The notes under the pieces: model-generated
The model's input: the letters and a program-made list of their open reading frames with translations, nothing else
What the model was told of the DNA's origin: nothing
Database searches by the model: none
Part shown: positions 1 through 64,000 of the stretch, piece after piece
Layout of the letters: the number at the start of each line of letters is the position of its first letter
Position numbering within the stretch: the stretch's first letter is position 1
Program-made: the position numbers and the translations under genes
Assembly: GCA_945870225.1 (NCBI GenBank)
Contig: CAMBRF010000010.1
Coordinates: 20,880 to 84,879, forward strand
From: PVC group bacterium
GTDB taxonomy: Bacteria > Verrucomicrobiota > Kiritimatiellia > CAIKKV01 > CAITUY01
Direction: 5' to 3'
DNA length: 64,000 bases

Positions 1-93
1 ATGTCATGGCGGGAATGTGACGGGAACGGAAGGAGGGGTCAAGAACGGGGATGACACCATAAACACTGAGGCACAGGCGTCATCTGCCCGGCA

Positions 94-1884
94 TCACGTC
101 TCTGGCGGTTCAGCGACCCGCGTCGCGCGGGCAGGAATCCGTGTTTGTTGTCGAAGCGTGCCGCCAAGTTGCCGGCGCATAGCATGGAAGTAGCGTTTTA
201 CGATTTCGTAGCCAAGTTTAGGGCGCCGGTATTCGTCCACCACACCCTTGTTGTTCATGCAGCGGGCACGGGTCGTGGCGATACTTTCGTCAACGCGCAC
301 GTCGCCGAACTGCCAAATGAACGCGCCGCTGAATCGCGGATGGTCGAGGTAAACCGAGAGGCACTCATCAAGGATGTCGGCCTGGCGGTCTTCCGACCAT
401 TTCGCCCGGCGGTTCGGATCTCGGAACCCGTACAGTCCTTCTCCGCCGAATTCACTGGCGATGATCGGCTTGCGGCCCGCGGGCGTGGCATCCAGTACGC
501 GAAGCGCGTCGCGATTGGCATCGGCCACCGGAATCTGAGCGTACCAGTTGTGATACCAGTTCCAGCCGCACACATCAGGCAGGTCCTGGCATAGATCCTT
601 CCCGTGCCGGAAGCTGGCGAAGGTGGTCGGACGGCTTCGATCAAGCGACCGGATTTGCCGGAATTGTTCCGCATAATGTTTCCGCCCAGCGGGCGTGTGG
701 CTGGCACACTCATTCAAGATGCCCCACAAGACGATGGATGGATGATTGTGGTGCCAGCCAATCATCTCCGCAATGCATTGCCGGCACTGATCCCGGAAAC
801 AAGGATGGGCCATCCTGGCGTCGTCCAGCCCCCTGGCATGGCTTTCCTCCCACACCATGATGCCGTGCTCGTCACAGAGATCAAGAAACCGCTGGTCGTT
901 GGGGTAGTGGGAAGTGCGGACAGCGTTAACTCCAAGGTCACGCATGAGAGCGATATCGTGATGGATAACGTCGAACGTTTGCGCGCAGCCATGCAGCGCC
1001 GTATCCTCGTGCCGGTTGAACCCGAAAAGAAATGTTGGTCTACCGTTCAGGAGGATCTTGCGACCGGCCGTCTTGACGGTTCGGAACCCGACACGGTCAA
1101 TCAGGTCGTCAGCGATCGCACCGTCCTGCATGAGGTGAGCGGTTAGGGAGTAGAGCCGGGGATTCAGCCAATCCCAGGGGGTGACGCGGGCAAACGCCAT
1201 CCGTCCGCTCAGAACCGTCACACCGGGTCGCAGCGTGCGTTGGGGAAAAGCCAGCGTGGCCCCGGCTACCTTGACATCAAGCGCTGTCCGCACGGCCGGA
1301 CCCAGGTTCACGATCTCCGCCTGAACGCCTGCTGACCAGCGAGCCTCCCTCCCGGCCGCGGGGTTTGGGCATTCGGGAGTGAAATGGACAAACCGGATGT
1401 ACGAGGAACCCCGCAGATATTGAAGTTCGACCGGACGATTCAGGCCGCCATAGTTGTAGTAATCGTTTGGGACATGCAATGCCGACAGCGCGCCGTGTTC
1501 GTTGCTGATGTGGACAAGGAGTTCGTGGCTGCCGGCTTTGAGCGCGGGAAGGTCCACGGCAAAAGGGGTGAAGGCGTTGTGGTGCTGCCCCACAAGACAG
1601 CCATCAAGATATACCCGGGCCGTGTGGCTGACGCCGCGAAACACAAGGCGCGCATACGATGAACTTGGCGTCGAGAACCTGCGTCTTGCCACGGCCTGGC
1701 CGCGGTAATTTTCAAGACCGATCAGGGTTTCCCAAACGCCGGGAACCGGCAGTAAAAAGTGGCGGGCCCCGGCTAGGCGCAGCGGGTTCAGGGTTGATCC
1801 CTTGGCCGGAACGAAGAGATCCCACAGACCTTCCAACGATTCGACAGTCCGTACTTGATGCTCTATAAAGACTCTGCCGCTCAT
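94..1884 (-). CDS. Glycoside hydrolase family 2 (beta-glucuronidase/beta-galactosidase-like)
   Basis: 596-aa ORF. Sugar-binding, Ig-like and TIM-barrel regions typical of GH2. Contains the 'NAVRTSHYP' motif and a downstream 'WEES/WGILNE' acid/base region characteristic of GH2 (LacZ/UidA-like). Confidence 0.8.
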   Translation of the reverse strand: MSGRVFIEHQVRTVESLEGLWDLFVPAKGSTLNPLRLAGARHFLLPVPGVWETLIGLENYRGQAVARRRFSTPSSSYARLVFRGVSHTARVYLDGCLVGQHHNAFTPFAVDLPALKAGSHELLVHISNEHGALSALHVPNDYYNYGGLNRPVELQYLRGSSYIRFVHFTPECPNPAAGREARWSAGVQAEIVNLGPAVRTALDVKVAGATLAFPQRTLRPGVTVLSGRMAFARVTPWDWLNPRLYSLTAHLMQDGAIADDLIDRVGFRTVKTAGRKILLNGRPTFLFGFNRHEDTALHGCAQTFDVIHHDIALMRDLGVNAVRTSHYPNDQRFLDLCDEHGIMVWEESHARGLDDARMAHPCFRDQCRQCIAEMIGWHHNHPSIVLWGILNECASHTPAGRKHYAEQFRQIRSLDRSRPTTFASFRHGKDLCQDLPDVCGWNWYHNWYAQIPVADANRDALRVLDATPAGRKPIIASEFGGEGLYGFRDPNRRAKWSEDRQADILDECLSVYLDHPRFSGAFIWQFGDVRVDESIATTRARCMNNKGVVDEYRRPKLGYEIVKRYFHAMRRQLGGTLRQQTRIPARATRVAEPPET

Positions 1885-2050
1885 GACGATTGCTCTCCTG
1901 CTGTGTATATATACTGCGGATCGGACTCTGGCAAGCGAGGTCGTCCGCCAGGGAGAATGGCCTCATCCGGGCGTCAGCAACCGCTTGTCACACGGGCCTG
2001 ATTTTGATTAAATCATCGCAGTTTTACCGGAATAAGGAGATGCAACCATA

Positions 2051-2746
2051 ATGTTCTTTGATCCCAAATACTTTCTTTTCATCGGGCCGGGGATGATCCT
2101 GGCCATCATTGCCACCATCAAGGTTAAGACGACCTTCAACAAGTACTCCAAAATCGCGGCAGCCTCCCGCCTCACGGGCGCGCAAGCGGCCCGCCGGCTG
2201 CTGGATCAGCAGGGCCTGCAGAACGTGTCCATTGAGCAGGTGGACGGCATGCTGAGCGATCACTATGACCCGACGTCCCGAACCCTCCGGCTCTCGACGT
2301 CCGTCTTCGGCTCCAACTCGCTTGCCGCCATCGGCGTGGCCTGCCACGAAGCCGGCCATGCCATGCAGCACGCCACCGGCTACGCCTGGCTGGGAATGCG
2401 CTCCGCCCTCGTTCCCGCCACCCAGTTCGGCTCCTACGGATCCTACATCTTCATCATGCTCGGCTCGGTCATGCACCATCCCGCGCTGCTCATGGTGGGC
2501 GTCGTGCTCTTTTCGGTGACGGTGCTCTTCTCGATCGTCACCCTGCCGGTGGAGTGGGACGCCAGTGCGCGCGCCAAACGGCTCATGGTCATGTCGGGTA
2601 TCGTCACCTATCAGGAGCAGGAGGACGCCGGGAAGGTTCTCAACGCCGCCTTCCTGACCTATGTGGCCTCGGCCCTCACGGCGCTCCTCACCCTGCTCTA
2701 CTACCTCTACCGCTCCGGTCTCCTGGGCGGAAGAAGCCGGGACTAA
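2051..2746 (+). CDS. Putative neutral zinc metallopeptidase (Zn_peptidase_2 / YpfJ-like membrane protein)
   Basis: 231 aa. N- and C-terminal hydrophobic helices. HEAGH zinc-binding motif ('GVACHEAGHAMQH'). AAGGAG RBS 7-12 nt upstream of the ATG. Confidence 0.7.
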   Translation: MFFDPKYFLFIGPGMILAIIATIKVKTTFNKYSKIAAASRLTGAQAARRLLDQQGLQNVSIEQVDGMLSDHYDPTSRTLRLSTSVFGSNSLAAIGVACHEAGHAMQHATGYAWLGMRSALVPATQFGSYGSYIFIMLGSVMHHPALLMVGVVLFSVTVLFSIVTLPVEWDASARAKRLMVMSGIVTYQEQEDAGKVLNAAFLTYVASALTALLTLLYYLYRSGLLGGRSRD

Positions 2747-2747
2747 G

Positions 2748-3290
2748 ATGCCCACTGTTCTCGTCCCACTGGCTAATGGCGTTGAAGAGATGGAGGCCGT
2801 CATCATCATTGACGTCCTGCGCCGTGCCCAGTGGACCGTGGTGACAGCCGGAATCGATGACGGCGTGGTGACGGCCTCGCGCGGGGTCCGGCTCCTGCCG
2901 GATCAACCCTGGGCAGACCTCGACCCCTCCGGATTCGAGGTGCTCATGATTCCCGGCGGCGGACCCGGCGTGGAACGACTTCTCAAGGACGACCGTCTCC
3001 TGGCAACCCTCCGCGAATTCGACCGGGCGGGTAAATGGATCGGCGCCGTCTGCGCCGCCCCCCTGGTCCTTCAGGCTGCCGGCCTTCTCCGCAGCAGACG
3101 GGTCACCTGCCATCCCGGCGTTGCCGACAGACTGACGGTGACGCCGCGACTCGACGAACGCGTCGTGGTGGATGGCCGGCTCGTCACCAGCCAGGGGCCC
3201 GGCACCACGATGGAGTTCGCCCTGGCCATGGTGCGCCTGGTGGATGGCGACAACAAAGCCCATTCTCTCGCCCAAAGCATGGGCGTATAG
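2748..3290 (+). CDS. DJ-1/PfpI (ThiJ) family protein
   Basis: About 180 aa. Start overlaps the previous stop (TAAGATG). Conserved nucleophile-elbow context 'IGAVCAAP'. 'MIPGG' glycine loop typical of the DJ-1/PfpI class I glutamine amidotransferase-like fold. Confidence 0.8.
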   Translation: MPTVLVPLANGVEEMEAVIIIDVLRRAQWTVVTAGIDDGVVTASRGVRLLPDQPWADLDPSGFEVLMIPGGGPGVERLLKDDRLLATLREFDRAGKWIGAVCAAPLVLQAAGLLRSRRVTCHPGVADRLTVTPRLDERVVVDGRLVTSQGPGTTMEFALAMVRLVDGDNKAHSLAQSMGV

Positions 3291-3293
3291 GTC

Positions 3294-4079
3294 ATGATGC
3301 TCGAACGACATGAGGCGAAGTATGTGATCCCGCCCGAAATGGTGGGCCCGATACGCGACTACCTCCGCCCGTTTTGTTCGCCGGACCCCCACGGTCAGGG
3401 CGACCCGCCGCATTACACGGTCATCACCCTGCAACTGGACGGACCCGGCCTGCCGCTGCATTACGCCACACAGAACCAGATGGATAACCGGTTCAAGTTG
3501 CGAGTCAGGACGTACGCTCAACCGGACAGTCCAATCTTCCTCGAGGTCAAACGCAAGCATGGCCTGATTGTGGCCAAGAGCCGGGCGGTGATTCCTGCCG
3601 CCGCCTGGAGCCGCGATCTGGTTTACTCCACTCACGTCTCCCTGCCCTTCGCAAAGGCAAAAGACTACGAGGGCTTCCTCACCTTTGTCCGACTGGCACG
3701 CGAATTGCAGGCCGAACCGGTGGTGCGCATCCGTTACGAGCGTGAATCGTATTTCGGAAACAACGAACCCTATGCGAGGGTCAGCTTCGACCGCCGGCTT
3801 GAGTATCAACCGGCTGCCGATTGGGATGTACGGGGTACGGACGGGCGTTGGATCCCGATGGATACCGGCCTGGTCCAAAACAAGCTCTACCCATGGTCCG
3901 GCGTCGTCCTCGAATTGAAAACCTTCAACGATGCCCCACGCTGGATGGTGGACCTGACGCAAGAATTCGATCTTGTCCGGGACGGACACTGCAAGTACTC
4001 TAATGCCGTCTTGAATGAGGCGATTTTCAGGGGAAGCCCGCAAACGCCGCCCTACGAAACCGTGCTTCAGGATTACTAA
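3294..4079 (+). CDS. VTC domain protein (polyphosphate polymerase-like / triphosphate tunnel CYTH-like)
   Basis: 261 aa. Tunnel-lining motifs: 'ERHEAKY', 'RFKLRVRTY', 'FLEVKRK', 'RIRYERESY', 'VVLELK' (alternating basic residues and E-x-K on beta strands, as in the VTC4 catalytic domain). Confidence 0.7.
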   Translation: MMLERHEAKYVIPPEMVGPIRDYLRPFCSPDPHGQGDPPHYTVITLQLDGPGLPLHYATQNQMDNRFKLRVRTYAQPDSPIFLEVKRKHGLIVAKSRAVIPAAAWSRDLVYSTHVSLPFAKAKDYEGFLTFVRLARELQAEPVVRIRYERESYFGNNEPYARVSFDRRLEYQPAADWDVRGTDGRWIPMDTGLVQNKLYPWSGVVLELKTFNDAPRWMVDLTQEFDLVRDGHCKYSNAVLNEAIFRGSPQTPPYETVLQDY

Positions 4080-4086
4080 GGTCATT

Positions 4087-4770
4087 ATGGATGAGTTTCT
4101 GACAATCTTCGGTCCGGCGCGGATTCTGGGCGTGGAGCAGATTATCGTCTCGTTCCTCGCCAGTTTCGTTTTGTGCCTGATGATCGCCTATGTGTACCGC
4201 CGGACCTACGAGGGGCTTTCCTATTCCCGGTCCTTTGTCCAGACCCTCATTCTCAGCGGGGTGATCTCCAGCGTGCTGATCATGGCGATCGGAAACAACC
4301 TGGCGCGCGGGCTGGGCATCCTGGGCACCTTGGCCATCATCCGGTTCCGAACCCATATTCGCGACCCGCGGGACATCATCTTCCTGTTTGCCTCGCTATC
4401 GGTCGGCATTTCATGCGGGGCCTCGGTTTTTTCCGTGGCCGTGATCGGAACCATCGGTTTCTGTCTGGTGGTCTTCTTCCTGCACTATGCGCCGTTCGCC
4501 TCACGCCGTGATTACGAGGGACTGGTCCGTTTCTCCCTCCCCTCCGGGACGACGGCATCCCCCGACATTCAGCGGGTCATCGAGCAGTTCTGTTCATCCT
4601 GCCAGTTGATCGCCGTCCGCGACGCCATCCAGGGCGAGGGACAGGAGTTCGCCTATCAGGTCCGTCTGCGCGACCCCTCCTACCAGGGCGACCTGATTGC
4701 AGGCCTGAAGGGTTTGGCGCAGGTTTCGAATGTGAACCTCTTGATGCAGCGTACAACCGTCGAATTGTGA
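4087..4770 (+). CDS. DUF4956 domain membrane protein (usual genomic partner of bacterial VTC proteins)
   Basis: About 228 aa from ATG at 4087 (the track ORF begins upstream at 4015). Multi-pass membrane protein. Conserved 'IIRFRTHIRDPRD' motif typical of DUF4956. Lies 7 nt after the VTC stop. Confidence 0.65.
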   Translation: MDEFLTIFGPARILGVEQIIVSFLASFVLCLMIAYVYRRTYEGLSYSRSFVQTLILSGVISSVLIMAIGNNLARGLGILGTLAIIRFRTHIRDPRDIIFLFASLSVGISCGASVFSVAVIGTIGFCLVVFFLHYAPFASRRDYEGLVRFSLPSGTTASPDIQRVIEQFCSSCQLIAVRDAIQGEGQEFAYQVRLRDPSYQGDLIAGLKGLAQVSNVNLLMQRTTVEL

Positions 4771-4780
4771 AGGACAGCCT

Positions 4781-5962
4781 ATGGGTCCGCCGTCTGAGAT
4801 CAAGTCAGCCCAGCCGCAGGGGCATCCCCGTGTGAGATGGAGCCGCTGGAAAGCCCACTGGCCGTTGCTGGTATGGCTCGGGGCAGCCGTGGCGACGCTG
4901 GCTCTGTTCATTTATGGCGCCCGCACCGGCGGCATGGTCGGGTACGTCGAGATTGTCGAACATCCCATCGCCTCCCTCGAACTGGGCCGGCTGGTTGCCG
5001 TGGACGTGGTGGTCGGCCAGACCGTGAAAGCCGGTGATGTGGTCGCCCGGCTGGAGACCGCGCAAATCGATGCCGAACTGGCCGCTGAAGAGGTGCTCCG
5101 TCAGGAGGCACGGGTCACCCTGCCGATCCCTGAGCAGTCCGCGCTTCAGGTCGAACGCCAATTTGCCTCAGCCCTCGCCTCTTCCCAGACGACACTGGAC
5201 GGACTGCGTCTTCAGGAGGCCCAGGATAAAGCCGAACTCGGGGTTCTGGAGGGGGAATTGACCCGCATGAACGAACTCCTCACAAAGCGACTCATCGATG
5301 CCTCGACCGTCGGCCAACTCCGAACCCGGCAAGCCGTCCTGGCCAAGGCAATGGCACTCTATCCAACCTCGATTCGTGAACAGGAACAGCGCGTGGAAGA
5401 GACCCGGCGGCAGCAGGAATCCGCTCTGGCCGCCCTGCGAGCAACCGCCCGATCCGGATCAGGCGGCAGCAGGAACTTTCTGGTCGAGGTTCAGGCGCAA
5501 CGCGTGGCCGCTCTGGAAGCCCGGCGCCGGGAGCGCGTCTTGAAGGCTCCGGAAGCTGGCACCGTAGGGCAGATCATGTTCAGGCCGGGGGATGTCGTCA
5601 TGGCCGGCCTGCCCATCCTGACCATTGTGGAGAATCAAGCCCGGCGCGTGATCGGCTTTGTACCGGAAATCAGCGCACGCGATTCGCAGGTGGGACAGGC
5701 GATGCGGGTGGATCGCATGTATGGCTTCGGCGAGTCGTTTGCGGCGCGCGTCACCTCCCTCGAACCTGCTGTGCGCGGTCTACCGGGCCAGATCAATCCC
5801 GTCCCGGGCCGCACCATGCGAGGCCGGCGGATCGTCTGCGATTTGGATGGCCCAACCGATTTGCTGCCGGGCGAGACCGTGCAACTGCGTACGCTCTTCC
5901 CGTTCTGGCAGCCCCTGATTGACTGGATCATCCCGCTGATGCCGGGCCATGGTGCCCGATGA
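4781..5962 (+). CDS. HlyD-family membrane fusion (periplasmic adaptor) protein
   Basis: 393 aa. Single N-terminal TM helix. Lipoyl/biotinyl-like hairpin 'VKAGDVVARLE'. Long coiled-coil. C-terminal beta-barrel segment 'VGFVPE...RVD'. Consistent with the HlyD_D23/HlyD_3 architecture. Confidence 0.7.
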   Translation: MGPPSEIKSAQPQGHPRVRWSRWKAHWPLLVWLGAAVATLALFIYGARTGGMVGYVEIVEHPIASLELGRLVAVDVVVGQTVKAGDVVARLETAQIDAELAAEEVLRQEARVTLPIPEQSALQVERQFASALASSQTTLDGLRLQEAQDKAELGVLEGELTRMNELLTKRLIDASTVGQLRTRQAVLAKAMALYPTSIREQEQRVEETRRQQESALAALRATARSGSGGSRNFLVEVQAQRVAALEARRRERVLKAPEAGTVGQIMFRPGDVVMAGLPILTIVENQARRVIGFVPEISARDSQVGQAMRVDRMYGFGESFAARVTSLEPAVRGLPGQINPVPGRTMRGRRIVCDLDGPTDLLPGETVQLRTLFPFWQPLIDWIIPLMPGHGAR

Positions 5963-7485
5963 ATCCGATGAACAGGGCTTTCATGATCTTGTGGCCGGTC
6001 CTGCTCATGGCTCTTTCTGGCTGCCGCAGCACGTGGTCGGAAACAGCAAACCCGACGATGGCCGGCGAGGTCACGCCCGACTCCACCGCCCCACTCTCAG
6101 CGGTCACCAACACCGTACTGGATGTCCACTCGGCCATCACGGCCGCCCTCGCCCATCAGCCTGAAATCGTCCTGCTGCGCCAGGCCATGGAGGTCGCCCG
6201 CGCTGAGGCGGTTACCTGCTCGGGCCTGCTCAACCCTGAACTGAGGGTGGGCTATGATGTGGGCGGGCAACGCACCGAGCGGACCTGGTACACCAACACC
6301 GCTTACAATGTGATCCCCCCCTACACCAACACCGCCTGGCGCCCTCTGGATGCGCGCGGGGATGATGCACGGGACCAGGACACCCTGCAACTGGCGCTGC
6401 GCATTTTTCCGCCCAATCCCTGGTTGTTGTGGGCACAGGGGGACGGCGCGCGCGCCCGGTTTGCCGCCGCCTCGGCCGACCTGAGAGCGGCGGAATGGCG
6501 TCTGTTGTGCGGCGTACGAAAGCTGTTCAACACACTGGACTATCTGGAGCAGGACCTGGAGTTGGCCGGCAAGCTGGTGGCGATCCGGCAGGCCGAGGCG
6601 GAGACCCTGCGAATTCTGGCCGACAAACAGCAGGTTACCGCCGTGGATGAATTGGCCGCCGTTCAAAGGCATTACCAAGTCCTGATGGATCGCGAACGGA
6701 TGGAGGCGAGCCTGGCGCAGAAGCGGGCGGAGTTGTCCGCCATGACGGGGATCCCGGTCGCGGGCGTCCTGCAGGACCCACCTGCGGCACGGGAGGCCGG
6801 GCTGCGGGCACTGGGGGGTGACCGTCTGGCTGCAATGCGGGTGAAGGTAATTGAGAACCGGCAGGAAGTGGTGGCCGCTTATTGGCGCCAGCAGTCGGCT
6901 CAGGCCTCCCTGCGCGAGGCGAAAAGCCTGCGAATCCCCTGGTTCACCCACATCCAGGGTTCCTACACACGCGGCCGGTCACATGAGGCGTTGTCCGCGG
7001 CGGCCAACCTACAGACCGTGCCCGGCGCCATCCCGGATCCGGTTCTGGCCACTGATGAATCGCAGGATGAGTCCTGGGGCATCGAAGCCGCCGTGGAAAT
7101 CCCCGTATTTTCCCTGGGCCCCGGCGCCACCCGGCTTCAACGTGCAGACTGCAGGCGCTGGACGGCGGTTTTCGGGGAGACCACGCGGAATGTCCTGACT
7201 CAGTTTGACGGAGCCGTGACGGCGTGGCAGGACGCGTCCCGGCGGTCGGCCCGACTGGAGACCGACTCGGGGGCGCTCATCAAGCGGGCGGAAGACCTGG
7301 CGGCGGAGATCACCGCCCGGCGCGATCTGGCACCCGGCGATACTGGCAAGGTGCAGGAAACCATTCTCCAGATGAAACGGACCGTGCTTCAATCCCATTT
7401 CGAAAGGCAACAGGCATGGCTCCTCCTTGAGGAAGCCTTTGGCGCCTCCCTGAAAGCGGTTGAAATGCGGGCCGAAATACGCTAG
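5959..7485 (+). CDS. TolC-like outer-membrane efflux protein (putative lipoprotein)
   Basis: 508 aa. Start overlaps the HlyD stop (ATGA). Signal peptide with lipobox-like 'LSGC'. Two long, internally repeated coiled-coil-rich halves typical of outer membrane factor proteins. Family call made by pattern only. Confidence 0.5.
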   Translation: MNPMNRAFMILWPVLLMALSGCRSTWSETANPTMAGEVTPDSTAPLSAVTNTVLDVHSAITAALAHQPEIVLLRQAMEVARAEAVTCSGLLNPELRVGYDVGGQRTERTWYTNTAYNVIPPYTNTAWRPLDARGDDARDQDTLQLALRIFPPNPWLLWAQGDGARARFAAASADLRAAEWRLLCGVRKLFNTLDYLEQDLELAGKLVAIRQAEAETLRILADKQQVTAVDELAAVQRHYQVLMDRERMEASLAQKRAELSAMTGIPVAGVLQDPPAAREAGLRALGGDRLAAMRVKVIENRQEVVAAYWRQQSAQASLREAKSLRIPWFTHIQGSYTRGRSHEALSAAANLQTVPGAIPDPVLATDESQDESWGIEAAVEIPVFSLGPGATRLQRADCRRWTAVFGETTRNVLTQFDGAVTAWQDASRRSARLETDSGALIKRAEDLAAEITARRDLAPGDTGKVQETILQMKRTVLQSHFERQQAWLLLEEAFGASLKAVEMRAEIR

Positions 7486-7540
7486 ATTCCCTACCTTAGT
7501 GAAGTTGAGAAAGATTTCACGACGGATGCGATAGTAAAGT

Positions 7541-7691
7541 TGTCTTCGGGAACGGGTGCTCCGCGATAAGCGGAAAGTCCCAACCGGCGGTTAAAGCCCG
7601 CGAGTCTCGGTCAAACGGGACAGACACGGTGAAATGCCGTGGCCGACAGTAATGGTGGCGTATCAGCCCCTCAGTCTGGATGGGAGAAGGC
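7541..7691 (+). ncRNA. FMN riboswitch (RFN element) in the 5' leader of ribBA
   Basis: Strongly conserved RFN core blocks: 'UCUUCGGG' (P1 5' strand), 'ACCGGCGGU', 'AAAGCCCGCGAG', 'GCCGACAGU', 'AGUCUGGAUGGGAGAAGG' (P1 3' strand). Order and spacing are as in RF00050. Sits between the upstream stop (7485) and the ribBA RBS. Confidence 0.85.
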
Positions 7692-7721
7692 AAAACCGGT
7701 GTGTCATCATACCGGCACGAA

Positions 7722-7752
7722 AACCCGAAGATCCTTTGTCTTCGGGTTTTTT
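7722..7752 (+). terminator. Rho-independent terminator (riboswitch expression platform)
   Basis: 10-bp GC-containing stem 'AACCCGAAGA'/'UCUUCGGGUU', 7-nt loop, followed by a U6 tract. The 3' arm repeats the riboswitch P1 5'-strand sequence 'UCUUCGGG', consistent with mutually exclusive terminator/aptamer folding. Confidence 0.7.
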
Positions 7753-7771
7753 GTCGTTTAAGGAGGCGTGA

Positions 7772-8998
7772 TTGAGCACAACCGTGAAGAAAATAAAAAC
7801 GATATTCGACTCGGTGGAAGAGGTTCTGGCCGCCTTCCGCAAGGGCCGGATGGTCGTCATTACAGACGATGAAAACCGTGAAAACGAGGGCGATCTGGTG
7901 ATGGCGGCCGATGCTATCACGGATCAGGCCATCAACTTCATGACCAAGCAGGGACGCGGATTGATCTGTGTGGCCATGATGCGGGAACGTCTTGAACAGC
8001 TGGGCGTCCGCTGCATGGCCACCCGGTGCGCCGGGGGGGATCATTTCGGGACGGCTTTCATGGAATCCGTAGACGCTCGGCAAGGCGTGACCACCGGCAT
8101 CAGCGCGGCGGACCGGGCCGGCACCATCCGGACGTTGGTGGCGGACAAGGCCACGCGCCAGGATCTGGTCAGTCCCGGCCACATGTTCCCTCTGCAGGCC
8201 CGGGATGGCGGCGTGTTGACACGGGCCGGACATACCGAGGCGGCGGTCGATCTGGCGCGCCTGGCCGGACATTTCCCTGCCGGGGTCATCTGTGAAATCC
8301 TGAGCAGCGACGGAAAGATGGCGCGCCTGCCGGAATTAAGACGGTTCGCCACCCGTCACAAACTCAAGATCACCTCGATCGAGGCCCTGATCGCCTACCG
8401 GCGCAAGCAGGAGCGCCTGGTGGAGTTCCTGCGCGTGGTGGATCTGCCGACACGATTCGGTATGTTTAAACTCAAGCTTTACCGTTCCGCGGTGGACAAC
8501 GAAAACCACCTCGCACTCGTGCTGGGCGACCCCACCCGGGTGCGCGCCCCGCTGGTGCGGGTCCACAGCGAATGCCTGACGGGCGATGTGTTCGGCTCAT
8601 TGCGCTGCGACTGCGGGGTGCAGTTCGAAAAGGCCATGCAGATGGTGGCGGCCGAGGGAACGGGCGTTGTTCTGTACATGCGCCAGGAGGGCCGCGGCAT
8701 CGGGCTGGCGAACAAGCTCCATGCTTACGAGTTGCAGGAGCAGGGACTGGACACCGTGGAGGCAAATGAGAAGCTGGGCTTCGGCGCCGACCTGCGCGAT
8801 TACGGAACGGGCGCCCAGATCCTGGCTGATCTGGGCCTCAGCCGGATCCGGCTGATCACCAACAACCCGTGTAAAGTGGTGGGGCTGGAAGCTTATGGCC
8901 TGCACATCACCGAGCGCGTCCCCCTGATTTTGCCGTCGACGGAACACAGCAAACGCTATCTCGCAACGAAAAAGAAAAAAATGGGTCATTGGTTGTAA
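7772..8998 (+). CDS. ribBA: Bifunctional 3,4-dihydroxy-2-butanone-4-phosphate synthase / GTP cyclohydrolase II
   Basis: 408 aa. TTG start 5 nt after AGGAGG. N-terminal RibB motifs ('RENEGDLV', 'GRGLICVAM'). C-terminal RibA zinc motif 'CLTGDVFGSLRCDCG' and 'MRQEGRGIGL'. Confidence 0.95.
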   Translation: MSTTVKKIKTIFDSVEEVLAAFRKGRMVVITDDENRENEGDLVMAADAITDQAINFMTKQGRGLICVAMMRERLEQLGVRCMATRCAGGDHFGTAFMESVDARQGVTTGISAADRAGTIRTLVADKATRQDLVSPGHMFPLQARDGGVLTRAGHTEAAVDLARLAGHFPAGVICEILSSDGKMARLPELRRFATRHKLKITSIEALIAYRRKQERLVEFLRVVDLPTRFGMFKLKLYRSAVDNENHLALVLGDPTRVRAPLVRVHSECLTGDVFGSLRCDCGVQFEKAMQMVAAEGTGVVLYMRQEGRGIGLANKLHAYELQEQGLDTVEANEKLGFGADLRDYGTGAQILADLGLSRIRLITNNPCKVVGLEAYGLHITERVPLILPSTEHSKRYLATKKKKMGHWL

Positions 8999-9010
8999 GA
9001 GGAGAACATC

Positions 9011-9490
9011 ATGAATACAAACGTGAAAGAGCTGTCGGGAAACCTGATTGGAAAAGGATTGAAGATCGGAATCGTGGTGAGCCGATTCAACGACTTCTTC
9101 ACCAAGGAATTGGTGGGAGGCTCGATCGACTGCCTGGTCCGCCATGGTGTGACGGATAAGGATATCGTCGTGGTCTGGGTGCCGGGCGCCAACGAGCTCC
9201 CGCTGGCAACCCAAAAGCTGGCGGCCAAGGGCGGCGTGGATGCCATTGTGGCCCTCGGGGTGGTGATCCAGGGCGCTACGCCGCATGCCGATCTGATCAA
9301 TGCCCAGGTATCCCGCTCGCTGGTGGGAATCGCCCTGGACAAGCAGGTGCCTGTGATCAACTCCGTGGTGTGCGCCGACACGATCGAGCAGGCCATTGAG
9401 CGGTGCGGCACGAAGGCTGGCAACAAGGGTTGGAATGGCGCGCTGGCGGCCATCGAGATGGCCAACCTCTACCGGCAGATGGGAGCGTAG
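9011..9490 (+). CDS. ribH: 6,7-dimethyl-8-ribityllumazine synthase
   Basis: 159 aa. 'KIGIVVSRFNDFFT' and 'VDAIVALGVVIQGATPHADL' are hallmark lumazine synthase motifs. Confidence 0.95.
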   Translation: MNTNVKELSGNLIGKGLKIGIVVSRFNDFFTKELVGGSIDCLVRHGVTDKDIVVVWVPGANELPLATQKLAAKGGVDAIVALGVVIQGATPHADLINAQVSRSLVGIALDKQVPVINSVVCADTIEQAIERCGTKAGNKGWNGALAAIEMANLYRQMGA

Positions 9491-9494
9491 TCGA

Positions 9495-9941
9495 ATGGGA
9501 TCACGACATGAAGCCCGTGAATGGGCTGTTCAACTTCTGTTTCAACTGGATTTCAATCCGGATGATGTGGAGGTGGCGATCTCTTCGTTCTGGTTGGAGC
9601 GTAAGGGCAGCGCCAAATCGCGCCAGTTTGTCGAGGAAACCGTGCGGGGCGTGATGACCCACAAGGGTGAGATCGACAAGCTGATTCAAAAGTGCGCGAA
9701 AAACTGGTCCATCACGCGAATGGCCGGAGTCGATCGCAATATCATCCGTCTGGCAACCTATGAGATGACATTCCGCACGGATATCCCCGCCGCCGTCTCG
9801 ATCAACGAAGCGGTGGAAATTGCCAAAACCCTGGGCGACGTGGGATCACCGCGTTTTGTGAACGGGGTCCTGGACCGGTTGCGGAAGGATGTCGCCGCGG
9901 CGGAACCTGCGGCGAAAGTCGTTCCGGGTGATAAGCCATGA
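9495..9941 (+). CDS. nusB: Transcription antitermination factor NusB
   Basis: About 148 aa from ATG at 9495 (in frame within track ORF 9396..9941). 'RHEAREWAVQLLFQLDF' N-terminus. 'INEAVEIAKTLGDVGSPRFVNGVLDRL' C-terminal NusB signature. Directly follows ribH, as is common. Confidence 0.9.
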   Translation: MGSRHEAREWAVQLLFQLDFNPDDVEVAISSFWLERKGSAKSRQFVEETVRGVMTHKGEIDKLIQKCAKNWSITRMAGVDRNIIRLATYEMTFRTDIPAAVSINEAVEIAKTLGDVGSPRFVNGVLDRLRKDVAAAEPAAKVVPGDKP

Positions 9942-10843
9942 AGTCCTGGCTGAATGCCCTGGCGCGGACCCGTGATAAGATTGTGGGCGGGCTGGCCCGG
10001 CTTGTACCGGGACTGGCCAAGGCCGATCCAGCCGCCCTTGAGGAATGGGAGCGGGCGCTGATCCAGGCGGACATTTCGCCGAGGCTTGTGGGGGAATGGA
10101 TCGAACGCCTCCGCCGCCAGGCAGGCCGGGGGGATGTCCGGTCTGAAATTGAGACCATGCTGCAGGCGACCTTCCCCGCGGAAGCACCCTTTACCTGGCG
10201 CTCCGGCGAGACGCCCCGCGTCGTCCTTATCACCGGAGTGAACGGCTCGGGCAAAACAACGACTGCGGCCAAACTCGGCCACCTGATCAAACGGGAGGGA
10301 CTGAAACCCCTGCTGGCCGCCGCAGACACCTTCCGGGCGGCGGGCTCCCATCAATTGAAACTGTGGGCCGACCGGCTGGACCTGGATGCCGTCGTGGGGG
10401 CACATGGGGCCGACTCGGCCGCCGTGGCTTTCGACTCGGTAAAGGCGGGGATCGCACGGCGGTCGGACGTGGTCCTGATCGATACCGCCGGGCGCATGCA
10501 CACGAAGCAGCCCCTGATGAATGAGTTGCAGAAGGTGCATCGGTCCGTGGCCAAGGCCCTGCCCGGCGCGCCACACGAAAGCTGGATCGTGCTTGATGCC
10601 ACGCTGGGAAACAATGCCGTGGTTCAGGCCCGCATGTTCAAGGAATGTGTCGCCCTCACCGGCGTGGTGGTGGCCAAGCTGGACGGATCATCCAAGGCCG
10701 GCTTTATTTTTACGCTTCAAAAGGAACTGGGGCTACCGGTTCGTTTCATCGGTTTGGGCGAAGGGGCTGATGATATTGTACCTTTCAATCCCGGGGAATT
10801 CGTGAAGGGTTTCCTGGGGCTGAGCAGTAACCATGCGGACTGA
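9938..10843 (+). CDS. ftsY: Signal recognition particle receptor FtsY (short form lacking an extended A domain)
   Basis: 301 aa. Start overlaps the nusB stop (ATGA). SRP-GTPase motifs 'ITGVNGSGKTTTAAKL' (G1), 'DTAGR' (G3), 'AKLDGSSKAG' (G4-G5). Contains the N-domain four-helix bundle. Confidence 0.9.
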   Translation: MKSWLNALARTRDKIVGGLARLVPGLAKADPAALEEWERALIQADISPRLVGEWIERLRRQAGRGDVRSEIETMLQATFPAEAPFTWRSGETPRVVLITGVNGSGKTTTAAKLGHLIKREGLKPLLAAADTFRAAGSHQLKLWADRLDLDAVVGAHGADSAAVAFDSVKAGIARRSDVVLIDTAGRMHTKQPLMNELQKVHRSVAKALPGAPHESWIVLDATLGNNAVVQARMFKECVALTGVVVAKLDGSSKAGFIFTLQKELGLPVRFIGLGEGADDIVPFNPGEFVKGFLGLSSNHAD

Positions 10844-11936
10844 CCAAGACATACAATGGATGCAGGAGGCGCTGGAATGCGCCCGGCGCGGTGAAGGGCT
10901 GACACGCCCTAATCCCCCTGTCGGTGCCGTGGTGGTCCGCAGAGGTGTTGCCGTCGGGCGCGGCTTCCATCGCAAGGCCGGTGGACCGCATGCCGAGGTG
11001 CTGGCGCTGCAGCAGGCGGGGACGCGGGCGCGCGGCGCCACTTTGTATGTGACCCTTGAGCCGTGCTGCACCTGGGGTCGGACGCCGCCCTGCACGGACG
11101 CCATCCTCGCCTCCGGAATCCGGCGGGTGGTGGTCGGAGCGGTGGATCCCAATCCCCTCCATGCAGGCAGGGGCTTGCGCCGTCTCAAGCGGGCCGGCAT
11201 GGAGATTGTTTCGGGCGTCGCGGGCGATGAGGCCCGGGCACTGATCGCCCCTTTCACCTCGACTATGACCCGGCACCGGCCGTTTATCACCCTCAAGATG
11301 GCGGTTTCGCTGGATGGAAAAATTGCCGATGCGGCCGGCCGTTCAAAATGGATCACCGGACCTGCCGCACGGAACGTGGTGCAGGATCTGCGCCGCCGTT
11401 GTGATGTCATTCTGGTGGGCGCGACGACCGCCTGCCTTGACAATCCATCCTTGTTACCCCGACCGGCACGGGGGCGGGAGCCGTTCCGGGTGATTATCGA
11501 CTCGACCGGAAGGCTCCCCTACTCCAGCCGGGTCCTGACCGATGGGGCCCACCTCCAGACCATTGTGGCGACCACCATGCGGTGCCCGGCCGCCCGGCGC
11601 GCGGCCTATGCCGCCTGCGGCGCCCAGGTGTGGTGCCTGCCTTCATCGGCCGGTCGGATTTCCCTGAAAGCCCTGCTGCGAAAGCTGCAGGGGCTTGGGG
11701 CTTTGCATGTTCTGGTTGAAGGCGGGGGCGAACTGGCCGCGGCGTTCCTGAGGACAGGCCAGGTGGATGAACTGGTCTGGTTTGTGGCCCCCCTGATTCT
11801 TGGAAATACCGGGGTACCGGCAGTCGGCGGAAAAGGCTGGCCGCTGGCCAAGGCGCCACGAATGAAGCTTGTGGAGACAAGGCGGTTGGGCGACGATGTG
11901 ATGATACGGGCAATGAGCGAGAGAGGGCCGCACTGA
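10833..11936 (+). CDS. ribD: Bifunctional riboflavin biosynthesis protein RibD (pyrimidine deaminase / reductase)
   Basis: 367 aa. Overlaps the ftsY 3' end by 11 nt. CMP/dCMP-type deaminase zinc motifs 'HAEVLAL' and 'PCCTWGRTPPC'. C-terminal RibD reductase domain ('KMAVSLDGKIA', 'VLVEGGGELA'). Confidence 0.9.
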   Translation: MRTDQDIQWMQEALECARRGEGLTRPNPPVGAVVVRRGVAVGRGFHRKAGGPHAEVLALQQAGTRARGATLYVTLEPCCTWGRTPPCTDAILASGIRRVVVGAVDPNPLHAGRGLRRLKRAGMEIVSGVAGDEARALIAPFTSTMTRHRPFITLKMAVSLDGKIADAAGRSKWITGPAARNVVQDLRRRCDVILVGATTACLDNPSLLPRPARGREPFRVIIDSTGRLPYSSRVLTDGAHLQTIVATTMRCPAARRAAYAACGAQVWCLPSSAGRISLKALLRKLQGLGALHVLVEGGGELAAAFLRTGQVDELVWFVAPLILGNTGVPAVGGKGWPLAKAPRMKLVETRRLGDDVMIRAMSERGPH

Positions 11937-12583
11937 TGTTTACAGGTCTAATCCAGAAAGTCGGAACTCTGGCGGCGATGAAGGCACGGAGTAACGGCAT
12001 GAGCCTGGTGATCCGGCACGACGCCTGGGACTCTCCCTTGGTAAAGGGCGAAAGCGTTGCCGTCCAGGGCGTCTGCCTGACGGTGACAACCCTTGCGGCC
12101 TCCGAGTTCACCTGTGATGTCCTGAAAGAGACCTTAAGCAAAACCCAGCTGGGCAAGCGGCCGGTCGGGTCAGCCCTGAATCTGGAACGTGCCATGAAAG
12201 CCGACGACCGACTGGGCGGGCACATTGTGACCGGACACATTGATGGGCAGGGCACGGTGAAATCAATCGTCCAGACCGGCGAAGACTGGATGCTGGAGGT
12301 CGGGTGTGATGAGGCCCTCCTCTCGGGCATGGTGCAAAAGGGATCGGTGGCGATTGATGGGGTGAGCCTGACGATCGCGGACTTGCGCCCCGCATCTTTT
12401 ACCGTCCACCTGATTCCGCATACCTGGCAGCAAACCTCACTGCGCACCCTGAAAACCGGCCATAGCGTCAACCTGGAAAACGACATCATCGGCAAGTATG
12501 TACAGCGTTACCTTGAGAAAACCCGCCCGGCTCAAGGGATAACCCTGGACCGAATCCGCGCGGCAGGGTTTATGGCAGGTTAG
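11936..12583 (+). CDS. ribE: Riboflavin synthase alpha subunit
   Basis: 215 aa. Start overlaps the ribD stop. Two lumazine-binding repeats: 'MFTGLIQKVG...GESVAVQGVCLTV' and 'GHIVTGHIDG...GSVAIDGVSLTI'. Confidence 0.9.
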   Translation: MFTGLIQKVGTLAAMKARSNGMSLVIRHDAWDSPLVKGESVAVQGVCLTVTTLAASEFTCDVLKETLSKTQLGKRPVGSALNLERAMKADDRLGGHIVTGHIDGQGTVKSIVQTGEDWMLEVGCDEALLSGMVQKGSVAIDGVSLTIADLRPASFTVHLIPHTWQQTSLRTLKTGHSVNLENDIIGKYVQRYLEKTRPAQGITLDRIRAAGFMAG

Positions 12584-12587
12584 GATC

Positions 12588-13871
12588 ATGACAGGAACCC
12601 TTCCCCCCATGAAACGGATCATTGTACTGTTGTCGGCATTGTTCCTGACTTTTGCGGCGACGACAGCCGCCTTGGTGGCGATGCCCTTTCGCGAGGAGGG
12701 AACGCTGCACTCCGTGCGGGTTGTCCTCGCACTCGCGTCATTTTTCCTGGGCGGGGCCTGGGTTCTGTTCTCCCTGCTGGCCCTACCGCGCATTGGAAGG
12801 GCGGCGTTCCGTCTTATCCGGAGCCGTGCCGGATCTCGTGACTTTATCCCGCCGGTCGTTGCCCTGATCGCAAGCGCCCTTCCGCTCCTGATGTTGGCCG
12901 GGGTCGTAGCCCTGCCGGGCAGCGGCTTGCTACGTATGCCCGGCAACAGCTATCAGGGTCGCCCGCCGGAATTGACCGCGGATCAGAAGAACCTCCGCGA
13001 ACGGCTTCAGGATCATGTGCAGATGCTGGCAGGCACGTTGGGTGACCGGAATGTGGCCACCGAATACGATAAACTTGAAGCTGCCCGTCTCTACATCGAG
13101 GGAGTTTTCTCCAATCAGGGCTACGCGGTACAACGCCAGGAATACATACCGGTCCACAGCGCGGCACGGGGCAGACCTTGTTTCAACATCATCGTCGAAA
13201 TCCCCGGCACGACCCTGCCGGATGAAGTCGTCGTGATCGGCGCCCATTACGATTCCGTGATGGGCTGCCCGGGCGCCAATGATAACGCCTCGGGTGTGGC
13301 CGCGCTCCTCGAACTGGCCCGCGCCTATGCGGGACACCCCTCCCCCCGCACGCTTCGCCTGGTGGCTTTCGTCAATGAGGAACCCCCGTTCTTCTGGACT
13401 CGCGACATGGGCAGCGCCGTCTACGCGGACCGCTGCCGGGCCCGCCAGGAAAAGATTGTGGCCATGCTCAGCCTTGAGACACTGGGATATTATTCCGATG
13501 CCCCGCACAGTCAGCGGTACCCCTCCCCTGTATTTTCATGGTTTTTCCCGACAACCGGGAATTTCATCTCATTCGTCGGCAGCACCTCGGCGCGCAACCT
13601 GGTGCAACAGACCGTGGGCTCCTTCCGCCGCCACGCCGCCTTTCCTTCACAGGGAGCCGCGCTGCCCGGGGCCATCAGCGGCGTGGAATGGTCGGACAAC
13701 TGGGGCTTCAGCCATCGGGGCTATCCGGCATTGATGGTGACCGACACCGCCCCCTTCCGGTATTCCTACTACCACACCCCACACGACACGCCCGATAAAC
13801 TGGATTACGACCGCTTCGCTTATGTGACGAGTCTGCTGGAAAAAGTCATCAGCGATCTGCTATCACCCTAG
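12588..13871 (+). CDS. M28-family peptidase (aminopeptidase-like) with N-terminal membrane anchor
   Basis: 427 aa. M28 metal-binding blocks 'VVIGAHYDSV', 'GANDNASGVAALLELAR', 'LVAFVNEEPPFF', 'HTPHD'. Confidence 0.7.
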   Translation: MTGTLPPMKRIIVLLSALFLTFAATTAALVAMPFREEGTLHSVRVVLALASFFLGGAWVLFSLLALPRIGRAAFRLIRSRAGSRDFIPPVVALIASALPLLMLAGVVALPGSGLLRMPGNSYQGRPPELTADQKNLRERLQDHVQMLAGTLGDRNVATEYDKLEAARLYIEGVFSNQGYAVQRQEYIPVHSAARGRPCFNIIVEIPGTTLPDEVVVIGAHYDSVMGCPGANDNASGVAALLELARAYAGHPSPRTLRLVAFVNEEPPFFWTRDMGSAVYADRCRARQEKIVAMLSLETLGYYSDAPHSQRYPSPVFSWFFPTTGNFISFVGSTSARNLVQQTVGSFRRHAAFPSQGAALPGAISGVEWSDNWGFSHRGYPALMVTDTAPFRYSYYHTPHDTPDKLDYDRFAYVTSLLEKVISDLLSP

Positions 13872-13891
13872 AAAGACCCTCAGGAGAGACC

Positions 13892-15520
13892 ATGAGTACA
13901 GACATCATCAAGTGTGAGCCCTTACTGACCGATGCGGAAACATCCGCCTTGGACGCCTTCTGCCGTGACCATGCGGGCATCGGCGCGCTGCCGGCGCTGG
14001 CGGCTTTCCTGCGGGACCGGTTCGGGGTGGTGCTGGAATGCGATCCTGATATCGTTGCGGGGTTTGCCAACGACAGTTCAAACCTGCCCGGCAGCGCCCA
14101 GGCGGTCAGCCGCCCGGCCAACCCGCGCGACTGTGCCGTGGTCCTGCGAGCCTGTTCGCAGGCGGGCATCCCCATCACCCTGTCTGGAGGAAAGTCCAAT
14201 CTCACCGGAAGCGCCACGCCCGAAGGCGGCGTGGTAATGTCCCTCGTCCGTTTCCTCAGTGCCGATGGCACCGGGGGACCGCCGGTCATCGTCGACGCCG
14301 GAGCCCAGACTGTACGGGGCGCGGTGGGAATGATTGTTGAGGACATGCGCAAGGAAGTCCGGCGCGTCACGGAAGGCCGGCTGTTCTATCCCGTCGACCC
14401 CACCAGCCGCGCGGACGCCTGTGTGGGCGGGATCGTGGTATGCAATGCGTCGGGCTTTGTGCCCGGTCCCGCCGGCGCCACGCGCGAATGGGTCCGCGCC
14501 ATCGAGATGGTGCTGCCAGACGGTTCACTGATCCGCGCGGAACGGGATCAGTATGTCTCACGCGATGGCCGCTTTATCCTCGAGACCGGCGCCGGCCGGC
14601 ACGAATGGCCGGTCCCGCGTTACCCGCGCCCCGCCATCAAAAACGCCGGCGGCCCGTTTTCCGCCCTGGATGGAACCATGGATTGGATCGACCTGATCGT
14701 CGGCAGCGAAGGATTGTTTGGCGTGGTCACCGGTTGCACGTTCGGCCTGCGCAAGAGTCCCGACGCCGTACTGGATCTGTTTTTCTCCCTGCGTGATGAA
14801 GCGATGGCGCTGGCGTTCCATCGCCAGGTCCAGTCGCACCTCAAGGGCGACCTGAGTTCGCTGGGCGCGCTGGAATATTTCGGAGTCAACTGCCCGAGCT
14901 ACATGAACCACCGCAATCTTCTGTTCCATGGAGCCGATACGGTGGGAATCTACCTGCAGGTCCCCCTGTATGACCGCTCCTTGGATGAGGCCGCCGAGGA
15001 GTGGATGGGTGTGATCCTCGAGAGCGGTTGCGGCGTTCAGGATGAAGCGGTGATGCTGCTCGATTCAGAACGCAACTGGACGATGTTCATGGAGGCGCGC
15101 CATTCATTGCCGGCAAATGCCCTGGAGGTGGTCAAACACCGCAATGCCTTCACCATCATGACGGATACCGTGGTGCCCCCCGAACGGTTTGAGGAGTTCC
15201 TGACGTTCACGCACCGTATTTTGAACGAGGCGGGTATGGAGTATCTGGCCTTCGGGCATCTCGGGGACTGTCACCTTCACTTCACCCTGCTGCCGCATCG
15301 CGAACAGCTCGAGCGCGGCGTGGCCCTGTATGATGCCATTGTCGCCAAATCAGCGGATCTGGGTGGCGTCTATTCGGGGGAACATGGCACCGGCAAACGC
15401 AAGCGCAAGGACTTTCTGCGCTGCTACGGTCCGGCCGCCGTCGAAGACGTCAGGCGCTGCAAGGCGGCCGTTGACCCCGTCTTCGTGCTAAACCGCGGGA
15501 ACGTGCTGGAGGCGAAATGA
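13892..15520 (+). CDS. FAD-linked oxidase (GlcD / D-lactate dehydrogenase-like)
   Basis: 542 aa. FAD_binding_4 (PCMH) motif 'LSGGKSNLTGSATP'. C-terminal FAD-oxidase_C domain 'GHLGDCHLHF'. Confidence 0.7.
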   Translation: MSTDIIKCEPLLTDAETSALDAFCRDHAGIGALPALAAFLRDRFGVVLECDPDIVAGFANDSSNLPGSAQAVSRPANPRDCAVVLRACSQAGIPITLSGGKSNLTGSATPEGGVVMSLVRFLSADGTGGPPVIVDAGAQTVRGAVGMIVEDMRKEVRRVTEGRLFYPVDPTSRADACVGGIVVCNASGFVPGPAGATREWVRAIEMVLPDGSLIRAERDQYVSRDGRFILETGAGRHEWPVPRYPRPAIKNAGGPFSALDGTMDWIDLIVGSEGLFGVVTGCTFGLRKSPDAVLDLFFSLRDEAMALAFHRQVQSHLKGDLSSLGALEYFGVNCPSYMNHRNLLFHGADTVGIYLQVPLYDRSLDEAAEEWMGVILESGCGVQDEAVMLLDSERNWTMFMEARHSLPANALEVVKHRNAFTIMTDTVVPPERFEEFLTFTHRILNEAGMEYLAFGHLGDCHLHFTLLPHREQLERGVALYDAIVAKSADLGGVYSGEHGTGKRKRKDFLRCYGPAAVEDVRRCKAAVDPVFVLNRGNVLEAK

Positions 15521-16881
15521 GCAAAAGGATGGAGCTCGAATTCGGGGCGGAGAAGCTGAGCCTGGCTGTGCCGGAAGCCACGAATCTCCTGCGTCTTCCG
15601 GAGATTCGTCCCCTGGCCGATCCCGCCGGGGCCATTCTTACCGCCCTGGCGACACCGCTTGGCTCGCCTTCCTTCTCGAGCCTTGTGCGGGCCTGCCGGA
15701 ACCGGCAGGCCGATCCTTCGGCTGTGATCGTCATCAGCGACAACACCCGGCCGGTCCCCTACTGCGGGCCCGATGGCATACTGGAGCCTCTCCTGAGCCA
15801 GCTACGGGAAGGCGGTGTCCGTCGCATCACGATTCTGGTGGCCACTGGCACCCATCGCGAAATGACCGCTGACGAGTTACGCGCCATCCTCACCCCCTCG
15901 GCGTTCCAGGCCGATGTCACCATCGTCAACCACGATTGCCGCGATGAGTCATCCCTGCGCTGCATCGGGCGCACGCGGCGGGGTACGGACATCTGGCTGA
16001 ACCGTCACTATCTGGATGCCGACCTGAAGATCCTGACAGGTCTGGTCGAACCGCATTTCATGGCCGGGGTCAGCGGCGGCCCGAAGTCCATCTGCCCCGG
16101 GCTGGTTGGAGAAAAGGCCACGACCGTCTTCCACGGGGCACGCATGATGGCCGATGTCCGGGCGGCCAGCCTTCAGTTGGAGAGCAACCCCTGCCAGGAA
16201 GAGGCCATGGAGGTGGCAACCAAGGCCGGTGTGGATTTTATCATCAACGTCACGATCGGACGGAACCGCCAGCTTACCGGGGTGTTTGCCGGGGCGCTGG
16301 AGCAGGCGCATCGCGCGGCAGCAGAAAGGGTGATGACCGAATCCATCATCCCTATCCCGAGCGAATACGACGTGGTTGTGACGCATGCCGGGTTCGTGGG
16401 GATCAATCACTACCAGGCGGCTAAGGCGGCTGTCGAGGCCTCACGGGCCGTCCGGGCGGGCGGAACGCTCATCCTGGCCGCCAATAACACCGACAAGAAT
16501 CCCGTGGGAGGGCCGCACTACCGGCAGCTCCTGCCGCTGCTGACAGAACTGGGTATTGACGAACTGGAGCGCCGCCTGCTGTCAGCCGACTGGACCTTTG
16601 TCCCGGAACAGTGGGAGTTGCAGATGTGGGGCCGCGCCCTGCGCAAACTGGGTGATCCGAACCGGCTGGTTTACTGCTCACCCCAATTGACAGGCATGGC
16701 GTTTCACGGGCTGCCGGGGTGTGACGGCGGCACCGGATTAACAGGAAACCTGAGGGGACGGGACCTGGCCGAAGCCATGGTTCAACAGTCGATTGACCGC
16801 GCTCTCGCCGCTCAGCCGGATTCACGGGTAGCGGTTCTGGCTGACGGCCCATATGGCGTCCCAAGGATTGAAAACGGCTGA
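15517..16881 (+). CDS. LarA-family nickel-pincer-nucleotide-dependent racemase/epimerase homolog (lactate racemase-like)
   Basis: 454 aa. Start overlaps the upstream stop. DUF2088/LarA N-domain. Putative catalytic/cofactor residues aligned with LarA: 'ATGTHRE' (His), 'AGVSGGPKS' (Lys for NPN tethering), 'VFHGARMM' (His). Confidence 0.7.
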   Translation: MSKRMELEFGAEKLSLAVPEATNLLRLPEIRPLADPAGAILTALATPLGSPSFSSLVRACRNRQADPSAVIVISDNTRPVPYCGPDGILEPLLSQLREGGVRRITILVATGTHREMTADELRAILTPSAFQADVTIVNHDCRDESSLRCIGRTRRGTDIWLNRHYLDADLKILTGLVEPHFMAGVSGGPKSICPGLVGEKATTVFHGARMMADVRAASLQLESNPCQEEAMEVATKAGVDFIINVTIGRNRQLTGVFAGALEQAHRAAAERVMTESIIPIPSEYDVVVTHAGFVGINHYQAAKAAVEASRAVRAGGTLILAANNTDKNPVGGPHYRQLLPLLTELGIDELERRLLSADWTFVPEQWELQMWGRALRKLGDPNRLVYCSPQLTGMAFHGLPGCDGGTGLTGNLRGRDLAEAMVQQSIDRALAAQPDSRVAVLADGPYGVPRIENG

Positions 16882-16917
16882 TACAAAACGAGCCGGCAGG
16901 GGCGGGCACTGAAGCCT

Positions 16918-17346
16918 TCAGATAGGACGGGAAAAGGCCAGGCCAAAACTCAGTCCTTCACGGTCACAGTGCTGAACGTGAGCCTGGGCCATGACGAGAC
17001 TGTTGCTGCCAATCTTGAAAGAACCCCACTCAGGAATCCGAAAAGCCACATGACACGCGCTCATCAGGGCAGGAATGGAGGCACATTCCACTCGCATCCC
17101 CCCGCTGGATATATCACGCGCAATAGCTTTAATGATTGAAAGGTGTCCCGGGGTATCGAAGTGCAATTCAACGGGAAGCGAGCATCGGAAACGATAAAAC
17201 CGCCGGCGATTTTGAGGAAAAGCATCAGCCGCCTCCTTCCGCCGGACCATAAATCTGTTCCAGCCTCCGGCAACCGCCCGACCCAATTTCCGTACCGTAG
17301 CAGTCATATCCAGCCCCCCCTCGGACAAGACATATATTACATCCAA
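16918..17346 (-). CDS. Standalone PilZ-domain protein (c-di-GMP receptor)
   Basis: 142 aa. Canonical c-di-GMP switch motifs 'RRRFYR' (RxxxR) and 'DISSGG' (DxSxGG). Confidence 0.75.
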   Translation of the reverse strand: MDVIYVLSEGGLDMTATVRKLGRAVAGGWNRFMVRRKEAADAFPQNRRRFYRFRCSLPVELHFDTPGHLSIIKAIARDISSGGMRVECASIPALMSACHVAFRIPEWGSFKIGSNSLVMAQAHVQHCDREGLSFGLAFSRPI

Positions 17347-17370
17347 GCCATCCTAAGACCAAGGTGAAAG

Positions 17371-17392
17371 AGCTCAAAATTGAGCTTTTTTT
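17371..17392 (+). terminator. Putative intrinsic terminator acting on plus-strand transcripts (antisense to pilZ)
   Basis: 'AGCUC-AAAAUU-GAGCU' hairpin followed by U7. On the minus strand the same hairpin is preceded by an A-run, not followed by a U-run. Confidence 0.4.
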
Positions 17393-17461
17393 AATACAGA
17401 CCGCACGTGCGCACGGTCTGTATCATGGCCTTAAGAGGCTCTGAGAAGGGGCAAAACGGCC

Positions 17462-20383
17462 TTACTTGGCCGGCTTCACCTCAGGCGGAGGAGCCTCGAC
17501 CCATTCAAAGGCGAGCGAAATGCCGCCCAATGACGATACAGAGATAACCGCAGGCTCTTTCGCGGCCATCTTGACCTCAACGGGAGGCATTTTGACATTG
17601 TTTATAATACTGACGGGAACTCCGTTCACGGCGAACTCTGAACAGGGATTTCCCGCAAGGATATGAACGCGAACAACCCCGGCCACGGCACCAGCCGGCG
17701 GCGCAACTGCTACCGTCATTTGTTTCAGCGCACCGGCGACTTCGGGCCCGGAGATCGCCTTCAATTCTTTACCGGCGATCTTCACCGTCGAGGTCTTCAT
17801 CAGTGAGGTCAGGTAGGCGCTGTCGAAGTTATCGAGACCGACCTCGCTGACCGCACGATATCCCGCCGTTGACAGAAGATCATCAAACCCAGCCGGAGGA
17901 TCCTTCAGAAGAACACACATGCGGGTCGGATAACGCCCGTACCCGATAGAGTACTTGCCTTCCCCGGCGGCCCCGGGTTTGACAACCTTACCGTTAACCC
18001 AAACCATCTTGGGGGCATTGGGCGCGCTCAGGACCAAGGCACCGCCTCCGGTCAAGACAACGGTCTGGGGTCGGGCAATCAACCGCAGCATGGCCACCGC
18101 GCTATTGACGTAGCCGTCCTCCACACACCCTTCATAGAGACTGCCGGCAAAGGAAACGGCGGGACGCTTCACGTCCGGATCGAGAATATAGTAGGTCTCG
18201 GGGTTGAGCCCGCTGGGCCCATCGGCGTTGTACATCACCCAACCGGCGATGTTGCCTTCAACCACAGGCAAAGGCGCGTTGGTCAGGTCGCGAAGGTACA
18301 TCGACTCAAGACCCTCTCCGCCGGTCCCCTTCTCCACGTTGGTCTCGGTGACGCCGTGAATACGGGCATAAACGAGGCGAGACCCTTTCTTAAGCACCTG
18401 CACAAAGCGGGACCCCCACGGCGTATTCTCATAGCGAAACTCATCACCCTTCCGGCCCTTGAAGTAAGACCGCACATTCCGGTCCCAGTCCTCGGGGAAA
18501 GCGGGGCGCAGTCCGTATTCCAGAAAGGTGAGCGAACGGGAACGGTTCAGCTTGTACTCGTTCACCCACTTCTCAAACGGAACATTGGCGGGAAAATACG
18601 AGGGATTCTGCAGATTCTGTCCGGGAATCTCTCCACGCCGCTCGCTTAAATCCATTCCCATGTGGAAGTTGCCGGAATCGGCGCCCATGTAATCCGTGAA
18701 ATGCGGAAAACCAAATATGGTCGCATTCGGATAATGGAGCGAGTTGGAGATCGGCGAGGCGTTCTTGACACGCTGCATACGCATCGACCTGGCGGAACTC
18801 CAGTGCAATCCCGAGCCGATTCCCAGCGAGGCGCCGACGGAGTTGACCTCCGTCAGGTGTTCGGTCCCATGGATGGCATTCGTATTCAGCATGGCTGCCT
18901 TGTAGAAATAGTCGGCCATACCCATCGTCGACGTCATCTTGTTCACAGACAAACCGCGATTGTCGATGGGACAGATATACGACTGGTCATGGTAAACGCC
19001 GTCCGTCCCGTAGACGTTGATATAGTCAGACACGCAGCCCAGGAACCATTTCTGCCACTCCGGGTGCCCGAGGTGATGCTGGTCCATATAGGTCCTGATT
19101 TTGGAGGTGTCTGACTGGAAGGCACCACGGGTATCGGCATCAAGATGCATGTCGTAGATGCGCCGGAACGCCGGATCGGCTGGTGGGCTGCCCCACATGA
19201 TCATCGGCTGGAGGTAGGCCATGAGCTTCGCGCCTGAGGCTTTCCACGCCTTCATATCCTCCTTCAATCCGTCGTGCGGCGTATTGTCCCAATGCTGCGT
19301 ATCAAACGTCGCCTTGCGGATGGTCGGCGAGAAGGTCACGGTGTGAGGCAGGTTGTTGCTGCCAACGTAGTTGGACAGAAGCTGCATCCACCGCGACTTC
19401 CCATTGACGCCGAGGCTGACCATGTTCACTTCGCGGGTCCACTGCGGGCGGGGGGCGATCTTGACGTTCGCCTGGCGCCAGTTGCGGAACCGGGCCGCGG
19501 CCTGCGCCCAGCTCTTGTCAAAGGCCTGGAAGCGCCAGGTCTGGCCCTGCGCCTCTTTCAGCTCCTCGTAGGGCGGAATGCTCAATGAACCGAGCGAGAA
19601 CGAGATTCCTTCATCGTTAACCAGATAATACAGGTGCTTGTAGTACTTCAGCTCCGCATCCTGACACCAGATCCCGACGGCGCCAGTCCGGCGTCCGTTG
19701 AGGGCCAAAAAGGCGTAGTCCCAGAAATTCGCCCATTCGTTGATCCAGAGCTGAGGCTTGAGATCATGGGTCAGGCGCACGCCATCGAAAATCGGGGCTT
19801 CGATCGTGATACCGCGGTCGATCGCGTTGACCGTGAAGTTGGCGCCGTACACGCCGGGTTCGCTGGATTTTGCGAAAGGAGTCACCAGCAGGTCGCCGGT
19901 TTCTCCATCGACACTGACGGTGACGCTGTAGACGTCATTGTAGGTCTTTTTGCTGTCGGTCAGCCCTTTGTAGGTCAGGACACAGCCATTCGGATCCTTG
20001 GCCTCAAAGGTGAACTTGCTCTCGGCCGTGGCGTAATGCTGGTTGGGAAAGTAAAGTGAACTTGATTGCTCGCCCCACGGCATCATAAAAATTCGCCGCG
20101 CGGCATCGAGCGCTTCCTTTGTTCCCTTCGTCCCTAATCCACTTGGAAGATGCGGCAGGAACCCGGCCGGATCGGCCTGGTTGTCAAGGTACTCTTCCTT
20201 GGTGAATTTGTTGATGAAACTGACCATGAGGCCGTTGTCCAGGGTGGCAATATACCGGTCGGTTTCGACCCGAACCCCGCGCTCCGTCTTCTGAATCACC
20301 GGTGGCGCAGCCAGAAGCGCCCCGCTGACAAACGCTCCACAAAGAAACAGAAACATTGTTTTGAACCCACGCTGTGTCATCAT
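17462..20383 (-). CDS. Large secreted protein, probably a carbohydrate-active enzyme (family not recognisable by eye)
   Basis: About 973 aa from ATG at 20383 (track ORF extends to 20452). Signal peptide 'MMTQRGFKTMFLFLCGAFVSGALLAAP'. Aromatic-rich, Asp/Glu-bearing segments compatible with a TIM-barrel hydrolase plus beta-sandwich domains. Confidence 0.45.
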   Translation of the reverse strand: MMTQRGFKTMFLFLCGAFVSGALLAAPPVIQKTERGVRVETDRYIATLDNGLMVSFINKFTKEEYLDNQADPAGFLPHLPSGLGTKGTKEALDAARRIFMMPWGEQSSSLYFPNQHYATAESKFTFEAKDPNGCVLTYKGLTDSKKTYNDVYSVTVSVDGETGDLLVTPFAKSSEPGVYGANFTVNAIDRGITIEAPIFDGVRLTHDLKPQLWINEWANFWDYAFLALNGRRTGAVGIWCQDAELKYYKHLYYLVNDEGISFSLGSLSIPPYEELKEAQGQTWRFQAFDKSWAQAAARFRNWRQANVKIAPRPQWTREVNMVSLGVNGKSRWMQLLSNYVGSNNLPHTVTFSPTIRKATFDTQHWDNTPHDGLKEDMKAWKASGAKLMAYLQPMIMWGSPPADPAFRRIYDMHLDADTRGAFQSDTSKIRTYMDQHHLGHPEWQKWFLGCVSDYINVYGTDGVYHDQSYICPIDNRGLSVNKMTSTMGMADYFYKAAMLNTNAIHGTEHLTEVNSVGASLGIGSGLHWSSARSMRMQRVKNASPISNSLHYPNATIFGFPHFTDYMGADSGNFHMGMDLSERRGEIPGQNLQNPSYFPANVPFEKWVNEYKLNRSRSLTFLEYGLRPAFPEDWDRNVRSYFKGRKGDEFRYENTPWGSRFVQVLKKGSRLVYARIHGVTETNVEKGTGGEGLESMYLRDLTNAPLPVVEGNIAGWVMYNADGPSGLNPETYYILDPDVKRPAVSFAGSLYEGCVEDGYVNSAVAMLRLIARPQTVVLTGGGALVLSAPNAPKMVWVNGKVVKPGAAGEGKYSIGYGRYPTRMCVLLKDPPAGFDDLLSTAGYRAVSEVGLDNFDSAYLTSLMKTSTVKIAGKELKAISGPEVAGALKQMTVAVAPPAGAVAGVVRVHILAGNPCSEFAVNGVPVSIINNVKMPPVEVKMAAKEPAVISVSSLGGISLAFEWVEAPPPEVKPAK

Positions 20384-20558
20384 TTTCTTTTCTCCGCTAT
20401 TCCTAATACCACCAACAACCCGGCCATGGCACACCCGCCCACTAGCCAGCAAAAGACAACTTTGAAAACAGGCTGACCTCCAGCCCTCATCAAGGCGCAG
20501 GAATATCTCACAAAACTAAGAGCGAAGGCAAAAGGAAATAATCTCCTGTTGGACAGCC

Positions 20559-21071
20559 TTATGATCGGCGGCGGGTGATCCGGGAGGCGATGGCGCGATA
20601 CATCGCCTTCAGCGCACGAAGATCATGCTCGTTCTGCAGGACGAGCAGCCCGTGCTCAAAAACAAGTTCCGCCCGGTGCAGGTCCTGCATATCCACTACG
20701 GCCATGTCCATCATTTCAACATAGGCCCGAAGCTCGTCGGGGTGATCGCGGACGATCGCCTCATAGTCCGCCATGGCCTCCTCAAACATCCCCTTCTTCC
20801 GCTTGGCCTGCGGTATGCCGTACATCGGCGCCTTTCCGGAGGCACGCCTGTTCGAAAAATAGAGTGAGCCCCATGGCTCGGCAAGCCATCGCGCCAGAGG
20901 AACCGCAAAAGCGCACGAACCCAGAACGAAACAGACCATTCCGCCCAGAATGTGAGGCAGGGCGTCCCATGAACCCCCGGTGGGCATCAGCCTCCAACCC
21001 GCGAGAAAAAAGGCCGCCGCAATAAGACCCCCGATAACCAGCCGCTGTAGATTGGCGCGATCGTCGCCCAT
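20559..21071 (-). CDS. Hypothetical membrane-anchored protein (two N-terminal TM helices, short helical-repeat C-terminus)
   Basis: 170 aa. No recognisable catalytic motifs. Co-directional with and directly downstream of the PAP2-like ORFs. Confidence 0.4.
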   Translation of the reverse strand: MGDDRANLQRLVIGGLIAAAFFLAGWRLMPTGGSWDALPHILGGMVCFVLGSCAFAVPLARWLAEPWGSLYFSNRRASGKAPMYGIPQAKRKKGMFEEAMADYEAIVRDHPDELRAYVEMMDMAVVDMQDLHRAELVFEHGLLVLQNEHDLRALKAMYRAIASRITRRRS

Positions 21072-21097
21072 ATCCCTCTCCGAATTTCAATGCCGGG

Positions 21098-21842
21098 TCA
21101 GAGCCCGGCCGCCAGACAGATTTTCCCGGCGAGACCCGCCGCACAAAAGGCCGCCACAATGGCACCCAGAACATCCATGGTGTAATGCGCCCGGAGAACA
21201 ATCACCACCATTCCTTCAAGCGCCGCTACAAGGGCGACGGCAATCCCGAGACCGAACGGCAAATAATGGGCGGCCTCGATCGCCCCCAGAACGGCAATGG
21301 CCGTGTGCCCCGAAATGAAAAAATCATTAGCCGTCCCGTAGGTCACCAGAAGGGAAGGGAACCAGGGGTCGAAACCAGATCATCCTGGGCGGGGCCGGCA
21401 GCGCGCATATCACCTGGCACAATTGCCGGAAGGCAAAGAGAAGCAGCAAGGCGAGAAAGGGGCGCAGAGTGGGCCCGAAAATACCTGCCCCGATCAAAAA
21501 CAACCCGAAGAGATCGATGCCGGCCGAACTGGCAACGAGAAGGCCGGAGGCGGCCCGCCGGTGAGTATTCAACCAGGTATTCCACGAGGCCGTGAGGTCA
21601 TGAAGAAGATCGCCGATCTGGCCATCTTTTAAGCCCCGGCTCGCAATGAGCGACTGAGTCCAAAACCAGGCCGCAAGACTCACGCCGATCAGGAGTCCTT
21701 TCAGCATCAACCCCGCCGCCCGGCCGGCTATCCAGGACCCCTCACCCGCCGCCGAATTGGACCAGGCAATCAAGGCCAGGATCCCGACCAGAAGTCCGAG
21801 CATCAGAACCGCCACCAGCCACTTCCATCCCTGCTGCTTCAT
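21098..21842 (-). pseudogene. PAP2_C-type (sphingomyelin-synthase-like) lipid phosphatase/phosphotransferase gene split into two overlapping ORFs (21327..21842 and 21098..21346)
   Basis: Upstream ORF encodes only TM helices and ends '...FRPLVPFPSGDLRDG*'. Downstream ORF (GTG start, +1 frame, 20-nt overlap) carries the catalytic 'FISGHTA' and 'RAHYTMDV' (HxxxD) motifs. Together they make about 250 aa, typical of an intact PAP2_C protein. This could be a frameshift, a sequencing error or a genuine split. Confidence 0.4.
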
Positions 21843-23071
21843 CTTTCAAGAACCTCCCCCGGCTTCACTCCGATCCGGCGCCGGGAGGCCAACCCCACCA
21901 GCATGGCTTCCAACTCGGACCGGATCCGGGCCATGATGGGATCGGTCTCCACGCCCCGCTCACGGATCGGCGAAACCTCAATCGCCTCGCCCACCTCAAT
22001 CACAGCGCGCAGGGGGTGATGCAAGGGGGCCTGATCCGTCAGGTCCTCCTCGAACCGCTCCACCGTCTCCAACAGTCGCTCCGGGGTGGGTTGCGGAGAG
22101 AAGTAGCCCGGTGGGTAGAAAAACAATTGCTGGGCCAGATAGATGTCGGCGAGTTGACGCCAGCGCCGGGCGCGCTCCGCCTCATCAACACTCCCCGCCA
22201 CCAGCTCAGGCAACATCGCGGCCCTGAGGTTCTTGACCCGTGTCACAACATTGTCATTCCTCTTACCCTTGAGCCATTCGATCTCCAGAGGATCCAGCAA
22301 ATGATCAATCAACGCCGTCAACCGTGCCCTCAGGTCTCCTGTTTTCGGCCCTCCGAAGTATTCCATCTCCTTCAACATCAGCAGGGCTTCACCGACCTTG
22401 ACGATCCGTTCCGTCAAACTGAGCGATGACTGCGGCCGCCAGGACAGGCGATGCTCGATTTTTTCCAGGGCGCAAATCAGGGCCTCCTCCAGATTACCCT
22501 CGAAAAAGTACCGGATCGCCGTGGGATGGATGACGACCTTCCCGGTTCCTCCGTCCGCGGCCCGCTGCTTGGCGGCATTACGAGCAATGAACACCGTCCC
22601 ATCCATCAGATGGTTAACGTGGTCGTTGGTTCGCGAAATAACACCTTCCGGAAACAGAACCAGGGGACGTTTCGCCTCCACGAGGATCTGCACGGCGCAT
22701 TTGAGAGCCTCGCGATCCATGCCCTCTCGATACACACTGAAAGCGCCCGCGCGCCGCAGCAACCAGGTCTGGACGGCGGACTGCTTGAAAAGATGCCAGC
22801 TCGCCATGGTATGAAAAGGCGCCCCGACGGCATAGCCGAGATGGGCTAGAACCATCGGATCCGGCGGGCGGCAATGGTTCGGCGTGATCATCACGCCATG
22901 CCCGGCCTTGATGGATTTCTGCAACCGCTCCACGCCAATCAATTCAACCTCCTCGACGCCATGTGTGCGGCGCAGGTAGACCGGCAGGAGGGGTTTCAGC
23001 AACATGGGCCAGAACAGCCCTCGACAGGGGGGAACGAACTCGTACGGCTGATCAATGATAATGTTCTGCAT
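21839..23071 (-). CDS. Lysophospholipid/glycerol-3-phosphate acyltransferase (PlsC/LPLAT family)
   Basis: About 410 aa from ATG at 23071 (track ORF extends to 23209 and would overlap the upstream gene). LPLAT motif I 'ITPNHCRPPD' (NHxxxxD). Motif III 'LFPEG'. Confidence 0.65.
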   Translation of the reverse strand: MQNIIIDQPYEFVPPCRGLFWPMLLKPLLPVYLRRTHGVEEVELIGVERLQKSIKAGHGVMITPNHCRPPDPMVLAHLGYAVGAPFHTMASWHLFKQSAVQTWLLRRAGAFSVYREGMDREALKCAVQILVEAKRPLVLFPEGVISRTNDHVNHLMDGTVFIARNAAKQRAADGGTGKVVIHPTAIRYFFEGNLEEALICALEKIEHRLSWRPQSSLSLTERIVKVGEALLMLKEMEYFGGPKTGDLRARLTALIDHLLDPLEIEWLKGKRNDNVVTRVKNLRAAMLPELVAGSVDEAERARRWRQLADIYLAQQLFFYPPGYFSPQPTPERLLETVERFEEDLTDQAPLHHPLRAVIEVGEAIEVSPIRERGVETDPIMARIRSELEAMLVGLASRRRIGVKPGEVLER

Positions 23072-23091
23072 ACCGCCTCTTCCAAAACCTT

Positions 23092-26000
23092 TTACCTTGT
23101 CAGGGTATACTGTTGGGCCAAGTCCTTCAGGGCTCGCAAATCCAGTTTCCCGCTGCCCAATATAGGCAGGGCCTCGATACGGAAACAGGACTCCCGGCCC
23201 GGTTTCCATAAGTTGGGAATATCGACCGCCTCCACTGTCTGGACAAGGCGAGCAGCATCCCCAGCCTCATCAGTATACAGCAGAACGAGCTTCTCACCTT
23301 TCCGATCATCAGGGACGGACACCACCGCCAGAACCTGGGTGGAGAGGCCCAGTTGCCGGTGCAACGCCTCCTCGATCGCCAGATGCGGCACCATCTCCCC
23401 GCCGATTTTGCTGAACCGGGAAAGGCGGTCGGTGATCGCCACAAACCCCTCCGCATCCATCCGGGCAACATCGCCGGTATTATACCATCCATCCTGCAGC
23501 ACCTCGGCGGTCAGCTCGGGCTTGCCAAGATACCCCAGCATGACGTTCGCCCCCTTTACCTTGAGTAAGCCGGCTTCGCCCACAGGCAGAGAACGCCCGG
23601 TATCGGGGTCCGTCACCTTAACCGCCACTCCCGGCAGGGGCAGCCCGACACAGCCTTCCTTCCAGCCGCGCTGGGCCACGCCTCCCGCCTCGACATGCGG
23701 CAGGCTCAGGGTGGCCACCGGCGACAACTCGGTGGCCCCGTAACCTTCCAGAGGACGGAGACCAAACCGCTCCTCGAAGGCCACAGCGAGACGCTCCTTG
23801 AGTTTTTCCGCCCCCACCACGACATACTTGAGCGAGGCGAAATCCTCTTTCGTCGCCTTGCGCAAATACAGCATGAGAAATGTCGGCGTGGCAAACAACA
23901 TCGTGGAACGGTTGTCTCGCACGAGCTTGGCGATCACGCCGCCATCCAGCGGGTTCGCGTGGTAGGTCGCCGAGAACCCGCTCAACAAGGGAAACCAGAT
24001 GGTCGCCGTATAGCCCAGCGAATGAAAGAAGGGCAACGCCGCACAGACATTGTCCGTGGGCGAAGATCGAAAGACCTGACGCAGGGACTCGATGTTCGAG
24101 ATAATGTTATGGTGGCTCAGCATAACCCCCTTGGGCTCTCCCGTGGAGCCCGAGGAAAAAATGATGGTTGCTGGACGGTCCGCCACAAACCCCGGAACCC
24201 GACCCAGTCGCCGCGCCGGAAGAAATATCGCCTTCAGAAAAGCCTTTCGCTTAGCCCCCGCCGTCAGGGCGGCCAGCAACTCCTCGATATAGATCGTCCC
24301 GACCGGTAACGCCACCGGGCCGATTTTTTCCAGAAACAGTTTTGAGGTGATGACCGTTTTTAGATCGCACTGCTGCACCGCAGACCGGAATGAGTCTGCG
24401 GAGGCGGTGAAGTTCAGGTTCACGGTTGTCTTGCCCAATAATGTAACCGCTATATTGGAAAGGGCCCCGCCCACGGAGGCCGGCAGCAGGATCCCCACCC
24501 GCTCCTGACCTGCCGTAAGGGTGCGGAGTTTATCGGCCAATGCCAGTGACCCGCAAAGCAGTTTGCCGTAGGTCAGCCGCTTCCCGGCGGCATCGGTCAT
24601 GGCAAGTTGGTCCCAATTGGCATGGGCGGATTTTGCAAACATCTCGCCGAGGGGGCGTCGCGCCGGTTTACGGTCCTGATAATACTCGCAGGAAAGTTCC
24701 ATGACGGCCTGACGAACCTCATGGACCGGCGTGGTCGGAGGCAAAGCCTGACCGAACAGAATGGTGACAGGGTATCGCAGCAAGGCGGACCGGCGCCGAA
24801 CAAGCTGGCCCTGGTAATAGCTGGTGATCGCCCCCCAGGCACCTCCGATGTAGACGGGAATGATGGGATAATCCGTCTCCTTCACCAAATAGGCAAACCC
24901 GCGCCGAAACTCGCGGAGATTGCCCGTGCGGGTCAGGGTCCCCTCGGCAAACACGCAGACCATGTACCCCTTGGCCAGAGCGGCGCGCACGGCATCCAGT
25001 GATTGCGCCAATTGTTTAGGCGAGGCCTTGGCATCCACCGGCAGACAACCCATAAGGTTGAACGCCCAGGCCAACCTGGGCCAGCGTGTGTAGAGGGAGG
25101 ATTCCACAATGAACCTCAGCCGCCGTTGCTGGGTCGCCACCAGAAGGAGGGCATCGAGATGGGAAACATGGTTGCAGACCAGAACCGCAGCCCCATCGAT
25201 CGGCACGTTGGCACTACCCAGGATTCGAATCCGATACGCCAGCCGTGTCACCACCAGCAGCACGAACCGCAACAGAAAATCAGGCAACACCCTCAGCGTG
25301 ACCACCAGGAGAACCAGGGTCAGCCCGGCCATCAACAGGAATCCCGTTGCCGCCGACCAGCCGAGTTTGACGGTGAGCAGTACCAGTGCCGAGGCCACGA
25401 GCGCACCAACCCAACTGAGAAAACTGGCGGCGGCAAGAATTTCGCCCCGCTGTTGCTGCGGGGCCTGCGACTGGATGAAGGAATCCACCGGCACAATGAA
25501 CAACCCGGCCCCCATTCCCGCCACCAGCACGGCGGGCCCGGCGTACACCACCGATGGCGGCAGCCACTTCAGAGCCAAGGCACCCAAGGCCAGAATGGTC
25601 GCCCCGAGGGGGACAATCCCGAACTCGATATTACGTCCGGACAATTTACCCGACAGGAACGCACCGGCCGCGATCCCTATCGAGGCTAGAAAGAAAAGGT
25701 AGCCGCTTTGCGCTTCGGTCAACCCCATCCGCTGCATGCCAAAAGGGATCAGGTTCAACTGCATGTAGGCGCCCAGCATGGTGAAATAGGCTGAAGCTAG
25801 AACGGCCTGAATCAGATAGCGATCCCTGCGGATGGACCACAGGGTGCGCCAGATATCCCGCAGGAACAGAGGCGTAATCTTCTGTTCCGATCCAGCGGGC
25901 GGAGTACGCCCGATCATGGTAGCGGCAACCAATCCCACCACCGCCGTGGCGACGCAAAGGCTTTGAGCCAGGGTGTAATTCGATTTCGTAACCCCGATCA

Positions 26001-26490
26001 GGAACGGGGCCACGGCAGAACCGAGCACCACGGCCAGGAAGGTGGCCATGACCAGCAGGCTGTTGGCCTTGGATAACTGGTCGCGACCGACCAGCTCCGG
26101 TACAATGCCGTACTTGGAAGGACTGAACAGGGCGCTGTGGGTTCCAATCAGGAAAAGGACGGCATAGAGGCCCCATTCACACCGGAAGAAGAAGGCGGCC
26201 ACCGCCCCCGCCATGGCCGCGACTTCCAGCACCTTGCAAAACACCAGGATATTGCGCTTGCTGAAACGGTCGGCCAGAACACCAGCCGCCGCGGAGAAAA
26301 GCAGAAACGGCGCAATAAACACCATCGCGGCCATCGCGGAAATGGTCGCCGCCGAGTCCGCCCCGCGCAAGTGAATCATAAAGAGGATCGCCAGCACCTT
26401 GAACACGTTGTCGTTCAGCGCCCCGCAAAATTGCGAAATATTGAGCGAGACAAATCCGCGGGATAGCGGCACAACGGGCGTTTCATTCAT
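23092..26490 (-). CDS. Tripartite fusion: MFS lysophospholipid transporter (LplT-like) + PlsC acyltransferase + acyl-ACP synthetase (Aas-like)
   Basis: 1132 aa. N-terminal 12-TM MFS domain ('SRGFVSLNISQFCGALNDNVFKV', 'GVLADRF'). Central 'VLVCNHVSHLDAL' (HxxxxD) and 'FAEGTLTRTG' acyltransferase motifs. C-terminal AMP-binding 'IIFSSGSTGEPKGVMLSHHN', 'GYGATE', 'GDVARMDAEGF'. Confidence 0.8.
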   Translation of the reverse strand: MNETPVVPLSRGFVSLNISQFCGALNDNVFKVLAILFMIHLRGADSAATISAMAAMVFIAPFLLFSAAAGVLADRFSKRNILVFCKVLEVAAMAGAVAAFFFRCEWGLYAVLFLIGTHSALFSPSKYGIVPELVGRDQLSKANSLLVMATFLAVVLGSAVAPFLIGVTKSNYTLAQSLCVATAVVGLVAATMIGRTPPAGSEQKITPLFLRDIWRTLWSIRRDRYLIQAVLASAYFTMLGAYMQLNLIPFGMQRMGLTEAQSGYLFFLASIGIAAGAFLSGKLSGRNIEFGIVPLGATILALGALALKWLPPSVVYAGPAVLVAGMGAGLFIVPVDSFIQSQAPQQQRGEILAAASFLSWVGALVASALVLLTVKLGWSAATGFLLMAGLTLVLLVVTLRVLPDFLLRFVLLVVTRLAYRIRILGSANVPIDGAAVLVCNHVSHLDALLLVATQQRRLRFIVESSLYTRWPRLAWAFNLMGCLPVDAKASPKQLAQSLDAVRAALAKGYMVCVFAEGTLTRTGNLREFRRGFAYLVKETDYPIIPVYIGGAWGAITSYYQGQLVRRRSALLRYPVTILFGQALPPTTPVHEVRQAVMELSCEYYQDRKPARRPLGEMFAKSAHANWDQLAMTDAAGKRLTYGKLLCGSLALADKLRTLTAGQERVGILLPASVGGALSNIAVTLLGKTTVNLNFTASADSFRSAVQQCDLKTVITSKLFLEKIGPVALPVGTIYIEELLAALTAGAKRKAFLKAIFLPARRLGRVPGFVADRPATIIFSSGSTGEPKGVMLSHHNIISNIESLRQVFRSSPTDNVCAALPFFHSLGYTATIWFPLLSGFSATYHANPLDGGVIAKLVRDNRSTMLFATPTFLMLYLRKATKEDFASLKYVVVGAEKLKERLAVAFEERFGLRPLEGYGATELSPVATLSLPHVEAGGVAQRGWKEGCVGLPLPGVAVKVTDPDTGRSLPVGEAGLLKVKGANVMLGYLGKPELTAEVLQDGWYNTGDVARMDAEGFVAITDRLSRFSKIGGEMVPHLAIEEALHRQLGLSTQVLAVVSVPDDRKGEKLVLLYTDEAGDAARLVQTVEAVDIPNLWKPGRESCFRIEALPILGSGKLDLRALKDLAQQYTLTR

Positions 26491-26525
26491 AGTCGTCGAT
26501 TTCTCCGGTCTGGGACACCCCGCTC

Positions 26526-27758
26526 TCAGTTGTTCCGCAGCCAGTTTCCAATTCTACCGCACACCTGATCACGGATCGTGAAGAAGAGAAAATGAGTCTG
26601 CCCTTCATAGAATTGGGATTCAAGAGGAATCCCCAGTCGCCTAATCGATTGTTCCGCCTCCTTAATGTAGTCGACAGGAATACGGTTGTCGGCGGTTCCA
26701 TGGAGGAGCAGGATCGGTTTGTCCTTCCACGCGGAGACGAACGGCGCGGTTAGGAGTTCCTCCGGTTCCAACACGGGTGAGATGAATATCAGTCCCCGGT
26801 AGGCATTCGGCGCGCGCCGCGCCCCGATACAGACGCCCCGGCCTCCGTTCGACAGACCCGCGAGATAGATACGCGACGCGTCCATCTGGGGATGCAGGGA
26901 ACAATACCGGCGCACCTGTTCAATCGCATCCCCACCCCCTGATTCATCCCAGTTCCCTGCTCCAAAGGTGGGCGCCACTATCGCAAACCCGTATTCGTCG
27001 GCCAAGCGTTTCCACACCCATAGATAGCCCCGGAAATTACCCAAGCTGCCATGTAGGAATATCACAACGGGCAGCCGTCGCGACGCAGGCGCATCCGGTA
27101 TGTACTCATAAAAATGCCCCACCGCCGCATGCCTCAGGAAGAGATCCTGATAAGTCTGGTTCAAGACGGACCCAAGACACTCGAATTTGGGAGAACATCG
27201 CATCTCGCCGTAGACGGCGAGGATCTGGGCCCGAAGTTCCATCGTGTTACGCTCATCCATCAACCGGTCCATCGTCGGAATGACGTAGGAGGCCAATACA
27301 AGCTGGTCCATTTCCGGAACCAGATTAGCCATGGACGATCTCTGATACGCCGTCGTCCCTGTAAAGCACGAACGCACCTCCGCCCCCTTCATAGGGAGCC
27401 CCTCCGGTGTGAGGTAGTAATCGATTCCCAGCAGAAGGACAGCAGTCATGCCTGACGCCAGAGCCACCGTCAGGATGCCGCGCTTTCGCCTGAGATACGA
27501 TGCAATCCAAAACATAACGGGCGCAGGACAACCAAGGATGACTGCCATAGCAAAAAGCCGTCCCTGGCAGGTTTCGGCGTGAGCCAGAAGCAATCCCGCC
27601 AGAATGTAGATGGGAACCAGGAAGATGATATAAAGCGTCATCGTCACAGAGACAACAAATCTAAGAACGAAACGCGTCTTCGCCATCCCAGCCTGATTCA
27701 GCCCGCTCCTGAGAGAGACGCCGCCGCGGGAAACAGGCACAACGGGCGTTTCATTCAT
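26526..27758 (-). CDS. Membrane-anchored alpha/beta-hydrolase (esterase/lysophospholipase-like)
   Basis: 410 aa. 3-4 N-terminal TM helices. C-terminal alpha/beta hydrolase fold with 'VVIFLHGSLGN' (oxyanion region), nucleophile elbow 'GLSNGG', and 'LLLHGTADNRIP' (Asp/His region). The first 16 residues are nearly identical to those of the downstream fusion gene. Confidence 0.7.
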   Translation of the reverse strand: MNETPVVPVSRGGVSLRSGLNQAGMAKTRFVLRFVVSVTMTLYIIFLVPIYILAGLLLAHAETCQGRLFAMAVILGCPAPVMFWIASYLRRKRGILTVALASGMTAVLLLGIDYYLTPEGLPMKGAEVRSCFTGTTAYQRSSMANLVPEMDQLVLASYVIPTMDRLMDERNTMELRAQILAVYGEMRCSPKFECLGSVLNQTYQDLFLRHAAVGHFYEYIPDAPASRRLPVVIFLHGSLGNFRGYLWVWKRLADEYGFAIVAPTFGAGNWDESGGGDAIEQVRRYCSLHPQMDASRIYLAGLSNGGRGVCIGARRAPNAYRGLIFISPVLEPEELLTAPFVSAWKDKPILLLHGTADNRIPVDYIKEAEQSIRRLGIPLESQFYEGQTHFLFFTIRDQVCGRIGNWLRNN

Positions 27759-27799
27759 GAGCGTGTCTTCCTGATTGAGATTGGCGCTGAGCCAGCGCT

Positions 27800-28924
27800 T
27801 TACTTCGTCTCGCGCGCCAGAATGTCAGCAACAATCGCGGCGGCGGCGTTGGGGCGGCCCATGCGCTTTGCCCGGTTCCCCATCTGATCCAGACGGTCAC
27901 GATCCTCCAACAGGGACTTGACCTTGAAATACGCATCTTCCACCTCAAACAACCGCGCGGCGGCCCCGGCCTCCAGAACTGTCTCGCAGTTCCGCTGCTC
28001 CTGACCGGGAATCGGATTGATCACCAGCATCGGACGGCCCTTGGCAAGAACCTCGGAGGTCGTCAGTCCGCCCGGCTTGGAGATCACCAGATCACAGGCA
28101 TCCATCATCACATGAATGTTGGAGACAAACCCGTGGACCACCACCGGGGTGCGGATGGTCGCCGCCAGCGCCTCGGCTTCCTGTTTCATCTTCTCGTTCG
28201 CGCCGGCAACCACAACCAGACGGCAAACGGGAGTCTCCTGCCCGAAGGCACGGATGAGATCCAGCGTCGGCCCCACGCCGAACCCTCCGCTTAATAGCAG
28301 CACAACCGGCAGATCGGACGGAAGACCAAGCGCCTTCATCGCGTCGGCTTTCGATTGCCCCTGCTGAAACACCGGATCAATCGGAATACCTGTCACCACC
28401 ACCCGGTCAGCCGGCTGCCCGCGCCGGACCAGATGCCGCCGGGCCTCCTCCATCGCCACATAGTAGGTGTCGGTATTCTCCAGGATCCAAAGGGAATGGA
28501 CGGCAAAGTCGGTGACCGCGCAATACACCCGGGCCTGCCGGCGCCGGCGCCGTGACGCGCGGGTCAGGAGTTGCAGCGGCATGAAATGCGTACAGACCGC
28601 AATATCCGGATCGAACTCCTTATAAAACTTCAGAAACGAAAGCGTGTTCATCTTGTTGAAAACGGCCCGGATTTCCTTTCTCCACGGAACATCCGCCTTG
28701 CGATCAGCCTCGGAATAGAGGTAGCCCCACAACTCCGGCGCCTTGCGGACCAGATCGAGATAGCCTTCCGAATACGTTTTCCTGAAAATCCCGGCAGTAT
28801 AGTCGAGGATATCGCAGACCTTGACCTCCGCCTCCGGCCGTGCCTGAAGAAACGCCTTGGCCAGGGCTTCCGCCGCCCGCCGATGTCCCGCACCCGCCGA
28901 GGCATGCAACAAGAGAATTTTCAT
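27800..28924 (-). CDS. MGDG-synthase/UgtP-like diacylglycerol glycosyltransferase (GT28)
   Basis: About 374 aa from ATG at 28924 (track ORF extends to 28960). N-terminal 'MKILLLHASAGAGHRRAAEAL' matches the MGDG_synth/UgtP signature. C-terminal GT-B domain 'VVLLLSGGFGVG...GRPMLVINPIPGQE'. Confidence 0.7.
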   Translation of the reverse strand: MKILLLHASAGAGHRRAAEALAKAFLQARPEAEVKVCDILDYTAGIFRKTYSEGYLDLVRKAPELWGYLYSEADRKADVPWRKEIRAVFNKMNTLSFLKFYKEFDPDIAVCTHFMPLQLLTRASRRRRRQARVYCAVTDFAVHSLWILENTDTYYVAMEEARRHLVRRGQPADRVVVTGIPIDPVFQQGQSKADAMKALGLPSDLPVVLLLSGGFGVGPTLDLIRAFGQETPVCRLVVVAGANEKMKQEAEALAATIRTPVVVHGFVSNIHVMMDACDLVISKPGGLTTSEVLAKGRPMLVINPIPGQEQRNCETVLEAGAAARLFEVEDAYFKVKSLLEDRDRLDQMGNRAKRMGRPNAAAAIVADILARETK

Positions 28925-29421
28925 GCCGTCTCCTTTTTCAGGGTGCTCCGATACGACCACCCGATCAGCACCACCCCGGCGGCAAGGGACAGGATATAAT
29001 CAACCGGAACACCCAGCATCCAATGCTTGTGCCAGGGAATAAACTCGGGCGCAAACTTCCCGAACCCGAAGGCGGGATTAAAAAGGAACCATAAAAAGTC
29101 CTCGATGATCCAGAACACCATCACCGACCCGATGATGCGGACCTCATGCCGCCAGGAGAACAGTCCGGTTATGAACAGCGGTAGGTGAAACACGAGCGCC
29201 ATGAAAGCAAATACCCAGACATGGTAGCCGGTAATGGTCTTCCCGCCCCAGAACAGGTTCAACCAGGAGTTGTCGAGCCGCCAGGTCGGAAGGTTGGCCG
29301 CCCACCCCGCTCCACCCTCAATCTGAATCTCCACCGTGGCGAACACCGCGCCCAACAAGGTCACCCACAACAACAGCAACGCCGCCTGAACCCCGGGCGC
29401 GATTTGACGCGCGCCGGTCAT
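28921..29421 (-). CDS. Hypothetical integral membrane protein (4 TM helices), translationally coupled to the glycosyltransferase
   Basis: About 166 aa from ATG at 29421 (track ORF extends to 29502, overlapping the upstream gene). Trp/Phe-rich TM segments. Stop overlaps the GT28 start (ATGA). No family recognised. Confidence 0.4.
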   Translation of the reverse strand: MTGARQIAPGVQAALLLLWVTLLGAVFATVEIQIEGGAGWAANLPTWRLDNSWLNLFWGGKTITGYHVWVFAFMALVFHLPLFITGLFSWRHEVRIIGSVMVFWIIEDFLWFLFNPAFGFGKFAPEFIPWHKHWMLGVPVDYILSLAAGVVLIGWSYRSTLKKETA

Positions 29422-31019
29422 ATCGCGGGCCCCGCCTCCGGCTTGACGTCGGGCTTGACGGTCACCTCGGCAGGGGCATGACCCTGTGTCACCACATGCC
29501 ATTTCGGGCGCCGCCAGCTCTTCCTGAACTCATCAAGGGATCCCTCGCTGGCGATCCTGGTCTTCTCCTGTCCGTCAAGGAACAGGACCAGATCATACTG
29601 CTGATCCGCCGTGCCATAGGTCGCGTCGAATTGATGAACCAACTCATTGGCCGGGGTGGCAGGCCGCCCAAGAATACTCAGGATTGGAAAGGTCAACCCG
29701 CGCGAGTCGGGACATACCTGATAGGACTTATACACCAACTCCGTACAGACAATGGCCGAGTCGGTCGTAAAATCAAAATTGTAATCATAGGGCCGCCCGA
29801 CATAGTGGAACGAGCGGAACAGCGCCACGGCCCGTTCTTTCTTGGTCAGGCGCGGACGTAGGGCGCACAGGCTGTCCGCCGCGCCGGAATGTTCCAGCGT
29901 GGTAAACAGGACCCCCTCCCCGATGGCTTCCAGGATGCGGGGGACATGACCCTCCTCCAGCACCGCCGTGCATTGCGCATAGGCCGCAGGGTATTTCGAT
30001 TTCAGCAGCGCGTCAAAGTCGCCGTCCTCCTGGCCCTGCGCCATGACCCAGGTCCGGGTGTCGGGATCGTTAAAAAACTCCTTACGATCCGCAGGGGTCC
30101 CCACATAGAGCACCGCATGGGGCCAGAAGCCCGGCAGACCGACATTCGACATGTACCATTCGCGACGCTCAAGCAGGACATCACCGGGAAGGAGTTTCTT
30201 GGCCGCCACGGCAAGTTGCTCCAGGGTAATAAGGCCTCCTTTCCAGCGCCACACCTTTGTATCGCCCATCCAGATCGAGACTCCTTTTTGGACGGGGAAC
30301 CAGGCCAGGCTGCCGCCCTTGCGCACCAACTCAAGCGCGTTATCGGCGGTCAGAAGCGAATCCTGGATGCGTCCCTTGGCGAGGACGGCGACATCCTGAT
30401 CAATGTTCACACTGCTCCGATCAGGTTTCTTGAACGTGGTCACCCAGATAGACTTGAAGGCCAGATATTCCGCCTTGCGCGCCACGTTGAGGACCAGGAA
30501 CTCAAACCGGCTGTAGGTCCCCTTTTCCAAACCGAGTTCCGGAACGGAATCGTTCAGCAGCACCTCCAGCCCGGGATCGTTCTCCACGAGTTTTACGAAA
30601 TCGAGCGAAAACCGGTATTGCGCCAGGAAAGCGGCGTAGGCGACAAGGAACGACTCGTCACGAACCTGACGGTCGACAATGAGAAAGGTTTTGCTGTGGG
30701 CACGCCGGACGGAATCCATGGCGATTGAGTAGTCGAGAAATGTCTTCCATGCGGTCCAGACTTCCTCACGTTGCTCCCGGGTCATCAGGCGGGCTTTCGT
30801 GGGCCGGCTCGTCGGGAACAAATCGGGCCGGGACTTCGCGAAACTAACGACCTGCTCCAGGCCGGCGCGATACTGCTGCACGGCCGCCATATCGGCCTTG
30901 ATCCGGGCGCGCCGGTCATCCGCAGGCTCCTCGGCTCCCCTCACCACTCCAACCAGGAGCGAACCCCACACCAGCGCCACGCCAACAACCCGTCCCAGCC
31001 CGGTCCGTTTCCTGATCAT
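29418..31019 (-). CDS. Secreted YiiX/YaeF-type permuted-papain-fold (NlpC/P60 superfamily, C92-like) protein
   Basis: 533 aa. Signal peptide. C-terminal 'HYVGRPYDYNFDFTTDSAIVCTELVYKSY' matches the YiiX signature (catalytic Cys in a 'C(S/T)ELV' context after a 'YDxxFDF' block). The long N-terminal region has no recognisable family. Confidence 0.5.
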   Translation of the reverse strand: MIRKRTGLGRVVGVALVWGSLLVGVVRGAEEPADDRRARIKADMAAVQQYRAGLEQVVSFAKSRPDLFPTSRPTKARLMTREQREEVWTAWKTFLDYSIAMDSVRRAHSKTFLIVDRQVRDESFLVAYAAFLAQYRFSLDFVKLVENDPGLEVLLNDSVPELGLEKGTYSRFEFLVLNVARKAEYLAFKSIWVTTFKKPDRSSVNIDQDVAVLAKGRIQDSLLTADNALELVRKGGSLAWFPVQKGVSIWMGDTKVWRWKGGLITLEQLAVAAKKLLPGDVLLERREWYMSNVGLPGFWPHAVLYVGTPADRKEFFNDPDTRTWVMAQGQEDGDFDALLKSKYPAAYAQCTAVLEEGHVPRILEAIGEGVLFTTLEHSGAADSLCALRPRLTKKERAVALFRSFHYVGRPYDYNFDFTTDSAIVCTELVYKSYQVCPDSRGLTFPILSILGRPATPANELVHQFDATYGTADQQYDLVLFLDGQEKTRIASEGSLDEFRKSWRRPKWHVVTQGHAPAEVTVKPDVKPEAGPAI

Positions 31020-31225
31020 CGATATCTCCTATGAGTTTGTTCCATCAAACATGTGCAAGGCATCGACGTCACCATTTTGGGAGGGACGGCGTGTCGCCGT
31101 CCGCGGCGCGCAACATGCGCGCCCTCCCTTAGGTCCCGGACAACAACCCAACCAGGACCCCCTGTTAACAACGAGCCGTTACCGCCTGAATCGTGACGGC
31201 AACGGCTCGTTTACTTCCGATCATC

Positions 31226-32776
31226 CTACTTCGTCGGCTCGTCCTTCTTGATTTCCGGACGGATACTGCCCAGAAACTCGGGCAGGTCCAAACCAACCTG
31301 CTTGGCCAATTCATGCATCGGCGGCAGGGCTCCCATCAATTTCTTTCCGAGGTTTGACATCCCACCGTTCTCCGATCCCCCGTCCCAGATGATCACCTTC
31401 TCGATCGGCAGATCCTGAATGGCCTTCGCCTGAATATTGGCAATCTCCGTCAACCGTTCGATCAACAACAGGGACACGGCCACCTGCGGCTCGCCGGCGG
31501 CCTGAACGAGATTTCGATAGCCCAGCGCCTTGCCGTCGAGAACGGCCTGCAAGCCCTTGCCCTCTGCCGTCATCTTCGCCAGAGTCGCCTCAGCCTGCCC
31601 TTTCGCCCGCAGTACCGACTGCTCGCGTTCGGCGTCGGCGGCGATAACCACCCGTTTCTTTTCAGCCTCGGCAGGCACGACGATCTCGGCGTTCAGGCGC
31701 GACTGTTCGCGCATGGAGCGTGCGTCCTCGGCGAGTTTCTGTGCCGTTTCCTGGGCGACCCGAATCGACCCGTCCGCCTCCCGGGCGGCGATTTCGCCCT
31801 TGTTACGGGCCTCTTCCTCCGCCACTTTCTGCGTCGCCCGATAGCTGGCTTTCTGGGCGTTGGCCGCCGTTTCCGACTGCACGGCATCGGCTTCCAGTTT
31901 GGCGGTCTGCTGACGCTTGTTTTTATCCGCCGACGCCTCACCGATCTGGGCTTCCGCCATGGCGGCCGACACCTGTTGTCGTTTCTTACGCTGGGCATCC
32001 GCCTCGCCGATTTCAGCCTCGGCTGTGGCGGCGGCCACGGCAATGCGCTGATCGCGCTGGCGCTCAGCCACACCCATCTGCCCGTGCTTTTCCTGCTCGG
32101 CCACGTCCACATTCGCCTGGTTGATAGCTTCGGCGGCCGCTTTACGTCCGATGGCCTTGATGTAACCCGACTCATCCTCGATGTCGCGGATGTTGACGTT
32201 GATCACGGCTAAACCGATTTTCTCCAGTTCCCCGGCGACGGATTCGTTCACCTTCGACATGAAGACCTGACGATCCCGATTGATATCCTCAATCCGCATC
32301 GTCGCCAACACGGCGCGCATCTGGCCGATGATGATATCCTGGGCCAAGGTCTGAATCTGCTGGGAGCTCAAACCCAGCAGACGGATCGCAGCGTTTTCCA
32401 TCACACCGGGCTGGGTCGAAATGGCCGCCGTCACCGAGGTGGGCACGGTCACTCGAATGTTCTCCTGAGACAGCGCGTTGGACAGATCGATCGGCACCAC
32501 AAACGGTTCCAGATCAAGATAATCGTACGACTGGATCAGCGGCATGACAAAGGCCGCGCCCCCGTGGACGCACTTTGAGGCCCCACTGCTCGTCTTTCCG
32601 AAGATGACCAGAATCTTATTGGATGGACACCGCTTGTATCGGCTGACGAATGTCATGAACAACACAAAGATGATGACCGCCAGCAAAATACCCAGAAAGA
32701 CCGCGACCAGAGAAACGCCCGTCTCCATCCCCGCATCTAACTGAGCCAAAACGAGTCCATTCCATATCATATTCAT
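31226..32776 (-). CDS. Flotillin-like SPFH/band-7 protein (YqiK-type)
   Basis: 516 aa. N-terminal TM helix. SPFH domain. Long Ala/Glu/Gln/Lys-rich coiled-coil with repeated 'AEA(E/Q)IGEA(D/S)A(Q/D)(R/K)KKRQQ' blocks typical of flotillins. Confidence 0.85.
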   Translation of the reverse strand: MNMIWNGLVLAQLDAGMETGVSLVAVFLGILLAVIIFVLFMTFVSRYKRCPSNKILVIFGKTSSGASKCVHGGAAFVMPLIQSYDYLDLEPFVVPIDLSNALSQENIRVTVPTSVTAAISTQPGVMENAAIRLLGLSSQQIQTLAQDIIIGQMRAVLATMRIEDINRDRQVFMSKVNESVAGELEKIGLAVINVNIRDIEDESGYIKAIGRKAAAEAINQANVDVAEQEKHGQMGVAERQRDQRIAVAAATAEAEIGEADAQRKKRQQVSAAMAEAQIGEASADKNKRQQTAKLEADAVQSETAANAQKASYRATQKVAEEEARNKGEIAAREADGSIRVAQETAQKLAEDARSMREQSRLNAEIVVPAEAEKKRVVIAADAEREQSVLRAKGQAEATLAKMTAEGKGLQAVLDGKALGYRNLVQAAGEPQVAVSLLLIERLTEIANIQAKAIQDLPIEKVIIWDGGSENGGMSNLGKKLMGALPPMHELAKQVGLDLPEFLGSIRPEIKKDEPTK

Positions 32777-33408
32777 ATAACCGAATCCTTTCGCACCGTA
32801 TCCGCCTGTTCCCTTTCAACCTCGACCGCATTGTCCCCCAAAACCCGGAGGACCTTTACCGGTGAACCGGCCGCAATTGCACTGCCGCCCTTGGCCCGCG
32901 CCTTCTGCATGGTCACAACCCCATCACACATCACCCGAATTTCTCCAGTTCCATCCCTGGGAATGTTTAGGTAAACCGTAGCCGAGTTTCCCACACAGGA
33001 GGCCACCCGCATATTACCAGTCTGGGACATGCGCTGGAGCAGGTGCAGCAGCAGGGACACCATGACCATGGCGACCAAGCCCCAAATCAAAGCGTAAGTC
33101 AACGCCCGCGCCTGCGGCAGACCCCGACTCATATATAATCCACCCGCCCAGGTAAACAGGGTGAAAAAAGCAAGAATGGAGCGAACCGAGAGCAGCTTGA
33201 AAGCCGCCACGGAATCCTGGGCATCATGGGGCGAGTCGTGTTCGAATGAAGAGCCGACCTGCCCATCGAGATCCGCATCCCCGCCGCCAAGTCCGGCCAG
33301 CGCCGAAAACATCTGGATCAGGAAAAAAACCGTAAAAAAAGCAGCGGCTACAAAGAACCACTGATTCATCGGCTGCAACGCCATCCACCATGTCATAAGT
33401 GCATCCAT
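32773..33408 (-). CDS. NfeD/YqiJ-like membrane protein (flotillin partner)
   Basis: About 211 aa from ATG at 33408 (start uncertain; other in-frame ATGs at 33396, 33384 and 33459). N-terminal TM helices plus C-terminal OB-fold-like beta domain. Stop overlaps the flotillin start (ATGA). Confidence 0.55.
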   Translation of the reverse strand: MDALMTWWMALQPMNQWFFVAAAFFTVFFLIQMFSALAGLGGGDADLDGQVGSSFEHDSPHDAQDSVAAFKLLSVRSILAFFTLFTWAGGLYMSRGLPQARALTYALIWGLVAMVMVSLLLHLLQRMSQTGNMRVASCVGNSATVYLNIPRDGTGEIRVMCDGVVTMQKARAKGGSAIAAGSPVKVLRVLGDNAVEVEREQADTVRKDSVI

Positions 33409-33495
33409 ATCCCCTCCCCTTACTACTACACCCTTTGTGTTGTTGGCGCATGCTGCCACCTGCGAGCGCTCAACGCAACCTGAATCAGACCCGCC

Positions 33496-36400
33496 TTACC
33501 CGCCCTTTTTCAGGGTGCCGAAAACAAAGAGTACAAAAAGCGCCGCGAACAGGATCGCCGTGGCAAACTTCACCAGCGCCGCCCTTTGCTGTAGCCACAC
33601 CGTCAGGCGCTCGCTGCGCAACCCGCCGTAGGCCCCCGAAAACACCACCAGCAACGGCACGATAAACGCCACATTATAAAGCGACAGGTATGCCACAGCC
33701 CCCATCCGCCCCTGCCCGGTCTTCAACATATAAAGGATGGTGGGCGCATAAACCTGCCCGGTGCAGGCCAGTTCCAGCACGGCAATCACCAACCCCGCCA
33801 CGAAGGCCGCCGCCACAAAATGCCGGTGCCGAGCGCTCTGTCGCACCGCATCATGAATCCGGGCCTTCAGGAAACCCGGCAACTGAAGCACCATGTCTCC
33901 CATGCGTCCTCTCAGACACTGCACCCCATCCCAGACACTCAGCAGGGCCACCCCGGCCACAAACACCGCCAGCCCCCCGTTCAGAACAACCCCCATCCGT
34001 CGCAGCAGGGAAAACCTGACCACCACTTCCACCAAACCCAGCCCGAGCAGAAAATACGCTATGAATATCCCCGCCACGAACGCGCCACCCACGGCCAGAA
34101 TCTCGCGCGATCCGCGCCGTGTCACCTGCAGGTATGACAGCAGGAATATGATCGTCGCAAACGCGCATGGGTTGATCCCGTCCAGCAGTCCCGCCACAAA
34201 CACAATCCCGGCACCCATGGCGGTATATCGCTCGCCCAGCGTCACGTCCGCTTGGGCAATCGCGGTTTCGCTCACTTCCCGCCATGCCGTCTCCGTCGCC
34301 TCCGAACGGCTCAGCAGCTGCCCCAACCGCTCGAATGTGATGTCAGTCCGGATGAGGAAGCCGGCCCCGCAAAACACGGCTGGCGCCACAAGACGATTTT
34401 TGTCCGGCACATCAAAACGTTCGCACAGGGCCTCATTCACACGCGCCTGATCCGGGTTGCGGATATTCATTTCCTCCACCGCCAGATCGGTAAACTCCGT
34501 TCCCAGCGCCCGCAGCAGTTCCGCGACCCGCTCGCAGTCACGGCAGCCGGGATTGCGGAAAAACACCACGCGGCGCACGGGAGCGCCCGCCCCTGCCGTC
34601 TGAACGGGGCCCGGCTCCCGTCCGCCTGGCTGCACGTCAGTGCGTCCGCTGCCGGCCGGCCCGGCCGCCGGCCTGGGCTCATTCCTACGCAGCACAACTT
34701 CCTTCGTCCCCGCCGGGGCGGCGGAGCCGGCGCTCAACTGCTTGCGCAGACTAATGAGCTGGGCGTCCTCGTTCCCGACCTGCTGGATCACGGTATCCAA
34801 CAGTGCCAGAACCTCATTCACGTTCATCTCGCGCAGCCAGCTCACCGGCGCCTCCCGTATGGATGAGAGCAACCGGTAGGCCCCCATCCGCTTGTCGGAC
34901 GTCGACTCGAGCATCTCCGCCAGCACCCGCAGATCCGTTTTTTCGCGGTTTGAAAACAGGCACAACGCTGCTGCGGTACGCACCGCCAGAGACCGGTCGC
35001 GGCTCAATGCCGTCAGCACCTCCACCACCGGCTTCGGCAAGCGTTTGCGGGTGCCGGATGAATCAGTGAAACTGCTCACGCCCTCCGTCGCCGTCTCCGC
35101 ATCGAAATAAACAGTCCACGGATCGATTCCCACACGCCCGTACACCGCCGGAACGACGGCCCGTACCCATTCCGAAGAGTCCCGTGCCACGGTCTGGATT
35201 TTTTTAAGAAACTCGCCGGGCTGATGTTTGCCCCAGGCATACCAAGCCGCCCGCCGCACATAGGGATTATCGTCACTCAGATACCGTGTCACAAGCGACT
35301 GGTCCCCCTCCCGCCAGCAGGAATCAAGCAACGTTAACGCCAGAATGCGTCGGGGATCGTCGTAACGCGCCCGGTCGTTATTCTCCAAAACCTGCCTTGC
35401 CGCTGACCCGATCTGCCGCCGGATGGCCGGACGCCGCACCACTTGAAACCATTGGTAGGATTCCCTGAACAGGTCGGACGGACTGAGCACAGAACCCGCC
35501 TCGACCGCCGCCTCGATCAGTTCCTTCACGAGGAGATCCCCCGCCGTTTCCTTCAGGCATAGCGACGCCGCCGCCTGGCGCACGTCGGCCGATGGATCCC
35601 TCAGCAACCGTTTCACCAACGGGACGGCCGCTTCACCCCGGCATGCTGTGGCCCGTTTGGCAATCTCCAGCCGTTCCTCCGCTGTGCGGGAGTCGAGGGA
35701 CGACACCAAATACGTCAGGCCTGTGCCATTCCCCATGGCCATCAGCATCAGGGCGGCCGAAAACCTCAGATCGGCATCCTGCTTCGGGTCCAGGTACACC
35801 AACGCCTCCTTGACCAGACTTCCGACCTCCTGCGAGGGTGCCGGGGCCGGTTGCGCAAGCGGCACCTCAGCAGGTGCCGCCGGTCCGAAAGCGCTGAAAA
35901 CATCCTGTAAACTGGCTTGTTCCGGCACCACGTTGGTCACCACCGTCGTAACTGCCGGTGCCGGTGCGGCTGAAAACGCCGCGAATAATCCAGCCAGCCC
36001 CTCACCCTCGCCCCCCGCCGCCACGGCATTGCTGACCACCGGGGGCGCGGCGATCATCTCATCGATATCCACACTGTCGGACATATCGATTGATCTCGAA
36101 TAGGATTCGCGCTCCGCATCGGCCTTATACGATTCGAAAACGGCCTGAACCCGGTCCTTGATTCCATCATGCAACACTTTGGCCAATTCCACCTGGACCC
36201 CGGTGTTCGCACTGCCCCCCCGCGACACAACGCGAATGGCGGCGCAGGCCACATCGCCGTTTTCATGCCGAACATACGGCAAAGCCAGCCGCCAGGAATC
36301 CGAACGGCCGTCACCCAACCCCTCCAGCACCGACAGCAACACCTCGGGGTCCTTGCCCTTTAATGCCGGGCCGAACGTCTCCGGAAGAGATTCATCCATC

Positions 36401-38115
36401 TGCCGCAATGCCGCCACGATCGGCCCCTTTAGCGGATCATCCTTAAGAAAAACCTCCGCAAGCCGTTTGACCGATTTTTTAGCCGACAATGTCGTCAGGG
36501 TCAGCACCGCCGTGCGGCGCACGAACGGATCCGCATCATCAAGACAGGCCATCACCTCCGTCTCCGCTCCCGGGGCCCGAAGCTGCCCGAGCGCCTCCAG
36601 AGCCGCCGCCCGCACCCTCCAGTTGGGATTATTCAGGCATTCCTTCACGGCCTTTGCGGCTGTGGCAGACTTCGTCCTCCCCAGACTTGACAGGGCGGCC
36701 ACCGTCAGGTCCTCGTTGGCATGGGTGAGGAATGGTCTGACCAGTTCCACCGCCTGCTGGCCCTTAAGATTTCCCGCGCCCCTGATGACCGCATGGACGA
36801 CCTCATCATCTCGCTCCGTCTTCAGCAGATCCCCCAGATACCGGAAGGCCTTGTTCTTGCCGGCGCTGATCAGGGCATCCACGGCCGCCTCCCGGATCAA
36901 CGGGTCCGACTCCCCCAGGAAATCGGCCAGCACCGGCAGGGCCCGCTCTCCCGCCACCGCCGCCGCCGCGAGACTGCGCAATCGCTCATCCTGATTCCCG
37001 AAAACCAGTCGATGCACAATCCGGCTACGCTCGAGCCCAAGCGAATCGGGCAACAGCAAGAAATAGCGCACTTCCCTCACCCGCCGGCGGGCGTCCTCAC
37101 TGGCCCCTGCAGCCGAGGCGACCCACGTCTCCAGCACCGGGATCACCGACTCCCCCGCCTGTTCAAGCATGCGCACCGCCCGTGCCGACCGGTCCCGGTC
37201 GCCGGAGGCCAGGTCCCGTATGTGCCCCGCGATCTGTTCCTCGGTCAGCGGCGCAAACACCCGCTGGGCCTCATTCGAACTCCCCTTCGCCCAGCCCTGC
37301 CACTGATCAAGCGCCACACGATTTTCGCCGGGCTCCACCCACGGATCATACCCATAGGTCTGGCCGGCCCGTTCCTCCAGAATCTCAAAGGCCCCCAGCC
37401 GCACCGATAATTTCGGATGCTTCAGGAGGTCGATCCAGTCGCGACGGGGACACGGCTCATATGCGATCAGCGCATCATGCAGCGGGGCGCGACCCGCCTT
37501 GCTCCCAAGCCCGGCCATCAGTTCCGGCCATTGGCTGACAGGAACTTCTTTCGCCTGCAGCGCCTTTAACCACTTCCCCAGTTGAGGAGAGGAGGACCCC
37601 TTCTCCGCACCCCCCTTCCTGAATCGATCCAGGAAAGTCAGAAAGGCCTCCTTGTCCATAAAGCCCTCGGCGATGGACTGCGGGCTCCCGTCACCAGAAA
37701 GGATCACCGTCGCGGGGACACCTCTCAACTGGAACAACTGCGCCGTCTTCTCATCACGGGAGGTGTCGATGCTGACGCAGATAAACCCCTCCAGCGCAGC
37801 CAGGACGTCCTTCTCCGCCAGGGTTTCCGATTTCAGCCGCACACACCAGGGGCAATTCGGCGAGGAAAACACAACCAGGACCGGCTTGAGTTCGTTGCCC
37901 GCGCGCGCCAGGGCCCCACTCAGGTTCTCCGTCCAATGGACGGTGGGAACGGCCTCCGTCTCCGCAAACCCCGCGGCGGACAACAGGCCGGCCATCACGC
38001 CCGCCAGCATGACCCTCCGGGCAAAAGTCTTCGCCGACGACACGGGCGCCGTCCCTTCAGCGGAGAAACCGGTTTTTTGACCAAAACTCATATTCGCACC
38101 CACTCGCCCCATCAA
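33496..38115 (-). CDS. Giant thioredoxin-like / HEAT-repeat / thioredoxin-like / CcdA(DsbD)-transmembrane fusion protein
   Basis: 1539 aa. Signal peptide. N-terminal Trx-fold with 'SPNCPWC'. About 1000 aa of PBS-lyase-type HEAT repeats (recurring 'VRxxAxxALGxL', 'DxDxxVRxxA'). Second Trx-fold with 'NPGCRDCE'. C-terminal 6-TM DsbD/CcdA domain with both conserved cysteines ('GINPCAF', 'LELACTGQVYAPT'). Confidence 0.7.
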   Translation of the reverse strand: MMGRVGANMSFGQKTGFSAEGTAPVSSAKTFARRVMLAGVMAGLLSAAGFAETEAVPTVHWTENLSGALARAGNELKPVLVVFSSPNCPWCVRLKSETLAEKDVLAALEGFICVSIDTSRDEKTAQLFQLRGVPATVILSGDGSPQSIAEGFMDKEAFLTFLDRFRKGGAEKGSSSPQLGKWLKALQAKEVPVSQWPELMAGLGSKAGRAPLHDALIAYEPCPRRDWIDLLKHPKLSVRLGAFEILEERAGQTYGYDPWVEPGENRVALDQWQGWAKGSSNEAQRVFAPLTEEQIAGHIRDLASGDRDRSARAVRMLEQAGESVIPVLETWVASAAGASEDARRRVREVRYFLLLPDSLGLERSRIVHRLVFGNQDERLRSLAAAAVAGERALPVLADFLGESDPLIREAAVDALISAGKNKAFRYLGDLLKTERDDEVVHAVIRGAGNLKGQQAVELVRPFLTHANEDLTVAALSSLGRTKSATAAKAVKECLNNPNWRVRAAALEALGQLRAPGAETEVMACLDDADPFVRRTAVLTLTTLSAKKSVKRLAEVFLKDDPLKGPIVAALRQMDESLPETFGPALKGKDPEVLLSVLEGLGDGRSDSWRLALPYVRHENGDVACAAIRVVSRGGSANTGVQVELAKVLHDGIKDRVQAVFESYKADAERESYSRSIDMSDSVDIDEMIAAPPVVSNAVAAGGEGEGLAGLFAAFSAAPAPAVTTVVTNVVPEQASLQDVFSAFGPAAPAEVPLAQPAPAPSQEVGSLVKEALVYLDPKQDADLRFSAALMLMAMGNGTGLTYLVSSLDSRTAEERLEIAKRATACRGEAAVPLVKRLLRDPSADVRQAAASLCLKETAGDLLVKELIEAAVEAGSVLSPSDLFRESYQWFQVVRRPAIRRQIGSAARQVLENNDRARYDDPRRILALTLLDSCWREGDQSLVTRYLSDDNPYVRRAAWYAWGKHQPGEFLKKIQTVARDSSEWVRAVVPAVYGRVGIDPWTVYFDAETATEGVSSFTDSSGTRKRLPKPVVEVLTALSRDRSLAVRTAAALCLFSNREKTDLRVLAEMLESTSDKRMGAYRLLSSIREAPVSWLREMNVNEVLALLDTVIQQVGNEDAQLISLRKQLSAGSAAPAGTKEVVLRRNEPRPAAGPAGSGRTDVQPGGREPGPVQTAGAGAPVRRVVFFRNPGCRDCERVAELLRALGTEFTDLAVEEMNIRNPDQARVNEALCERFDVPDKNRLVAPAVFCGAGFLIRTDITFERLGQLLSRSEATETAWREVSETAIAQADVTLGERYTAMGAGIVFVAGLLDGINPCAFATIIFLLSYLQVTRRGSREILAVGGAFVAGIFIAYFLLGLGLVEVVVRFSLLRRMGVVLNGGLAVFVAGVALLSVWDGVQCLRGRMGDMVLQLPGFLKARIHDAVRQSARHRHFVAAAFVAGLVIAVLELACTGQVYAPTILYMLKTGQGRMGAVAYLSLYNVAFIVPLLVVFSGAYGGLRSERLTVWLQQRAALVKFATAILFAALFVLFVFGTLKKGG

Positions 38116-38768
38116 TGCGTCAGCGCGTACACCAGGATGTTAACGTTCACTTCCATTGAATTGATAATTTCATTTCCACCACAGCAGCAACACCCCACCG
38201 TGTGGGCGGTATCGTTCAAACCTTGCGCCGAATAGATCACCACGGTTTTGCCGTCGTTTTCGATTCCTTCCAGATACGGATCCGATCCCCCATGGCTCAA
38301 TTTGAGATCCTTGATCGTTTTAACCGTTTTGAAAATGGCGTGATCCATGCTGATCCGACCCAGCTTGCGATCCGGAAGAACCTGGCGCATCTCGCGGCGG
38401 AAGGATTGGTCCCACTCCTTGCTGGAGCACCCGGCCGAAGCCAGCAGGAACCCGCCCCGGGTCAGGTATTTCTTCAGGTTTTCCCGTTCCTTGGCTGAAA
38501 GATAAAACTCCTTCTCTCCCGTCATCACCACAAACGGGAAGGCGAACAACTCCTCCGAATCAAGTTTCACGCTCTTGAAACGTCGTTCCGTGGCAATCGT
38601 GCTCTCCCGCTGAACCGCACTCAGAAATTCGTCACTGAAACACCGGGAGGTCTGAGTTCCGGCGTAAATGAGATTGGCACACCGGACCGCCGCCTCTTTC
38701 GCCTGTGTGGGAGCGGCCCACCCCATCGCCGCGCACAAAACAGCACTTAGCAGGGTTTTTCCTATCAC
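38112..38768 (-). CDS. DUF4159 domain protein (Bat/MoxR-operon-associated)
   Basis: 218 aa. Signal peptide. C-terminal Cys cluster 'HTVGCCCCGGNE'. 'GGFLLASAGCSS' core typical of DUF4159 (class I glutamine amidotransferase-like fold). Stop overlaps the downstream start. Confidence 0.65.
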   Translation of the reverse strand: MIGKTLLSAVLCAAMGWAAPTQAKEAAVRCANLIYAGTQTSRCFSDEFLSAVQRESTIATERRFKSVKLDSEELFAFPFVVMTGEKEFYLSAKERENLKKYLTRGGFLLASAGCSSKEWDQSFRREMRQVLPDRKLGRISMDHAIFKTVKTIKDLKLSHGGSDPYLEGIENDGKTVVIYSAQGLNDTAHTVGCCCCGGNEIINSMEVNVNILVYALTH

Positions 38769-41587
38769 CGCTCGCCTCCTTCCCGACCATTCTGGAAATA
38801 GCGTTTCACCGCGTCACGATACTTGACCGGCAATCTTTCAGTCTGGATGGCTTCGCCCGATGGCGCCGACCAGTCAATCCCCGGCATCCTCTCCACCACG
38901 TCGGCACGGCGCCCCGCCCCTCCGGTCCCTGATCCCCGGCCCTCCCCCGTTCCGGCTTTTTCATCCCCGCCACCCGGTTGCCCCATCGAACTCCGCCCGG
39001 GCCCGTAAACCGGGGTCCCGAGTTCGGAATACCCTTCCGAGCCCGTCCCCGATCCGCCGCCTTCATCCCCGCCCTCACCTTGCCCGGATCCCTCGCCTTG
39101 CCCGGAACCCCGGCCCTGTCCGACTCCCCTCTTGCGGCACAACGAACGGAACATCTCCTGCAGCGTCCTCTTCATATCGCCCGGCCCGAATGACGGCGAC
39201 TGCCCCCGGCATAAATCCACAAAGCAATTGGTGCCGCCCTGAGGATCAACCTGCAGGAGGGACTTGAGTTTCTCCAGCGCCAGTTGCGCCTCCCGGTAGG
39301 TGCGCAGGGCATCCGTGTTCCGGCTCGCGATCACGGCCTGGCCCATATGGTTCGAGGCTCCCGTCTGATCCAGGGCCTGAAGAAACATCATCGTGTCCTG
39401 ACCCAGCGTCTCCAGGCCTTTTGGCAACGCAACGGCGGCGGCCGATACGTCCGTCGCAAAACCCGCCAGTTCCTTGCCGATCTCACCCTGCTCCTCGCCA
39501 TACCCGGGCAGGAAGGGCAGATCCGCCGTGGCCACTTTCGCCCCGTAACGCTGCTTCAACCGCCGGACCAGTTCCTCCTGCCGCTTGATAATAACCTGGA
39601 ATCGCGCCGCGCCATCCAGAACCTTGGCCACCTTAGCCGCCGCCTCGGCGTTGAGTCCCTGCCGCATTAACGACTCCGCTTCGGCGCCCAACCGTTTGAG
39701 CATACCCTCAGCCTTGGCCGTATTTCCCGGGTCCGGCTCGCGCATGGACTCCAGTTCCTTTTTATTTTCCGCAAGCTTTGTGAGAATTTCGCCGGCCGTC
39801 GTCTTCAATGTCTTCTCACTGTCGTAGGCGGCAAAATCGGCGGCCAGTTGACGAAAAAGCTTTTCCGCATCAGCGTGGGCGGCGAGGGATTTCTGAACCG
39901 TCGCGGCGAGTTGGGTCCGGTCGGGGTTTTTCCACAACACCAACCCCTGTAATTCCTCCAGTGATTCCATCACACGCTTCATGGCCTCGGCGGCCGCCTC
40001 GTACCGTGCGGTAAATTGCTCCAGCGCTTCGCGATTACGGATCATCTCCGCATAGTCCGCTTCGCTGATCACTTTCACGCGGGCGACAACCGAAGCGCCG
40101 ACGCCGGGCAGGGTCGGGTTATTATCCAGGGCCTCCGCATAGAATTCCAGCATCTGGCCGGCCTCAACCCCCAACTGGCCAAGGTTCAGCTCCGACTCAA
40201 ATTCAACCTGCTTCCCGGCTGACCCCCTCCGCAGGGTGATACCCCGATCATTGAACCCCACCACCGACCGGATCCAGTCGATCTGCTCAATACCGAAATC
40301 GTCCTCAACATGACCTGCCACTTTTATCAAGGCCGTCGGTGTCGCCATGGAATACACCGGTGGCTCGGTCAGCGTGGTCTTCGGCACCTCATCCGGAATC
40401 CGCTTCTGATGCACAACCAGCGGATCTGCCGTGGGCGTGCCTCTGATGTCCCGAAGCGTTGCCTTGACCTCCGCATCTTCATCCAACGTCCATTCGAAAG
40501 CCATGGACCGTTCGGACACCTTGAACCCGGCAACCAGCGGGCCTGCTCCCTTTACCGCGATCCGGGGCTCCAGCGTCAGCATCCCGTCCCTGAGCGGCCG
40601 GTTGCTCGTCAGCGTCAGCGTCACTTTTGTCCCGCGCACCCCCGCCACATCCTCCTGGCCCGCCGGAAATTCGCGAACCGGCAAACGGGTATAGGACGGC
40701 GGGACAAGCCGGACGCGGGTAAGAACAATTTGCGGCTGCAACTGCAGCTCAACCTTGTGCCAATGACTCCGGGCCCGCCCCACGGCAAAACAGAACTCAA
40801 CCGGGACGGTGACATTCTCTAGCCTCTGGGCATACCGGTTATCCCCCTCCTGGAAGCAGGCAGCCCGCTGGACTTTTTGCCCGGACCGTCGCGTCATCAT
40901 CCAGACCTGATCCACCACCGCGGCACCCCGAATCGTCGCTGAAACCTCCGCCGCTCCGCCGTAAAGAATCACAGGGACGGACGGCTTCACATCAAACCTG
41001 TAATGGCTGAAAGGGGGAATATCCCGACCCGGCCAGAGCAAACGCGGGGTGATCGTCAGGAACGCCCCGATGCCGCACAACCGGACTACGGCCAGGGCTA
41101 CCAGGATTTGCAGACCCAGCACACGACCCCGGCGCGCCAACAGCTCATGCGGCCGTACGGAATCCGGATTCAGAACCGCCAGCCGGGCACATCCCTCATC
41201 CACACTGCGTCGTACCAGAAACGAGGGCAAGGCGCCTTCCCTCCCGCCGTCCTGCTGGAGTTCCCAGGCCGTCAACACATCCTTCCGCCGGTGTTGCCCG
41301 ATCCGATCAGTACGGTCCGCCGCCTCGCGCATCCCAAGCCGGGCAATCCGGATCGCTTCCGGTGCGGCCGCCGCCATCAGAGCCAGCGGCAGCAAAATAT
41401 TCAACCCGGCGCGCACCGCTTCGTCGAGCGACAGGAAGAAGTCCGCCAGAAAATACAGGGCACCCGCCACCACCGCCAACCCGATGACCCGCAGGATCAA
41501 GGCCAGCACAAGACCACGCCTCCAGACACATCTGAAGCGCTTCAGATGCTCAATAAACTCCTTGTTAGGGATTACGTTGCTGCTCAT
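38765..41587 (-). CDS. Large hypothetical membrane protein with Gly-rich low-complexity C-terminal tail (Bat-operon component)
   Basis: About 940 aa from ATG at 41587 (track ORF extends to 41689, which would overlap the upstream gene). Two N-terminal TM helices. Long Ala/Glu-rich helical region. C-terminal 'GQGRGSGQGEGSGQGEGGDEGGGSGTGSEG...GTGEGRGSGTGGAG' tract, then a conserved-looking 'RLPVKYRDAVKRYFQ' end. Confidence 0.5.
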   Translation of the reverse strand: MSSNVIPNKEFIEHLKRFRCVWRRGLVLALILRVIGLAVVAGALYFLADFFLSLDEAVRAGLNILLPLALMAAAAPEAIRIARLGMREAADRTDRIGQHRRKDVLTAWELQQDGGREGALPSFLVRRSVDEGCARLAVLNPDSVRPHELLARRGRVLGLQILVALAVVRLCGIGAFLTITPRLLWPGRDIPPFSHYRFDVKPSVPVILYGGAAEVSATIRGAAVVDQVWMMTRRSGQKVQRAACFQEGDNRYAQRLENVTVPVEFCFAVGRARSHWHKVELQLQPQIVLTRVRLVPPSYTRLPVREFPAGQEDVAGVRGTKVTLTLTSNRPLRDGMLTLEPRIAVKGAGPLVAGFKVSERSMAFEWTLDEDAEVKATLRDIRGTPTADPLVVHQKRIPDEVPKTTLTEPPVYSMATPTALIKVAGHVEDDFGIEQIDWIRSVVGFNDRGITLRRGSAGKQVEFESELNLGQLGVEAGQMLEFYAEALDNNPTLPGVGASVVARVKVISEADYAEMIRNREALEQFTARYEAAAEAMKRVMESLEELQGLVLWKNPDRTQLAATVQKSLAAHADAEKLFRQLAADFAAYDSEKTLKTTAGEILTKLAENKKELESMREPDPGNTAKAEGMLKRLGAEAESLMRQGLNAEAAAKVAKVLDGAARFQVIIKRQEELVRRLKQRYGAKVATADLPFLPGYGEEQGEIGKELAGFATDVSAAAVALPKGLETLGQDTMMFLQALDQTGASNHMGQAVIASRNTDALRTYREAQLALEKLKSLLQVDPQGGTNCFVDLCRGQSPSFGPGDMKRTLQEMFRSLCRKRGVGQGRGSGQGEGSGQGEGGDEGGGSGTGSEGYSELGTPVYGPGRSSMGQPGGGDEKAGTGEGRGSGTGGAGRRADVVERMPGIDWSAPSGEAIQTERLPVKYRDAVKRYFQNGREGGER

Positions 41588-41592
41588 TGCCG

Positions 41593-43815
41593 TTACGCCA
41601 GTCCGTTTCGTCGCCGGATCATCCACTCCATTGACAGTGCCGCCAGAATGACCACAAGGATCCATCCCCGGTCCCAGAGCGGCTCCCACACCACATTGCT
41701 TCCCTGATCAGCCTGCCGGCTCCGCGCCTCTTCCCGTTGTGACATGGCCGCGACCAGTGCACCCGCCTCCAGTACGCGGCCTCCGGATGACGCCGTGAGC
41801 TTTGCCAGAAATTCAGGATCCGGATTGACGTCGTCCCGCTCGCCCGGCGGATCCCGGATCAGCAACAGGGCGCTCAACTCATGCCCCTTGTCCTCAACGG
41901 CCGGCGACACCAGCGTCACCCGGTACAATCCGGGATCGGTCAAGGTGATGACCGCCTCCCAGGTATCCGCCCGGTCACCCGACGCCAGAACGATTTCCTG
42001 AACCGCACCGGCGCCACGCGCCACGCGCAGCCGCAAGGCCTCCCGGACGTCTTTCGCCAGACCCCGCCGCCGCACCTCGACCCGTACCGGCGTATTCGGC
42101 AATGCCGCCACAGCCCCGAGATGCAACGCATAATCATGTCCGGGCAGAAACTCCGAATATGTCCCGGCCCAGAGCATCAGCTGCGTCCATAACTCCTGAT
42201 ACATTCCTGCGGCGGCCCGGGCCGAGGGAAAGAACGACCACTGCCAGAACCCGTCGACGTTCATCACCACGGTCATGCCCTTGCCGAAACGGCGACTCAC
42301 CAACAGCGGAACCGCCTGCGACGCTCCTGTCGGACGCCCCTCCGCCAGAACCTGGGAGAACGACTTGAGCCCCACGGAGGTTTGACTGCAGCGCACCGGC
42401 GGCAGAGTGGACCACACGGGATCGTCACGCCCCGGCAGCAACCCGGCAAACAGGCCACTGTCCTCACCTTCGCTGCGCGGCGTCATCCGGCAGTCCACCG
42501 AGGAGGCTCCGCCCCATTCCACCGGCTCCAGGTCCTCAAGCCCGCCGCCCTGGTCGGCATAGGGCCGGCCACGCGCCAACACGATGCTTCCGCCCTGGTC
42601 GGCCACGAAGGACTTCAGCGCCGCAATCCGGCCGGGTGTTAGAAAATACTCCGCGCCCTTACCGAACACCACGATGTCGTAGGAACCCAATTCCGCCGCC
42701 GTGTCAGGAAAGATGGCTTTTGACTCCGAGTGGGGGACTCCGGCAGGATCGGTCTTGAAGAACCGGTCCGGAGCGGTGCGGTAGACGGCCGTCACCTCCA
42801 TGTTCGGCTGTTTGCGCAGATGCTGCCCCAGAAACTTGCTGTCCCAGTATGGCACACCCTCCACCAACAATACTCGAATCTTCCGATCAAGCGCATTGAT
42901 CTCAAATGCTGACTCGTTGTTCCGAACATCGTTCTCACCCTCCCAGGGGACCACCTGGAGTTTGTACGAGGCGTAGCCTGTCCGCTCGGGAACGACGGTA
43001 AAGGAGACCGTACCCCGGCCAACGGCGGGCAGCCGGACGTCATTGGTCGCCACAGCTCGCCCGGCCCCATCCAGCAACCGGACGGCCACAGAGACCTCGC
43101 TGGACCACCGTGACGTCACCTCGCCCTGTATACGCACGGGCTGCCCCACAAAACCGATCACCAGTCGCCGGGCGGCCTTGACGGCAATATCACGGACTTC
43201 CCTGATCTGACCGAACGGCACGGCAAACACCGGCGCATCCTGAGCCCGGGCCCGCAGCCCGGCAGACATCGGGTCAACTTCCGCAACCGTCTGGCGTCCA
43301 TCAGAGAGCAGGATGATCCCGATCGGCCGGTCTCCGCCCACGGCCCCCGCTCCCGTAACCATCTCCAGGGCGCGCCCGGCATCGGTCGTCATCCCATCGG
43401 GAACCAGCCGGGCAATCGAGGCGGCCGTCTGGCGCGCGCCGTCGACATTATCACTGAAGGCCAGGACGTCCAGATCGCACCGGTCGCCCGCCTCCTTCTC
43501 CAACTGCGCCGCCAGCCGACAGGCGGCCGCCCACCGGCTCTGTCCCGCCACATCCACCGTGGCCATACTGGCGCTACGGTCGAGCAGAATACACCAACGC
43601 GGCTTGACGTCCGCGTCCGGCTTCCGCCAGTGCCCGAAATTCAAGGCCAGCGCACTCAGGGCGGCCAGGGCCAGACACCGGGCCGCAAGGGCGAACCCGC
43701 GCGCCCGGACGGGGAGCCGGGCCGAGGCACGCCAGGCCAAGAACATGCCGCCGGCCAGGAAGATCACCACCAACACAACCCATTGTTCCATCGGCAACAG
43801 GGGATTCACCGTCAT
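41593..43815 (-). CDS. vWA-domain membrane protein (BatB-like)
   Basis: 740 aa. N-terminal TM helices. MIDAS motif 'ILLDRSASMA'. C-terminal 'RVLLVEGVPYWDSKFL' region reminiscent of a GATase1-like domain. Start overlaps the BatA stop (ATGA). Confidence 0.6.
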   Translation of the reverse strand: MTVNPLLPMEQWVVLVVIFLAGGMFLAWRASARLPVRARGFALAARCLALAALSALALNFGHWRKPDADVKPRWCILLDRSASMATVDVAGQSRWAAACRLAAQLEKEAGDRCDLDVLAFSDNVDGARQTAASIARLVPDGMTTDAGRALEMVTGAGAVGGDRPIGIILLSDGRQTVAEVDPMSAGLRARAQDAPVFAVPFGQIREVRDIAVKAARRLVIGFVGQPVRIQGEVTSRWSSEVSVAVRLLDGAGRAVATNDVRLPAVGRGTVSFTVVPERTGYASYKLQVVPWEGENDVRNNESAFEINALDRKIRVLLVEGVPYWDSKFLGQHLRKQPNMEVTAVYRTAPDRFFKTDPAGVPHSESKAIFPDTAAELGSYDIVVFGKGAEYFLTPGRIAALKSFVADQGGSIVLARGRPYADQGGGLEDLEPVEWGGASSVDCRMTPRSEGEDSGLFAGLLPGRDDPVWSTLPPVRCSQTSVGLKSFSQVLAEGRPTGASQAVPLLVSRRFGKGMTVVMNVDGFWQWSFFPSARAAAGMYQELWTQLMLWAGTYSEFLPGHDYALHLGAVAALPNTPVRVEVRRRGLAKDVREALRLRVARGAGAVQEIVLASGDRADTWEAVITLTDPGLYRVTLVSPAVEDKGHELSALLLIRDPPGERDDVNPDPEFLAKLTASSGGRVLEAGALVAAMSQREEARSRQADQGSNVVWEPLWDRGWILVVILAALSMEWMIRRRNGLA

Positions 43816-45881
43816 GTGGACACCTCCTTGGCGGGGGGACGTCCGGGCTTCCGGAACGAATCGTAAGCGGCGACGCCCCCTTCACAAAGAAGAAGGATCA
43901 GGGCCAGCCACAGTAATCGCGGCCAGAGCGGGATCCCCGCCTGCCAATCCCGGACATCACGCCCGGACGAGGCCGTCAGGGCGCCCAATCCCTTGATCTC
44001 CGTATCCGACAGGGGGCGGAGATCCGATTCGACCGCCGGGAAGTTGACCACCTCGCGACTCATTACGCGCTCACCGGCCATCCAATCATAGACTCCGGGC
44101 TGCTCCACGGGCTCTGACACTCTGGCCCCGCCCGCCGTCTCCAGCGCTCGCAATGGCACATCGGAGCCGTCCGGACCTTGCAACCGAATCTCGTCGGCGC
44201 GGGCCTCGACTCCTGTCCGCCACGTCAACCTTTGCCCGGGAACACTGTCCTTAAGCACCCGGACCGAACCCGGCAGGCCCCGTCTGGACGCCAACAACAA
44301 CTCCCCGAGAAGGGGCACAAATTCAGCCTGGTTCTGAACCGAAGAAAGTCCCTTTTCCAACGTGATATTCCACAGAATGAGCGGCAACGGGCCCCGGCAC
44401 ATCCATAAGGCGGGTGTCCCGTCCTCATAGGATATCAGCGGGTCACCCGCCGGCAATTGCGCGGTCGTGACGGCCAGCCGGCCGCGAACACGCCCACGGG
44501 CCGGGTCCCCATACTCGCCGGCCGCAAACGCCCGGAACACCGGGTGGTCCGGCGCCGCCACTTTGAGGCGGAACCCCTCGGGGTTCTCCTCCCACACGGT
44601 CACAGCCCGCGAGTCCCCCAACGGGGCGGCATTCGTCAGAACTGTCATCAATCGTGACACCGGCATACCGACCGGCGGTGCCCAGACCACCGGAATGCCC
44701 CGCTCAAGAACCCCCCGCACGCGGGAAGAATCCGTTCCCGGCCAGCCGGACAGTAACAGGACATCACCGATCATCTCGGGGTTCACCAGCGCCTCCGTCG
44801 TCAGCAAATCCGGTCGCGCCCAGCCCAAGGCGCGGCACCCTTTCGCCCACGCGGCGGCCGTCGCCTCTCCTTTACCGGAAGAGACCAATCCGACCCGCAA
44901 CAGATCCGCCGGTTCCACAACCGCCCAGCGCCGGTCATCGCCCGGAAAGGGATCCTCGGCCAGCGAAGCACTCACGGCGAACGACAAGGGGGCCGCGATC
45001 CGCTGCTTAAAGGTCACGGTCGCACGCCCCCAGGGGGGAAGGACCGCCTCATGGGAGGTCCGTGCCGATTCCACCGCCAGAATGATCGTCTTCCGTTGCG
45101 GGGCTCCTGAGAAGTTGGCCACGTCACACAAAATGGTCGCCTCCTCGCCCGGCAATGGTCGCGCAGGATCAACCTCGACACGCAGGATCGCGGCATTAGG
45201 CGACTCGCCGCGCGCCGTTCCCACACACGTCAGGCCGATATCCGGCGGCAACCGCGGCTTGAAACCGCGCCAGTTCGACGCCTGAAAATCGCTGATGATA
45301 CAGATTTCCTTCCGGCCTTCCTGCCCGGCGAGAAGTCGCACCGCCAGACGCAGGGCGGCATCGGGATCAAGCGCCTCGGAGGTCAGCCGCGCCCGCCGGA
45401 TTTCCCCTTGTAAATAGCCGATGTTCCCGCCCATCGCCGGAAACACGGCCCGGGGTCCGGCACCGGCCAGGATCAGGTCGGCGGCATCGCGTGACGACAG
45501 CCCGGCCAGAATCTCCGAAGCCTCCGCACAGGCCACGGCAAAACGCGTCTGGCTGCCGTCCGACCACCCCATCGAGGCCGACGCATCCAGGATCACCACA
45601 ACGTTACGCCTTTCAAACAGGCCTCCCCCGCCGTGCGAGAACAGCATCGGACGGAGAAAGAGAAGGATCACCGCCGCCACGGCCGCCGTGCGCAAAATCA
45701 GCAACAGCCAGTCCTTGGGCTTGCGGACCCGCTGCGTGAAACGGAGGGCCCGTTGAATGAACTCCACCGAACTGAAGTCGACGATCGGCGGTCTGGCGCG
45801 GGCGAACAGATGCATCACCAACGGCAGGACTACCAGAAGGGCCAGGGGCCACAGGATCGCGTTGAGGAAAATGACGCTCAC
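43812..45881 (-). CDS. BatA-like aerotolerance-type vWA protein
   Basis: 689 aa. N-terminal double-TM BatA region ('LLLILRTAAVAAVILLFLRP'). MIDAS 'VVILDASASMGWSDG'. Overlaps the DUF58 stop. Confidence 0.7.
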   Translation of the reverse strand: MSVIFLNAILWPLALLVVLPLVMHLFARARPPIVDFSSVEFIQRALRFTQRVRKPKDWLLLILRTAAVAAVILLFLRPMLFSHGGGGLFERRNVVVILDASASMGWSDGSQTRFAVACAEASEILAGLSSRDAADLILAGAGPRAVFPAMGGNIGYLQGEIRRARLTSEALDPDAALRLAVRLLAGQEGRKEICIISDFQASNWRGFKPRLPPDIGLTCVGTARGESPNAAILRVEVDPARPLPGEEATILCDVANFSGAPQRKTIILAVESARTSHEAVLPPWGRATVTFKQRIAAPLSFAVSASLAEDPFPGDDRRWAVVEPADLLRVGLVSSGKGEATAAAWAKGCRALGWARPDLLTTEALVNPEMIGDVLLLSGWPGTDSSRVRGVLERGIPVVWAPPVGMPVSRLMTVLTNAAPLGDSRAVTVWEENPEGFRLKVAAPDHPVFRAFAAGEYGDPARGRVRGRLAVTTAQLPAGDPLISYEDGTPALWMCRGPLPLILWNITLEKGLSSVQNQAEFVPLLGELLLASRRGLPGSVRVLKDSVPGQRLTWRTGVEARADEIRLQGPDGSDVPLRALETAGGARVSEPVEQPGVYDWMAGERVMSREVVNFPAVESDLRPLSDTEIKGLGALTASSGRDVRDWQAGIPLWPRLLWLALILLLCEGGVAAYDSFRKPGRPPAKEVST

Positions 45882-46753
45882 TGGGTCAACCTCTCAAACA
45901 GGCGGTAAAAATGCGTATCGGTCCGGGCCACGGTGTAGTCAACGTTCCGCCGCACCGCCAGATCGCGCAGGGCATCGATATGCCGGCCCATCGCCTGGAG
46001 ATAACCCTCCCGCACATCATCGGTGTGTGCCGTGACCCGCTGTCCGGTTTCAAGATCCCGGAACGACACCAGCCCCTTGTCGTCCAACTCCAGTTCGGCC
46101 GGCGTCAGGACATGAAACAGGAAAATCTTGAACCCGCGATGCAGGTAGGGCCCCAGCGCGGAGAAGATCGCCGCCGGATCGTCAAAGAAATCCGACACCA
46201 CAACCAGGATGCCGCGCCGTTTGAGCAGGGGAAAGGAATGCCGCAAAGACTCCGCCAGCGATGTACGCTCCCCGGGCTGATTCCGTTCCAGCAGGTTCAA
46301 TAACCCGTTTAAATGCAGGTTGGTGCTGCCCGGCGGGATGAACGTCCGGATCGTTTTGTCGAATAACTGGAGCGACACCCGATCCCCGCCGCGAATAACG
46401 AGATAGGCGAGACAGGCCGTAAAGAACGAGGCGTACTCCAGTTTCGACGGATTGCTCCCAAAGCCCATCGAGGCGCTGCTGTCCAGGAACAGGTGGCAAT
46501 CCATACTGGTCTCATGATCGTAAGTCCGAAGGTAGAACCGGTCCGTACGCCCGAAGACCCGCCAGTCAACCAGCGCCAGGTCATCCCCCGGAACGTACTG
46601 GCGATAGTCGCGGAACTCGACGGACGACCCGCGTGCCCGGGACACATGCCGACCCGCAAAATAACCTTCCACCACGGCCTTGGGTGAAAATTCAAACCCG
46701 GCCAGCTGCCGGATATCCTCCGGCCGCAAGTATTGGAATCGTCGATGTGTCAC
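45878..46753 (-). CDS. DUF58 domain protein (MoxR-associated)
   Basis: 291 aa. 'FRDYRQYVPGDDLALVDWRVFGRTDRFYLRTYDHET' and 'LFLDSSASMGF' are typical of DUF58. Confidence 0.8.
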   Translation of the reverse strand: MTHRRFQYLRPEDIRQLAGFEFSPKAVVEGYFAGRHVSRARGSSVEFRDYRQYVPGDDLALVDWRVFGRTDRFYLRTYDHETSMDCHLFLDSSASMGFGSNPSKLEYASFFTACLAYLVIRGGDRVSLQLFDKTIRTFIPPGSTNLHLNGLLNLLERNQPGERTSLAESLRHSFPLLKRRGILVVVSDFFDDPAAIFSALGPYLHRGFKIFLFHVLTPAELELDDKGLVSFRDLETGQRVTAHTDDVREGYLQAMGRHIDALRDLAVRRNVDYTVARTDTHFYRLFERLTQ

Positions 46754-46773
46754 GTGACTCCCGGGAAACTGGA

Positions 46774-47754
46774 TCAGAGAGAGGCTTCAAGCTTTTCGAT
46801 GATCTGATCCACGGTCACCCCTTCGCCCGTCGCATTATAGTTCGGGATCACGCGGTGACGCAGAACAGGCTTCATAACTGCCCGCACCTCCTCGAGTGAG
46901 GCGGCGGACTGACCACGCAGCAGGGCCAAGGCCTTGACCGCGCTGGTCATGGTCTGTGAGGCCCGCGGACCGGCACCCCAGGCGACATAACGCTTCACAT
47001 GGTCGCCTGCCAGCGGCGAGCTCGGGCGGGTCGCGTTGACCGTTCGCAGGATCGCAGACAACACATGGTCCGGCACCGGCACATCCAGGATCATATCCTG
47101 CAGGGCAAGAACCTCGTCAGCCTCCAGGACTTTGGGTGTTTCAGCACAATGACGCCCCGTCGTGCGCAGCACAATATCGCGCTCCTGGTCCAGGGGCGGG
47201 TAGTCCATGGTCAGGCTGAAGAAAAACCGGTCCAGTTGGGCCTCGGGCAGCGGATAGGTTCCCTCATGCTCAATGGGGTTCTGGGTGGCGAACACAATGA
47301 ACGGCTCCGTCAGCTTCATGCTCTTACCCGAGACCGTGACCTGCTTCTCCTGCATGGCTTCCAGCAGGGCGGCCTGGGTTTTCGGCGGCGTACGGTTGAT
47401 TTCGTCGGCCAGAATCAGGTTGGCGAAGATCGGGCCGGGCGCAAACTCGAACCGGCGACGCCCGCCCCCTTCCTCCTGCAGAATCTCACCTCCGGTGATG
47501 TCCATCGGCATCAGGTCCGGCGTGAACTGGATACGCCGGCTGACCAAGCCAAGGGTCCTGCCCAGCGTCGTCACCAACAGGGTCTTGGCCAGCCCCGGAA
47601 CGCCAATGATCAGGCAATGCCCCTTGCACAAAAGAGAGGTCAGCAACAACTCCACGACAGCATCCTGCCCGACAATCACCGTGCCGATCGCCTTCCGGAG
47701 CGCCTCCATTTGAGAACGCACCTTGTCCCACTTTTCACCCGCGCTTTGTGTCAT
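46774..47754 (-). CDS. MoxR-family AAA+ ATPase
   Basis: 326 aa. Walker A 'GVPGLAKT'. Walker B 'ILLADEINR'. MoxR-specific 'TQNPIEHEGTYPLPEAQLDRF'. Confidence 0.9.
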   Translation of the reverse strand: MTQSAGEKWDKVRSQMEALRKAIGTVIVGQDAVVELLLTSLLCKGHCLIIGVPGLAKTLLVTTLGRTLGLVSRRIQFTPDLMPMDITGGEILQEEGGGRRRFEFAPGPIFANLILADEINRTPPKTQAALLEAMQEKQVTVSGKSMKLTEPFIVFATQNPIEHEGTYPLPEAQLDRFFFSLTMDYPPLDQERDIVLRTTGRHCAETPKVLEADEVLALQDMILDVPVPDHVLSAILRTVNATRPSSPLAGDHVKRYVAWGAGPRASQTMTSAVKALALLRGQSAASLEEVRAVMKPVLRHRVIPNYNATGEGVTVDQIIEKLEASL

Positions 47755-47835
47755 GTTTCAATCCTTCCGCCTTTAACTTGATCCGTGCAATAGGCACGTT
47801 CCCCTCTGTCATAACAGGGCCGCCGACGCCCCGCT

Positions 47836-50800
47836 CTACTCGATCCCGACGTCCACAACGCCTTCACCGTCGGACCCTTCGTCCTGTTTATCCTTTTTTT
47901 CGACCGGGAGCATCCCCATGAAGGTCACCGAGGCCCCCTGTCCAAGAGCCTCATCGGCCTTGCAAAATGTTTCAGCAGCCGTCGCGAACTGTTCCTGCTG
48001 GCTTTCCAGGTGGCGCTCCATGAAATCCAATCGATCTCCCAGATTATCGTCGTCTTCAGCCGACACACTCGCGACCGTCCCCGTCGTCACCGGGGCCGGA
48101 AGATCGACAACCCACATGCCGTTTCCATAGCTTCCGCTATTCATGAGCGTACCCATGACCATGCCTTTGCGTTTCGCGTTCTTGCCGAGCATGGACATAT
48201 AACCGGAGCGGCCATTCATGCGCTGCATCGCCGCATCCATCACGGTAACCTCGAGCCGTAAGCCCTTACCCAGTCCGCCGGAGGAAAGTGTGACAACGAA
48301 TGCCTTTCCGGCCTTCAGTTGCCGCGTGCATAGCTCCCGCATCTCTGCGATCACATTCGTGGAGACCGTGGTGCCCGTCAGTTTTTTGATCCGGTCCACC
48401 TCTGCCGCAGACAGCTCGGGGGCCGTTTTGACCGACTCGATAATCCGGGCCATCGGGGCCAGGGCCTTTGTGATGGCCTCGTTTTCGGCGGCCGCCGCCA
48501 TCAGATACAGATTCTCCGCGTCGGTCAACTTATCGAGGACGGCCCCCAGTGCCGCGGGGGAGGCCTTTATGATGGCCGCGTCAATCACCTTGCGCCGCTC
48601 AGCCGTCACATCATCTGCATCTGGCAATTTCGGCAACTGATCCTCCGTTATTCCGGCCAGTCGGGCGGCGGCACGGTCCCGTGAATATTTCATCATCACA
48701 TCTGGCCGGAGATAGGCCCCCCGGCGCCCATATGACTCCATGCGGGACGTATCCCCGTAGAGAGCTTCGATTCCCGAGGCGGCTATGTCGGCAACGGTCA
48801 TGGCATAGGCCCCGCCGGAATACATTCTTCCATTCGGCATCCCCCGTGTGTCCGCCAGTAGGATCTTCCATTCGGCGGCGTTGGTGGCGATATTCAACTT
48901 GTTCTTGTCGGAGAATTTCTTCATCGCCGCCTGCATGGATTCCGGACTCTGATCCTCCCCGTTTGCCATGCTTTCCTGCATTTGCGCCTCCATGCCTGCA
49001 TAGCGCAACATCGGCAGCATCTGGAGAATCCGGACCCGAGCCATGACATTGGTTGTCTTCACCGCCGCCGCAAGGAGGGCCGGCACGGCTTGGGCGGCTG
49101 GCTGTCGACCCAGCGCGGAATAGGCCATGCCCCCATCATTTTCATCACCGGCGCTGGCGAGGCTGGCCACAAGCTCCGTCAGGTCCTGCTTCTTGACCAT
49201 GGCGCGCAAGGCTTTGATTTCATTATCGGCCTGCTTTTTGAGCATCTTCTCATATTCGGCGTTATCCGCCATACCGGCCGGCAACTCAACCTTCTGGCGG
49301 ATGGCCACATACTTCTCGACAAATTCCGCAGCTTTCTCGCCCCGTTTCTGAACGTACTGCTGCGCCAGCCCGCTCCCCATCATCCATCTTCCCTGGCCTT
49401 CCATCCCCTCCGCCGGGGGCGTCAGCAGGAACGCCTCAATGGCGGGCGCGTTGGATTCAATATCATCCTGGAGCATGTAACCGATGGCGATCTGCTGCTG
49501 CTGCTGATCCCCATTTTTCAGGAAGTACGGGGCGAGGGCGGACGGAGGCAGGTCCTTCAGAAGGGCATACACCTGCTTGGCCGACTCGATCACCTCTTCG
49601 GGAGAGCCCCCGGCCTCATTGAAGGGTGAATTTTCCCCGCGCTTCATCAAGGGGGCCAGCAGAGTGCGGGCAATTTCGCCGCGGGTCACGGGGCGGTCCA
49701 TCTGGTTGAAGTACAGCAACGCCCTCTCTGACTCGGGCTTCTGGGCCATATTGCCTGAACCGGAGTAGTAGACAGACATGCCGAGGTCGGCACGTCGCAG
49801 AGGACAAAGCGTCTCGTCGGGAACCAGCGCGATCAGCAGCGGTATCGATTTGACCCCGCGCGCCATGATACGGCCAATAACGCTCTCATTCTTCATCCCC
49901 CGCATGGTCTTGGCGGGTGGGAAAATCCACAATCCGCCGTGCCCCATATACATTCCGCTTCCGACCTGATTAGTCTCCGAGGCCAGGTCAGCGGCCAATT
50001 GCAAATCCTCCCCGCTCAGCCCCTCACCCGTAAGGGCCGGGGCTTCCGTCATGGCCACCCGCGCCTGCAGGTGATCGGCCAGCAACTTGACCGCGCCCGC
50101 CTTGCGCCAGCCGGCTGGATACTTCTTCAACAGCCCGGTGATGGAGATTTGATAGGCCTTCCAATCCCCCGTCTTCCGGAACGCATCCAGCGTCGCCGCC
50201 AACTGTGAGTCCGCCACAACATTCAAGGCCCCGACAATGACTTTCCGCGAATCGCCGACCAGCGTGAAAAGACGGCCGACCAGGGCGTTCGCCTCCTGGG
50301 TTTTCCCATTCTGCCAAGCCGTCGCGGCCAGCAGGAAGAGCGCACCCGCCGGCTCATCCGACTGTAGAAAGGCGTCGTACCGCATCTCGCGGGCACCTGA
50401 GGACTTGGCCTTGATCTTCTTGTCCAGAAGAGCCGTCGCCCGGGCAAGATCGCGGGATAGATCGACCGGAGTCCAGTTGCCGGCCTCAGCCATGGCCTGG
50501 CCGCAATTCCTCCTGACTCCACCCATGACTTTTACCACGCCCTTCGTGGATGTCGCGGTCTGGGTCACAGCATTGCTCCGCGCCTCTTCCATCATTTTTT
50601 TCGTGGCCGTCTTCTGATCAAACAGTTCCAGCGTCCTGCCGGAAGAGGTAACCAGAACACTTCGATCTTCTTTGTTTTCGGAAATCAGCCAGGCATTGCC
50701 AGAGATTTGGAATTCCTGAAGACGATGCATCGTCATGTCCTGGAAACCACCGCCATAGTAGTCGAGCTTGACGTACCGGGCCTTCGATGTATCCGGCACC

Positions 50801-50991
50801 CCCATGCTCATGAACGTACGGAATCCCTGACTGTAGTCCTGCACATTCGTCGAGACACTGACCGGGGGCGTAGCTGAAGACTTTTCCTGAAGTGTGACGG
50901 CGTCAGGCGGAGGGACAATGGCCGGAGCGGCCTGCGCCACGACAGCAGCGCCAAACAGGATCCCCGCGGCGGCAATAACACCCGTATTCAT
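47836..50991 (-). CDS. Large secreted hypothetical protein (first gene of the Bat/MoxR-type operon)
   Basis: About 1050 aa from ATG at 50991 (track ORF extends to 51018). Signal peptide 'MNTGVIAAAGILFGAAVVAQA'. Ala/Lys/Glu-rich, largely helical. No enzyme motifs recognised. Confidence 0.45.
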   Translation of the reverse strand: MNTGVIAAAGILFGAAVVAQAAPAIVPPPDAVTLQEKSSATPPVSVSTNVQDYSQGFRTFMSMGVPDTSKARYVKLDYYGGGFQDMTMHRLQEFQISGNAWLISENKEDRSVLVTSSGRTLELFDQKTATKKMMEEARSNAVTQTATSTKGVVKVMGGVRRNCGQAMAEAGNWTPVDLSRDLARATALLDKKIKAKSSGAREMRYDAFLQSDEPAGALFLLAATAWQNGKTQEANALVGRLFTLVGDSRKVIVGALNVVADSQLAATLDAFRKTGDWKAYQISITGLLKKYPAGWRKAGAVKLLADHLQARVAMTEAPALTGEGLSGEDLQLAADLASETNQVGSGMYMGHGGLWIFPPAKTMRGMKNESVIGRIMARGVKSIPLLIALVPDETLCPLRRADLGMSVYYSGSGNMAQKPESERALLYFNQMDRPVTRGEIARTLLAPLMKRGENSPFNEAGGSPEEVIESAKQVYALLKDLPPSALAPYFLKNGDQQQQQIAIGYMLQDDIESNAPAIEAFLLTPPAEGMEGQGRWMMGSGLAQQYVQKRGEKAAEFVEKYVAIRQKVELPAGMADNAEYEKMLKKQADNEIKALRAMVKKQDLTELVASLASAGDENDGGMAYSALGRQPAAQAVPALLAAAVKTTNVMARVRILQMLPMLRYAGMEAQMQESMANGEDQSPESMQAAMKKFSDKNKLNIATNAAEWKILLADTRGMPNGRMYSGGAYAMTVADIAASGIEALYGDTSRMESYGRRGAYLRPDVMMKYSRDRAAARLAGITEDQLPKLPDADDVTAERRKVIDAAIIKASPAALGAVLDKLTDAENLYLMAAAAENEAITKALAPMARIIESVKTAPELSAAEVDRIKKLTGTTVSTNVIAEMRELCTRQLKAGKAFVVTLSSGGLGKGLRLEVTVMDAAMQRMNGRSGYMSMLGKNAKRKGMVMGTLMNSGSYGNGMWVVDLPAPVTTGTVASVSAEDDDNLGDRLDFMERHLESQQEQFATAAETFCKADEALGQGASVTFMGMLPVEKKDKQDEGSDGEGVVDVGIE

Positions 50992-51323
50992 TATACATCC
51001 GAACACATTACGACTCATCAGGCTTCTCCTTTTTCACCGGTTAACGACATTTGGCAGCATTCCAGAAAACATATGCCGAAGCTGATCAGGCGGCAGTCGG
51101 ACAGGGAGTTCTTGAAGGAAGAACGTAGATTATCATGCGGTGGTGATGTCACCATGAGGGGAACATTGCTTTTTCCAGATGCAATACGCAATAAGAAAAA
51201 ATGGAAGAAGTCGAGGAGCCTCGCCTGGTCTTTTCACTCTCATCAGGATGAAGGGTGTCCGCAAAAAGACCCGACCGGTTTTTATCCAGCCATTCGTTTA
51301 TTCCGTGAACAAGTCCGACCCTT

Positions 51324-52595
51324 TCAGGTCGTTTTGGCCGGAACCGTGACATCGCGGCCGCGCCAGGCGAACCAGAGGGTTCCCAGCACGCCGAAAACGA
51401 ACGCCACCTTGAGGTTGAGTTCCGGCGACACGCGCCAGAGCAGGGCCCCGCCAAAAGCGGCAAAGGCGACCAGCACGTCGCGAACGAGATAATACAGACC
51501 GAACATCGCCGCCTTGCGGCCCTCCGGCGCCAGGTCCATGATCAGGGCCTTGCGCGTCGGTTCGCCAAATTCCTTCAGCCCGCGCAGCACAAAGGCGGCC
51601 ACCAAGGGTCCGAGGGATTGCGAGTGCAACAGCGCCAACGGGAAGCAGCTGAAGAACCCGAAGGTGATCAGCACGAAAGGCTTTTTCCCGAAGCGGTCGG
51701 CCATGTAGGCAACCGGGATGTACACCAGCACCGCCGTGATGTTCTCAAGGGCGGAAAGCCATCCAAAGGTGAGTTCGGACACCGGATGCATCACATAGCG
51801 CGTGGCCCAGATGACCACAAACGCATCCGGAATACGCTCGCAGAAGCGAATCAGGATATCCGACCAGAGCAGATTCCGCAGACCGGGCGGCATCTCGCGC
51901 CACAACCGCAGTGGGCTGGCCTCGGGAACCCGGGCATCCTTGGAATCATCCGTGATCAGCCGCTGTTGCAATACACAGGCGGCCAGGGCCAGCGCCAGGG
52001 CCAGGATGAACGCCGCGCGGACGCCCGCCTCAACACCCCAGACCGCGATGCACGCGCCACCCACGACCGGCCCCAGCATCTTGGGTACGCGCCGGACCAG
52101 CGCCAATACCGATACCCCCATCGTGCGCCGGTTCTTCGGCACAACCTTGGCCAGCAGATCCATCGTGGCCGGCAGCGAAATGGCCGACCAGGAGATGAAA
52201 AAGGCTGCGCCAATCAGCACGGACCACCACGACCTAATGAGGATGACACACAGGTACCCGACCATCGAGAGGGCGTTAAAGAACAGCAGCGCCTTTTTCG
52301 TGCCCAGCCGGTCGCTCAGATAGCCGCCAGGGAAGGAGTAGAGCGCGGACAACAGATCGTCCATGCCCGCCAGCAGGCCAATGGCCATGACCGCCGTCGA
52401 GGCTTGCGCCAACTGCTGCAGGTAGAGCGGCAGAAAGCGCTCGGCCATATGCTCACCCATGCCCACCAGCACGATCATGCCGAGCAAACCAACCATACTG
52501 CGCCTTCCACGAAGCAAGGCCTGCATACGGTCCTGAATAGAAGGGACAGGGTCAGACGGCATGGGTGCCCTCAGCTTGGAGATACTGTCGCCCAT
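51324..52595 (-). CDS. MFS transporter
   Basis: 423 aa. 12 predicted TM helices. MFS loop motif 'GGYLSDRLGTKK' between TM2 and TM3. Confidence 0.8.
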   Translation of the reverse strand: MGDSISKLRAPMPSDPVPSIQDRMQALLRGRRSMVGLLGMIVLVGMGEHMAERFLPLYLQQLAQASTAVMAIGLLAGMDDLLSALYSFPGGYLSDRLGTKKALLFFNALSMVGYLCVILIRSWWSVLIGAAFFISWSAISLPATMDLLAKVVPKNRRTMGVSVLALVRRVPKMLGPVVGGACIAVWGVEAGVRAAFILALALALAACVLQQRLITDDSKDARVPEASPLRLWREMPPGLRNLLWSDILIRFCERIPDAFVVIWATRYVMHPVSELTFGWLSALENITAVLVYIPVAYMADRFGKKPFVLITFGFFSCFPLALLHSQSLGPLVAAFVLRGLKEFGEPTRKALIMDLAPEGRKAAMFGLYYLVRDVLVAFAAFGGALLWRVSPELNLKVAFVFGVLGTLWFAWRGRDVTVPAKTT

Positions 52596-52980
52596 AAGAA
52601 AGACCTTTTAGGATCATTCCGTAGCAGAATCCAAATTGCCATCAACCCGAATTCGAGAACAAGGACAAGTTACAGCCACACGAAAACGGGTTCAACCCTT
52701 CTTACCGACTCCAGGAAATATACGCGAGGGCAAGCAGCCTGTTGCCCCCCGGCTCAGCCGGAGGCTTCGCCCAACCTTGGGAAAACCCAGTGGTTTTGCA
52801 GGGCGAGGCGTTTCGCCGAGCCGCCTTGAAGCAAATGCATTGATTTTCATAGGGCCTCTTGACGGTACGGCTTGACCGGCAAGTCTTCGAATTATAGCAT
52901 GTTGATAGTAGTGCCACTGCTCGCAAGCCAGGGTTATGGCTTCAAATTAGGTGGCAGTCAAAACAGGGGGAGGAATCGCA

Positions 52981-54159
52981 ATGTCGGAGAATAGTTTCAC
53001 AGAGTCGGAGAATAGTTTCACAGAAGTCACAAACCAGTCGTGGTTCAGTCGTATCGGGGACTCCATCAAGGGGATTCTGGGTGGCCTTGCCATGGTTGCT
53101 GTCGCCTTCTTTCTGCTTTTCTGGAACGAGGGTCGGGCTGTCAAACAGTACAAGACCCTGAAGGAAGGCGGCAAAACGGTTATCTCAGTCAGCGCCGACA
53201 GTGTTGATGCCGCCAATGCGGGAAAGTTGCTCCATGTGACCGGCAGAGCCGTTACGGACGCCACGCTGACAGATCCCGTCTTCGGCGTATCGGCGAATGC
53301 GCTGAGGCTGAAGCGCGTCGTCACCATGTACCAGTGGAAGGAGACCTCCAAAAGCGACACCAAGGAGAAGCTTGGCGGAGGCACGGAGACGACCAAGACC
53401 TATTCGTACAGCAAGGTTTGGTCTGATAGAGTCATCTCTTCTTCGGAATTCAAGGTGCAGGCAGATCATCAGAACCCCACATCGCTCCCTTATGAGCCAT
53501 CGGAACAAATCGCGGCCGTGGTGACGTTCGGGGCTTTTACCCTGTCGCCGTCATTAGTCTACAGGATCAACAACTTTGAACCCCTTCCCGTAAGCAACGA
53601 TGTGTCCCTGCCGGAATCCCTCAAAAACAAAGTCAAACGGAACGACAGTGGGTTCTACATTGGTTCCGATCCATCCTCCTCGCAGATCGGGGATGCACGT
53701 ATCAGTTTCATGGTCGCTAAACCGACGGAAGTAAGCGTGATTGCCGCACAGGTGGGGAAAACTTTTGAACCCTACCGAACCAAGACGAGCGGAAACATTG
53801 AGCTTCTGCAAACGGGCGTTCATTCGGCTGAGGCCATGATCCAGCAAGCACAGGAAAACAACCGGAACTTGACCTGGATCCTCAGGCTAGTCGGATTCAT
53901 CCTGATGCTCAGCGGACTGAATATGATGCTCAGACCGCTTTCCGTCCTGGCGAGTGTGGTGCCGATTCTGGGCACGATCGTGGGGGCCGGGTTGGGGCTC
54001 GTGGCCTTTCTGCTGGCCGCCCTCCTGTCACTGGTCACAATTGCCATCGCCTGGATTGTCTACCGCCCGCTCTTGGGAATTGTCCTGATTATTATTGCGG
54101 TGAGCCTTGCTCTGGTTATCAAGGGGAAGCTCAAGTCCGCCAAAGTCGAAAAGGCGTAA
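52981..54159 (+). CDS. TMEM43/LUMA-family (DUF1625) membrane protein
   Basis: About 392 aa from ATG at 52981, 6 nt after GGAGG (track ORF begins at 52951). 'WFSRIGDSIKGILGGL...LLFWNEGRAV' N-terminal TM/motif. Long extracytoplasmic beta-rich region. Three C-terminal TM helices. Pattern matches TMEM43-like proteins. Family call is from memory. Confidence 0.55.
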   Translation: MSENSFTESENSFTEVTNQSWFSRIGDSIKGILGGLAMVAVAFFLLFWNEGRAVKQYKTLKEGGKTVISVSADSVDAANAGKLLHVTGRAVTDATLTDPVFGVSANALRLKRVVTMYQWKETSKSDTKEKLGGGTETTKTYSYSKVWSDRVISSSEFKVQADHQNPTSLPYEPSEQIAAVVTFGAFTLSPSLVYRINNFEPLPVSNDVSLPESLKNKVKRNDSGFYIGSDPSSSQIGDARISFMVAKPTEVSVIAAQVGKTFEPYRTKTSGNIELLQTGVHSAEAMIQQAQENNRNLTWILRLVGFILMLSGLNMMLRPLSVLASVVPILGTIVGAGLGLVAFLLAALLSLVTIAIAWIVYRPLLGIVLIIIAVSLALVIKGKLKSAKVEKA

Positions 54160-54204
54160 CCGCCCACAACAAACCGCGCCCCGCTGGACCCAAAAGGCAA
54201 CAGG

Positions 54205-54473
54205 GCGCGTCGGTTCGCCAAATTCCTTCAGCCCGCGCAGCACAAAGGCGGCCACCAAGGGTCTGAGGGATTGCGAGTGCAACAGCGCCAACGGGAAGCA
54301 GCTGAAGGACCCGTCGACATGTAGGCAACCGGGATGAACACGCGCACCGCCGTGATGTTCTCAAGGGCGGAAAGCCATCCAAAGGTGAGTTCGGACACCG
54401 GATGCATCACATAGCGCGTGGCCCAGATGACCACAAACGCATCCGGAATACGCTCGCAGAAGCGAATCAGGAT
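54205..54473 (-). pseudogene. Degraded internal fragment (about 100 codons) of an MFS transporter gene. It is a direct repeat of 51553..51857.
   Basis: About 269 nt, roughly 95% identical to the internal region of the MFS gene 51324..52595 (encoding '...FGEPTR ... VIWATRYVMHPVSELTFGWLSALENITAV...'). Carries a 43-nt internal deletion and several substitutions. No start codon. Frames broken. Confidence 0.6.
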
Positions 54474-54506
54474 GCCCGCATGCGGCTCCAGACGGAGGGC
54501 TCCGGG

Positions 54507-55922
54507 TCAGGCAACACGGGCTCCCTCATGAATGGAACTACCGCTGTGGATCACCCTGATGTTGAGAATCGCACACAGGTTTTTCAACACAGCTCGGTTG
54601 TCACCGTAGGACAGGATGTAATGCTGACTCATGACCTCCTGAATGAAATCCTCCACCGGCGTGTCAAAAATCAACTCCAGGCTCGGGAGTTGCGGAGCAG
54701 GCGGAGCCCAGCCGGCTTCTTCCCACTTGGCCGGAGTCCGGGCCTCCGCCAACGCGAGGTGCAAGCAGTAGGCTCCGGCGGCATACCCCAGCCGGGCCAG
54801 CGTGACCTGACCGGTTTTCAGCTTGGAGACGTTCAGTAACCCCTCACCGAAATTCCCGAAGGCGTTCGGCATGACGGTGATTTTTCCGTCAACGATCTCA
54901 GAGGGAACATAATCGGGGACCCCCATCAGCGCGCCGTTTTCCAGAAACTCATAGAACTCAAGGTAGGCACCGACCTGTCCGGTCAAATAGCGGATCATGA
55001 GCTGGGTGACCGCACCCAGGCTGTCGTTCTCAGGAACCGTGGACAGATCCATTTCGTCATGCAACAGGGTCATCGCACCCGCCGGCGCAAAGCCGAGCAG
55101 TTTCTTGATCCCGTCAACGTCGTTAAACGAAAACCCCTGATATCCCCGTTCCTTGATTTTGCCGCTGATCGCCAGGTAGAGTTCTACCGACTTCTCCACC
55201 GTACCAGCCTTCGGTTCCTTGACAAACGTCCAGCGTTTCCGGACGTCTTTAGCCAGACGTGACACCTCGCGGGGGTCCACTTTCCCGATCATCTGGGCCA
55301 GTTCCAGAAGTTCGAAATGCTCAATTTCAGGACCGATTTGCGTCTTCAGCGAGATCCCGTCGTACATCGTACCGTAGAGGCGCATGTCGCGATACCCGCC
55401 CATGCCGATCCGGGCGGTCTTCAGCAGCGCCGCAGCCCGGGCCGCCCGGGCATAGCTCACGATCTCATCGACTTTAGGCTTCTGCCCTCGATAGGTGACC
55501 ACATATTTGAAGGTGTAGCCCATGTCGGCCATCGGCTTGCGCAGGGCTGTGGTGCCCGCCTGGTCGGCCGTGGTAACGAACCTGTCGCCCTCGCGCCAAC
55601 CGGTCAGGCCCCAAAGCAGGATCGGCTTATGCTTGAACGGCTCGATCACCGAAATAACCGCCCAGGACGGAATCCAGCCAGCCACGCAGACAATGACTAG
55701 GTCCAGATCCCCGCCCGCCTTCAGTTCCCGGACGGCCCGGGCCGCCTGCTCGCCTGCGGGATCGTCGCTGACCGGCGCGGTCACCACCAGTTCCATTCCC
55801 TGTTTCTCCAGCAAGCGGCTGGCGTCAGCACAACGCTTGTCGATGAATTCCCGCGGGGTATTGACTTCCCCAAACCCCACGAACCCTGCCCGGATCTTTC
55901 GTATTTCGCCCATGACCCTCAC
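54507..55922 (-). CDS. L-arabinose/L-fucose isomerase-family protein
   Basis: 471 aa (alternative ATG at 55913). N-terminal Rossmann-like 'IRAGFVGFGEVNTPREF...' region. C-terminal isomerase barrel. Overall length and order resemble the AraA/FucI superfamily. Call by pattern only. Confidence 0.5.
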   Translation of the reverse strand: MRVMGEIRKIRAGFVGFGEVNTPREFIDKRCADASRLLEKQGMELVVTAPVSDDPAGEQAARAVRELKAGGDLDLVIVCVAGWIPSWAVISVIEPFKHKPILLWGLTGWREGDRFVTTADQAGTTALRKPMADMGYTFKYVVTYRGQKPKVDEIVSYARAARAAALLKTARIGMGGYRDMRLYGTMYDGISLKTQIGPEIEHFELLELAQMIGKVDPREVSRLAKDVRKRWTFVKEPKAGTVEKSVELYLAISGKIKERGYQGFSFNDVDGIKKLLGFAPAGAMTLLHDEMDLSTVPENDSLGAVTQLMIRYLTGQVGAYLEFYEFLENGALMGVPDYVPSEIVDGKITVMPNAFGNFGEGLLNVSKLKTGQVTLARLGYAAGAYCLHLALAEARTPAKWEEAGWAPPAPQLPSLELIFDTPVEDFIQEVMSQHYILSYGDNRAVLKNLCAILNIRVIHSGSSIHEGARVA

Positions 55923-55930
55923 TCCTGTTT

Positions 55931-57388
55931 TTAAAATAATCTTCGATTCAAGTCCCGGTATTGCCGGAAGGCGGCATTGTAGACGTCGCGGTTATCCGGG
56001 TTCGGGGAAATCGTCACCGTCGACCGAACCATGGCCTTCGTGGCTTCCCCGATGCCAGGGAAAAGTCCCGTGCCCACCGCGGAAAGGATGGCCGTCCCCA
56101 GGCTGGTGGTCTCTTCACAGCGCATCACCGTGATACTCCTCTGGAGGATATCCGCCTTGATCTGGAGCCAGAGCGGGCTGCGGGCCGCCCCACCCAGCGA
56201 CGTCACCTCCCGGCAATGGATGCCGGATTCGTCGAGCAACTCCACATTGTCCCGCAATGCAAAAGCCACCGATTCCAAAACCGCGCGGATAAAATGCGCT
56301 TTCCGGTGCGCCGTGGTGATCCCGTAGAAAACACCCTTCGCCTCCGGATTGATATCCGGCGAATTCATACCGCTGAAATGCGGCAGCAGAATCAACCCCT
56401 CACTACCTGGCGGAATGGCGGCGGCGGCAGCCGACAGCGCGGCATAATCGAGACCCTCGCCAAACTCATCACGAAACCAGCGCAGGATCATACCGGCGGT
56501 TGGAATCCACGGCAGCAGCACGAACAGGCCGGGAACGGCATGCCGGTAAAGCCCAATGCGCATTTTGGGATCGTAAACAGGATGCTCGACCGTCGCGCAA
56601 ACCGCCAGCGCGCAGCCGGTGGTTTCCGTTACCATGCCCGGCGCAATATTGCCCGCCCCCACCGCCGCCGCTACCTGATCGATGGGCGCCACCGTCACCC
56701 TCGTCTTCTGGCTCAAGCCCATCTCCGCGACAACCGTCCCGGCAACCTCACCGGAGTTCAACAAAAGAGGCAATTGCCCGGTCGAAATACCGAGAAACCG
56801 CAGCATCTCGTCCCACCATCCGCCCCGGCAAAGGTCATAATAGAGCGTGGAAGGATTCAGGGCATGATCCGTGGCGAACGTTCCGGTCAGGCGATAGATC
56901 AAATAGTCTTCCACCATGAGAAATTTTGAAGCGGCTTTGAAAACAGCCGGCTCATGTTGGCGCAGCCAGAGAATTTTCGCCGCCGGCCAGCCCGGAACGA
57001 TATCCTGCTGCCCGGTCACCTGATAGACCCGTTCACGTCCAAATTCCTGCCTGATAAGATCCGCCTCGGCTTTGGCCCGGTTATCGAGCCAGACAATGGC
57101 TTTGCGAAGCGGTTTTCCGTTCCGGTCGAGAACGATCAGCGTCTCCCCCTGACTGGTGACGCCCAGTGCCGTGATGCTTTCCGGCTGGACGGCAGTCTCT
57201 TTCAAGATCTCCGCGATGACAGTCCTGGCGGCTTCCCAGTAAACTTCCGGATCGAGTTCGACAACATCCGGGGCCGGATTGTCCAGGGAGTATTCATGAA
57301 CGCGCGAACACAACAGACCGCCCGAAAGGTCAAACAGTGCCCCTTTCAGGGAGGTGGTTCCTGCATCCAGTGTCAAAACCAGGCTCAT
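55931..57388 (-). CDS. FGGY-family carbohydrate kinase (xylulokinase-like)
   Basis: 485 aa. 'LTLDAGTTSLKGALFD' N-terminal phosphate-1 motif. 'GGGARSPLWLQIKADIL' FGGY C-terminal signature. Confidence 0.85.
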   Translation of the reverse strand: MSLVLTLDAGTTSLKGALFDLSGGLLCSRVHEYSLDNPAPDVVELDPEVYWEAARTVIAEILKETAVQPESITALGVTSQGETLIVLDRNGKPLRKAIVWLDNRAKAEADLIRQEFGRERVYQVTGQQDIVPGWPAAKILWLRQHEPAVFKAASKFLMVEDYLIYRLTGTFATDHALNPSTLYYDLCRGGWWDEMLRFLGISTGQLPLLLNSGEVAGTVVAEMGLSQKTRVTVAPIDQVAAAVGAGNIAPGMVTETTGCALAVCATVEHPVYDPKMRIGLYRHAVPGLFVLLPWIPTAGMILRWFRDEFGEGLDYAALSAAAAAIPPGSEGLILLPHFSGMNSPDINPEAKGVFYGITTAHRKAHFIRAVLESVAFALRDNVELLDESGIHCREVTSLGGAARSPLWLQIKADILQRSITVMRCEETTSLGTAILSAVGTGLFPGIGEATKAMVRSTVTISPNPDNRDVYNAAFRQYRDLNRRLF

Positions 57389-57389
57389 A

Positions 57390-58829
57390 TTATTTCCACT
57401 GCTCGCTGATGGCGCCCACGGTTATATCCACGAGCTTCCTGCCACCTTCTGATCCGACATTTCCGTTGATGATCAGCCCACCGTAGCCGCCGAGCTGTTC
57501 CGCGCGGAGGCTGGGTAAATAGCCGCCCGTCCCGGCGCAGAGCTGGACGACAAACGTCTGCTCCGCCGCGCTCCGCGCCTTGATCTGATGGCCGAATTCC
57601 AGATAAAGCTCGAAGGGACTCGTTACGAACACGATCCGGCCGAGTCGCAGAATATGCATTTCCAGATCAAAATCCGGCTGTGCATTCTGGCTTTCATAGC
57701 GAGCCACCGCCGCCCGGTTGTTCTGAATCAGCACAAAATGATGAAGCTTGCTGTCATACGGGCCCGGGCGTCCGGTAATGTTTTCATTCCGGCTGACGTC
57801 CTCGCAGAACTGACGGTATGCCTGATCTTCAGTCAGAACGGCTTCCAGTTCGGTCAGCTTCTTTTGGGCTTCAATATAGTCCTGATAGGAGGCCCGGCGG
57901 CGCGGCAACGAGACGGTCTTGACGTCATGGCGCAGTACAGGGGCGAAATCAATCTTCGCAGACGCCACCAGACAGGCTTTTTCCACTGTCTCCGCAAGCC
58001 TTTTCCCGAGCTCCCCCACTCCGCTTGCATGCCAGAAATCCGGTTCACCCTTGTAATTCCGGATCAAATCACGGGGCGACTGACAGCCGGCGGCACTGAT
58101 TTGACCCAAAGTCCGGAACTCCTCCCCGAAACACTGCTTGAGCCGTTGCCGGGTTTCGCCGATGAAGTCGGACGAAATCTTATAGGCAGCCTCCATCACC
58201 TGTGACGGGCAGGCGAGGTTGAGAATGACGCCCGTCGGTTTCCGCGCTTCGTCAAAGGCAAACAGCAGATCAACCCCGGAATCCTCCCCGCCCTCCATAC
58301 CGACGAAATCCTCGCGGTCGGTGCGCCCGTACATCTCCGCGGTGCCATCGGAATAAACGGCGCGCCGGCAATGCCCAACCCGGGCAAACCCCAGGGCGTT
58401 GCCGATGCCACCGGGACGACGGTTCCGCCAGGCCTCAGCCGCTGCGAAAGCAACTTTGGCCAGCATAAATTCGCGGTATTCCGCCGCAGGCAGAACCCCG
58501 GGCAATTCCGCAAGCCAACCGATTCCACAGATCCGATCAACACCGGGTGCGTTATGCGTGTGCGTCACATTCAGGAAGACCTTCAAGGACTCCAGTTCAG
58601 GCAGTTCCGCGCGGAGCCTCGCCCGCAACTCATCCTGAAAATCGGATTGGAACCCCACCAGTTCCAGGGAAACCATGACAACCTGCTCTCCCGCATCAGA
58701 CTCCATCGCCAGGGCCGTTGCCGTGAGCCGTGAATGCACACCGTCGGAAACGCGATGATAATACTGTCCGGAAAGATCAACCTTTCCTGCCGGTGTTGTA
58801 TCGACTTCAGACCAGCCTATCCGAATCAT
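57390..58829 (-). CDS. Hypothetical protein with neutral/alkaline-ceramidase-like N-terminal region
   Basis: About 480 aa from ATG at 58829 (GGGAGA RBS; track ORF extends to a TTG at 58865). 'IRIGWSEVDTTP...G' opening and His-rich 'NVTHTHNAPG' motif resemble the ceramidase/DUF-type metal-binding N-domain. Weak. Confidence 0.4.
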   Translation of the reverse strand: MIRIGWSEVDTTPAGKVDLSGQYYHRVSDGVHSRLTATALAMESDAGEQVVMVSLELVGFQSDFQDELRARLRAELPELESLKVFLNVTHTHNAPGVDRICGIGWLAELPGVLPAAEYREFMLAKVAFAAAEAWRNRRPGGIGNALGFARVGHCRRAVYSDGTAEMYGRTDREDFVGMEGGEDSGVDLLFAFDEARKPTGVILNLACPSQVMEAAYKISSDFIGETRQRLKQCFGEEFRTLGQISAAGCQSPRDLIRNYKGEPDFWHASGVGELGKRLAETVEKACLVASAKIDFAPVLRHDVKTVSLPRRRASYQDYIEAQKKLTELEAVLTEDQAYRQFCEDVSRNENITGRPGPYDSKLHHFVLIQNNRAAVARYESQNAQPDFDLEMHILRLGRIVFVTSPFELYLEFGHQIKARSAAEQTFVVQLCAGTGGYLPSLRAEQLGGYGGLIINGNVGSEGGRKLVDITVGAISEQWK

Positions 58830-58910
58830 ATTTTTATCTCCCTGAGTGCCGACCAGAATACACAAAATCGTATAGTTGCGCAGCGGATTCTACAGTCACC
58901 CCTATGAATA

Positions 58911-60671
58911 TCATGGGCGCGGACCATAGTGCTGCAGGGGGCGACCTGACTCATAAGCCCCCAGATCGGGAGCTTTCCCGGAAAACCCGTCGTTGATTGT
59001 GGGGAGGGGCTCACCCGCATCAACGGCCGGACTATCCGGTTTAAGCCTGAGGTCGACCGATACAAGGGCATAGTCACGGTCCACATCAAACGTGGGCGGA
59101 TTGACCAGACTGTCCGCAGGGACAACCACGCCATGTTTTTCCTGACCGAGCGCCGCGGCCAAATCCCCGGGAGTCGGGTATGGCTTGTTGTTATAGAAAA
59201 TGGGCCGGTCGAAACCGTCGTAATCCATGCTGGAGCGGGCATCACCGACGTTGACGTGAGCGCCTTCCCGCCCTCCCAAAAACAGGTTATTGCGTAGGGT
59301 TGAGTTACTGATGCGCGTATTGGCGCTACATAGCGAGCGCCAAATTGCCGCCATCGTCGTGTTATGAAAGAGCACGACACCTGTGGGCGCGATATATAAT
59401 TTCCAAGGCGCCTGCGTGAACCGGTAGGCGACATTATGGGTCACATAGATGGGACCCGCCAAACAAGGCTGAACACTGATGCCGACCAGACTGTCAGTCA
59501 GCCGGTTCTGCATCACGCGAATATTGCAAAGGCCATGATCCGCCTCGATGGCGTCATCCACCGTCTCGGATATGTCGTTATTATAGATATCCAGCGCGTT
59601 CTGGGCGCCATCCGGATCCGTGGCCCACGACATTGGGACCGGCAGTTTCACATGGGCGGTAGAGATACCGTCCCAGAAATATCGAACCCGGTTGAAGCAA
59701 ACGACATGCCCCCGTCCGGCAATGTTGATACCCGCTCCAAAAAAATCGTGAGTGCGCTTCTTCCAGTGGGAATACCGGCCGGTCAGGGTATTGTCGGCCA
59801 CGTACCAGTTGTTGCACAAAAAACTCCCCTTGGTCGCGCCGGTTGATATCCCATATAGGACATCACTGATCGTACACCGCCGGACCACCACGCCATTGTT
59901 TTGCAAACCGCGTATCCCCGTCCGGCCGCCACGCACGAATAATTGCTCGAAGTTCAGGTAATGGCAACCGGGCTCGATCTCAATGACACTCTTGTCGACC
60001 TGACCGCCGCCGTCAATGATGGCCTCCCCGTCCCCGGCCGCCCTGAAAATAACAGGTTCCTTCTCCGTCCCGTTCGCGGATACGCGAAAGAGGCCGGCAT
60101 ATCTTCCGGCATGCAGCAGAACCAGATCGCCGGGCTGGGCATTGGTGAACGCGCTCTGCAAGTCGGGCGCGGCAGGCTCCTGTCGGGCCCCTCTGTAATC
60201 CGCCGGGTAGACATGGACCCGGCGCTTCCCCGGCAGGTTTTCCGCAGGTTCCGCACGCGTGGCAACCGTAATATTCGTAACGGCCCGACCGCCATCCGGA
60301 TCGGCCAACTCAAAACGCACATCATAGGTGGTCGCCGGCTCCAGATTCAACACACTGCCGGCAAAAAGATCGCCGGTGACGCCATCCACTCCTGTGGTCT
60401 GCTTGCTGATGCGAAGCATTGGCAACGCCGGGTTCCAGGGAGCCTGACCGCTCTTACGATACGATACCTGAACCGTGGCATTCACGTTTTCATCCCCGCT
60501 GACCGGCCAGCGAAAAGCGAGATGATAAAGAGTCGGGTTATCGATCAGCAGGTTTCCCGGTATAATGGCGGCAGGATTGGCTGTTTCCTGAGCCCCGACA
60601 AATTGGGCCAGCATCACGAGAAAGAGCCCTATCCCCGACCACAACGCGCTTGATTTAATTCGGTTCGTCAT
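58911..60671 (-). CDS. Secreted right-handed parallel beta-helix repeat protein (pectate-lyase-fold) with N-terminal FN3/Ig-like domain
   Basis: About 587 aa from ATG at 60671 (track ORF extends to 60740). Signal peptide 'MTNRIKSSALWSGIGLFLVMLAQFVGAQE'. Recurring 'N..I..N/G..' beta-helix rungs ('YNNDISETVDDAIE', 'IRVMQNRLTDSLVGISV'). Confidence 0.55.
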   Translation of the reverse strand: MTNRIKSSALWSGIGLFLVMLAQFVGAQETANPAAIIPGNLLIDNPTLYHLAFRWPVSGDENVNATVQVSYRKSGQAPWNPALPMLRISKQTTGVDGVTGDLFAGSVLNLEPATTYDVRFELADPDGGRAVTNITVATRAEPAENLPGKRRVHVYPADYRGARQEPAAPDLQSAFTNAQPGDLVLLHAGRYAGLFRVSANGTEKEPVIFRAAGDGEAIIDGGGQVDKSVIEIEPGCHYLNFEQLFVRGGRTGIRGLQNNGVVVRRCTISDVLYGISTGATKGSFLCNNWYVADNTLTGRYSHWKKRTHDFFGAGINIAGRGHVVCFNRVRYFWDGISTAHVKLPVPMSWATDPDGAQNALDIYNNDISETVDDAIEADHGLCNIRVMQNRLTDSLVGISVQPCLAGPIYVTHNVAYRFTQAPWKLYIAPTGVVLFHNTTMAAIWRSLCSANTRISNSTLRNNLFLGGREGAHVNVGDARSSMDYDGFDRPIFYNNKPYPTPGDLAAALGQEKHGVVVPADSLVNPPTFDVDRDYALVSVDLRLKPDSPAVDAGEPLPTINDGFSGKAPDLGAYESGRPLQHYGPRP

Positions 60672-60747
60672 TCTATCTCCCTTGACACTCTTGCAGAACT
60701 CCCTGCGGCGGCCAGAAATGGCCGACCGACCGAAATCCAAGGATTAT

Positions 60748-63700
60748 TCAGCGTGTCACCTTCGGCGCGCGGAATTCCAGGCGGGGCGACTGCATCAATC
60801 CGCAGGGGACAAGCTGGTAACCCTCGAACCAGCTCTCCGCCTGGTATTCATAGGAACCCGGCCCGGTCCCAACCGGCCACTTTTCCTTCCCGTGGAACGG
60901 ACCGTGCGAATTCCGGCGGTGGCCCAGCACCTCGATCGCCAATTCCACCGGCTGATCACCCAGGAGATCCGTGATATCAACCTCATTGGGTTCCCACCCC
61001 ACGACCCCGGCGGATTTACCCCCCACAAGGACACGCACCGCTACTCCGCGATAGTCGGGCACGACAACCACCGCCCGTTCGCCTTTCTCAAGTCCCGGCT
61101 GAACCGTTCGGCAATAGGCCATGTTTCCGGAATAGAACGGCAACCCCTGCTCACACCAATCCCCCACCCTCAGCGTCTCCGGTAAAGCCGTCACGGCGAC
61201 CTTCGTTCCCTTCACCGCCACGCCAAACATGCCCAGAAGGTACACGATCTCCAGGCCCGGAAAGTTTTCAGGATAAAGGATCTTCAGCCTGATCTCATTC
61301 CGGCCCGAACGCAGCAGCATCGGGTCCAGCGGCAGCTTGCGCAATGACCGGTCGGTCCACCATCCAGCCTCCGTGTCGGATGTAACCGGAACCCCGTTCA
61401 ACGTGATCTCAAAACTGGCGGGACACTCCATGGCAAGCCAGAGCGCCCCCGACGGAACTCTCTCCACCTCGAACTCATACGTTAATTCCACCGGGATCGT
61501 GCGCGGAACCTTCGGCTTTTCTTTGGCCCACGGCTGTACCCCTTTCACGAGGCCCAGCACCTTGCGAATCTCGCCATCCACCCGGAGCACTTCCATCGGC
61601 ATCTGCCAGTCGCCGTTGCGGAGACGGTACCGGCACCGGTCGAGCACCAGCACATTGTCCTCTGACATCCGGTTAGCCCAGGCCGAATCATCAAGCCGCT
61701 CCGTCCGTGTCGAAACCAGGCGAACCGGTCGCGTCATTTTCCGCACAGTCGCCTTCTTCGAGACCACAAACAGGCGACTCCCCAGCGCCGATAGACTGGT
61801 CCTGATTTCCCATCCATCCTTCGTCGCCTTCGCCTCCACCCGAGTTTCATCTCCTGTTTCCGGATTCAACTCAACCGGTGCACCGGCGCATCCCGCAAAA
61901 CCGCGGATTCGAACTTCCGCGAAAGCGAGGGTGCGGTCACGCACCCTGCCATGGCGACCATGGACGCAATCGTCGAAACTGCCATCGAGAACGGCGCCGG
62001 GTTCAAGGACAGGCCCCCGCCCGTCGCCACACCTGTTCCGGCTGGTGTTGGCAAATTCCTCGCCCGTGTTGCAGAGAAAAAGGTAGAAGTTGTCGCCGTC
62101 CTCGCGGAGCAGGTAAAGCGCAGGGGTGATCTCATGTCCCGCGGCGTCCTGAATCGAGATCCGGCGCCCTCGGGATTCCAGCGCTTTTGACTGACCTACC
62201 TCCGCCGTCTCAAGGCACTCGCACCGGCCGGCCAGGGCCCTGACCTCGTCAGATTCCATGGCGTCCACGTAATCCGCGATGGCTCCGGCGAACACGATCT
62301 CTCCGCCGGCCGCCTTGAACTTCTTCAATGTTTGCAGGGTTGTGCACCTCATCGTCACCTGCGGGGGAACCACGACAACCTTGTATTCCGCCTTCCCCAT
62401 CCGGAGAATTGCCCGGCCGTTCTTGCGTGTCACGCGGGCATGGCGCGACATCAGTTCCTCATCGCCGTAATCGAAATCAAGATGCGCGCCGAGGAGACGC
62501 TCCGCCAACTCGGCAAACTCCCCGTTCATTGCCCTGGCCTTCCGGTCCTGCTGCCGCCAACCCGCCTTGAACATAAGCCACATGCTTTCGACCGAATGCA
62601 CGACCAGGATGTCACGCACTTCCGTCCCACGCGTCATCACCGCCACCACGCGGGCAAAGTAGTCCTCCACCTTGCCGTAGTAAGGCCACCAGGGAGACTG
62701 ATGGGAAATGGCCCCGGGATAATCGCGTTTGGCCTCCCCCAGCATCGTGTACCACGCATGATGATGGCATCTCAGGTTGATCCCCAGCGCAAGTTGCCAG
62801 TCGCCAAGGGCCTTGTGCCCGGCAAACGGGAAATCCCACCCGGTGCACCCGTAGGTTTCAGTGAGCCGCCACTTGCGCCCAAACTGCCGCGCGACGGAAG
62901 AGACCTGCTTGGCCGTTGAAAAAATTCGCGAGCGTTCAGTCAGCGCATCCATCCCCGGCGCCTGCATGTGTTCGTAGAACCGCATACAGGATCCCACGCT
63001 CGAGGTTTGGTTCAAAAGCGTGTCCTCGTCCAGCACGTGGCCGGTGAACTGGAGCCCATGCTTCCCGCACCATTCACCGATCTGCCTTGCGAACGAATCC
63101 ACGAAAAGATGCGTGACGCAGTCATGATAGTGGTAGCGCGCCGGCGTCACGGGTATGCCCTCGACGTCGAAAACGAGTTCAGGAAGATGCGGTAAAAGGT
63201 CGTATCCATACCGCTTCCTGAAGACGTCCGGAAGTTTGGGAGTCCATGACAGGATCGCCGACCCCGCTACCACCGGGTTGGTCCACATCATGTTTTCAGG
63301 ATTCGGTTCATCGGTGAAGATGCCGGGCACGCGCTTTCCGAAATCGCGGCCGCAGTGTTTCCGGTAGGCCTCGTAGGTCACCTTGATAAACTCGCGGATG
63401 GCCGCGGGGTTCAGGGTGTCAACGTAAGTCTGATTATTGAACCAGGCCGCAGGGGGCTGGATGACGACGCTGAAAACCAGAATGGATTCACCTGCCGCCG
63501 GCGCCGGAACCTTGCGGGCCGGCACGGGCTTCACCTCATAGGCTGTCGACCCTTCAATCCGCGCGGTAAATACGGCCAGGGTTTCTTGGGTCCGCTTGAA
63601 TCCCTTCGCGGTTTTCAGAATCTCGATTTTCAACTGGCGGGTGCGGTACTCGGGGTTCTTCGTCACCAGTCCACCCGCGGCGCCGGAAGGCCAGCGATCC

Positions 63701-63975
63701 TCGTCGTAGATCCAGGCGTTCATGTCCTGCTTTTCCGCCTCGTCAATGCAGGCCTTGACGCATTCGAACCAGTTCTCCGACAGGTATTCCGTATCGAGTC
63801 CCTGCCGCGCATGCATGAAGAAACCACCCAGACCCGCCGCCTTCATGCTCCGGATCTGCCGGCGCAACTCAGCGGGCTCAAGAGCTCCATTCCAGGCCCA
63901 GAACGGCGCGCCGCGACAGTCACGTCCAGGAGCCCTGAAGTCCGCCATCAACTTATCCATCCTGGTCATCTTCAA
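60748..63975 (-). CDS. Large putative glycoside hydrolase (TIM-barrel N-terminus with 'PFWAWNG...MKAAGLGGFF' motif; GH106/GH-like)
   Basis: 1075 aa. N-terminal 'APFWAWNGALEPAELRRQIRSMKAAGLGGFFMHARQGL' resembles the catalytic-barrel opening of several GH families. Multiple downstream beta-sandwich-like regions. ORF start lies 25 nt from the window edge. Confidence 0.5.
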   Translation of the reverse strand: MKMTRMDKLMADFRAPGRDCRGAPFWAWNGALEPAELRRQIRSMKAAGLGGFFMHARQGLDTEYLSENWFECVKACIDEAEKQDMNAWIYDEDRWPSGAAGGLVTKNPEYRTRQLKIEILKTAKGFKRTQETLAVFTARIEGSTAYEVKPVPARKVPAPAAGESILVFSVVIQPPAAWFNNQTYVDTLNPAAIREFIKVTYEAYRKHCGRDFGKRVPGIFTDEPNPENMMWTNPVVAGSAILSWTPKLPDVFRKRYGYDLLPHLPELVFDVEGIPVTPARYHYHDCVTHLFVDSFARQIGEWCGKHGLQFTGHVLDEDTLLNQTSSVGSCMRFYEHMQAPGMDALTERSRIFSTAKQVSSVARQFGRKWRLTETYGCTGWDFPFAGHKALGDWQLALGINLRCHHHAWYTMLGEAKRDYPGAISHQSPWWPYYGKVEDYFARVVAVMTRGTEVRDILVVHSVESMWLMFKAGWRQQDRKARAMNGEFAELAERLLGAHLDFDYGDEELMSRHARVTRKNGRAILRMGKAEYKVVVVPPQVTMRCTTLQTLKKFKAAGGEIVFAGAIADYVDAMESDEVRALAGRCECLETAEVGQSKALESRGRRISIQDAAGHEITPALYLLREDGDNFYLFLCNTGEEFANTSRNRCGDGRGPVLEPGAVLDGSFDDCVHGRHGRVRDRTLAFAEVRIRGFAGCAGAPVELNPETGDETRVEAKATKDGWEIRTSLSALGSRLFVVSKKATVRKMTRPVRLVSTRTERLDDSAWANRMSEDNVLVLDRCRYRLRNGDWQMPMEVLRVDGEIRKVLGLVKGVQPWAKEKPKVPRTIPVELTYEFEVERVPSGALWLAMECPASFEITLNGVPVTSDTEAGWWTDRSLRKLPLDPMLLRSGRNEIRLKILYPENFPGLEIVYLLGMFGVAVKGTKVAVTALPETLRVGDWCEQGLPFYSGNMAYCRTVQPGLEKGERAVVVVPDYRGVAVRVLVGGKSAGVVGWEPNEVDITDLLGDQPVELAIEVLGHRRNSHGPFHGKEKWPVGTGPGSYEYQAESWFEGYQLVPCGLMQSPRLEFRAPKVTR

Positions 63976-64000
63976 TGATCCCCTCCGCCCGCGTTCAGCC

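Follow-up and report, generated by a model that had tools for sequence, protein, structure and literature searches.

Two independently conserved envelope-lipid modules, with an inserted gene between them, in a PVC group bacterium

Does a tight run of co-directional lipid genes make up one biochemical system, or have separate sets of genes come to lie side by side? The question is raised by positions 21098-31019 of a 64,000-nucleotide stretch of DNA from a PVC group bacterium, the whole of which we call the window. An earlier note had read all ten genes that it counted here as a single lipid-repair and head-group-exchange system, induced by phosphate limitation and placed in flotillin microdomains. 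The lipid-gene run is confirmed as real, and the lipid-related character of its genes is supported. The calls of PAP2_C, PlsC, the MFS-acyltransferase-AMP-ligase fusion, alpha/beta-hydrolase, GT28, 4-TM, YiiX and flotillin were all borne out. The interpretation as a whole held up in part. With modest confidence, we read the region as two envelope-lipid modules, A and B, that are conserved independently and were recently brought side by side, with one inserted gene between them. The features are as follows.

32773-33459, minus strand: 228-aa membrane protein in the NfeD position, a neighbour outside the conserved modules
31226-32776, minus strand: flotillin (Band_7, 1.3e-27), a neighbour outside the conserved modules
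31020..31225, minus strand: structured intergenic region with hairpins, from flotillin to gene H
29418..31019, minus strand: gene H, module A, exported 533-aa YiiX-type permuted-papain (NlpC/P60) enzyme
28921..29421, minus strand: gene G, module A, orphan 166-aa protein with four predicted TM helices
27800..28924, minus strand: gene F, module A, GT28 lipid glycosyltransferase of the MGDG-synthase/UgtP-like kind
27710..27758, minus strand: copy of the first 16 codons of fusion gene D, now the start of gene E (partner copy at 26442-26490)
26526..27758, minus strand: gene E, membrane-anchored alpha/beta-hydrolase between modules A and B
23092..26490, minus strand: gene D, module B, fusion protein of 1132 aa (LplT-like MFS transporter, PlsC-type acyltransferase, acyl-ACP synthetase)
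21839..23071, minus strand: gene C, module B, 410-aa PlsC-like acyltransferase (Acyltransferase, 3.5e-14)
21098..21842, minus strand: PAP2_C gene, module B, sphingomyelin-synthase/PDCT-like (PAP2_C, 8.7e-10 on an 82-aa ORF)
20559..21071, minus strand: protein of 170 aa encoded 26 nt downstream of PAP2_C, with TM segments and TPR-like helices

Eight minus-strand ORFs occupy the region. The YiiX/4-TM, 4-TM/GT and PlsC/PAP2_C junctions read as ATGA overlaps, and the other junctions of the island are gaps of 20-41 nt. Since every non-nested ORF of at least 250 aa between about 17.4 and 52.6 kb is a minus-strand ORF, the co-directionality of the island is not special.

In module A, the product of gene H has a signal-peptide-like N-terminus, then about 210 aa of helical domain, and last the catalytic domain, in which His301 and Cys425 are invariant. 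Gene G most likely starts at 29421, with an ATG that shares bases with the stop codon of H. Its AlphaFold2 model gives four TM helices (pLDDT 85.5) and it has many polar invariants (EIQIEG, LPTWR, TGYH, EDFLWF, NPAFG, PWHKHW and PxDY); searches returned no family match, no Pfam hit and no relative of known function. For gene F the proposed domains are confirmed, with MGDG_synth at 1.1e-28 over profile positions 1-169 of 169 and a GT28 C-terminal domain (Glyco_tran_28_C). Against the diglucosyl-DAG synthase model PRK13609 it scores 211.8 bits, under the cut-off of 500. Gene F has neither a TM helix nor a signal peptide and is therefore presumably cytoplasmic; its most likely start is 28924, an ATG that follows AAGGAG and overlaps the stop codon of G, and not 28960.

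These three genes recur together elsewhere. The 4-TM gene adjoins a GT28 gene, in both gene orders, in 19/19 contexts (the window, L001, L002, L005-L008, L049, L062, L065, L078, L082, L085-L088, L169, L170 and the P0016 contig), among which the named records are Verrucomicrobia-labelled MAGs, Geobacter/Geobacteraceae, Oryzomonas, Riflebacteria and one Deltaproteobacteria-labelled MAG. Of 80 genome loci anchored on YiiX, 15 also hold a GT28 gene, in the orders YiiX-4TM-GT, YiiX-GT-4TM, GT-YiiX and YiiX-GT; in the PAP2_C-anchored control set, 0/80 loci have the two together. None of the lipid partners lies close by in 57 of the 80 YiiX-anchored loci. A functional tie of the GT28 gene to the 4-TM and YiiX genes is supported. 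The YiiX gene often adjoins exported phosphatases of the APP1 or PTP type: relatives of 57-75% identity have YiiX fused to a PTP domain (HCQHGADRTG), which L062 and L086 encode as an exported protein of its own, and an APP1_cat gene lies close to YiiX in 11 loci, together with a GT in L015, L019 and L038. Neither PTP nor APP1 genes were found in the window. A loose link to module B also shows outside the window lineage: L038, L062 and L082 each have a homologue of the fusion no more than 10 kb from YiiX-GT.

Module B has a conservation pattern of its own. The proposal that gene D is an LplT-Aas-type enzyme for lysophospholipid import and re-acylation is supported by NCBIfam equivalog NF006386, whose cut-off of 1221 it passes with 1354 bits, and the fusion is thus an already catalogued family. 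Its component domains are MFS_1 (5.5e-28), Acyltransferase (7e-25) and AMP-binding (1.1e-66), with NHVSHLD as the HX4D motif. The most likely start of gene C is 23071, 20 nt beyond D, and the gene shares 4 nt with the PAP2_C gene; its product has NHCRPPD as its HX4D motif and is extended at the C-terminus by about 200 aa. In the PAP2_C gene, one extra G at about 21370, placed by aligning the DNA with the genes of L005 and L001 (both intact, 254 aa), leaves ORFs of 171 aa (the N-terminal half) and 82 aa; the SGHT and HYTMD motifs are kept downstream of the frameshift, and P0511, a relative that clusters with it at 90% identity, encodes an intact protein of 247 aa. The domain call stands, and the head-group enzyme proposed from it is frameshifted in this genome. 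A PlsC-like gene and/or the fusion directly adjoins PAP2_C in 60 of 62 informative PAP2_C-anchored loci, with the PlsC-like gene directly upstream in 46 of the 62 informative metagenome loci. GT, 4-TM or YiiX genes are found in 0/80 of the PAP2_C-anchored loci. The downstream 170-aa protein, for which all Pfam matches are sub-threshold, has a homologue after PAP2_C in L005 only.

Beyond the window, modules A and B adjoin only in its close relatives L001 and L005, and an adjacency limited to so narrow a lineage may be without functional significance. L005 alone repeats the whole block with flotillin, and the lipid genes without hydrolase and flotillin recur in L001 as well. Co-conservation of the block as a unit, whose failure the earlier note had itself named as the outcome that counts against it, is refuted, and two modules are seen instead. 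Gene E, at the junction, has a GLSNG nucleophile elbow (GxSxG) at residue 301 and N-terminal hydrophobic segments, and it matches Abhydrolase_2, DLH, Esterase_PHB and Peptidase_S9, all just over their cut-offs. Its homologue is absent from every related locus examined. The first 49 nt of E form a direct repeat with the start of D (84% identity, complete over the first 23 nt), and D holds the original copy because its N-terminus is conserved in relatives. The repeat marks gene E as a recent insertion, specific to this lineage, in which the first 49 nt of the fusion gene were duplicated. Its hydrolase call survives with weak Pfam matches, and its membership of the island does not. The same GT/fusion junction is no more than a 96-nt gap in L001 and holds two PIN-domain genes with small partner ORFs in L005.

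At the upstream edge, flotillin and the 228-aa membrane protein, whose assignment as NfeD is not confirmed (match at E=0.14), are kept beside the island only in L005, the closest relative; the genes upstream of the island in L001 encode an FAD oxidoreductase and a GH32 enzyme, and in one distant locus, that of Oryzomonas rubra, the third gene upstream of the 4-TM gene is a Band_7 gene. Immediately after the stop codon of flotillin comes a perfect hairpin of 17 bp, with further GC-rich hairpins after it. The interval 31020..31225 folds with an MFE of -98.1 kcal/mol (z = -5.46 against shuffles) and matches no Rfam family, and at the equivalent place in L005 a T-run comes after a hairpin. The interval is likely a transcription boundary and the promoter region of the island. 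With this strong hairpin between flotillin and the island, and with the neighbourhood in L005 and the one distant Band_7 locus as its evidence, the microdomain link is not upheld.

All the above suggest a division of labour in which module A probably makes a sugar-lipid and module B probably salvages damaged phospholipids. Gene F would most likely glycosylate diacylglycerol (DAG) to glycosyl-DAG, and G, its constant partner, would be a membrane subunit that either transfers substrate or product lipid from one side of the membrane to the other or modifies it. Gene H, an exported thiol (Cys/His) acyl-enzyme, may remove or transfer an acyl chain of envelope glycerolipids in the periplasm. In relatives, its exported partners of the PTP type or of the APP1 PA-phosphatase type would turn phosphatidate-type lipids into DAG. 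Gene D would import lysophospholipids, activate fatty acids itself and use these for re-acylation, which is the established chemistry of LplT and Aas, and gene C would be a second acyltransferase. The PAP2_C protein, where intact, would be a phosphotransferase of the sphingomyelin-synthase family that releases DAG from phospholipid. Jointly, with DAG passing between them, the modules would make glycolipid from phospholipid and repair the lysolipids left as by-products. The conversion of phospholipid to glycolipid claimed earlier is plausible on these grounds, and the added phosphatases of relatives are consistent with it. With PAP2_C frameshifted and no PTP or APP1 gene in the window, this genome either lacks the proposed supply of DAG or has it in broken form. 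For control by phosphate limitation, the evidence is one distant GT/4-TM pair beside PhoBR-PstSCAB-PhoU.

That all ten genes form one phosphate-responsive system in flotillin microdomains now appears improbable. The tight co-directional run, the synteny of the whole block with flotillin and a 1539-aa upstream gene in L005, the Band_7 gene of Oryzomonas rubra and the one pair that abuts PhoBR-PstSCAB-PhoU would fit such a system. However, the synteny says little, as L005 is a close relative (84-96% identity), and L001 (about 81%) is already without flotillin and hydrolase. Further points against it are the 0/80 PAP2_C loci with module A, the insertion of the hydrolase, the terminator-like hairpin structure between flotillin and the island, and pho/pst genes not being seen among the scanned ORFs of the window. 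More doubtful still, and very improbable in our judgement, is the idea that the neighbourhood means nothing beyond the translationally coupled pairs, with unrelated envelope genes piled up in a long same-strand stretch. It accounts for the uninterrupted minus-strand genes around the island, which run over about 33 kb, for the unrelated insertions taken up at the A/B junction and for the 57 of 80 YiiX-family loci without lipid neighbours, but it does not sit well with the invariable GT/4-TM adjacency, the 60 of 62 loci in which PAP2_C adjoins PlsC or the fusion, or a YiiX-GT linkage that recurs in several gene orders and distant lineages. By a rough, uncomputed estimate, such adjacencies are far above chance for families that occur about once per genome.

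A somewhat stronger but still unlikely alternative is that module A builds a modified surface glycolipid instead of recycling phospholipid: the GT would make the glycolipid, the 4-TM protein would flip it and the YiiX-type enzyme would acylate its sugar or a lipoprotein in the manner of LnsAB, with module B adjoining only to clear the lysophospholipid left by acyl transfer. The precedent is LnsAB, a permuted papain with a polytopic partner and a phospholipid acyl donor (PMC7387801, PMC13559823), and glycolipids and phosphoglycolipids are present in Kiritimatiella glycovorans (PMC5148204). The translational coupling of H, G and F and the recurrence of a fusion homologue close to YiiX-GT in three lineages also agree with it. 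Against this, the 4-TM protein, which has no Pfam hit, is unrelated to LnsB/CPBP and also occurs with the GT alone, without YiiX; GT-YiiX pairs without the 4-TM gene exist, and the recurrent exported partners of the PA-phosphatase type fit lipid breakdown better than glycolipid decoration. The juxtaposition of two modules remains the reading that we favour.

Several known systems resemble parts of these modules. Gene F has the architecture of UgtP/YpfP, the diglucosyl-DAG synthase of Firmicutes, which works with the LtaA flippase, and of the plant MGDG synthase MGD1, namely an MGDG_synth N-domain and a GT28 C-domain. In the ypfP-ltaA operon of S. aureus the glycosyltransferase gene is reportedly paired with a membrane-protein gene, and gene F is likewise so paired. 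However, F falls far under the UgtP equivalog cut-off (211.8 vs 500), and its partner is a 166-aa 4-TM orphan, whereas LtaA is a 12-TM MFS flippase. A further difference is that the host appears to be a diderm, in which no lipoteichoic acid would be expected.

LnsA of Staphylococcus aureus, an exported permuted papain, forms with its membrane partner LnsB a two-component lipoprotein N-acyltransferase that takes the sn-1 acyl chain of PG, leaving a lysophospholipid (PMC7387801, PMC13559823), and YiiX was crystallised with a bound fatty acid (PMC3142127). Genes H and G share with LnsA/LnsB the combination of an exported YiiX-like Cys/His enzyme and a small polytopic membrane protein. They differ in that H, at 533 aa, has the extra helical domain of about 210 aa, in that G is not of the CPBP type, and in that the S. 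aureus genes are non-contiguous while the pair here is coupled to a glycosyltransferase.

The proposed logic of phospholipid to DAG to glycosylation is that of PlcP-Agt remodelling under phosphate limitation, in which a phospholipase C is combined with a glycosyltransferase such as Dde_3613, an Agt homologue in Desulfovibrio alaskensis (PMC5193443); PAP2_C, PTP or APP1 would replace the metallophosphoesterase PlcP, and GT28 the GT4 enzyme Agt. Enzymes of the sphingomyelin-synthase family have PC- and PE-phospholipase C activity that yields DAG (PMC8648842, PMC7988496). The SGH and HYxxD catalytic motifs of sphingomyelin synthase/PDCT are kept here, in a bacterial protein of 247-254 aa that is frameshifted in this genome. 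For LplT/Aas the function has been established with the E. coli proteins, and the fused forms are described as uncharacterised (PMC11416262). Gene D, like PRK08633 (NF006386), joins the MFS flippase, HX4D acyltransferase and acyl-ACP synthetase in one chain, whereas in E. coli LplT and Aas are two proteins of one operon, and here and in most relatives the fusion is tied to an extra PlsC-like acyltransferase and to PAP2_C.

Inspection of 21098-31019 revealed eight ORFs, all on the minus strand, and profile searches confirmed each domain that an earlier note had named within this island. Module A comprises a YiiX-type permuted papain (H), an orphan 4-TM protein (G) and a GT28 glycosyltransferase (F, GT), while module B consists of an LplT-Aas fusion (D), a PlsC-like acyltransferase (C) and the PAP2_C gene. 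An alpha/beta-hydrolase gene (E) lies between them. Both this anatomy and the division into two modules have good support. The tight junctions noted previously are also present, with ATGA overlaps at YiiX/4-TM and at 4-TM/GT (AAGGAG stands before the second of these), a 4-nt overlap of PlsC and PAP2_C, and gaps of 20-41 nt elsewhere. The shared direction of the genes is unremarkable, because every non-nested ORF of at least 250 aa from about 17.4 to 52.6 kb of the window is on the minus strand. The features of the island and its surroundings are as follows.

21098-21842, minus strand: PAP2_C gene, split into two ORFs
26442-26490 and 27710-27758: 49-nt direct repeat
31020-31225: 206-nt spacer between the flotillin gene and the YiiX gene
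33496-38115: 1539-aa protein with an N-terminal thioredoxin-like domain, HEAT repeats, a glutaredoxin-like domain and a hydrophobic C-terminal membrane region, kept upstream in the related locus L005
38112-47754, same strand: operon resembling the aerotolerance (Bat) operon, encoding a MoxR-type AAA_3 ATPase, DUF58, BatA/VWA, two large family-less proteins and DUF4159
52951-54159, plus strand: 402-aa protein with a strong Pfam TMEM43 match (4.8e-84), a family named for a nuclear-envelope protein of eukaryotes

A scan of 185,579 species genomes, anchored on aligned YiiX-type sequences, gave 476 confirmed relatives. Of these, 80 loci were retained with flanking sequence of at most 10 kb, and all window proteins were searched against their six-frame ORFs. 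The earlier interpretation proved half right: the lipid-remodelling theme stands and a glycolipid connection is plausible, but a single conserved ten-gene system is not borne out. The complete arrangement, from the 1539-aa upstream gene and flotillin to a 170-aa downstream gene, recurs among the 80 YiiX-anchored loci in L005 alone, a MAG whose proteins are 74-96% identical to those of the window. The other close relative, L001 (about 81% identical), retains YiiX-4TM-GT-fusion-PlsC-PAP2_C, and its upstream region carries an FAD oxidoreductase gene and a GH32 gene in place of flotillin. A further locus, L089:8400-10740 (PAP2_C 78% identical), has PlsC-PAP2_C only, the fusion and module A being absent within 10 kb; the composition of the island therefore changes over short evolutionary distances.

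The junction of GT and fusion appears to be an insertion hot spot. It holds no gene in L001, and two PIN-domain (VapC-like) genes with small partner ORFs and no hydrolase in L005 (13600-15650). The hydrolase found there in the window had been proposed as a candidate lysophospholipase of the system. Its GLSNG motif at residue 301 and several weak Pfam matches just above the cut-offs agree with an alpha/beta-hydrolase, and its N-terminal segments are hydrophobic, but it is not conserved within the block, as no homologue exists in any fetched locus of the YiiX- and PAP2_C-anchored sets and the gene is marked by an insertion scar. The two copies of the 49-nt repeat are 84% identical, with the initial 23 nt identical (MNETPVVPLSRGFVSL and MNETPVVPVSRGGVSL), and the 16 opening codons of the fusion gene are repeated at the start of the hydrolase gene. 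Since the fusion N-terminus is conserved in relatives, the fusion is the original copy and the hydrolase the newcomer. The repeat looks like a target-site or recombination scar and may be the source of the start codon of the hydrolase.

The association of the island with flotillin and NfeD fared similarly. The adjacent gene does encode a Band_7 flotillin (1.3e-27), but its NfeD partner is not confirmed (E=0.14), and the adjacency is seen in L005 only and is absent from L001. The spacer between flotillin and YiiX has an MFE of -98.1 kcal/mol (z = -5.46 versus shuffled sequence), with a perfect 17-bp hairpin directly after the flotillin stop codon and further GC-rich hairpins. The equivalent site in L005 shows a hairpin followed by a T-run, and the part of the spacer past the first hairpin is missing there. 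An Rfam search of 20.3-33.6 kb of the window gave no match, and a consensus scan for sigma-70 promoters and intrinsic terminators found no more sites than in shuffled sequence. The spacer looks like a transcription boundary of the terminator-like kind. A Band_7 gene also occurs three genes upstream of the 4-TM gene in Oryzomonas; this single recurrence keeps the idea of a flotillin link alive without establishing it. Neither the hydrolase nor flotillin is part of the conserved system.

Fusion D (1132 aa) contains MFS_1 (5.5e-28, residues 18-366), Acyltransferase (7e-25, residues 420-548) with the HX4D motif NHVSHLD read in translation, and a C-terminal AMP-binding domain (1.1e-66). It scores 1354 bits against NCBIfam NF006386 (PRK08633), titled 'acyl-[ACP]--phospholipid O-acyltransferase', above the cut-off of 1221, and covers 8-1144 of the 1147 profile positions. 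Judged by its sequence, D is a member of the already catalogued LplT-Aas family, for which lysophospholipid flipping and re-acylation are predicted. Such fused ORFs are known to exist but are uncharacterised (PMC11416262). The PlsC-like gene C matches Acyltransferase at 3.5e-14.

A second scan, of metagenomes, was anchored on an alignment of PAP2_C homologues, and 80 loci were kept. Among the 62 loci whose upstream sequence reaches 300 nt or more, 60 have the PlsC-like gene, the fusion or both directly adjacent to PAP2_C, arranged as fusion-PlsC-PAP2_C, PlsC-PAP2_C, fusion-PAP2_C, or PAP2_C facing a convergent fusion gene. No GT, 4-TM or strong YiiX match occurs in any of the 80 loci. Module B thus stands as a unit in its own right, and a strongly conserved one. 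L038 (Elusimicrobia) and L062 and L082 (Geobacter) tie the modules together more loosely: in each of them, a homologue of the fusion is found no more than 10 kb from YiiX-GT. In L038:13839-18313 (an Elusimicrobia MAG) and L062:1487-6079 (a Geobacter MAG), the gene immediately ahead of the fusion is an Amidohydro_2 gene. The trio of fusion, PlsC-like gene and PAP2_C suggests that many soil and sediment bacteria possess lysophospholipid salvage with a head-group or DAG step absent in E. coli. Literature searches on bacterial PAP2_C/SMS-like enzymes found nothing relevant.

The PAP2_C gene of the window is split. The PF14360 match (8.7e-10) lies on an 82-aa ORF, and the 171-aa ORF ahead of it supplies the N-terminal half of the gene. 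DNA alignment to the intact 254-aa genes of L005 and L001 places one extra G at about 21370, where the window reads tggtttcGacccc. The SGHT and HYTMD catalytic motifs downstream of the shift, invariant in the family alignment, are unchanged. P0511, a homologue from the same 90%-identity cluster, is an intact 247-aa protein and reads MIWFHPGFPSLLVTYG. Only one other record of the truncated 171-aa ORF was found; it is identical to that of the window, and its contig also encodes the H and D proteins of the window. With an intact relative and no independent record of the split ORF, the shift is either very recent or an assembly error; this putative head-group enzyme is thus either broken in the window or affected by a sequencing or assembly error. 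P0273 was considered as an independent witness of the frameshift and rejected, being identical to the window's own ORF. An exact-sequence look-up of P0273 and of the hydrolase for genomic context returned no record.

Protein H passes the Pfam Peptidase_C92 (YaeF/YiiX) gathering cut-off of 27 marginally, at 29.5 bits, and its homologues match more strongly (e.g. 64.8 bits in L015). It shows the permuted order of His before Cys, namely H301 (FWPHA) and C425 (VCTEL), both invariant in 20 sequences, and its fold resembles the solved structures of YiiX and BcPPNE. Against the E. coli YiiX equivalog NF007458 it scores 21.6 bits, below the cut-off of 216. H belongs to a distinct YiiX subfamily whose members measure about 510-530 aa and carry a helical domain on the N-terminal side; the N-terminus of H is signal-peptide-like as read in translation and alignment. 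In L006, L007, L008 and the contig of P0016, where YiiX is 63-75% identical, YiiX-4TM-GT alone stays together. There, as in the sister clade at large (57-75% identity), YiiX bears a C-terminal PTP/DSP phosphatase domain with the active site HCQHGADRTG, which the clade of the window lacks. At 45-51% YiiX identity, the linkage of YiiX to GT is found again in further lineages and with different gene orders.

Gene arrangements and phosphatase partners of YiiX-type homologues
YiiX-GT-4TM: Geobacteraceae L049, L062, L065, L082
GT-4TM, YiiX copies nearby: L078
GT-YiiX: Elusimicrobia L015, L038; Verrucomicrobia L019, L032; delta-proteobacterial MAG L070
YiiX-GT: Geobacter MAG L027
YiiX fused to PTP/DSP: L006, L007, L008; P0010, P0012-P0013, P0015-P0019, P0021, P0025, P0026
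APP1 near YiiX: L015, L019, L020, L030, L038, L041, L045, L054, L057, L060, L061

YiiX and GT occur together in 15 of the 80 YiiX-anchored loci, and in 9 of the 54 with at least 2 kb on each side; in the PAP2_C-anchored set, which served as control, the linkage was seen in 0/80. Two tandem YiiX-type paralogues lie upstream of GT-4TM in L049, L065, L082 and L086 (Geobacteraceae and a Deltaproteobacteria-labelled MAG). GT28 enzymes of the MGDG-synthase/UgtP type glycosylate DAG. The GT of the window matches the full profile of the MGDG_synth N-domain PF06925 (1.1e-28) and the GT28 C-domain PF04101 (9.2e-07). Its score against the diglucosyl-DAG synthase equivalog PRK13609 is 211.8 bits, below the cut-off of 500, and these profile matches assign it to MGDG synthase/UgtP at family level only.

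The AlphaFold2 model of the 4-TM protein G has four TM helices (pLDDT 85.5), and K/R counts leave its membrane topology ambiguous. A Pfam scan of all 37 family members returned only noise, and the family profile found no match among PDB sequences. A word-based search retrieved 564 homologues, in which 41 columns are invariant and identity between lineages with different labels is typically 55-65%, and an exhaustive profile search of a library clustered at 50% identity retrieved at least 675 cluster representatives. Each of the six distant contexts fetched has GT28 directly beside the 4-TM gene, whichever of the two comes first and whether YiiX is present or not. These contexts are a Riflebacteria MAG, a Deltaproteobacteria-labelled MAG, two unlabelled NCBI assemblies, a JGI metagenome contig and Oryzomonas rubra (L169), whose gene order is PlsY-GT-4TM. 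The family profile located the 4-TM gene in 15 fetched loci, each with GT adjacent; together with the window, L169, L170 and the P0016 contig, GT28 adjoins the 4-TM gene in 19/19 contexts. A Rosetta-stone check found no 4-TM/glycosyltransferase fusion among the ten longer proteins examined. A rare fusion, P0390, joins a circularly permuted YpsA-type SLOG domain (cpYpsA-SLOG) to the 4-TM family. The 4-TM protein is strictly GT28-linked and has no Pfam family; it is a candidate missing subunit of the machinery by which diderm bacteria make or export glycolipids.

Phosphatases are further neighbours of YiiX. A separate PTP gene, its product with a signal-peptide-like N-terminus, lies directly beside YiiX in L062 (Geobacter) and L086, and an APP1-type phosphatidate-phosphatase gene adjoins the GT-YiiX loci without a 4-TM gene in L015, L019 and L038. 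Of the 80 loci, 11 have APP1, a PA phosphatase according to its Pfam family description, adjacent to YiiX or close by, and in eight of those 11 there is no glycosyltransferase nearby. GT, PTP or APP1 is present in 23 of the 80 YiiX loci. The accessory proteins inspected in L038 and L062 (APP1, alpha/beta-hydrolase, PTP) all start with export-type hydrophobic segments. No PTP or APP1 gene occurs in the whole 64-kb window, and a literature search on bacterial APP1 found nothing relevant. In L170:4800-19000, the GT28/4-TM pair lies between Metallophos and DAG-kinase-like genes and a PhoB/PhoR-like system followed by PstSCAB-PhoU. This one locus, the sole basis for phosphate control of GT/4-TM, gives a hint of it; no comparable arrangement was seen in the window.

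Several of these families have established chemistry. LplT moves lysophospholipids inward by flipping, and Aas, after activating fatty acid onto ACP, uses it to re-acylate them (PMC11416262). PAP2_C enzymes of the sphingomyelin-synthase family transfer or hydrolyse phospho-head-groups with release of DAG (PMC8648842, PMC7988496), and YiiX/LRAT-type permuted papains form acyl-thioester intermediates and bind fatty acids (PMC3142127). Source labels of the homologues point to a probable Kiritimatiellota/Verrucomicrobiota-type host for the window, and the one described species of Kiritimatiella contains two glycolipids and phosphoglycolipids (PMC5148204). Because of the established enzyme chemistry and the linkage patterns, we lean cautiously towards a scheme in which F with G would produce glycosyl-DAG, and exported H would act as an acyl-hydrolase or acyl-transferase on envelope glycerolipids, coupled to that synthesis. 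The exported phosphatases of relatives would yield DAG, module B would retrieve and re-acylate the resulting lysolipids, and an intact PAP2_C would furnish additional DAG. The substrates and the direction of lipid flow are those we infer, and the role and orientation ascribed to G are likewise putative.

A bolder reading, which we regard as possible though rather doubtful, is that GT28, the 4-TM protein, the exported YiiX-type thiol acyl-enzyme and exported PTP or APP1 form an undescribed envelope pathway, spread over several distant lineages, that takes phospholipid apart at the periplasmic side and converts it to glycolipid. The 4-TM protein would then represent a new family, either of integral-membrane enzymes or of lipid flippases, on which these GT28 enzymes depend. 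If true, this pathway would give the large bacterial YiiX-type subfamily its first physiological role; permuted papains of the YiiX/YaeF type occur widely in bacteria, and what they do is described as poorly understood (PMC7387801, PMC3142127). That YiiX is repeatedly linked with a lipid glycosyltransferase and with exported PA-phosphatase-type enzymes offers a concrete, testable lipid role. The window itself combines known enzyme families into a mosaic, with one enzyme apparently broken. The more interesting results lie outside its genome: the GT28/4-TM pair, which is strict, and the YiiX-GT-phosphatase neighbourhood, which recurs. No description of either was found in the literature searched.

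Two known systems invite comparison. PlcP-Agt combines a metallophosphoesterase with a GT4 enzyme, whereas no Metallophos gene lies in the island and the GT there belongs to GT28; the likeness is functional only. A Desulfovibrio phosphate-limitation study was considered as a match for the GT of the window and set aside, the enzyme there being the GT4 Agt. In LnsAB, the exported YiiX/LRAT-type permuted papain LnsA takes, with a polytopic partner, the sn-1 acyl chain of PG (PMC7387801, PMC13559823). Its CPBP-fold membrane partner LnsB has no match in the island of the window, but the exported permuted-papain subunit is matched by H, which combines a signal-peptide-like N-terminus with the YiiX fold.

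What the first reader, a model, noticed from the sequence alone, without database searches (positions are those of the whole stretch)
26443..27758. Two adjacent, differently-functioning genes begin with the same 16 codons (MNETPVVP[L/V]SRG[F/G]VSL)
The alpha/beta-hydrolase gene (start 27758) and the downstream MFS-acyltransferase-ligase fusion gene (start 26490) share a 35-nt stretch at their 5' ends with only 3 mismatches (26456..26490 vs 27724..27758), about 48 nt at roughly 80%. The upstream non-coding regions are unrelated. In the fusion protein this segment is the genuine start of the MFS domain. In the hydrolase it is an add-on before the first TM helix, and there is an internal ATG at codon 25, 'MAKTRF'. 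This implies either capture or duplication of a translation-initiation region plus N-terminal membrane-targeting leader, or gene conversion maintaining a shared 5' coding-region regulatory element (for example an sRNA or ribosome standby site).
Basis: seen in the sequence. Interest (0 to 1): 0.6.

Follow-up and report, generated by a model that had tools for sequence, protein, structure and literature searches.

The report
Copied gene start on inserted esterase
In this one bacterial lineage, a 49-base copy of the first 16 codons of a lipid-recycling gene (an lplT-aas fusion) sits in frame at the front of a neighbouring esterase gene that is itself a lineage-specific insertion; it is a real but ordinary scar of genome rearrangement, not a shared control element or targeting signal.

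Summary
A 49-nt direct repeat (41/49 identical, the first 23 nt from the ATG exact) opens both the hydrolase ORF (26526-27758, -) and the MFS-acyltransferase-ligase ORF (23092-26490, -). The sequence upstream of the two ATGs is unrelated.

The copy went from the fusion gene to the hydrolase. Every fusion-gene orthologue examined carries this N-terminus natively. All 17 close hydrolase orthologues lack it, and 12 of them start exactly where the window protein has Leu20-Asn21 (CTG AAT, versus ATG AAT in an orthologue).

The hydrolase is a lineage-specific insertion. One relative has glycosyltransferase-96 nt-fusion gene with nothing in between, other relatives carry toxin-antitoxin genes at that site, and hydrolase GC3 is 0.65 against 0.71-0.75 for its neighbours.

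The add-on is 57 nt, which is 19 in-frame codons: the 49-nt copy plus an 8-nt filler that repeats the bases just after the hydrolase stop codon. I read it as a templated, microhomology-mediated insertion at a shared ATGAAT start. It most likely now supplies the hydrolase's start codon.

The leader is hydrophilic and so is not a targeting signal. It is not conserved at nucleotide level among orthologues, which argues against a regulatory element. Why the first 23 nt have stayed identical is unexplained. Interest is low to moderate.

The parts
27710..27758 (-). R': the derived copy of the first 49 nt (16 codons plus 1 nt) of the fusion gene. It now forms codons 1-16 of the hydrolase ORF.
   Evidence: Absent from 17 hydrolase orthologues. 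Polarised against L002, this copy carries 6 of the 8 differences: 4 synonymous, plus Phe13 to Gly.
26442..26490 (-). R: the original 5' end of the lplT-aas-type fusion gene (MNETPVVPLSRGFVSL).
   Evidence: The N-terminus is native in orthologues. The 30 nt upstream are orthologous to the upstream region of the 90%-identical relative L021 (anchored alignment p=0.001).
27702..27709 (-). 8-nt filler GGAGCGGG between R' and the native hydrolase sequence. With the copy's final A it reads AGGAG, a Shine-Dalgarno-like motif 4 nt before CTG20.
   Evidence: GAGCGGGCTG at 27699-27708 repeats GAGCGGGGTG at 26516-26525. 49 + 8 = 57 nt, which is 19 codons in frame.
27699..27701 (-). Codon 20, CTG (Leu): the position of the native hydrolase start codon.
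   Evidence: In alignment A2, 12 of 17 orthologues begin with Met in this column, 8 of them Met-Asn. L001 DNA reads ATG AAT AAA GGA GGG ATC against window CTG AAT CAG GCT GGG ATG.
27684..27686 (-). Codon 25, ATG (MAKTRF): an alternative downstream start candidate.
   Evidence: Most orthologues have Ile in this column. No Shine-Dalgarno-like motif lies at working distance (read from the sequence).
26516..26525 (-). GAGCGGGGTG immediately after the hydrolase stop codon; the second copy of the 10-nt repeat that brackets the native hydrolase ORF.
   Evidence: 5 matches on both strands of the 64-kb window (128 kb of sequence), 1.3 expected. L001 has AGGCGGG at the same place after its stop codon.
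26526..27758 (-). Membrane-anchored alpha/beta-hydrolase (esterase/lipase type) ORF, 410 aa; a lineage-specific insertion.
   Evidence: Pfam Peptidase_S9, Abhydrolase_2, DLH and Esterase_PHB above their gathering scores. G-L-S303-N-G, D357 and H389 are invariant. Hydrophobic segments lie within about residues 28-116. GC3 is 0.647 against 0.705-0.749 for neighbours. No hydrolase lies next to the fusion gene in any relative.
23092..26490 (-). LplT-Aas-type fusion gene (MFS + PlsC acyltransferase + acyl-ACP synthetase), 1132 aa.
   Evidence: NCBIfam NF006386 scores 1354 bits against a cut-off of 1221. Pfam MFS_1, Acyltransferase and AMP-binding.
27759..27799 (-). 41-nt spacer between the glycosyltransferase gene and the hydrolase ATG1; contains AGGAAG (27767-27772) 8 nt before ATG1.
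   Evidence: Shine-Dalgarno-like motifs at similar spacing occur before many genes of the window. Weak similarity to the L016 GT-FUS spacer (p about 0.05).
26491..26525 (-). 35-nt spacer between the hydrolase stop codon and the fusion-gene ATG; its last 30 nt are the ancestral fusion-gene upstream region.
   Evidence: Anchored alignment to L021, p=0.001.
27800..28960 (-). MGDG-synthase-like glycosyltransferase, the ancestral upstream neighbour of the fusion gene.
   Evidence: Pfam and NCBIfam hits. L024 has GT-96 nt-fusion gene; L002 has GT, then a 2.4-kb insert, then the fusion gene.

Best explanation
This is a lineage-specific rearrangement scar that created a chimeric gene start.

Shown: the ancestral operon was C92-like amidase, small membrane protein, glycolipid glycosyltransferase, lplT-aas fusion, PlsC-like acyltransferase, PAP2_C-like protein. 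In the window's lineage, a membrane-anchored esterase gene with different codon composition sits in the glycosyltransferase-fusion spacer, a spot that holds different cargo in different relatives. In front of the esterase's native first codons lies a 57-nt in-frame patch. It consists of 49 nt copied from the first 16 codons of the fusion gene 1.27 kb downstream, plus an 8-nt filler whose last 7 nt (GAGCGGG) equal the 7 nt that directly follow the esterase stop codon.

Inferred: both genes natively begin ATG AAT, and the patch is bracketed by ATGAAT and CTGAAT. I therefore propose that a replication or repair template switch primed on this microhomology copied the two nearby stretches into the esterase start. 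Only an in-frame outcome would have survived. The esterase's original ATG now reads CTG. Translation therefore most likely begins at the copied ATG, which has AGGAAG 8 nt upstream, and gives the esterase a 19-residue hydrophilic cytoplasmic extension with no function of its own.

The confidence figure is for the whole statement. Taken separately: origin and direction of the copy about 0.85; start at ATG1 about 0.6; template-switch mechanism about 0.35.
For: The repeat is real and occurs only twice.

Direction of copying: the fusion-gene N-terminus is native in more than 40 orthologues, and one fragment (P0245) carries exactly the inferred ancestral peptide MNETPVVPVSRGFVSL. Seventeen hydrolase orthologues lack it. 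Twelve of them start at the column of Leu20, eight of those with Met-Asn, and DNA homology to L001 runs up to (C/A)TG AAT.

Insertion: L024 keeps GT-96 nt-fusion gene. L002 and L021 have toxin-antitoxin genes there. Hydrolase orthologues lie in unrelated contexts. GC3 is 0.647 against 0.705-0.749 for neighbours. None of 16 other fusion-gene loci has a second copy of its own 5' end.

The F copy is in situ: its upstream 30 nt align to L021 (p=0.001).

The filler repeat GAGCGGGSTG lies exactly before codon 21 and exactly after the stop codon.

Frame and start: 57 nt is 19 codons. Shine-Dalgarno-like motifs are used in this genome. Four of the 6 nucleotide changes in the copy are synonymous (p = 0.06-0.08).
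Against: No pre-event allele was found; the closest relatives are only about 90% identical. The order of events and the template-switch mechanism are therefore inferred from junction sequences of 6-10 nt.

The differences between the copies are non-uniform: 0 in 23 nt, then 8 in 26 nt (P=0.0035). Simple decay of one duplication does not predict that.

ATG1 of the hydrolase is predicted to sit in a hairpin (-27.2 kcal/mol for 76 nt, not significant against shuffles), whereas the fusion-gene start is unusually open (z=+1.9). This does not favour efficient initiation at ATG1.

An AGGAG 4 nt before CTG20, and the ATG at codon 25, are alternative starts.

The excess of synonymous changes is not significant.
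Confidence: 0.55

Rival explanations
1. Dead relic. The origin is the same (the fusion gene's 5' end was copied when the hydrolase arrived), but the copy is not translated into functional hydrolase. The enzyme starts at ATG25 (MAKTRF) or at CTG20 using the AGGAG just upstream. On this reading R' is a decaying pseudo-start that happens still to be open and in frame.
For: Orthologue N-termini vary in length, and several start at or after the column of residue 25 (P0017, P0006, P0020, P0005), so a protein starting at Met25 would be complete. ATG1 is predicted to be base-paired. AGGAG lies 4 nt before CTG20, and AGGAG-type sites are used in this genome. The excess of synonymous changes is not significant (p = 0.06-0.08).
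Against: The native ATG is lost, and CTG is a poor initiator (general knowledge). ATG25 has no Shine-Dalgarno-like motif at working distance. The copy has no indel, stop or frameshift and keeps 15 of 16 ancestral residues, with 4 synonymous changes. ATG1 has AGGAAG at 8-nt spacing. The first 23 nt show no decay at all.
Confidence: 0.3
2. Shared control element. The identical 23 nt (ATG plus 7 codons) are kept identical by selection or short-tract gene conversion because they form a common post-transcriptional control site. That site could be an sRNA target, a ribosome standby or enhancer sequence, or a tuned initiation region, and it would coordinate the esterase with the lysophospholipid-recycling enzyme.
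For: There are 0 differences in nt 1-23 against 8 in nt 24-49 (P=0.0035). Fusion-gene orthologues differ from the window fusion gene mostly within nt 1-23. The two genes are plausibly functionally linked: an esterase/lipase next to LplT-Aas in a lipid operon (PMC11416262).
Against: The 23 nt are not conserved among fusion-gene orthologues; each differs at 3-9 positions, several of them synonymous. No Rfam family reaches its threshold. The two start regions fold very differently, open versus hairpin. There is no homology upstream of the ATG, where standby sites or sRNA sites usually extend. The arrangement occurs in a single lineage only. A conversion tract would lack homology on its 5' side.
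Confidence: 0.08
3. Insertion with a long target duplication. The hydrolase cassette landed inside the fusion gene at nt +49, and the first 49 nt were duplicated so that the fusion gene stayed intact. On this reading R' is the original copy and R the new one.
For: The architecture U-R'-insert-R-gene is what a duplicated target would give. The GT-proximal spacer resembles the L016 spacer weakly (p about 0.05).
Against: The 30 nt just upstream of R, not those upstream of R', are orthologous to the fusion-gene upstream region of L021 (p=0.001 against 0.05). A target duplication that starts exactly at the ATG would be a coincidence. There is no transposase, and no terminal inverted repeats lie at the borders. 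49 nt is far longer than the target duplications made by insertion sequences (general knowledge).
Confidence: 0.06
4. Chance similarity or an assembly artefact.
For: The contig comes from a metagenome-assembled genome. A 23-nt exact repeat is close to small assembler k-mer sizes.
Against: The 23-mer was never seen in 100 shuffles. The in-register identity continues for 18 of the next 26 nt. The two copies differ at 8 positions and have unique flanks, which an assembler cannot invent. The copy is in frame with a complete, orthologue-supported hydrolase.
Confidence: 0.01

Closest known systems
LplT-Aas lysophospholipid transport and re-acylation system, single-ORF fused form (NCBIfam NF006386 / PRK08633, acyl-[ACP]--phospholipid O-acyltransferase)
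   Same: The downstream gene has MFS (LplT-like), PlsC acyltransferase and AMP-binding (acyl-ACP synthetase) domains in one 1132-aa ORF and scores above the equivalog cut-off. Fused lplT-aas ORFs are mentioned as existing, but uncharacterised, in PMC11416262.
   Different: Nothing about the enzyme itself is unusual. The only oddity is that its first 49 nt have a second copy 1.27 kb upstream.
Chimeric ORFs and N-terminal extensions created by partial gene duplication or capture of an upstream start codon
   Same: A short 5' piece of one gene is fused in frame to a different gene; the original start codon is lost and an upstream ATG takes over.
   Different: The piece is only 16 codons and carries no domain, signal peptide or transmembrane segment. 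The donor is the immediately adjacent gene, and the copy begins exactly at the ATG.
Templated insertions by microhomology-mediated template switching (FoSTeS/MMBIR-type events; short-range template switches, e.g. PMC7954356, PMC5120786)
   Same: An inserted patch is built from two stretches copied from nearby sequence. There are 5-6 nt of microhomology ((A/C)TGAAT) at both borders, and the mismatches are clustered towards one junction.
   Different: The event is inferred from a single present-day sequence. No parental allele is available, and the cited descriptions concern great-ape and human genomes.
Target-site duplications of insertion sequences and transposons
   Same: Direct repeats flank an inserted gene.
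   Different: The repeat is 49 nt and diverged. There is no transposase and no terminal inverted repeats. The upstream copy, not the downstream one, appears to be the new one.
Regulatory sites in the 5' coding region (sRNA targets, ribosome standby or enhancer sequences)
   Same: Two co-oriented, probably co-transcribed genes share an identical stretch that spans the start codon and the first codons.
   Different: There is no nucleotide conservation in orthologues, no known RNA family, different predicted structures, and the arrangement occurs in one lineage only.

Membership tests
LplT-Aas fused acyl-[ACP]--phospholipid O-acyltransferase (NF006386) | Full-length match above the curated equivalog cut-off | tested here: met
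   1354 bits against a cut-off of 1221; residues 10-1128 cover profile positions 8-1144 of 1147.
LplT-Aas fused acyl-[ACP]--phospholipid O-acyltransferase (NF006386) | MFS + PlsC-type acyltransferase + AMP-binding domains in this order | tested here: met
   Pfam MFS_1 at residues 18-366, Acyltransferase at 420-548, AMP-binding at 619-988.
LplT-Aas fused acyl-[ACP]--phospholipid O-acyltransferase (NF006386) | Lysophospholipid flipping and re-acylation activity | not testable with these tools
   Requires biochemistry. Fused homologues are uncharacterised according to PMC11416262.
Alpha/beta-hydrolase fold esterase/lipase (Pfam Peptidase_S9, Abhydrolase_2, DLH clan) | Domain match above the gathering threshold | tested here: met
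   Peptidase_S9 30.1 bits (threshold 22.6), Abhydrolase_2 29.6 (23), DLH 28.5 (21), Esterase_PHB 24.4 (23).
Alpha/beta-hydrolase fold esterase/lipase (Pfam Peptidase_S9, Abhydrolase_2, DLH clan) | Nucleophile elbow G-x-S-x-G plus conserved Asp and His | tested here: met
   G301-L-S303-N304-G305, D357 and H389 are invariant in 18 sequences. Their assignment as the catalytic triad is inferred from this conservation.
Signal peptide or membrane-targeting leader | Hydrophobic core (or transmembrane segment) within the shared 16 residues | tested here: not met
   Mean Kyte-Doolittle hydropathy of residues 1-16 is 0.29 (hydrolase) and 0.47 (fusion). The first 19-residue window scoring at least 1.6 starts at residue 28 (hydrolase) and 46 (fusion).
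Conserved cis-regulatory RNA element in the 5' coding region | Match to a described RNA family | tested here: not met
   Rfam E-value scan of 26300-27950 gave only ROSE_3 at 20.4 bits (gathering score 43), located inside the coding region away from the repeat.
Conserved cis-regulatory RNA element in the 5' coding region | Nucleotide-level conservation of the element in orthologues | tested here: not met
   Seven fusion-gene orthologues at 86-90% protein identity differ at 3-9 of the 23 nt, including synonymous sites.
Conserved cis-regulatory RNA element in the 5' coding region | A common secondary structure or accessibility at both copies | tested here: not met
   The fusion-gene start folds at -11.2 kcal/mol (z=+1.9, open); the hydrolase start folds at -27.2 kcal/mol with the ATG paired.
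Transposon or insertion-sequence insertion with target-site duplication | Transposase gene and terminal inverted repeats at the borders; short (2-14 bp) exact duplication | tested here: not met
   The hydrolase is the only long ORF with protein-family or orthologue support between the copies. No inverted repeat lies at the borders. The repeat is 49 nt and 84% identical.
Integron gene cassette | attC recombination site (at least about 57 nt, imperfect palindrome) 3' of the ORF | tested here: not met
   Only 35 nt separate the stop codon from the next ATG, and 30 of them are ancestral fusion-gene upstream sequence. No dedicated attC model was run.
Non-allelic gene conversion between paralogous segments | Identity tract embedded in diverged but homologous sequence on both sides | tested here: inconclusive
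   On the 3' side homology continues (18/26). On the 5' side there is no detectable homology. The 0/23 versus 8/26 pattern (P=0.0035) is compatible with conversion but does not prove it.
Templated insertion by microhomology-mediated template switching | Inserted sequence copied from nearby template(s) | tested here: met
   49 nt equal the fusion-gene nt 1-49, 1268 nt downstream. The 7-10-nt filler equals the sequence just after the hydrolase stop codon.
Templated insertion by microhomology-mediated template switching | Microhomology at the junctions | tested here: met
   The patch is bracketed by ATGAAT and CTGAAT. The native hydrolase start ATG AAT is inferred from L001 DNA and from 8 orthologues that start Met-Asn.
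Templated insertion by microhomology-mediated template switching | A parental allele without the patch | not testable with these tools
   No relative closer than about 90% protein identity was found in the collections.

The most novel reading that the evidence does not exclude
The 23 identical nucleotides (start codon plus seven codons) are actively kept identical, by selection or by recurrent short conversion. On this reading they are a portable translation-initiation or post-transcriptional control module that puts a newly acquired membrane esterase under the same control as the LplT-Aas lysophospholipid-recycling enzyme. That would be a natural example of an operon newcomer being wired in by copying its neighbour's start region.
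Probability: 0.07. Interest if true: 0.55.

Novelty: new member of a known kind. Interest (0 to 1): 0.25.

Why it matters
It is a clean, datable small example of how a newly inserted gene can acquire a new start codon and N-terminus from its neighbour. The donor, the recipient, the lost native start and the junction microhomologies are all readable.

It also has practical value for annotation. The 410-aa hydrolase model carries 19 residues that no orthologue has, and the true start needs experimental confirmation.

It marks the site upstream of lplT-aas as an insertion hot spot in this Verrucomicrobiota-like group.

It does not reveal a new regulatory or targeting mechanism.

Tried and rejected
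- **Searching the protein database for other proteins with the leader.** A 40-aa query returned 'no candidate' even though the hydrolase itself (P0001) is in the database, so this negative result is uninformative.
- **Looking up the window's own contig via P0001.** It is not on record, so the rest of the 148-kb contig and genome could not be scanned for the 23-mer.
- **Looking for a closer relative or pre-insertion allele.** Genome and metagenome scans and the 90% cluster gave nothing closer than about 90% identity.
- **Assigning the two spacers to the ancestral GT-fusion spacer.** Spacers evolve too fast for this; even L016 against L024 is not significant. Only the 30 nt upstream of the fusion-gene ATG could be matched, to L021.
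- **Promoter and terminator scan.** No promoter-like site was found, and the terminator-like sites were at the level seen in shuffles.
- **Rfam.** Nothing reached threshold.
- **Reading AGGAG before CTG20 as the hydrolase's relic ribosome-binding site.** The L001 upstream sequence does not support it. The filler is better explained as a copy of the sequence after the stop codon.
- **The resemblance of the leader's SRGGVSL to orthologue N-termini such as NRGGIFL.** I rejected this as coincidence. By my own count on the sequences, the DNA matches the fusion gene at 17 of 24 positions and L001 at only 9 of 24.
- **Test for protein-level selection on the leader.** Suggestive only (p = 0.06-0.08).
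Full report
**1.
On the minus strand, the hydrolase ORF (26526-27758, 410 aa) and the MFS-acyltransferase-ligase ORF (23092-26490, 1132 aa) both open with ATGAATGAAACGCCCGTTGTGCC.
- The repeat finder returns a single 49-nt family, 26442-26490 versus 27710-27758, at 41/49 identical.
- The 23-mer occurs twice in the window even with three mismatches allowed; 0 matches were expected in shuffles. It is absent from the 24 related loci fetched.
- The eight differences lie at ORF nt 24, 25, 27, 36-39 and 45.
- Upstream of the two ATGs there is no detectable similarity.
- Because the two copies differ and have unique flanks, this is not an assembly artefact.

**2. The genes.**
- The downstream gene is a fused LplT-Aas-type enzyme. 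It scores 1354 bits on NCBIfam NF006386 (cut-off 1221) and has MFS_1, PlsC-type acyltransferase and AMP-binding domains. The two-protein LplT/Aas system, and the existence of uncharacterised fused forms, are described in PMC11416262.
- The upstream gene is an alpha/beta-hydrolase with hydrophobic, probably membrane-spanning segments within about residues 28-116. G-L-S303-N-G, D357 and H389 are invariant.
- The neighbours are an MGDG-synthase-like glycosyltransferase, a YiiX/C92-like protein and a PlsC-like acyltransferase, plus a protein whose orthologues in relatives match PAP2_C. This looks like a membrane-lipid remodelling operon; that reading is an inference.

**3. Direction of the copy.**
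- All fusion-gene orthologues retrieved carry the segment natively. This covers 17 loci with N-terminal DNA from genome and metagenome scans, plus about 40 protein N-termini. Examples are MNETPIAPVSRGFVSLNISQFCG (90% identity), MNETPVVPVSRSFFF and MSETPAVPVSRGF. One cluster member (P0245) has exactly the inferred ancestral peptide MNETPVVPVSRGFVSL.
- None of the 17 closest hydrolase orthologues (57-71% identity) has the segment. Twelve begin precisely at the alignment column of window Leu20, eight of those with Met-Asn where the window has Leu-Asn.
- At DNA level, orthologue L001 reads ATG AAT AAA GGA GGG ATC against window CTG AAT CAG GCT GGG ATG.
- So the leader came from the fusion gene, and the hydrolase's native start codon is now CTG.

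**4. The hydrolase is a lineage-specific insertion at a variable spot.**
- In L024 (87% identity) the operon is uninterrupted: C92, small protein, GT, 96 nt, fusion gene, acyltransferase, PAP2_C.
- L016 has a GT 3' end 82 nt before the fusion gene.
- L002 has 2.4 kb of PIN-type toxin-antitoxin genes between GT and the fusion gene. L021 has a ParE pair there. L022 and L015 have ThuA and an amidohydrolase.
- No relative has a hydrolase at this site, and hydrolase orthologues sit in unrelated contexts.
- Hydrolase GC3 is 0.647, against 0.705-0.749 for nine neighbouring genes.
- No other locus carries a second copy of its own fusion-gene 5' end.

**5. Anatomy of the junctions.**
- The add-on is 57 nt, which is 19 codons in frame: the 49-nt copy, then GGAGCGGG, then CTG AAT.
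- GAGCGGGCTG (27699-27708) recurs as GAGCGGGGTG (26516-26525) immediately after the hydrolase stop codon. The pattern has only 5 matches on both strands of the window.
- L001 has AGGCGGG at the same place after its stop codon. The downstream copy is therefore probably the hydrolase's own 3' flank.
- The 30 nt before the fusion-gene ATG are orthologous to those of L021 (p=0.001). The sequence before the hydrolase ATG1 is at best marginally similar (p about 0.05). The downstream repeat copy is therefore in situ and the upstream one is new.
- Both genes natively start ATG AAT, and the patch is bracketed by ATGAAT and CTGAAT.
- My reading, which is an inference, is a microhomology-primed template switch that copied two nearby stretches into the hydrolase start. 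This would explain why the homology begins exactly at the ATG. The in-frame length is explained by survival of functional outcomes only.

**6. Which start is used (unresolved).**
- For ATG1: AGGAAG lies 8 nt upstream, in a genome that uses such motifs. The native ATG is lost. The copy has no indel or stop. Four of its six changes, polarised with L002, are synonymous (p = 0.06-0.08).
- Against ATG1: it is predicted to be paired in a hairpin (-27.2 kcal/mol, z=-0.85), whereas the fusion-gene start is unusually open (-11.2 kcal/mol, z=+1.9). AGGAG precedes CTG20 by 4 nt. Met25 would still give a protein as long as several orthologues.

**7. What it is not.**
- The 16 residues are hydrophilic and precede the first hydrophobic segment in both proteins.
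- In the fusion family the first 12 residues are the variable tail, and conservation starts at Phe13. Phe13 is Phe in all 39 orthologue N-termini printed, yet it is Gly in the hydrolase copy. So this is neither a targeting signal nor a conserved functional peptide.
- The nucleotide sequence is not conserved among orthologues. No RNA family reaches its threshold, and no promoter-like site was found.

**8. Unexplained.**
- All eight differences lie in nt 24-49 and none in nt 1-23 (P=0.0035). They are clustered: GCTA to TGTT, ATTT to CGGC, and one single change. Orthologues, by contrast, differ from the window fusion gene mostly in nt 1-23.
- Possible causes are error-prone synthesis near the distal junction, a short conversion tract, or constraint on the initiation region. 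None could be tested here. This pattern is the only support for the regulatory reading, which I put at about 0.07-0.08.

**9. Verdict.**
The repeat is real and statistically secure, and its origin and direction are resolved. It is a lineage-specific scar that made a chimeric gene start: a new example of a known kind of event, of modest interest.

Noticed in passing
window 26491-27799; L002 3574-6000; L021 2575-3126; L022 2966-5000; L024 4905-5000: The site directly upstream of the lplT-aas fusion gene is a synteny break that holds different cargo in close relatives. L024 has nothing (GT-96 nt-fusion gene), L002 has PIN-type toxin-antitoxin genes, L021 has a ParE pair, L022 has ThuA plus an amidohydrolase, and the window has the esterase.
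   Followed up: partly
L016 1-230: An element of about 166 nt that looks like a MITE. It has inverted ends (AATGGCACTTACTTAAGCC ... GGTGCTTAAGTAAGCGCCATT) and is flanked by a 14-nt direct repeat, CGACTATAGAGCTG. It sits next to a truncated 3' end of the glycosyltransferase gene.
   Followed up: no
window 26526-27758: Hydrolase GC3 is 0.647, against 0.705-0.749 in nine surrounding genes. This is consistent with relatively recent foreign origin.
   Followed up: partly
window 26432-26507 (minus strand): The fusion gene's start region is predicted to be exceptionally unstructured: -11.2 kcal/mol, and all 200 shuffles fold at least as well. This is typical of a well-exposed initiation site. The hydrolase copy of the same start sits in a hairpin of -27.2 kcal/mol.
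   Followed up: partly
window 23092-23209: The longest ORF of the PlsC-like acyltransferase (21839-23209) overlaps the 3' end of the fusion gene by 118 nt. In most relatives homology begins around residue 44-47. The real start is therefore probably Met47 (near 23071), about 20 nt after the fusion-gene stop codon.
   Followed up: no
window 27636-27692 (minus strand): A weak sub-threshold Rfam hit to the ROSE_3 thermoregulator (20.4 bits against a gathering score of 43, E=0.24) inside the hydrolase coding region. Most likely chance.
   Followed up: no
window 28921-29502 and 21327-21842: Two small conserved membrane proteins of the operon. The 193-aa one has no family match. The orthologues of the 171-aa one are 254 aa long and hit PAP2_C / AtPDCT1_2 in relatives, so the window ORF may be called too short at its start.
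   Followed up: no

Follow-up and report, generated by a model that had tools for sequence, protein, structure and literature searches.

The window analysed here is a 64,000-nucleotide stretch of a contig from a Kiritimatiellia bacterium of the PVC group, in which nearly every gene between positions 17462 and 63975 is carried on the minus strand. An ORF check of the window confirmed the ten minus-strand ORFs, coordinates included, that the original prediction had assembled into one operon, and the junctions listed there match the computed gaps, which in the order from P1 to the flotillin are 81, 20, -4, -4, 5, -4, -1, 36, and -4 nt. Pfam and NCBIfam also support the domain labels MoxR, DUF58, BatA/VWA, DUF4159, Trx/HEAT/Grx, and Band_7/FloT. 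Because nearly all genes of this region share the minus strand, same-strand orientation alone carries little weight, and a simple terminator scan returned 17 sites against 17.2 expected; the beyond-chance evidence for an operon is its conservation in other genomes. The ten ORFs very probably represent two independent units, namely an operon of eight genes (from 47836-51018 down to 33496-38112, minus strand) that code for P1, MoxR, DUF58, BatA-VWA, VWA740, X940, DUF4159, and a giant protein, and an autonomous pair that codes for an NfeD-like protein and a flotillin (31226-33411, minus strand).

The eight-gene operon is conserved by vertical inheritance in the Verrucomicrobiota (Verrucomicrobia), the Lentisphaerota (Lentisphaerae), and the Kiritimatiellia, and in a genome scan it appeared as a single operon, syntenic over hundreds of species. 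The five genes upstream of DUF4159 share one strand and are colinear in 48 of the 54 related loci whose flank reaches 9.1 kb or more, and the gene of the giant lies directly downstream of DUF4159 in 68/68 loci. Among loci with room, the C-terminus of a P1 homolog is found directly upstream of MoxR in 41 of 45, X940 is present in all 74, and VWA740 precedes DUF4159 in 62 of 63. This synteny upholds the view that the classical MoxR-DUF58-BatA-VWA module is extended, by P1, X940, DUF4159, and the giant. Spacing is equally tight, with median gaps of -4 to +9 nt at the five junctions from MoxR to DUF4159, a median of -46 nt at the DUF4159-giant junction, where the start of the giant is extrapolated, and gaps of 100 nt or less in at least 87% of cases at every junction. 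The gene that follows the giant, on the other hand, varies among nine distinct annotated contexts and is convergent in six of them. In three lineages (L009, L019, and L086), VWA740, X940, DUF4159, and the giant are kept together, while MoxR, DUF58, and BatA are not nearby.

The first gene of the operon encodes P1 (47836..51018, minus strand), a secreted protein of 1060 residues with an N-terminal signal-like segment, for which neither Pfam nor NCBIfam gave a match. Its unannotated family comprises 481 cluster representatives of about 950-1050 residues, with a significant Pfam match in 0/25 members and no PDB relative. The cytoplasmic MoxR-type AAA+ ATPase (46774..47754, minus strand; AAA_3, E = 4.3e-60; AAA_lid_2, E = 5e-16) has Walker A (GVPGLAKT) and Walker B (LADEINR) motifs that are essentially invariant over 46 orthologs, and its secondary match to PF20030 (bpMoxR; E = 1.3e-9) is far weaker than that to AAA_3. 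Its cytoplasmic partner, the VWA-like DUF58 protein (45878..46753, minus strand; E = 2.4e-45), retains the MIDAS motif DxSxS in 51/51 orthologs, and no hydrophobic segment was detected in it.

Three membrane proteins follow. The BatA-type protein (43812..45881, minus strand; BatA, E = 2.4e-11; VWA_2, E = 3e-10; TIGR02226, E = 1.2e-11) consists of a double membrane anchor at the N-terminus, a VWA domain, a further stretch of some 440 residues, and a membrane helix at the C-terminus, its membrane segments being at residues 1-19, 58-76, and 648-666. Its BatA and VWA_2 matches exceed the threshold. The loop between the first two helices is basic, and the body of the protein is predicted from its sequence to be periplasmic; the VWA domain of the BatA homolog BB0173 has been shown experimentally to be exposed to the periplasm (PMC5700661). 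VWA740 (41593..43815, minus strand), a 740-residue protein, carries two membrane helices at the N-terminus, then a divergent VWA domain, a middle part with weak matches to GATase1_like and DUF7408, and a membrane helix at the C-terminus. Its assignment as a vWA protein falls below the Pfam threshold in the window (VWA_2, 23.1 bits for a cut-off of 27), but five homologs give the same weak matches, and DxSxS, the MIDAS motif, is retained in 62/65. X940 (38765..41587, minus strand), a membrane protein of 940 residues, forms an unannotated family with no Pfam counterpart; it comprises three Ig-like domains and a long helical rod, and no match to DUF4175 was obtained even at E values up to 10.

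The DUF4159 protein (38112..38768, minus strand; 218 residues; PF13709, E = 1.2e-28) has a signal peptide and a fold of the GATase1 clan, whose full name is presumably class I glutamine amidotransferase-like. Pfam groups DUF4159 with the GATase1_like and ThuA families in that clan on structural grounds (PMC4702930). Seven of its cysteines (C30, C43, C114, and C193-196, the last four in the motif GCCCCGGNE) are invariant over 88 orthologs, the invariance of CCCC being partly built into this set, since GCCCCGGN was one of the two search patterns of the genome scan. Among the exported components of the operon, only DUF4159 has invariant cysteines; those of the others are poorly conserved. Outside the clade, the cysteine set is absent from the DUF4159 proteins of Gemmatirosa and Corynebacterium and from the PDB relative 4i66, and the giant is not adjacent to either of the two outside-clade DUF4159 genes whose surroundings were examined. 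PDB 4i66 (Hoch_4089 of Haliangium ochraceum) belongs to the same family (profile E = 3.8e-16), lacks C114, and has an alignment that stops before the CCCC motif. It is a structural genomics entry with no function assigned.

The last gene of the conserved operon (33496..38112, minus strand) encodes the giant, whose start, after correction, is the ATG at 38112 and whose 1538-residue product is identical to P0001. Downstream of a signal-like N-terminus lies a thioredoxin domain (residues ~55-165; 37618..37950, minus strand; Thioredoxin_2, E = 1.3e-12) with a CPWC motif (C87, C90), which NCBIfam assigns to the C-terminal thioredoxin domain of DsbD. It is followed by a HEAT/alpha-solenoid (residues ~200-1150; 34663..37515, minus strand; HEAT_2, E = 8.6e-38, in four stretches) with a low-complexity linker near residues 700-780, by a Grx-like domain of thioredoxin fold (residues ~1178-1270; 34303..34581, minus strand) with an invariant CRDC motif (C1190, C1193), and by a CcdA/DsbD-like membrane domain (33508..34227, minus strand). 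The latter accounts for six membrane helices at residues 1301-1531, none being found between the N-terminus and residue 1300, and carries one cysteine in helix 1 (NPC, C1316) and another in helix 4 (ACTG, C1450). The conserved motifs CPWC, CRDC, NPC, and ACTG thus make up three cysteine pairs. Homologs of the giant carry JGI names that combine CcdA, thioredoxin, and HEAT, and alignment of the giant to Escherichia coli DsbD by hhalign (E = 5.6e-4) places both membrane cysteines in register.

The modules of the giant are not equally conserved. Both HEAT profiles, N-terminal and C-terminal, match 68/68 orthologs, whereas the thioredoxin domain is found in 45, with its CxxC intact in 39 and lost in 6; the other 23, among them the Verrucomicrobiales, have no such domain. 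In 6 of the 68, the ORF does not include the membrane domain. A three-step relay is therefore not universal. Signal-like N-termini were found in 62/75 orthologs and are clear in Prosthecobacter orthologs that lack the thioredoxin domain, and the distribution of positive charge among the loops, by the positive-inside rule, predicts that the Grx-like domain lies outside. The original prediction had linked the Bat locus to a thiol-redox relay; three conserved cysteine pairs, and membrane cysteines that align with those of DsbD, sustain that link, and the giant probably serves the complex as a transmembrane relay of thiol reductant.

The eight-gene operon probably encodes a MoxR/VWA complex of the inner membrane and periplasm that has its own transmembrane relay of reductant. 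MoxR and the DUF58 protein would act in the cytoplasm. BatA, VWA740, and X940 would be anchored in the inner membrane, with short basic loops on the cytoplasmic side and, in the periplasm, large bodies built from VWA/MIDAS, GATase1-like, Ig-like, and helical-rod domains, and P1 and DUF4159 would be exported. The giant would serve as a conduit of the DsbD type, in which cytoplasmic electrons may pass to C1316/C1450, then to the periplasmic Grx-like pair C1190/C1193 and, in many lineages, onward to C87/C90 of the N-terminal thioredoxin domain, the relay modules being held on the scaffold of some 1000 HEAT residues. The likeliest candidate for a client, itself a tentative one put forward from adjacency and cysteine conservation, would be DUF4159, whose seven invariant cysteines, CCCC included, would have to be kept in a reduced, or metal-loaded, state in the periplasm. 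Acting from the cytoplasm, the MoxR/DUF58 ATPase may assemble the complex or remodel it. To call it an envelope quality-control machine is a reasonable functional guess and a putative one.

The remaining two genes bear on the wider claim that all ten form one machine that couples the Bat/MoxR-VWA system and the redox relay to membrane microdomains. The flotillin (31226..32776, minus strand) is an FloT-like SPFH/Band_7 protein (Band_7, E = 1.3e-27; FloT model, E = 1e-36, below the equivalog cut-off), and its partner is an NfeD-like membrane protein of 212 residues (32773..33411, minus strand), whose start is most likely the ATG at 33411, behind a Shine-Dalgarno sequence conserved in L011, so that the gap to the giant is 84 rather than 36 nt. 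The NfeD label never exceeds the Pfam threshold, but PF01957 is recurrently the top match, sub-threshold, in 6/7 family members (E = 0.004 to 0.16, over the C-terminal ~50 residues), and an NfeD-like gene stays attached to the flotillin gene throughout the 77 flotillin loci, directly upstream of it wherever there is room. Co-transcription with the operon is possible, as the 36-84 nt spacer between the giant and the NfeD-like gene is unstructured (fold z-score -0.37) and strong hairpins occur only after the flotillin, in a region (31020..31225, minus strand) that folds into four GC-rich hairpins, chief among them a 17-bp stem at 31170-31211. The fold z-score of this region is -4.5 in two overlapping windows, none of 200 shuffles was as stable, the hairpin is unique in the window, and at the equivalent site of L011 a hairpin precedes a T-run; the region is the probable end of a transcription unit. 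Operon transcription may thus read through into the pair in the window. The ten-gene order is also retained in L011 and L092, but these are the window's closest relatives (flotillin 96% identical) and belong to its own lineage. The pair follows the giant in only 1 of 87 DUF4159 loci, L011 (1 of about 59 distinct loci with at least 7 kb downstream), and the giant adjoins the flotillin only in L092 among 77 related flotillin loci. In L005 and L006, which represent the relative next in closeness and in which MoxR is 95% identical, the giant is followed directly by the next syntenic gene, with both flanks conserved and no NfeD-flotillin pair. About 21 flotillin loci that extend 7 kb or more upstream contain no Bat, DUF4159, or giant gene, and the remaining flotillin loci place the pair in unrelated contexts. 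Gene order in relatives is thus conserved for the first eight genes and not for the last two, and inclusion of the pair in the Bat system has to be abandoned: these two genes make up an ordinary SPFH/NfeD pair that was inserted behind the operon in the window's lineage and is not functionally tied to it. Synteny largely refutes the single ten-gene machine, which we regard as highly improbable.

Within the eight-gene operon, the giant could be a general supplier of periplasmic reductant, for cytochrome c maturation, disulfide isomerisation, or methionine/cysteine repair, its position being historical or co-regulatory. Proteins of the DsbD/CcdA family normally feed several periplasmic pathways (PMC2631958), and loss of the N-terminal thioredoxin domain in Verrucomicrobiales suggests a flexible output. 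This seems unlikely when set against the adjacency to DUF4159, which holds in 68/68 loci over phylum-level divergence while the downstream genes are scrambled, and against the split operons of L009, L019, and L086, in which the giant stays with VWA740, X940, and DUF4159; moreover, a general reductase would have no need of a HEAT scaffold of ~1000 residues, which points to a dedicated partner. We also doubt that the product of the operon is a surface, adhesion, or transport structure, for example a scaffold that spans the envelope, with thiol modules that serve only its oxidative or reductive folding: no outer-membrane, secretin, or pilus component was detected among the ten genes by Pfam, NCBIfam, or PADLOC, and the poor conservation of exported cysteines outside DUF4159 leaves little substrate for a folding catalyst, even though the VWA/MIDAS domains, the Ig-like domains and rod of X940, and the large secreted P1 look structural and passages of PMC5700661 cite envelope-integrity defects in mutants of the related Rhizobium operon. 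The bpMoxR match might recall an anti-phage or conflict system akin to the MoxR-vWA-beta-propeller ternary systems, but that reading has next to no likelihood, as beta-propeller and effector domains are absent, AAA_3 matches MoxR far better, PADLOC gives only a generic HEAT match, and the single, vertically inherited operon is not patchy in distribution.

A conserved MoxR/VWA operon with a relay of its own, and a flotillin pair beside it, can be set against several known systems. As in NfeD-SPFH pairs such as YuaF-FloT of Bacillus subtilis, the pair in the window combines a membrane protein that has a small C-terminal beta domain with a downstream flotillin gene that it overlaps, and apart from an NfeD domain too divergent for the Pfam threshold it is ordinary. 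In DsbD, C182 and C304 of the precursor align with the two membrane cysteines of the giant; we take them to correspond to C163/C285, the essential pair in the numbering of the mature protein. DsbD of E. coli has eight membrane helices. The giant has six, like CcdA (5vkv), whose fold is compatible with that of its membrane domain. Like the giant, DsbD has periplasmic CxxC domains of thioredoxin fold and three cysteine pairs in one polypeptide (PMC2631958), but its order is Ig-like alpha, membrane, and Trx gamma, versus Trx-HEAT-Grx-membrane in the giant. The giant also differs from DsbD, CcdA, and ScsB by its insert of ~1000 HEAT residues and by NPC and ACTG in place of the usual PC...P pattern, and it scores below all curated family thresholds. 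RL3501-type proteins of Rhizobium are fusions of BatA_N and DUF4159, and RL3502-type proteins carry DUF4175; in the window, DUF4159 is separate, exported, and endowed with a cysteine cluster, and X940 does not match DUF4175. We know of no redox protein in the RL3499-RL3502 operon. In Rhizobium leguminosarum, this operon encodes MoxR and DUF58 followed by two large membrane proteins; large membrane proteins also come after MoxR and DUF58 in the window. A passage of PMC5700661 mentions a cell-envelope phenotype.

The closest comparison is with the bat (aerotolerance) operon of Bacteroides fragilis and its homologs (MoxR, DUF58, BatA-E) in spirochaetes, Francisella, and Riemerella. Both have tightly spaced genes for an AAA+ protein of the MoxR proper type, DUF58, a VWA protein with a BatA_N double anchor, and a second membrane VWA protein, with MIDAS motifs kept and, in the one bat homolog tested, a periplasm-facing VWA domain (PMC5700661). 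BatC with its TPR, BatD (PF13584), and the SH3/TPR BatE were not detected by Pfam in the operon of the window, which instead has four additional conserved genes, for P1, X940, a stand-alone Cys-rich DUF4159 protein, and the Trx-HEAT-Grx-CcdA giant. A proposed link to periplasmic reducing power is also common to both (PMC3557215). It was proposed in 1999 that Bat proteins reduce periplasmic proteins or export reducing power, which was never demonstrated (PMC3557215, PMC5700661), and an oxidative-stress phenotype is absent from bat mutants of Leptospira (PMC3557215). The presence of a DsbD-like giant beside Bat genes makes the idea that Bat exports reducing power testable.

Operons that combine MoxR, DUF58 and Bat proteins are widespread, being found in the Bacteroidota, spirochaetes, Francisella, rhizobia and other groups, and in some species their mutants have stress, virulence or envelope phenotypes; no such phenotype was seen in Leptospira. 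The oldest hypothesis about them, that they reduce proteins of the periplasm or export reductant, is not known to have had a molecular basis. In the window, all ten of the consecutive minus-strand open reading frames claimed by the original prediction are present between 31226 and 51018, and its list of junctions matches the measured spacing (81, 20, -4, -4, 5, -4, -1, 36 and -4 nt). From 5' to 3', they encode a secreted protein of 1060 residues (P1), MoxR, a DUF58 protein, a BatA-VWA protein, a second membrane VWA protein of 740 residues (VWA740), a 940-residue protein (X940), a DUF4159 protein of 218 residues, a very large protein with Trx, HEAT, Grx-like and membrane regions (hereafter the giant; 33496-38112), an NfeD-like protein (32773-33411) and a flotillin (31226-32776). 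With its start at ATG 38112, the giant comprises 1538 residues and is identical to a database protein (P0001). The NfeD-like gene most likely starts at ATG 33411, which is preceded by the Shine-Dalgarno sequence GGGGAGGGG, and the arrangement of GGGGAGGGG and ATG is also kept in the relative L011; this start leaves a spacer of 84 nt after the giant.

Almost all genes between 17462 and 63975 lie on the minus strand, and the shared orientation of the ten genes is therefore uninformative by itself. The sole convincing plus-strand gene within this run of approximately 46 kb, at 52951-54159, belongs to the TMEM43 family (PF07787, E 4.8e-84). A scan of the window for consensus terminators returned 17 sites against 17.2 expected, and consensus promoters and terminators together occurred in background numbers, with none of the sites inside an intergenic spacer. 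Spacer structure was judged by RNA folding (z-scores), which is more informative than the consensus scan.

Conservation of gene order was checked in three independent data sets. Around metagenomic homologs of the giant with 31-70% identity (L001-L007), the order MoxR, DUF58, BatA, VWA740, X940, DUF4159, giant is intact as far as each contig reaches. The surroundings of DUF4159 homologs in named MAGs (Kiritimatiellia, Lentisphaerae and one MAG called Verrucomicrobia) agree in all three cases: X940 comes first, then DUF4159 and then a Trx/HEAT/Grx protein of 1473-1537 residues. Scanning one genome per species with an alignment of DUF4159 yielded at least 527 relatives, the best 80 of which were retrieved; this set spans the Lentisphaerales, the Victivallales, the Kiritimatiellia and many Verrucomicrobiota, including Prosthecobacter fluviatilis, Haloferula sargassicola, Luteolibacter, Akkermansiaceae, Opitutales, Chthoniobacteraceae and Limisphaerales. 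Order was counted over 87 non-duplicate DUF4159 loci, only those with enough flank being scored. X940 is upstream of DUF4159 in 74 of the 74 loci with room and VWA740 in 62 of 63; all five upstream genes are colinear in 48 of the 54 loci whose flank reaches 9.1 kb or more; a protein with HEAT and Grx-like regions lies directly downstream in 68 of 68 loci where 4.7 kb or more is available; and a P1 homolog, recognized with a profile of the P1 family, ends just upstream of MoxR in 41 of 45. Of the six loci short of the five upstream genes, two are explained by flank ends and three are without MoxR-DUF58-BatA. At the five junctions from MoxR to DUF4159, median gaps range from -4 to +9 nt, and gaps do not exceed 100 nt in at least 87% of cases at every junction. 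Beyond the giant, the next gene differs among nine distinct annotated contexts and is convergent in six. Since order and spacing are kept up to the giant and the following gene varies, the conserved unit begins with P1 and ends with the giant. The Bat-like module is thus genuinely extended by four deeply conserved genes, those for P1, X940, DUF4159 and the redox-HEAT protein, which supports this part of the original prediction.

In a few relatives, namely L009/L022 (Lentisphaerae GWF2_49_21), L019 (Victivallis sp.) and L086, X940, DUF4159 and the giant are kept, together with VWA740 in L009 and L019, and no MoxR, DUF58 or BatA gene occurs within 5-7 kb upstream, an arrangement which indicates that the periplasmic/redox half is separable from the ATPase half. 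Two other loci, L056 and L060, have a giant-like match covering 48% of the query beside DUF4159 on the opposite strand, which may reflect either a rearrangement or an error of assembly.

The genes that define the Bat-like core are, with one exception, readily identified. The operon-head gene beside DUF58 encodes a MoxR-proper AAA+ ATPase (AAA_3, E 4.3e-60), whose Walker motifs are essentially invariant across orthologs; its neighbor, at a gap of 20 nt, is a DUF58 protein (E 2.4e-45) with a MIDAS motif kept in 51 of 51 orthologs. No membrane segment was found in either protein. In MoxR (46774-47754), residues 43 and 47 are cysteines located just before Walker A (LLCKGHCL) and kept in 98% of 46 orthologs. 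BatA-VWA carries the double N-terminal anchor PF07584/TIGR02226 (BatA, E 2.4e-11; TIGR02226, E 1.2e-11), a VWA_2 domain (E 3e-10) and the MIDAS motif DASAS. The assignment of VWA740 as a divergent VWA protein is weaker: its VWA_2 match in the window is below threshold (23.1 bits for a cut-off of 27), the same match is seen again in homologs, including one that passes PF00092, and the MIDAS motif DxSxS is kept in 62 of 65. As a candidate for BatB, the second membrane VWA protein of the Bat operon, VWA740 is twice the usual size, with an extra GATase1-like/DUF7408-like region in its middle. Both BatA and VWA740 have two N-terminal helices with a basic loop between them and one C-terminal helix, a pattern that probably places their VWA bodies in the periplasm. 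Such an orientation has been demonstrated experimentally for the BatA-domain protein BB0173 (PMC5700661).

The giant combines a Trx domain with CPWC (C87/C90), HEAT repeats, a glutaredoxin-like segment with CRDC (C1190/C1193) and a C-terminal membrane domain with cysteines in the motifs NPC (C1316, helix 1) and ACTG (C1450, helix 4). All four cysteine features, with an invariant CxxC in the Grx-like segment, are conserved in 15 homologs down to 31% identity. Among 68 orthologs, both HEAT halves and the Grx-like CxxC are present in every one, and the membrane domain is found in 62, with NPC kept in 62 of these and [AS]CTG in 59; the N-terminal Trx domain is present in 45 of the 68, with an intact CxxC in 39. 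The membrane domain is missing from the giant open reading frame in L028, L029, L038, L070, L080 and L087. The Trx domain is absent from the orthologs of Verrucomicrobiales (L044, L050, L052-L055, L057-L062, L066, L067, L072-L075, L077-L079, L083-L086 and L089), which retain the signal peptide, HEAT, the Grx-like CxxC and the membrane cysteines. A profile of the membrane region aligns with E. coli DsbD (E 5.6e-4) along 188 columns over the DsbD membrane domain, bringing C1316 and C1450 into register with C182 and C304 of the DsbD precursor, which we equate with residues C163 and C285, both essential, of the mature protein. In Pfam, the region has no match at E up to 10, including PF02683 and PF13386; in NCBIfam, the sole match is a weak one to ArsG (E 0.0025), with no DsbD or CcdA model; no CcdA turned up when PDB sequences were searched with a profile; and the model of the C-terminal part gave only Trx folds in Foldseek against the PDB. 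As no curated family threshold is reached, the domain is called DsbD/CcdA-like and not a member of that family. It has as its partner a Trx-fold CxxC domain predicted to be periplasmic. The proposed link between the Bat-like module and thiol-redox relay proteins is supported by these conserved cysteine features.

The signal-like N-terminus of the giant, the lack of a membrane helix before residue 1300 and the basic loops after helices 1, 3 and 5 suggest that its Trx, HEAT and Grx-like domains are outside the cytoplasm. A hydrophobic N-terminal segment is present in 62 of 75 orthologs, and the Trx-less giants of Prosthecobacter have a clear signal peptide. In the window (37980-38112), the signal-like segment of the giant is preceded by FARRVML, a loosely twin-arginine-like stretch, although the giant ends in six membrane helices; this resemblance may be a coincidence or reflect a wrong start codon.

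The conserved unit also defines three sizeable families, unannotated or with a DUF label only, that travel together: P1, X940 and a Cys-rich DUF4159 subfamily. The P1 family has 481 cluster representatives in an exhaustive search; none of 25 members has a Pfam match, a search of PDB sequences found no relative, and a relationship with the HEAT region of the giant was rejected, as hhalign showed none. X940 has no DUF4175 (PF13779) match in a Pfam scan at E up to 10, and 0 of 52 homologs carry a precomputed Pfam domain. The DUF4159 protein (E 1e-28) has 3609 homologs at E up to 1e-3. Its cysteines C30, C43, C114 and C193-196 are invariant in 88 orthologs, and it is the only exported component of the operon with invariant cysteines. 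These cysteines are missing from the DUF4159 proteins that were compared from beyond the clade, namely PDB 4i66 and those of Gemmatirosa and of a Corynebacterium plasmid, and there is no giant nearby in the two neighborhoods examined, those of Gemmatirosa and Corynebacterium. This contrast in cysteines and giant between the clade and its outside comes from a small sample, and it calls for an unbiased survey because GCCCCGGN was one of the two patterns of the genome scan. A plasmid collection, searched for an annotated operon of the alphaproteobacterial type, yielded only a stand-alone DUF4159 gene on a Corynebacterium resistance plasmid and a Gemmatirosa chromid that carries no annotation. The former (L091, Corynebacterium crudilactis pCRULAC1, 8842-9459) is cysteine-free, and the multi-resistance region in which it lies also contains IS26, aph, sul2 and a gene for dihydrofolate reductase.

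The NfeD-like protein and the flotillin, which the original prediction had included in the system, form a separate module. The flotillin has an SPFH domain (Band_7, E 1.3e-27), a membrane helix at residues 23-41, a flotillin-type coiled-coil tail and a match to the FloT model over residues 30-504 (127 bits for an equivalog cut-off of 700). The NfeD-like protein scores 12.8 bits with PF01957, below the cut-off of 29.1; the NfeD label is based on the recurrence of such sub-threshold matches, with PF01957 ranking first in 6 of 7 family members (E 0.004-0.16) and its position at the C-terminus unchanged, and on invariable adjacency to the flotillin. A metagenome search with the flotillin gave 77 loci (41-96% identity), in all of which, where there was room, an NfeD-like homolog is directly upstream (median gap -2 nt, n=59). 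The giant adjoins the flotillin only in L092 among these 77 (96% identity, of the lineage of the window), approximately 21 of them with at least 7 kb upstream have no Bat, DUF4159 or giant gene, and L011, the nearest relative, is the only one of the 87 DUF4159 loci in which the pair comes after the giant. In the closest relative with long flanks (L005/L006; MoxR 95% identical), synteny with the window extends on both sides, and 41 nt past the giant comes a homolog of the window gene at 29418-31019, with the lipid-metabolism genes known from the window behind it; the NfeD-flotillin segment of 2.3 kb is absent. Conservation of order in relatives therefore holds from P1 through the giant but not for this pair, which is a separate module whose position next to the operon is a local accident, and the suggested connection between Bat proteins and flotillin microdomains is removed by the synteny data.

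The spacer between the giant and the NfeD-like gene is unstructured (z -0.37), and right after the flotillin stop, at 31020-31225, there are four strong GC-rich hairpins (z -4.5), the main one (31170-31211) having a 17-bp stem found nowhere else in the window. At the equivalent position, L011 carries a hairpin and a T-run. Because the spacer is unstructured and hairpins occur only after the flotillin, transcriptional read-through from the operon into the pair is possible in this lineage. The hairpins may act as a terminator, and may in addition be a scar left when the pair was inserted. A repeat or mobile element at the boundaries was considered as well; the hairpin is unique in the window, and no transposase or repeat was seen. 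Downstream of the flotillin, the window contains a membrane-lipid gene cluster (21327-31019, minus strand), syntenic with L005/L006, that encodes a C92 amidase-like protein, an MGDG-synthase-like glycosyltransferase, a second acyltransferase, a 1132-residue triple fusion of MFS, acyltransferase and AMP-binding domains (LplT/Aas-like) and a 171-residue protein with no Pfam match in the window; the L005 open reading frame at that place (205 aa) is PAP2-like and aligns with approximately 68% of it. An alpha/beta-hydrolase (esterase-like) gene at 26526-27758 (minus strand) is missing from the otherwise syntenic L005/L006 and is a second lineage-specific indel nearby.

What we propose about function is drawn from sequence, models and synteny. 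In the giant, electrons would pass from the membrane pair C1316/C1450 to the Grx-like C1190/C1193 and then, where present, to the Trx C87/C90, the relay domains being mounted on the HEAT solenoid. DUF4159 would be the best candidate client, because it is encoded immediately upstream of the giant and is unique among the exported components in its invariant cysteines. By analogy with the general behavior of MoxR-VWA pairs, MoxR and DUF58 might act on cytoplasmic loops of the membrane components. A bolder and rather unlikely reading is that the PVC operon represents the ancestral or complete Bat-type machine, for the ATP-controlled delivery of cytoplasmic reducing power to DUF4159 on a HEAT scaffold; as its dedicated periplasmic cysteine-cluster protein, DUF4159 could then serve as a redox sensor, carry metal or persulfide, or act as a GATase1-clan enzyme that depends on cysteine. 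If true, this would provide the first concrete molecular route for the 1999 hypothesis that Bat proteins export reducing power, and Trx-HEAT-Grx-CcdA would constitute a new architectural class of DsbD-like reductases. Two readings of another kind were also weighed. A role in defence was rejected as far as PADLOC can tell, since no PADLOC model matched, and for a ternary conflict system of MoxR, vWA and beta-propeller proteins, Pfam gave no propeller or effector domain next to MoxR/VWA.

A later account (PMC3557215) credits Tang et al. (1999) with the proposal that the role of Bat proteins is either to reduce periplasmic proteins that have been damaged or to export reducing power. This idea is described there as still unproven, and Leptospira bat mutants had no oxidative-stress phenotype (PMC3557215). 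In Riemerella, MoxR affects stress tolerance (PMC11834572), and a Rhizobium operon, as cited in PMC5700661, affects envelope integrity. In open-access full text, DUF4159 was mentioned in a Pfam paper and nowhere else, and neither MoxR nor BatA was found in connection with DsbD or CcdA. In much of the PVC group, the module shares its operon with a giant that has every hallmark of a conduit for thiol reductant across the membrane, and with an exported protein whose seven cysteines are invariant, and the old reducing-power hypothesis thereby gains a concrete, testable molecular form. The giant and DUF4159 would make a specific partner pair, amenable to genetics with defined cysteines to mutate, and the operon is carried by cultured species, Prosthecobacter fluviatilis and Haloferula sargassicola.

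The NfeD-flotillin pair of the window shares Band_7, a membrane anchor and gene adjacency with NfeD-SPFH pairs, but its NfeD domain is sub-threshold. Alphaproteobacterial MoxR-DUF58-BatA/DUF4159-DUF4175 operons of the RL3499-RL3502 type have DUF4175 as their last large membrane component, whereas X940 is without a DUF4175 match at the sequence level. The giant would follow the same relay logic as DsbD, with the cysteine domains in a different order. MoxR, DUF58, BatA and, probably, a second VWA protein are common to the conserved unit and the bat operon of B. fragilis. Unlike the latter, the conserved unit is without BatC (TPR), BatD (PF13584, oxygen tolerance) and BatE (SH3/TPR), no TPR, BatD or SH3 match being found in the ten proteins at E up to 0.01, or at E up to 10 in the four that were rescanned, and it possesses four additional conserved genes.
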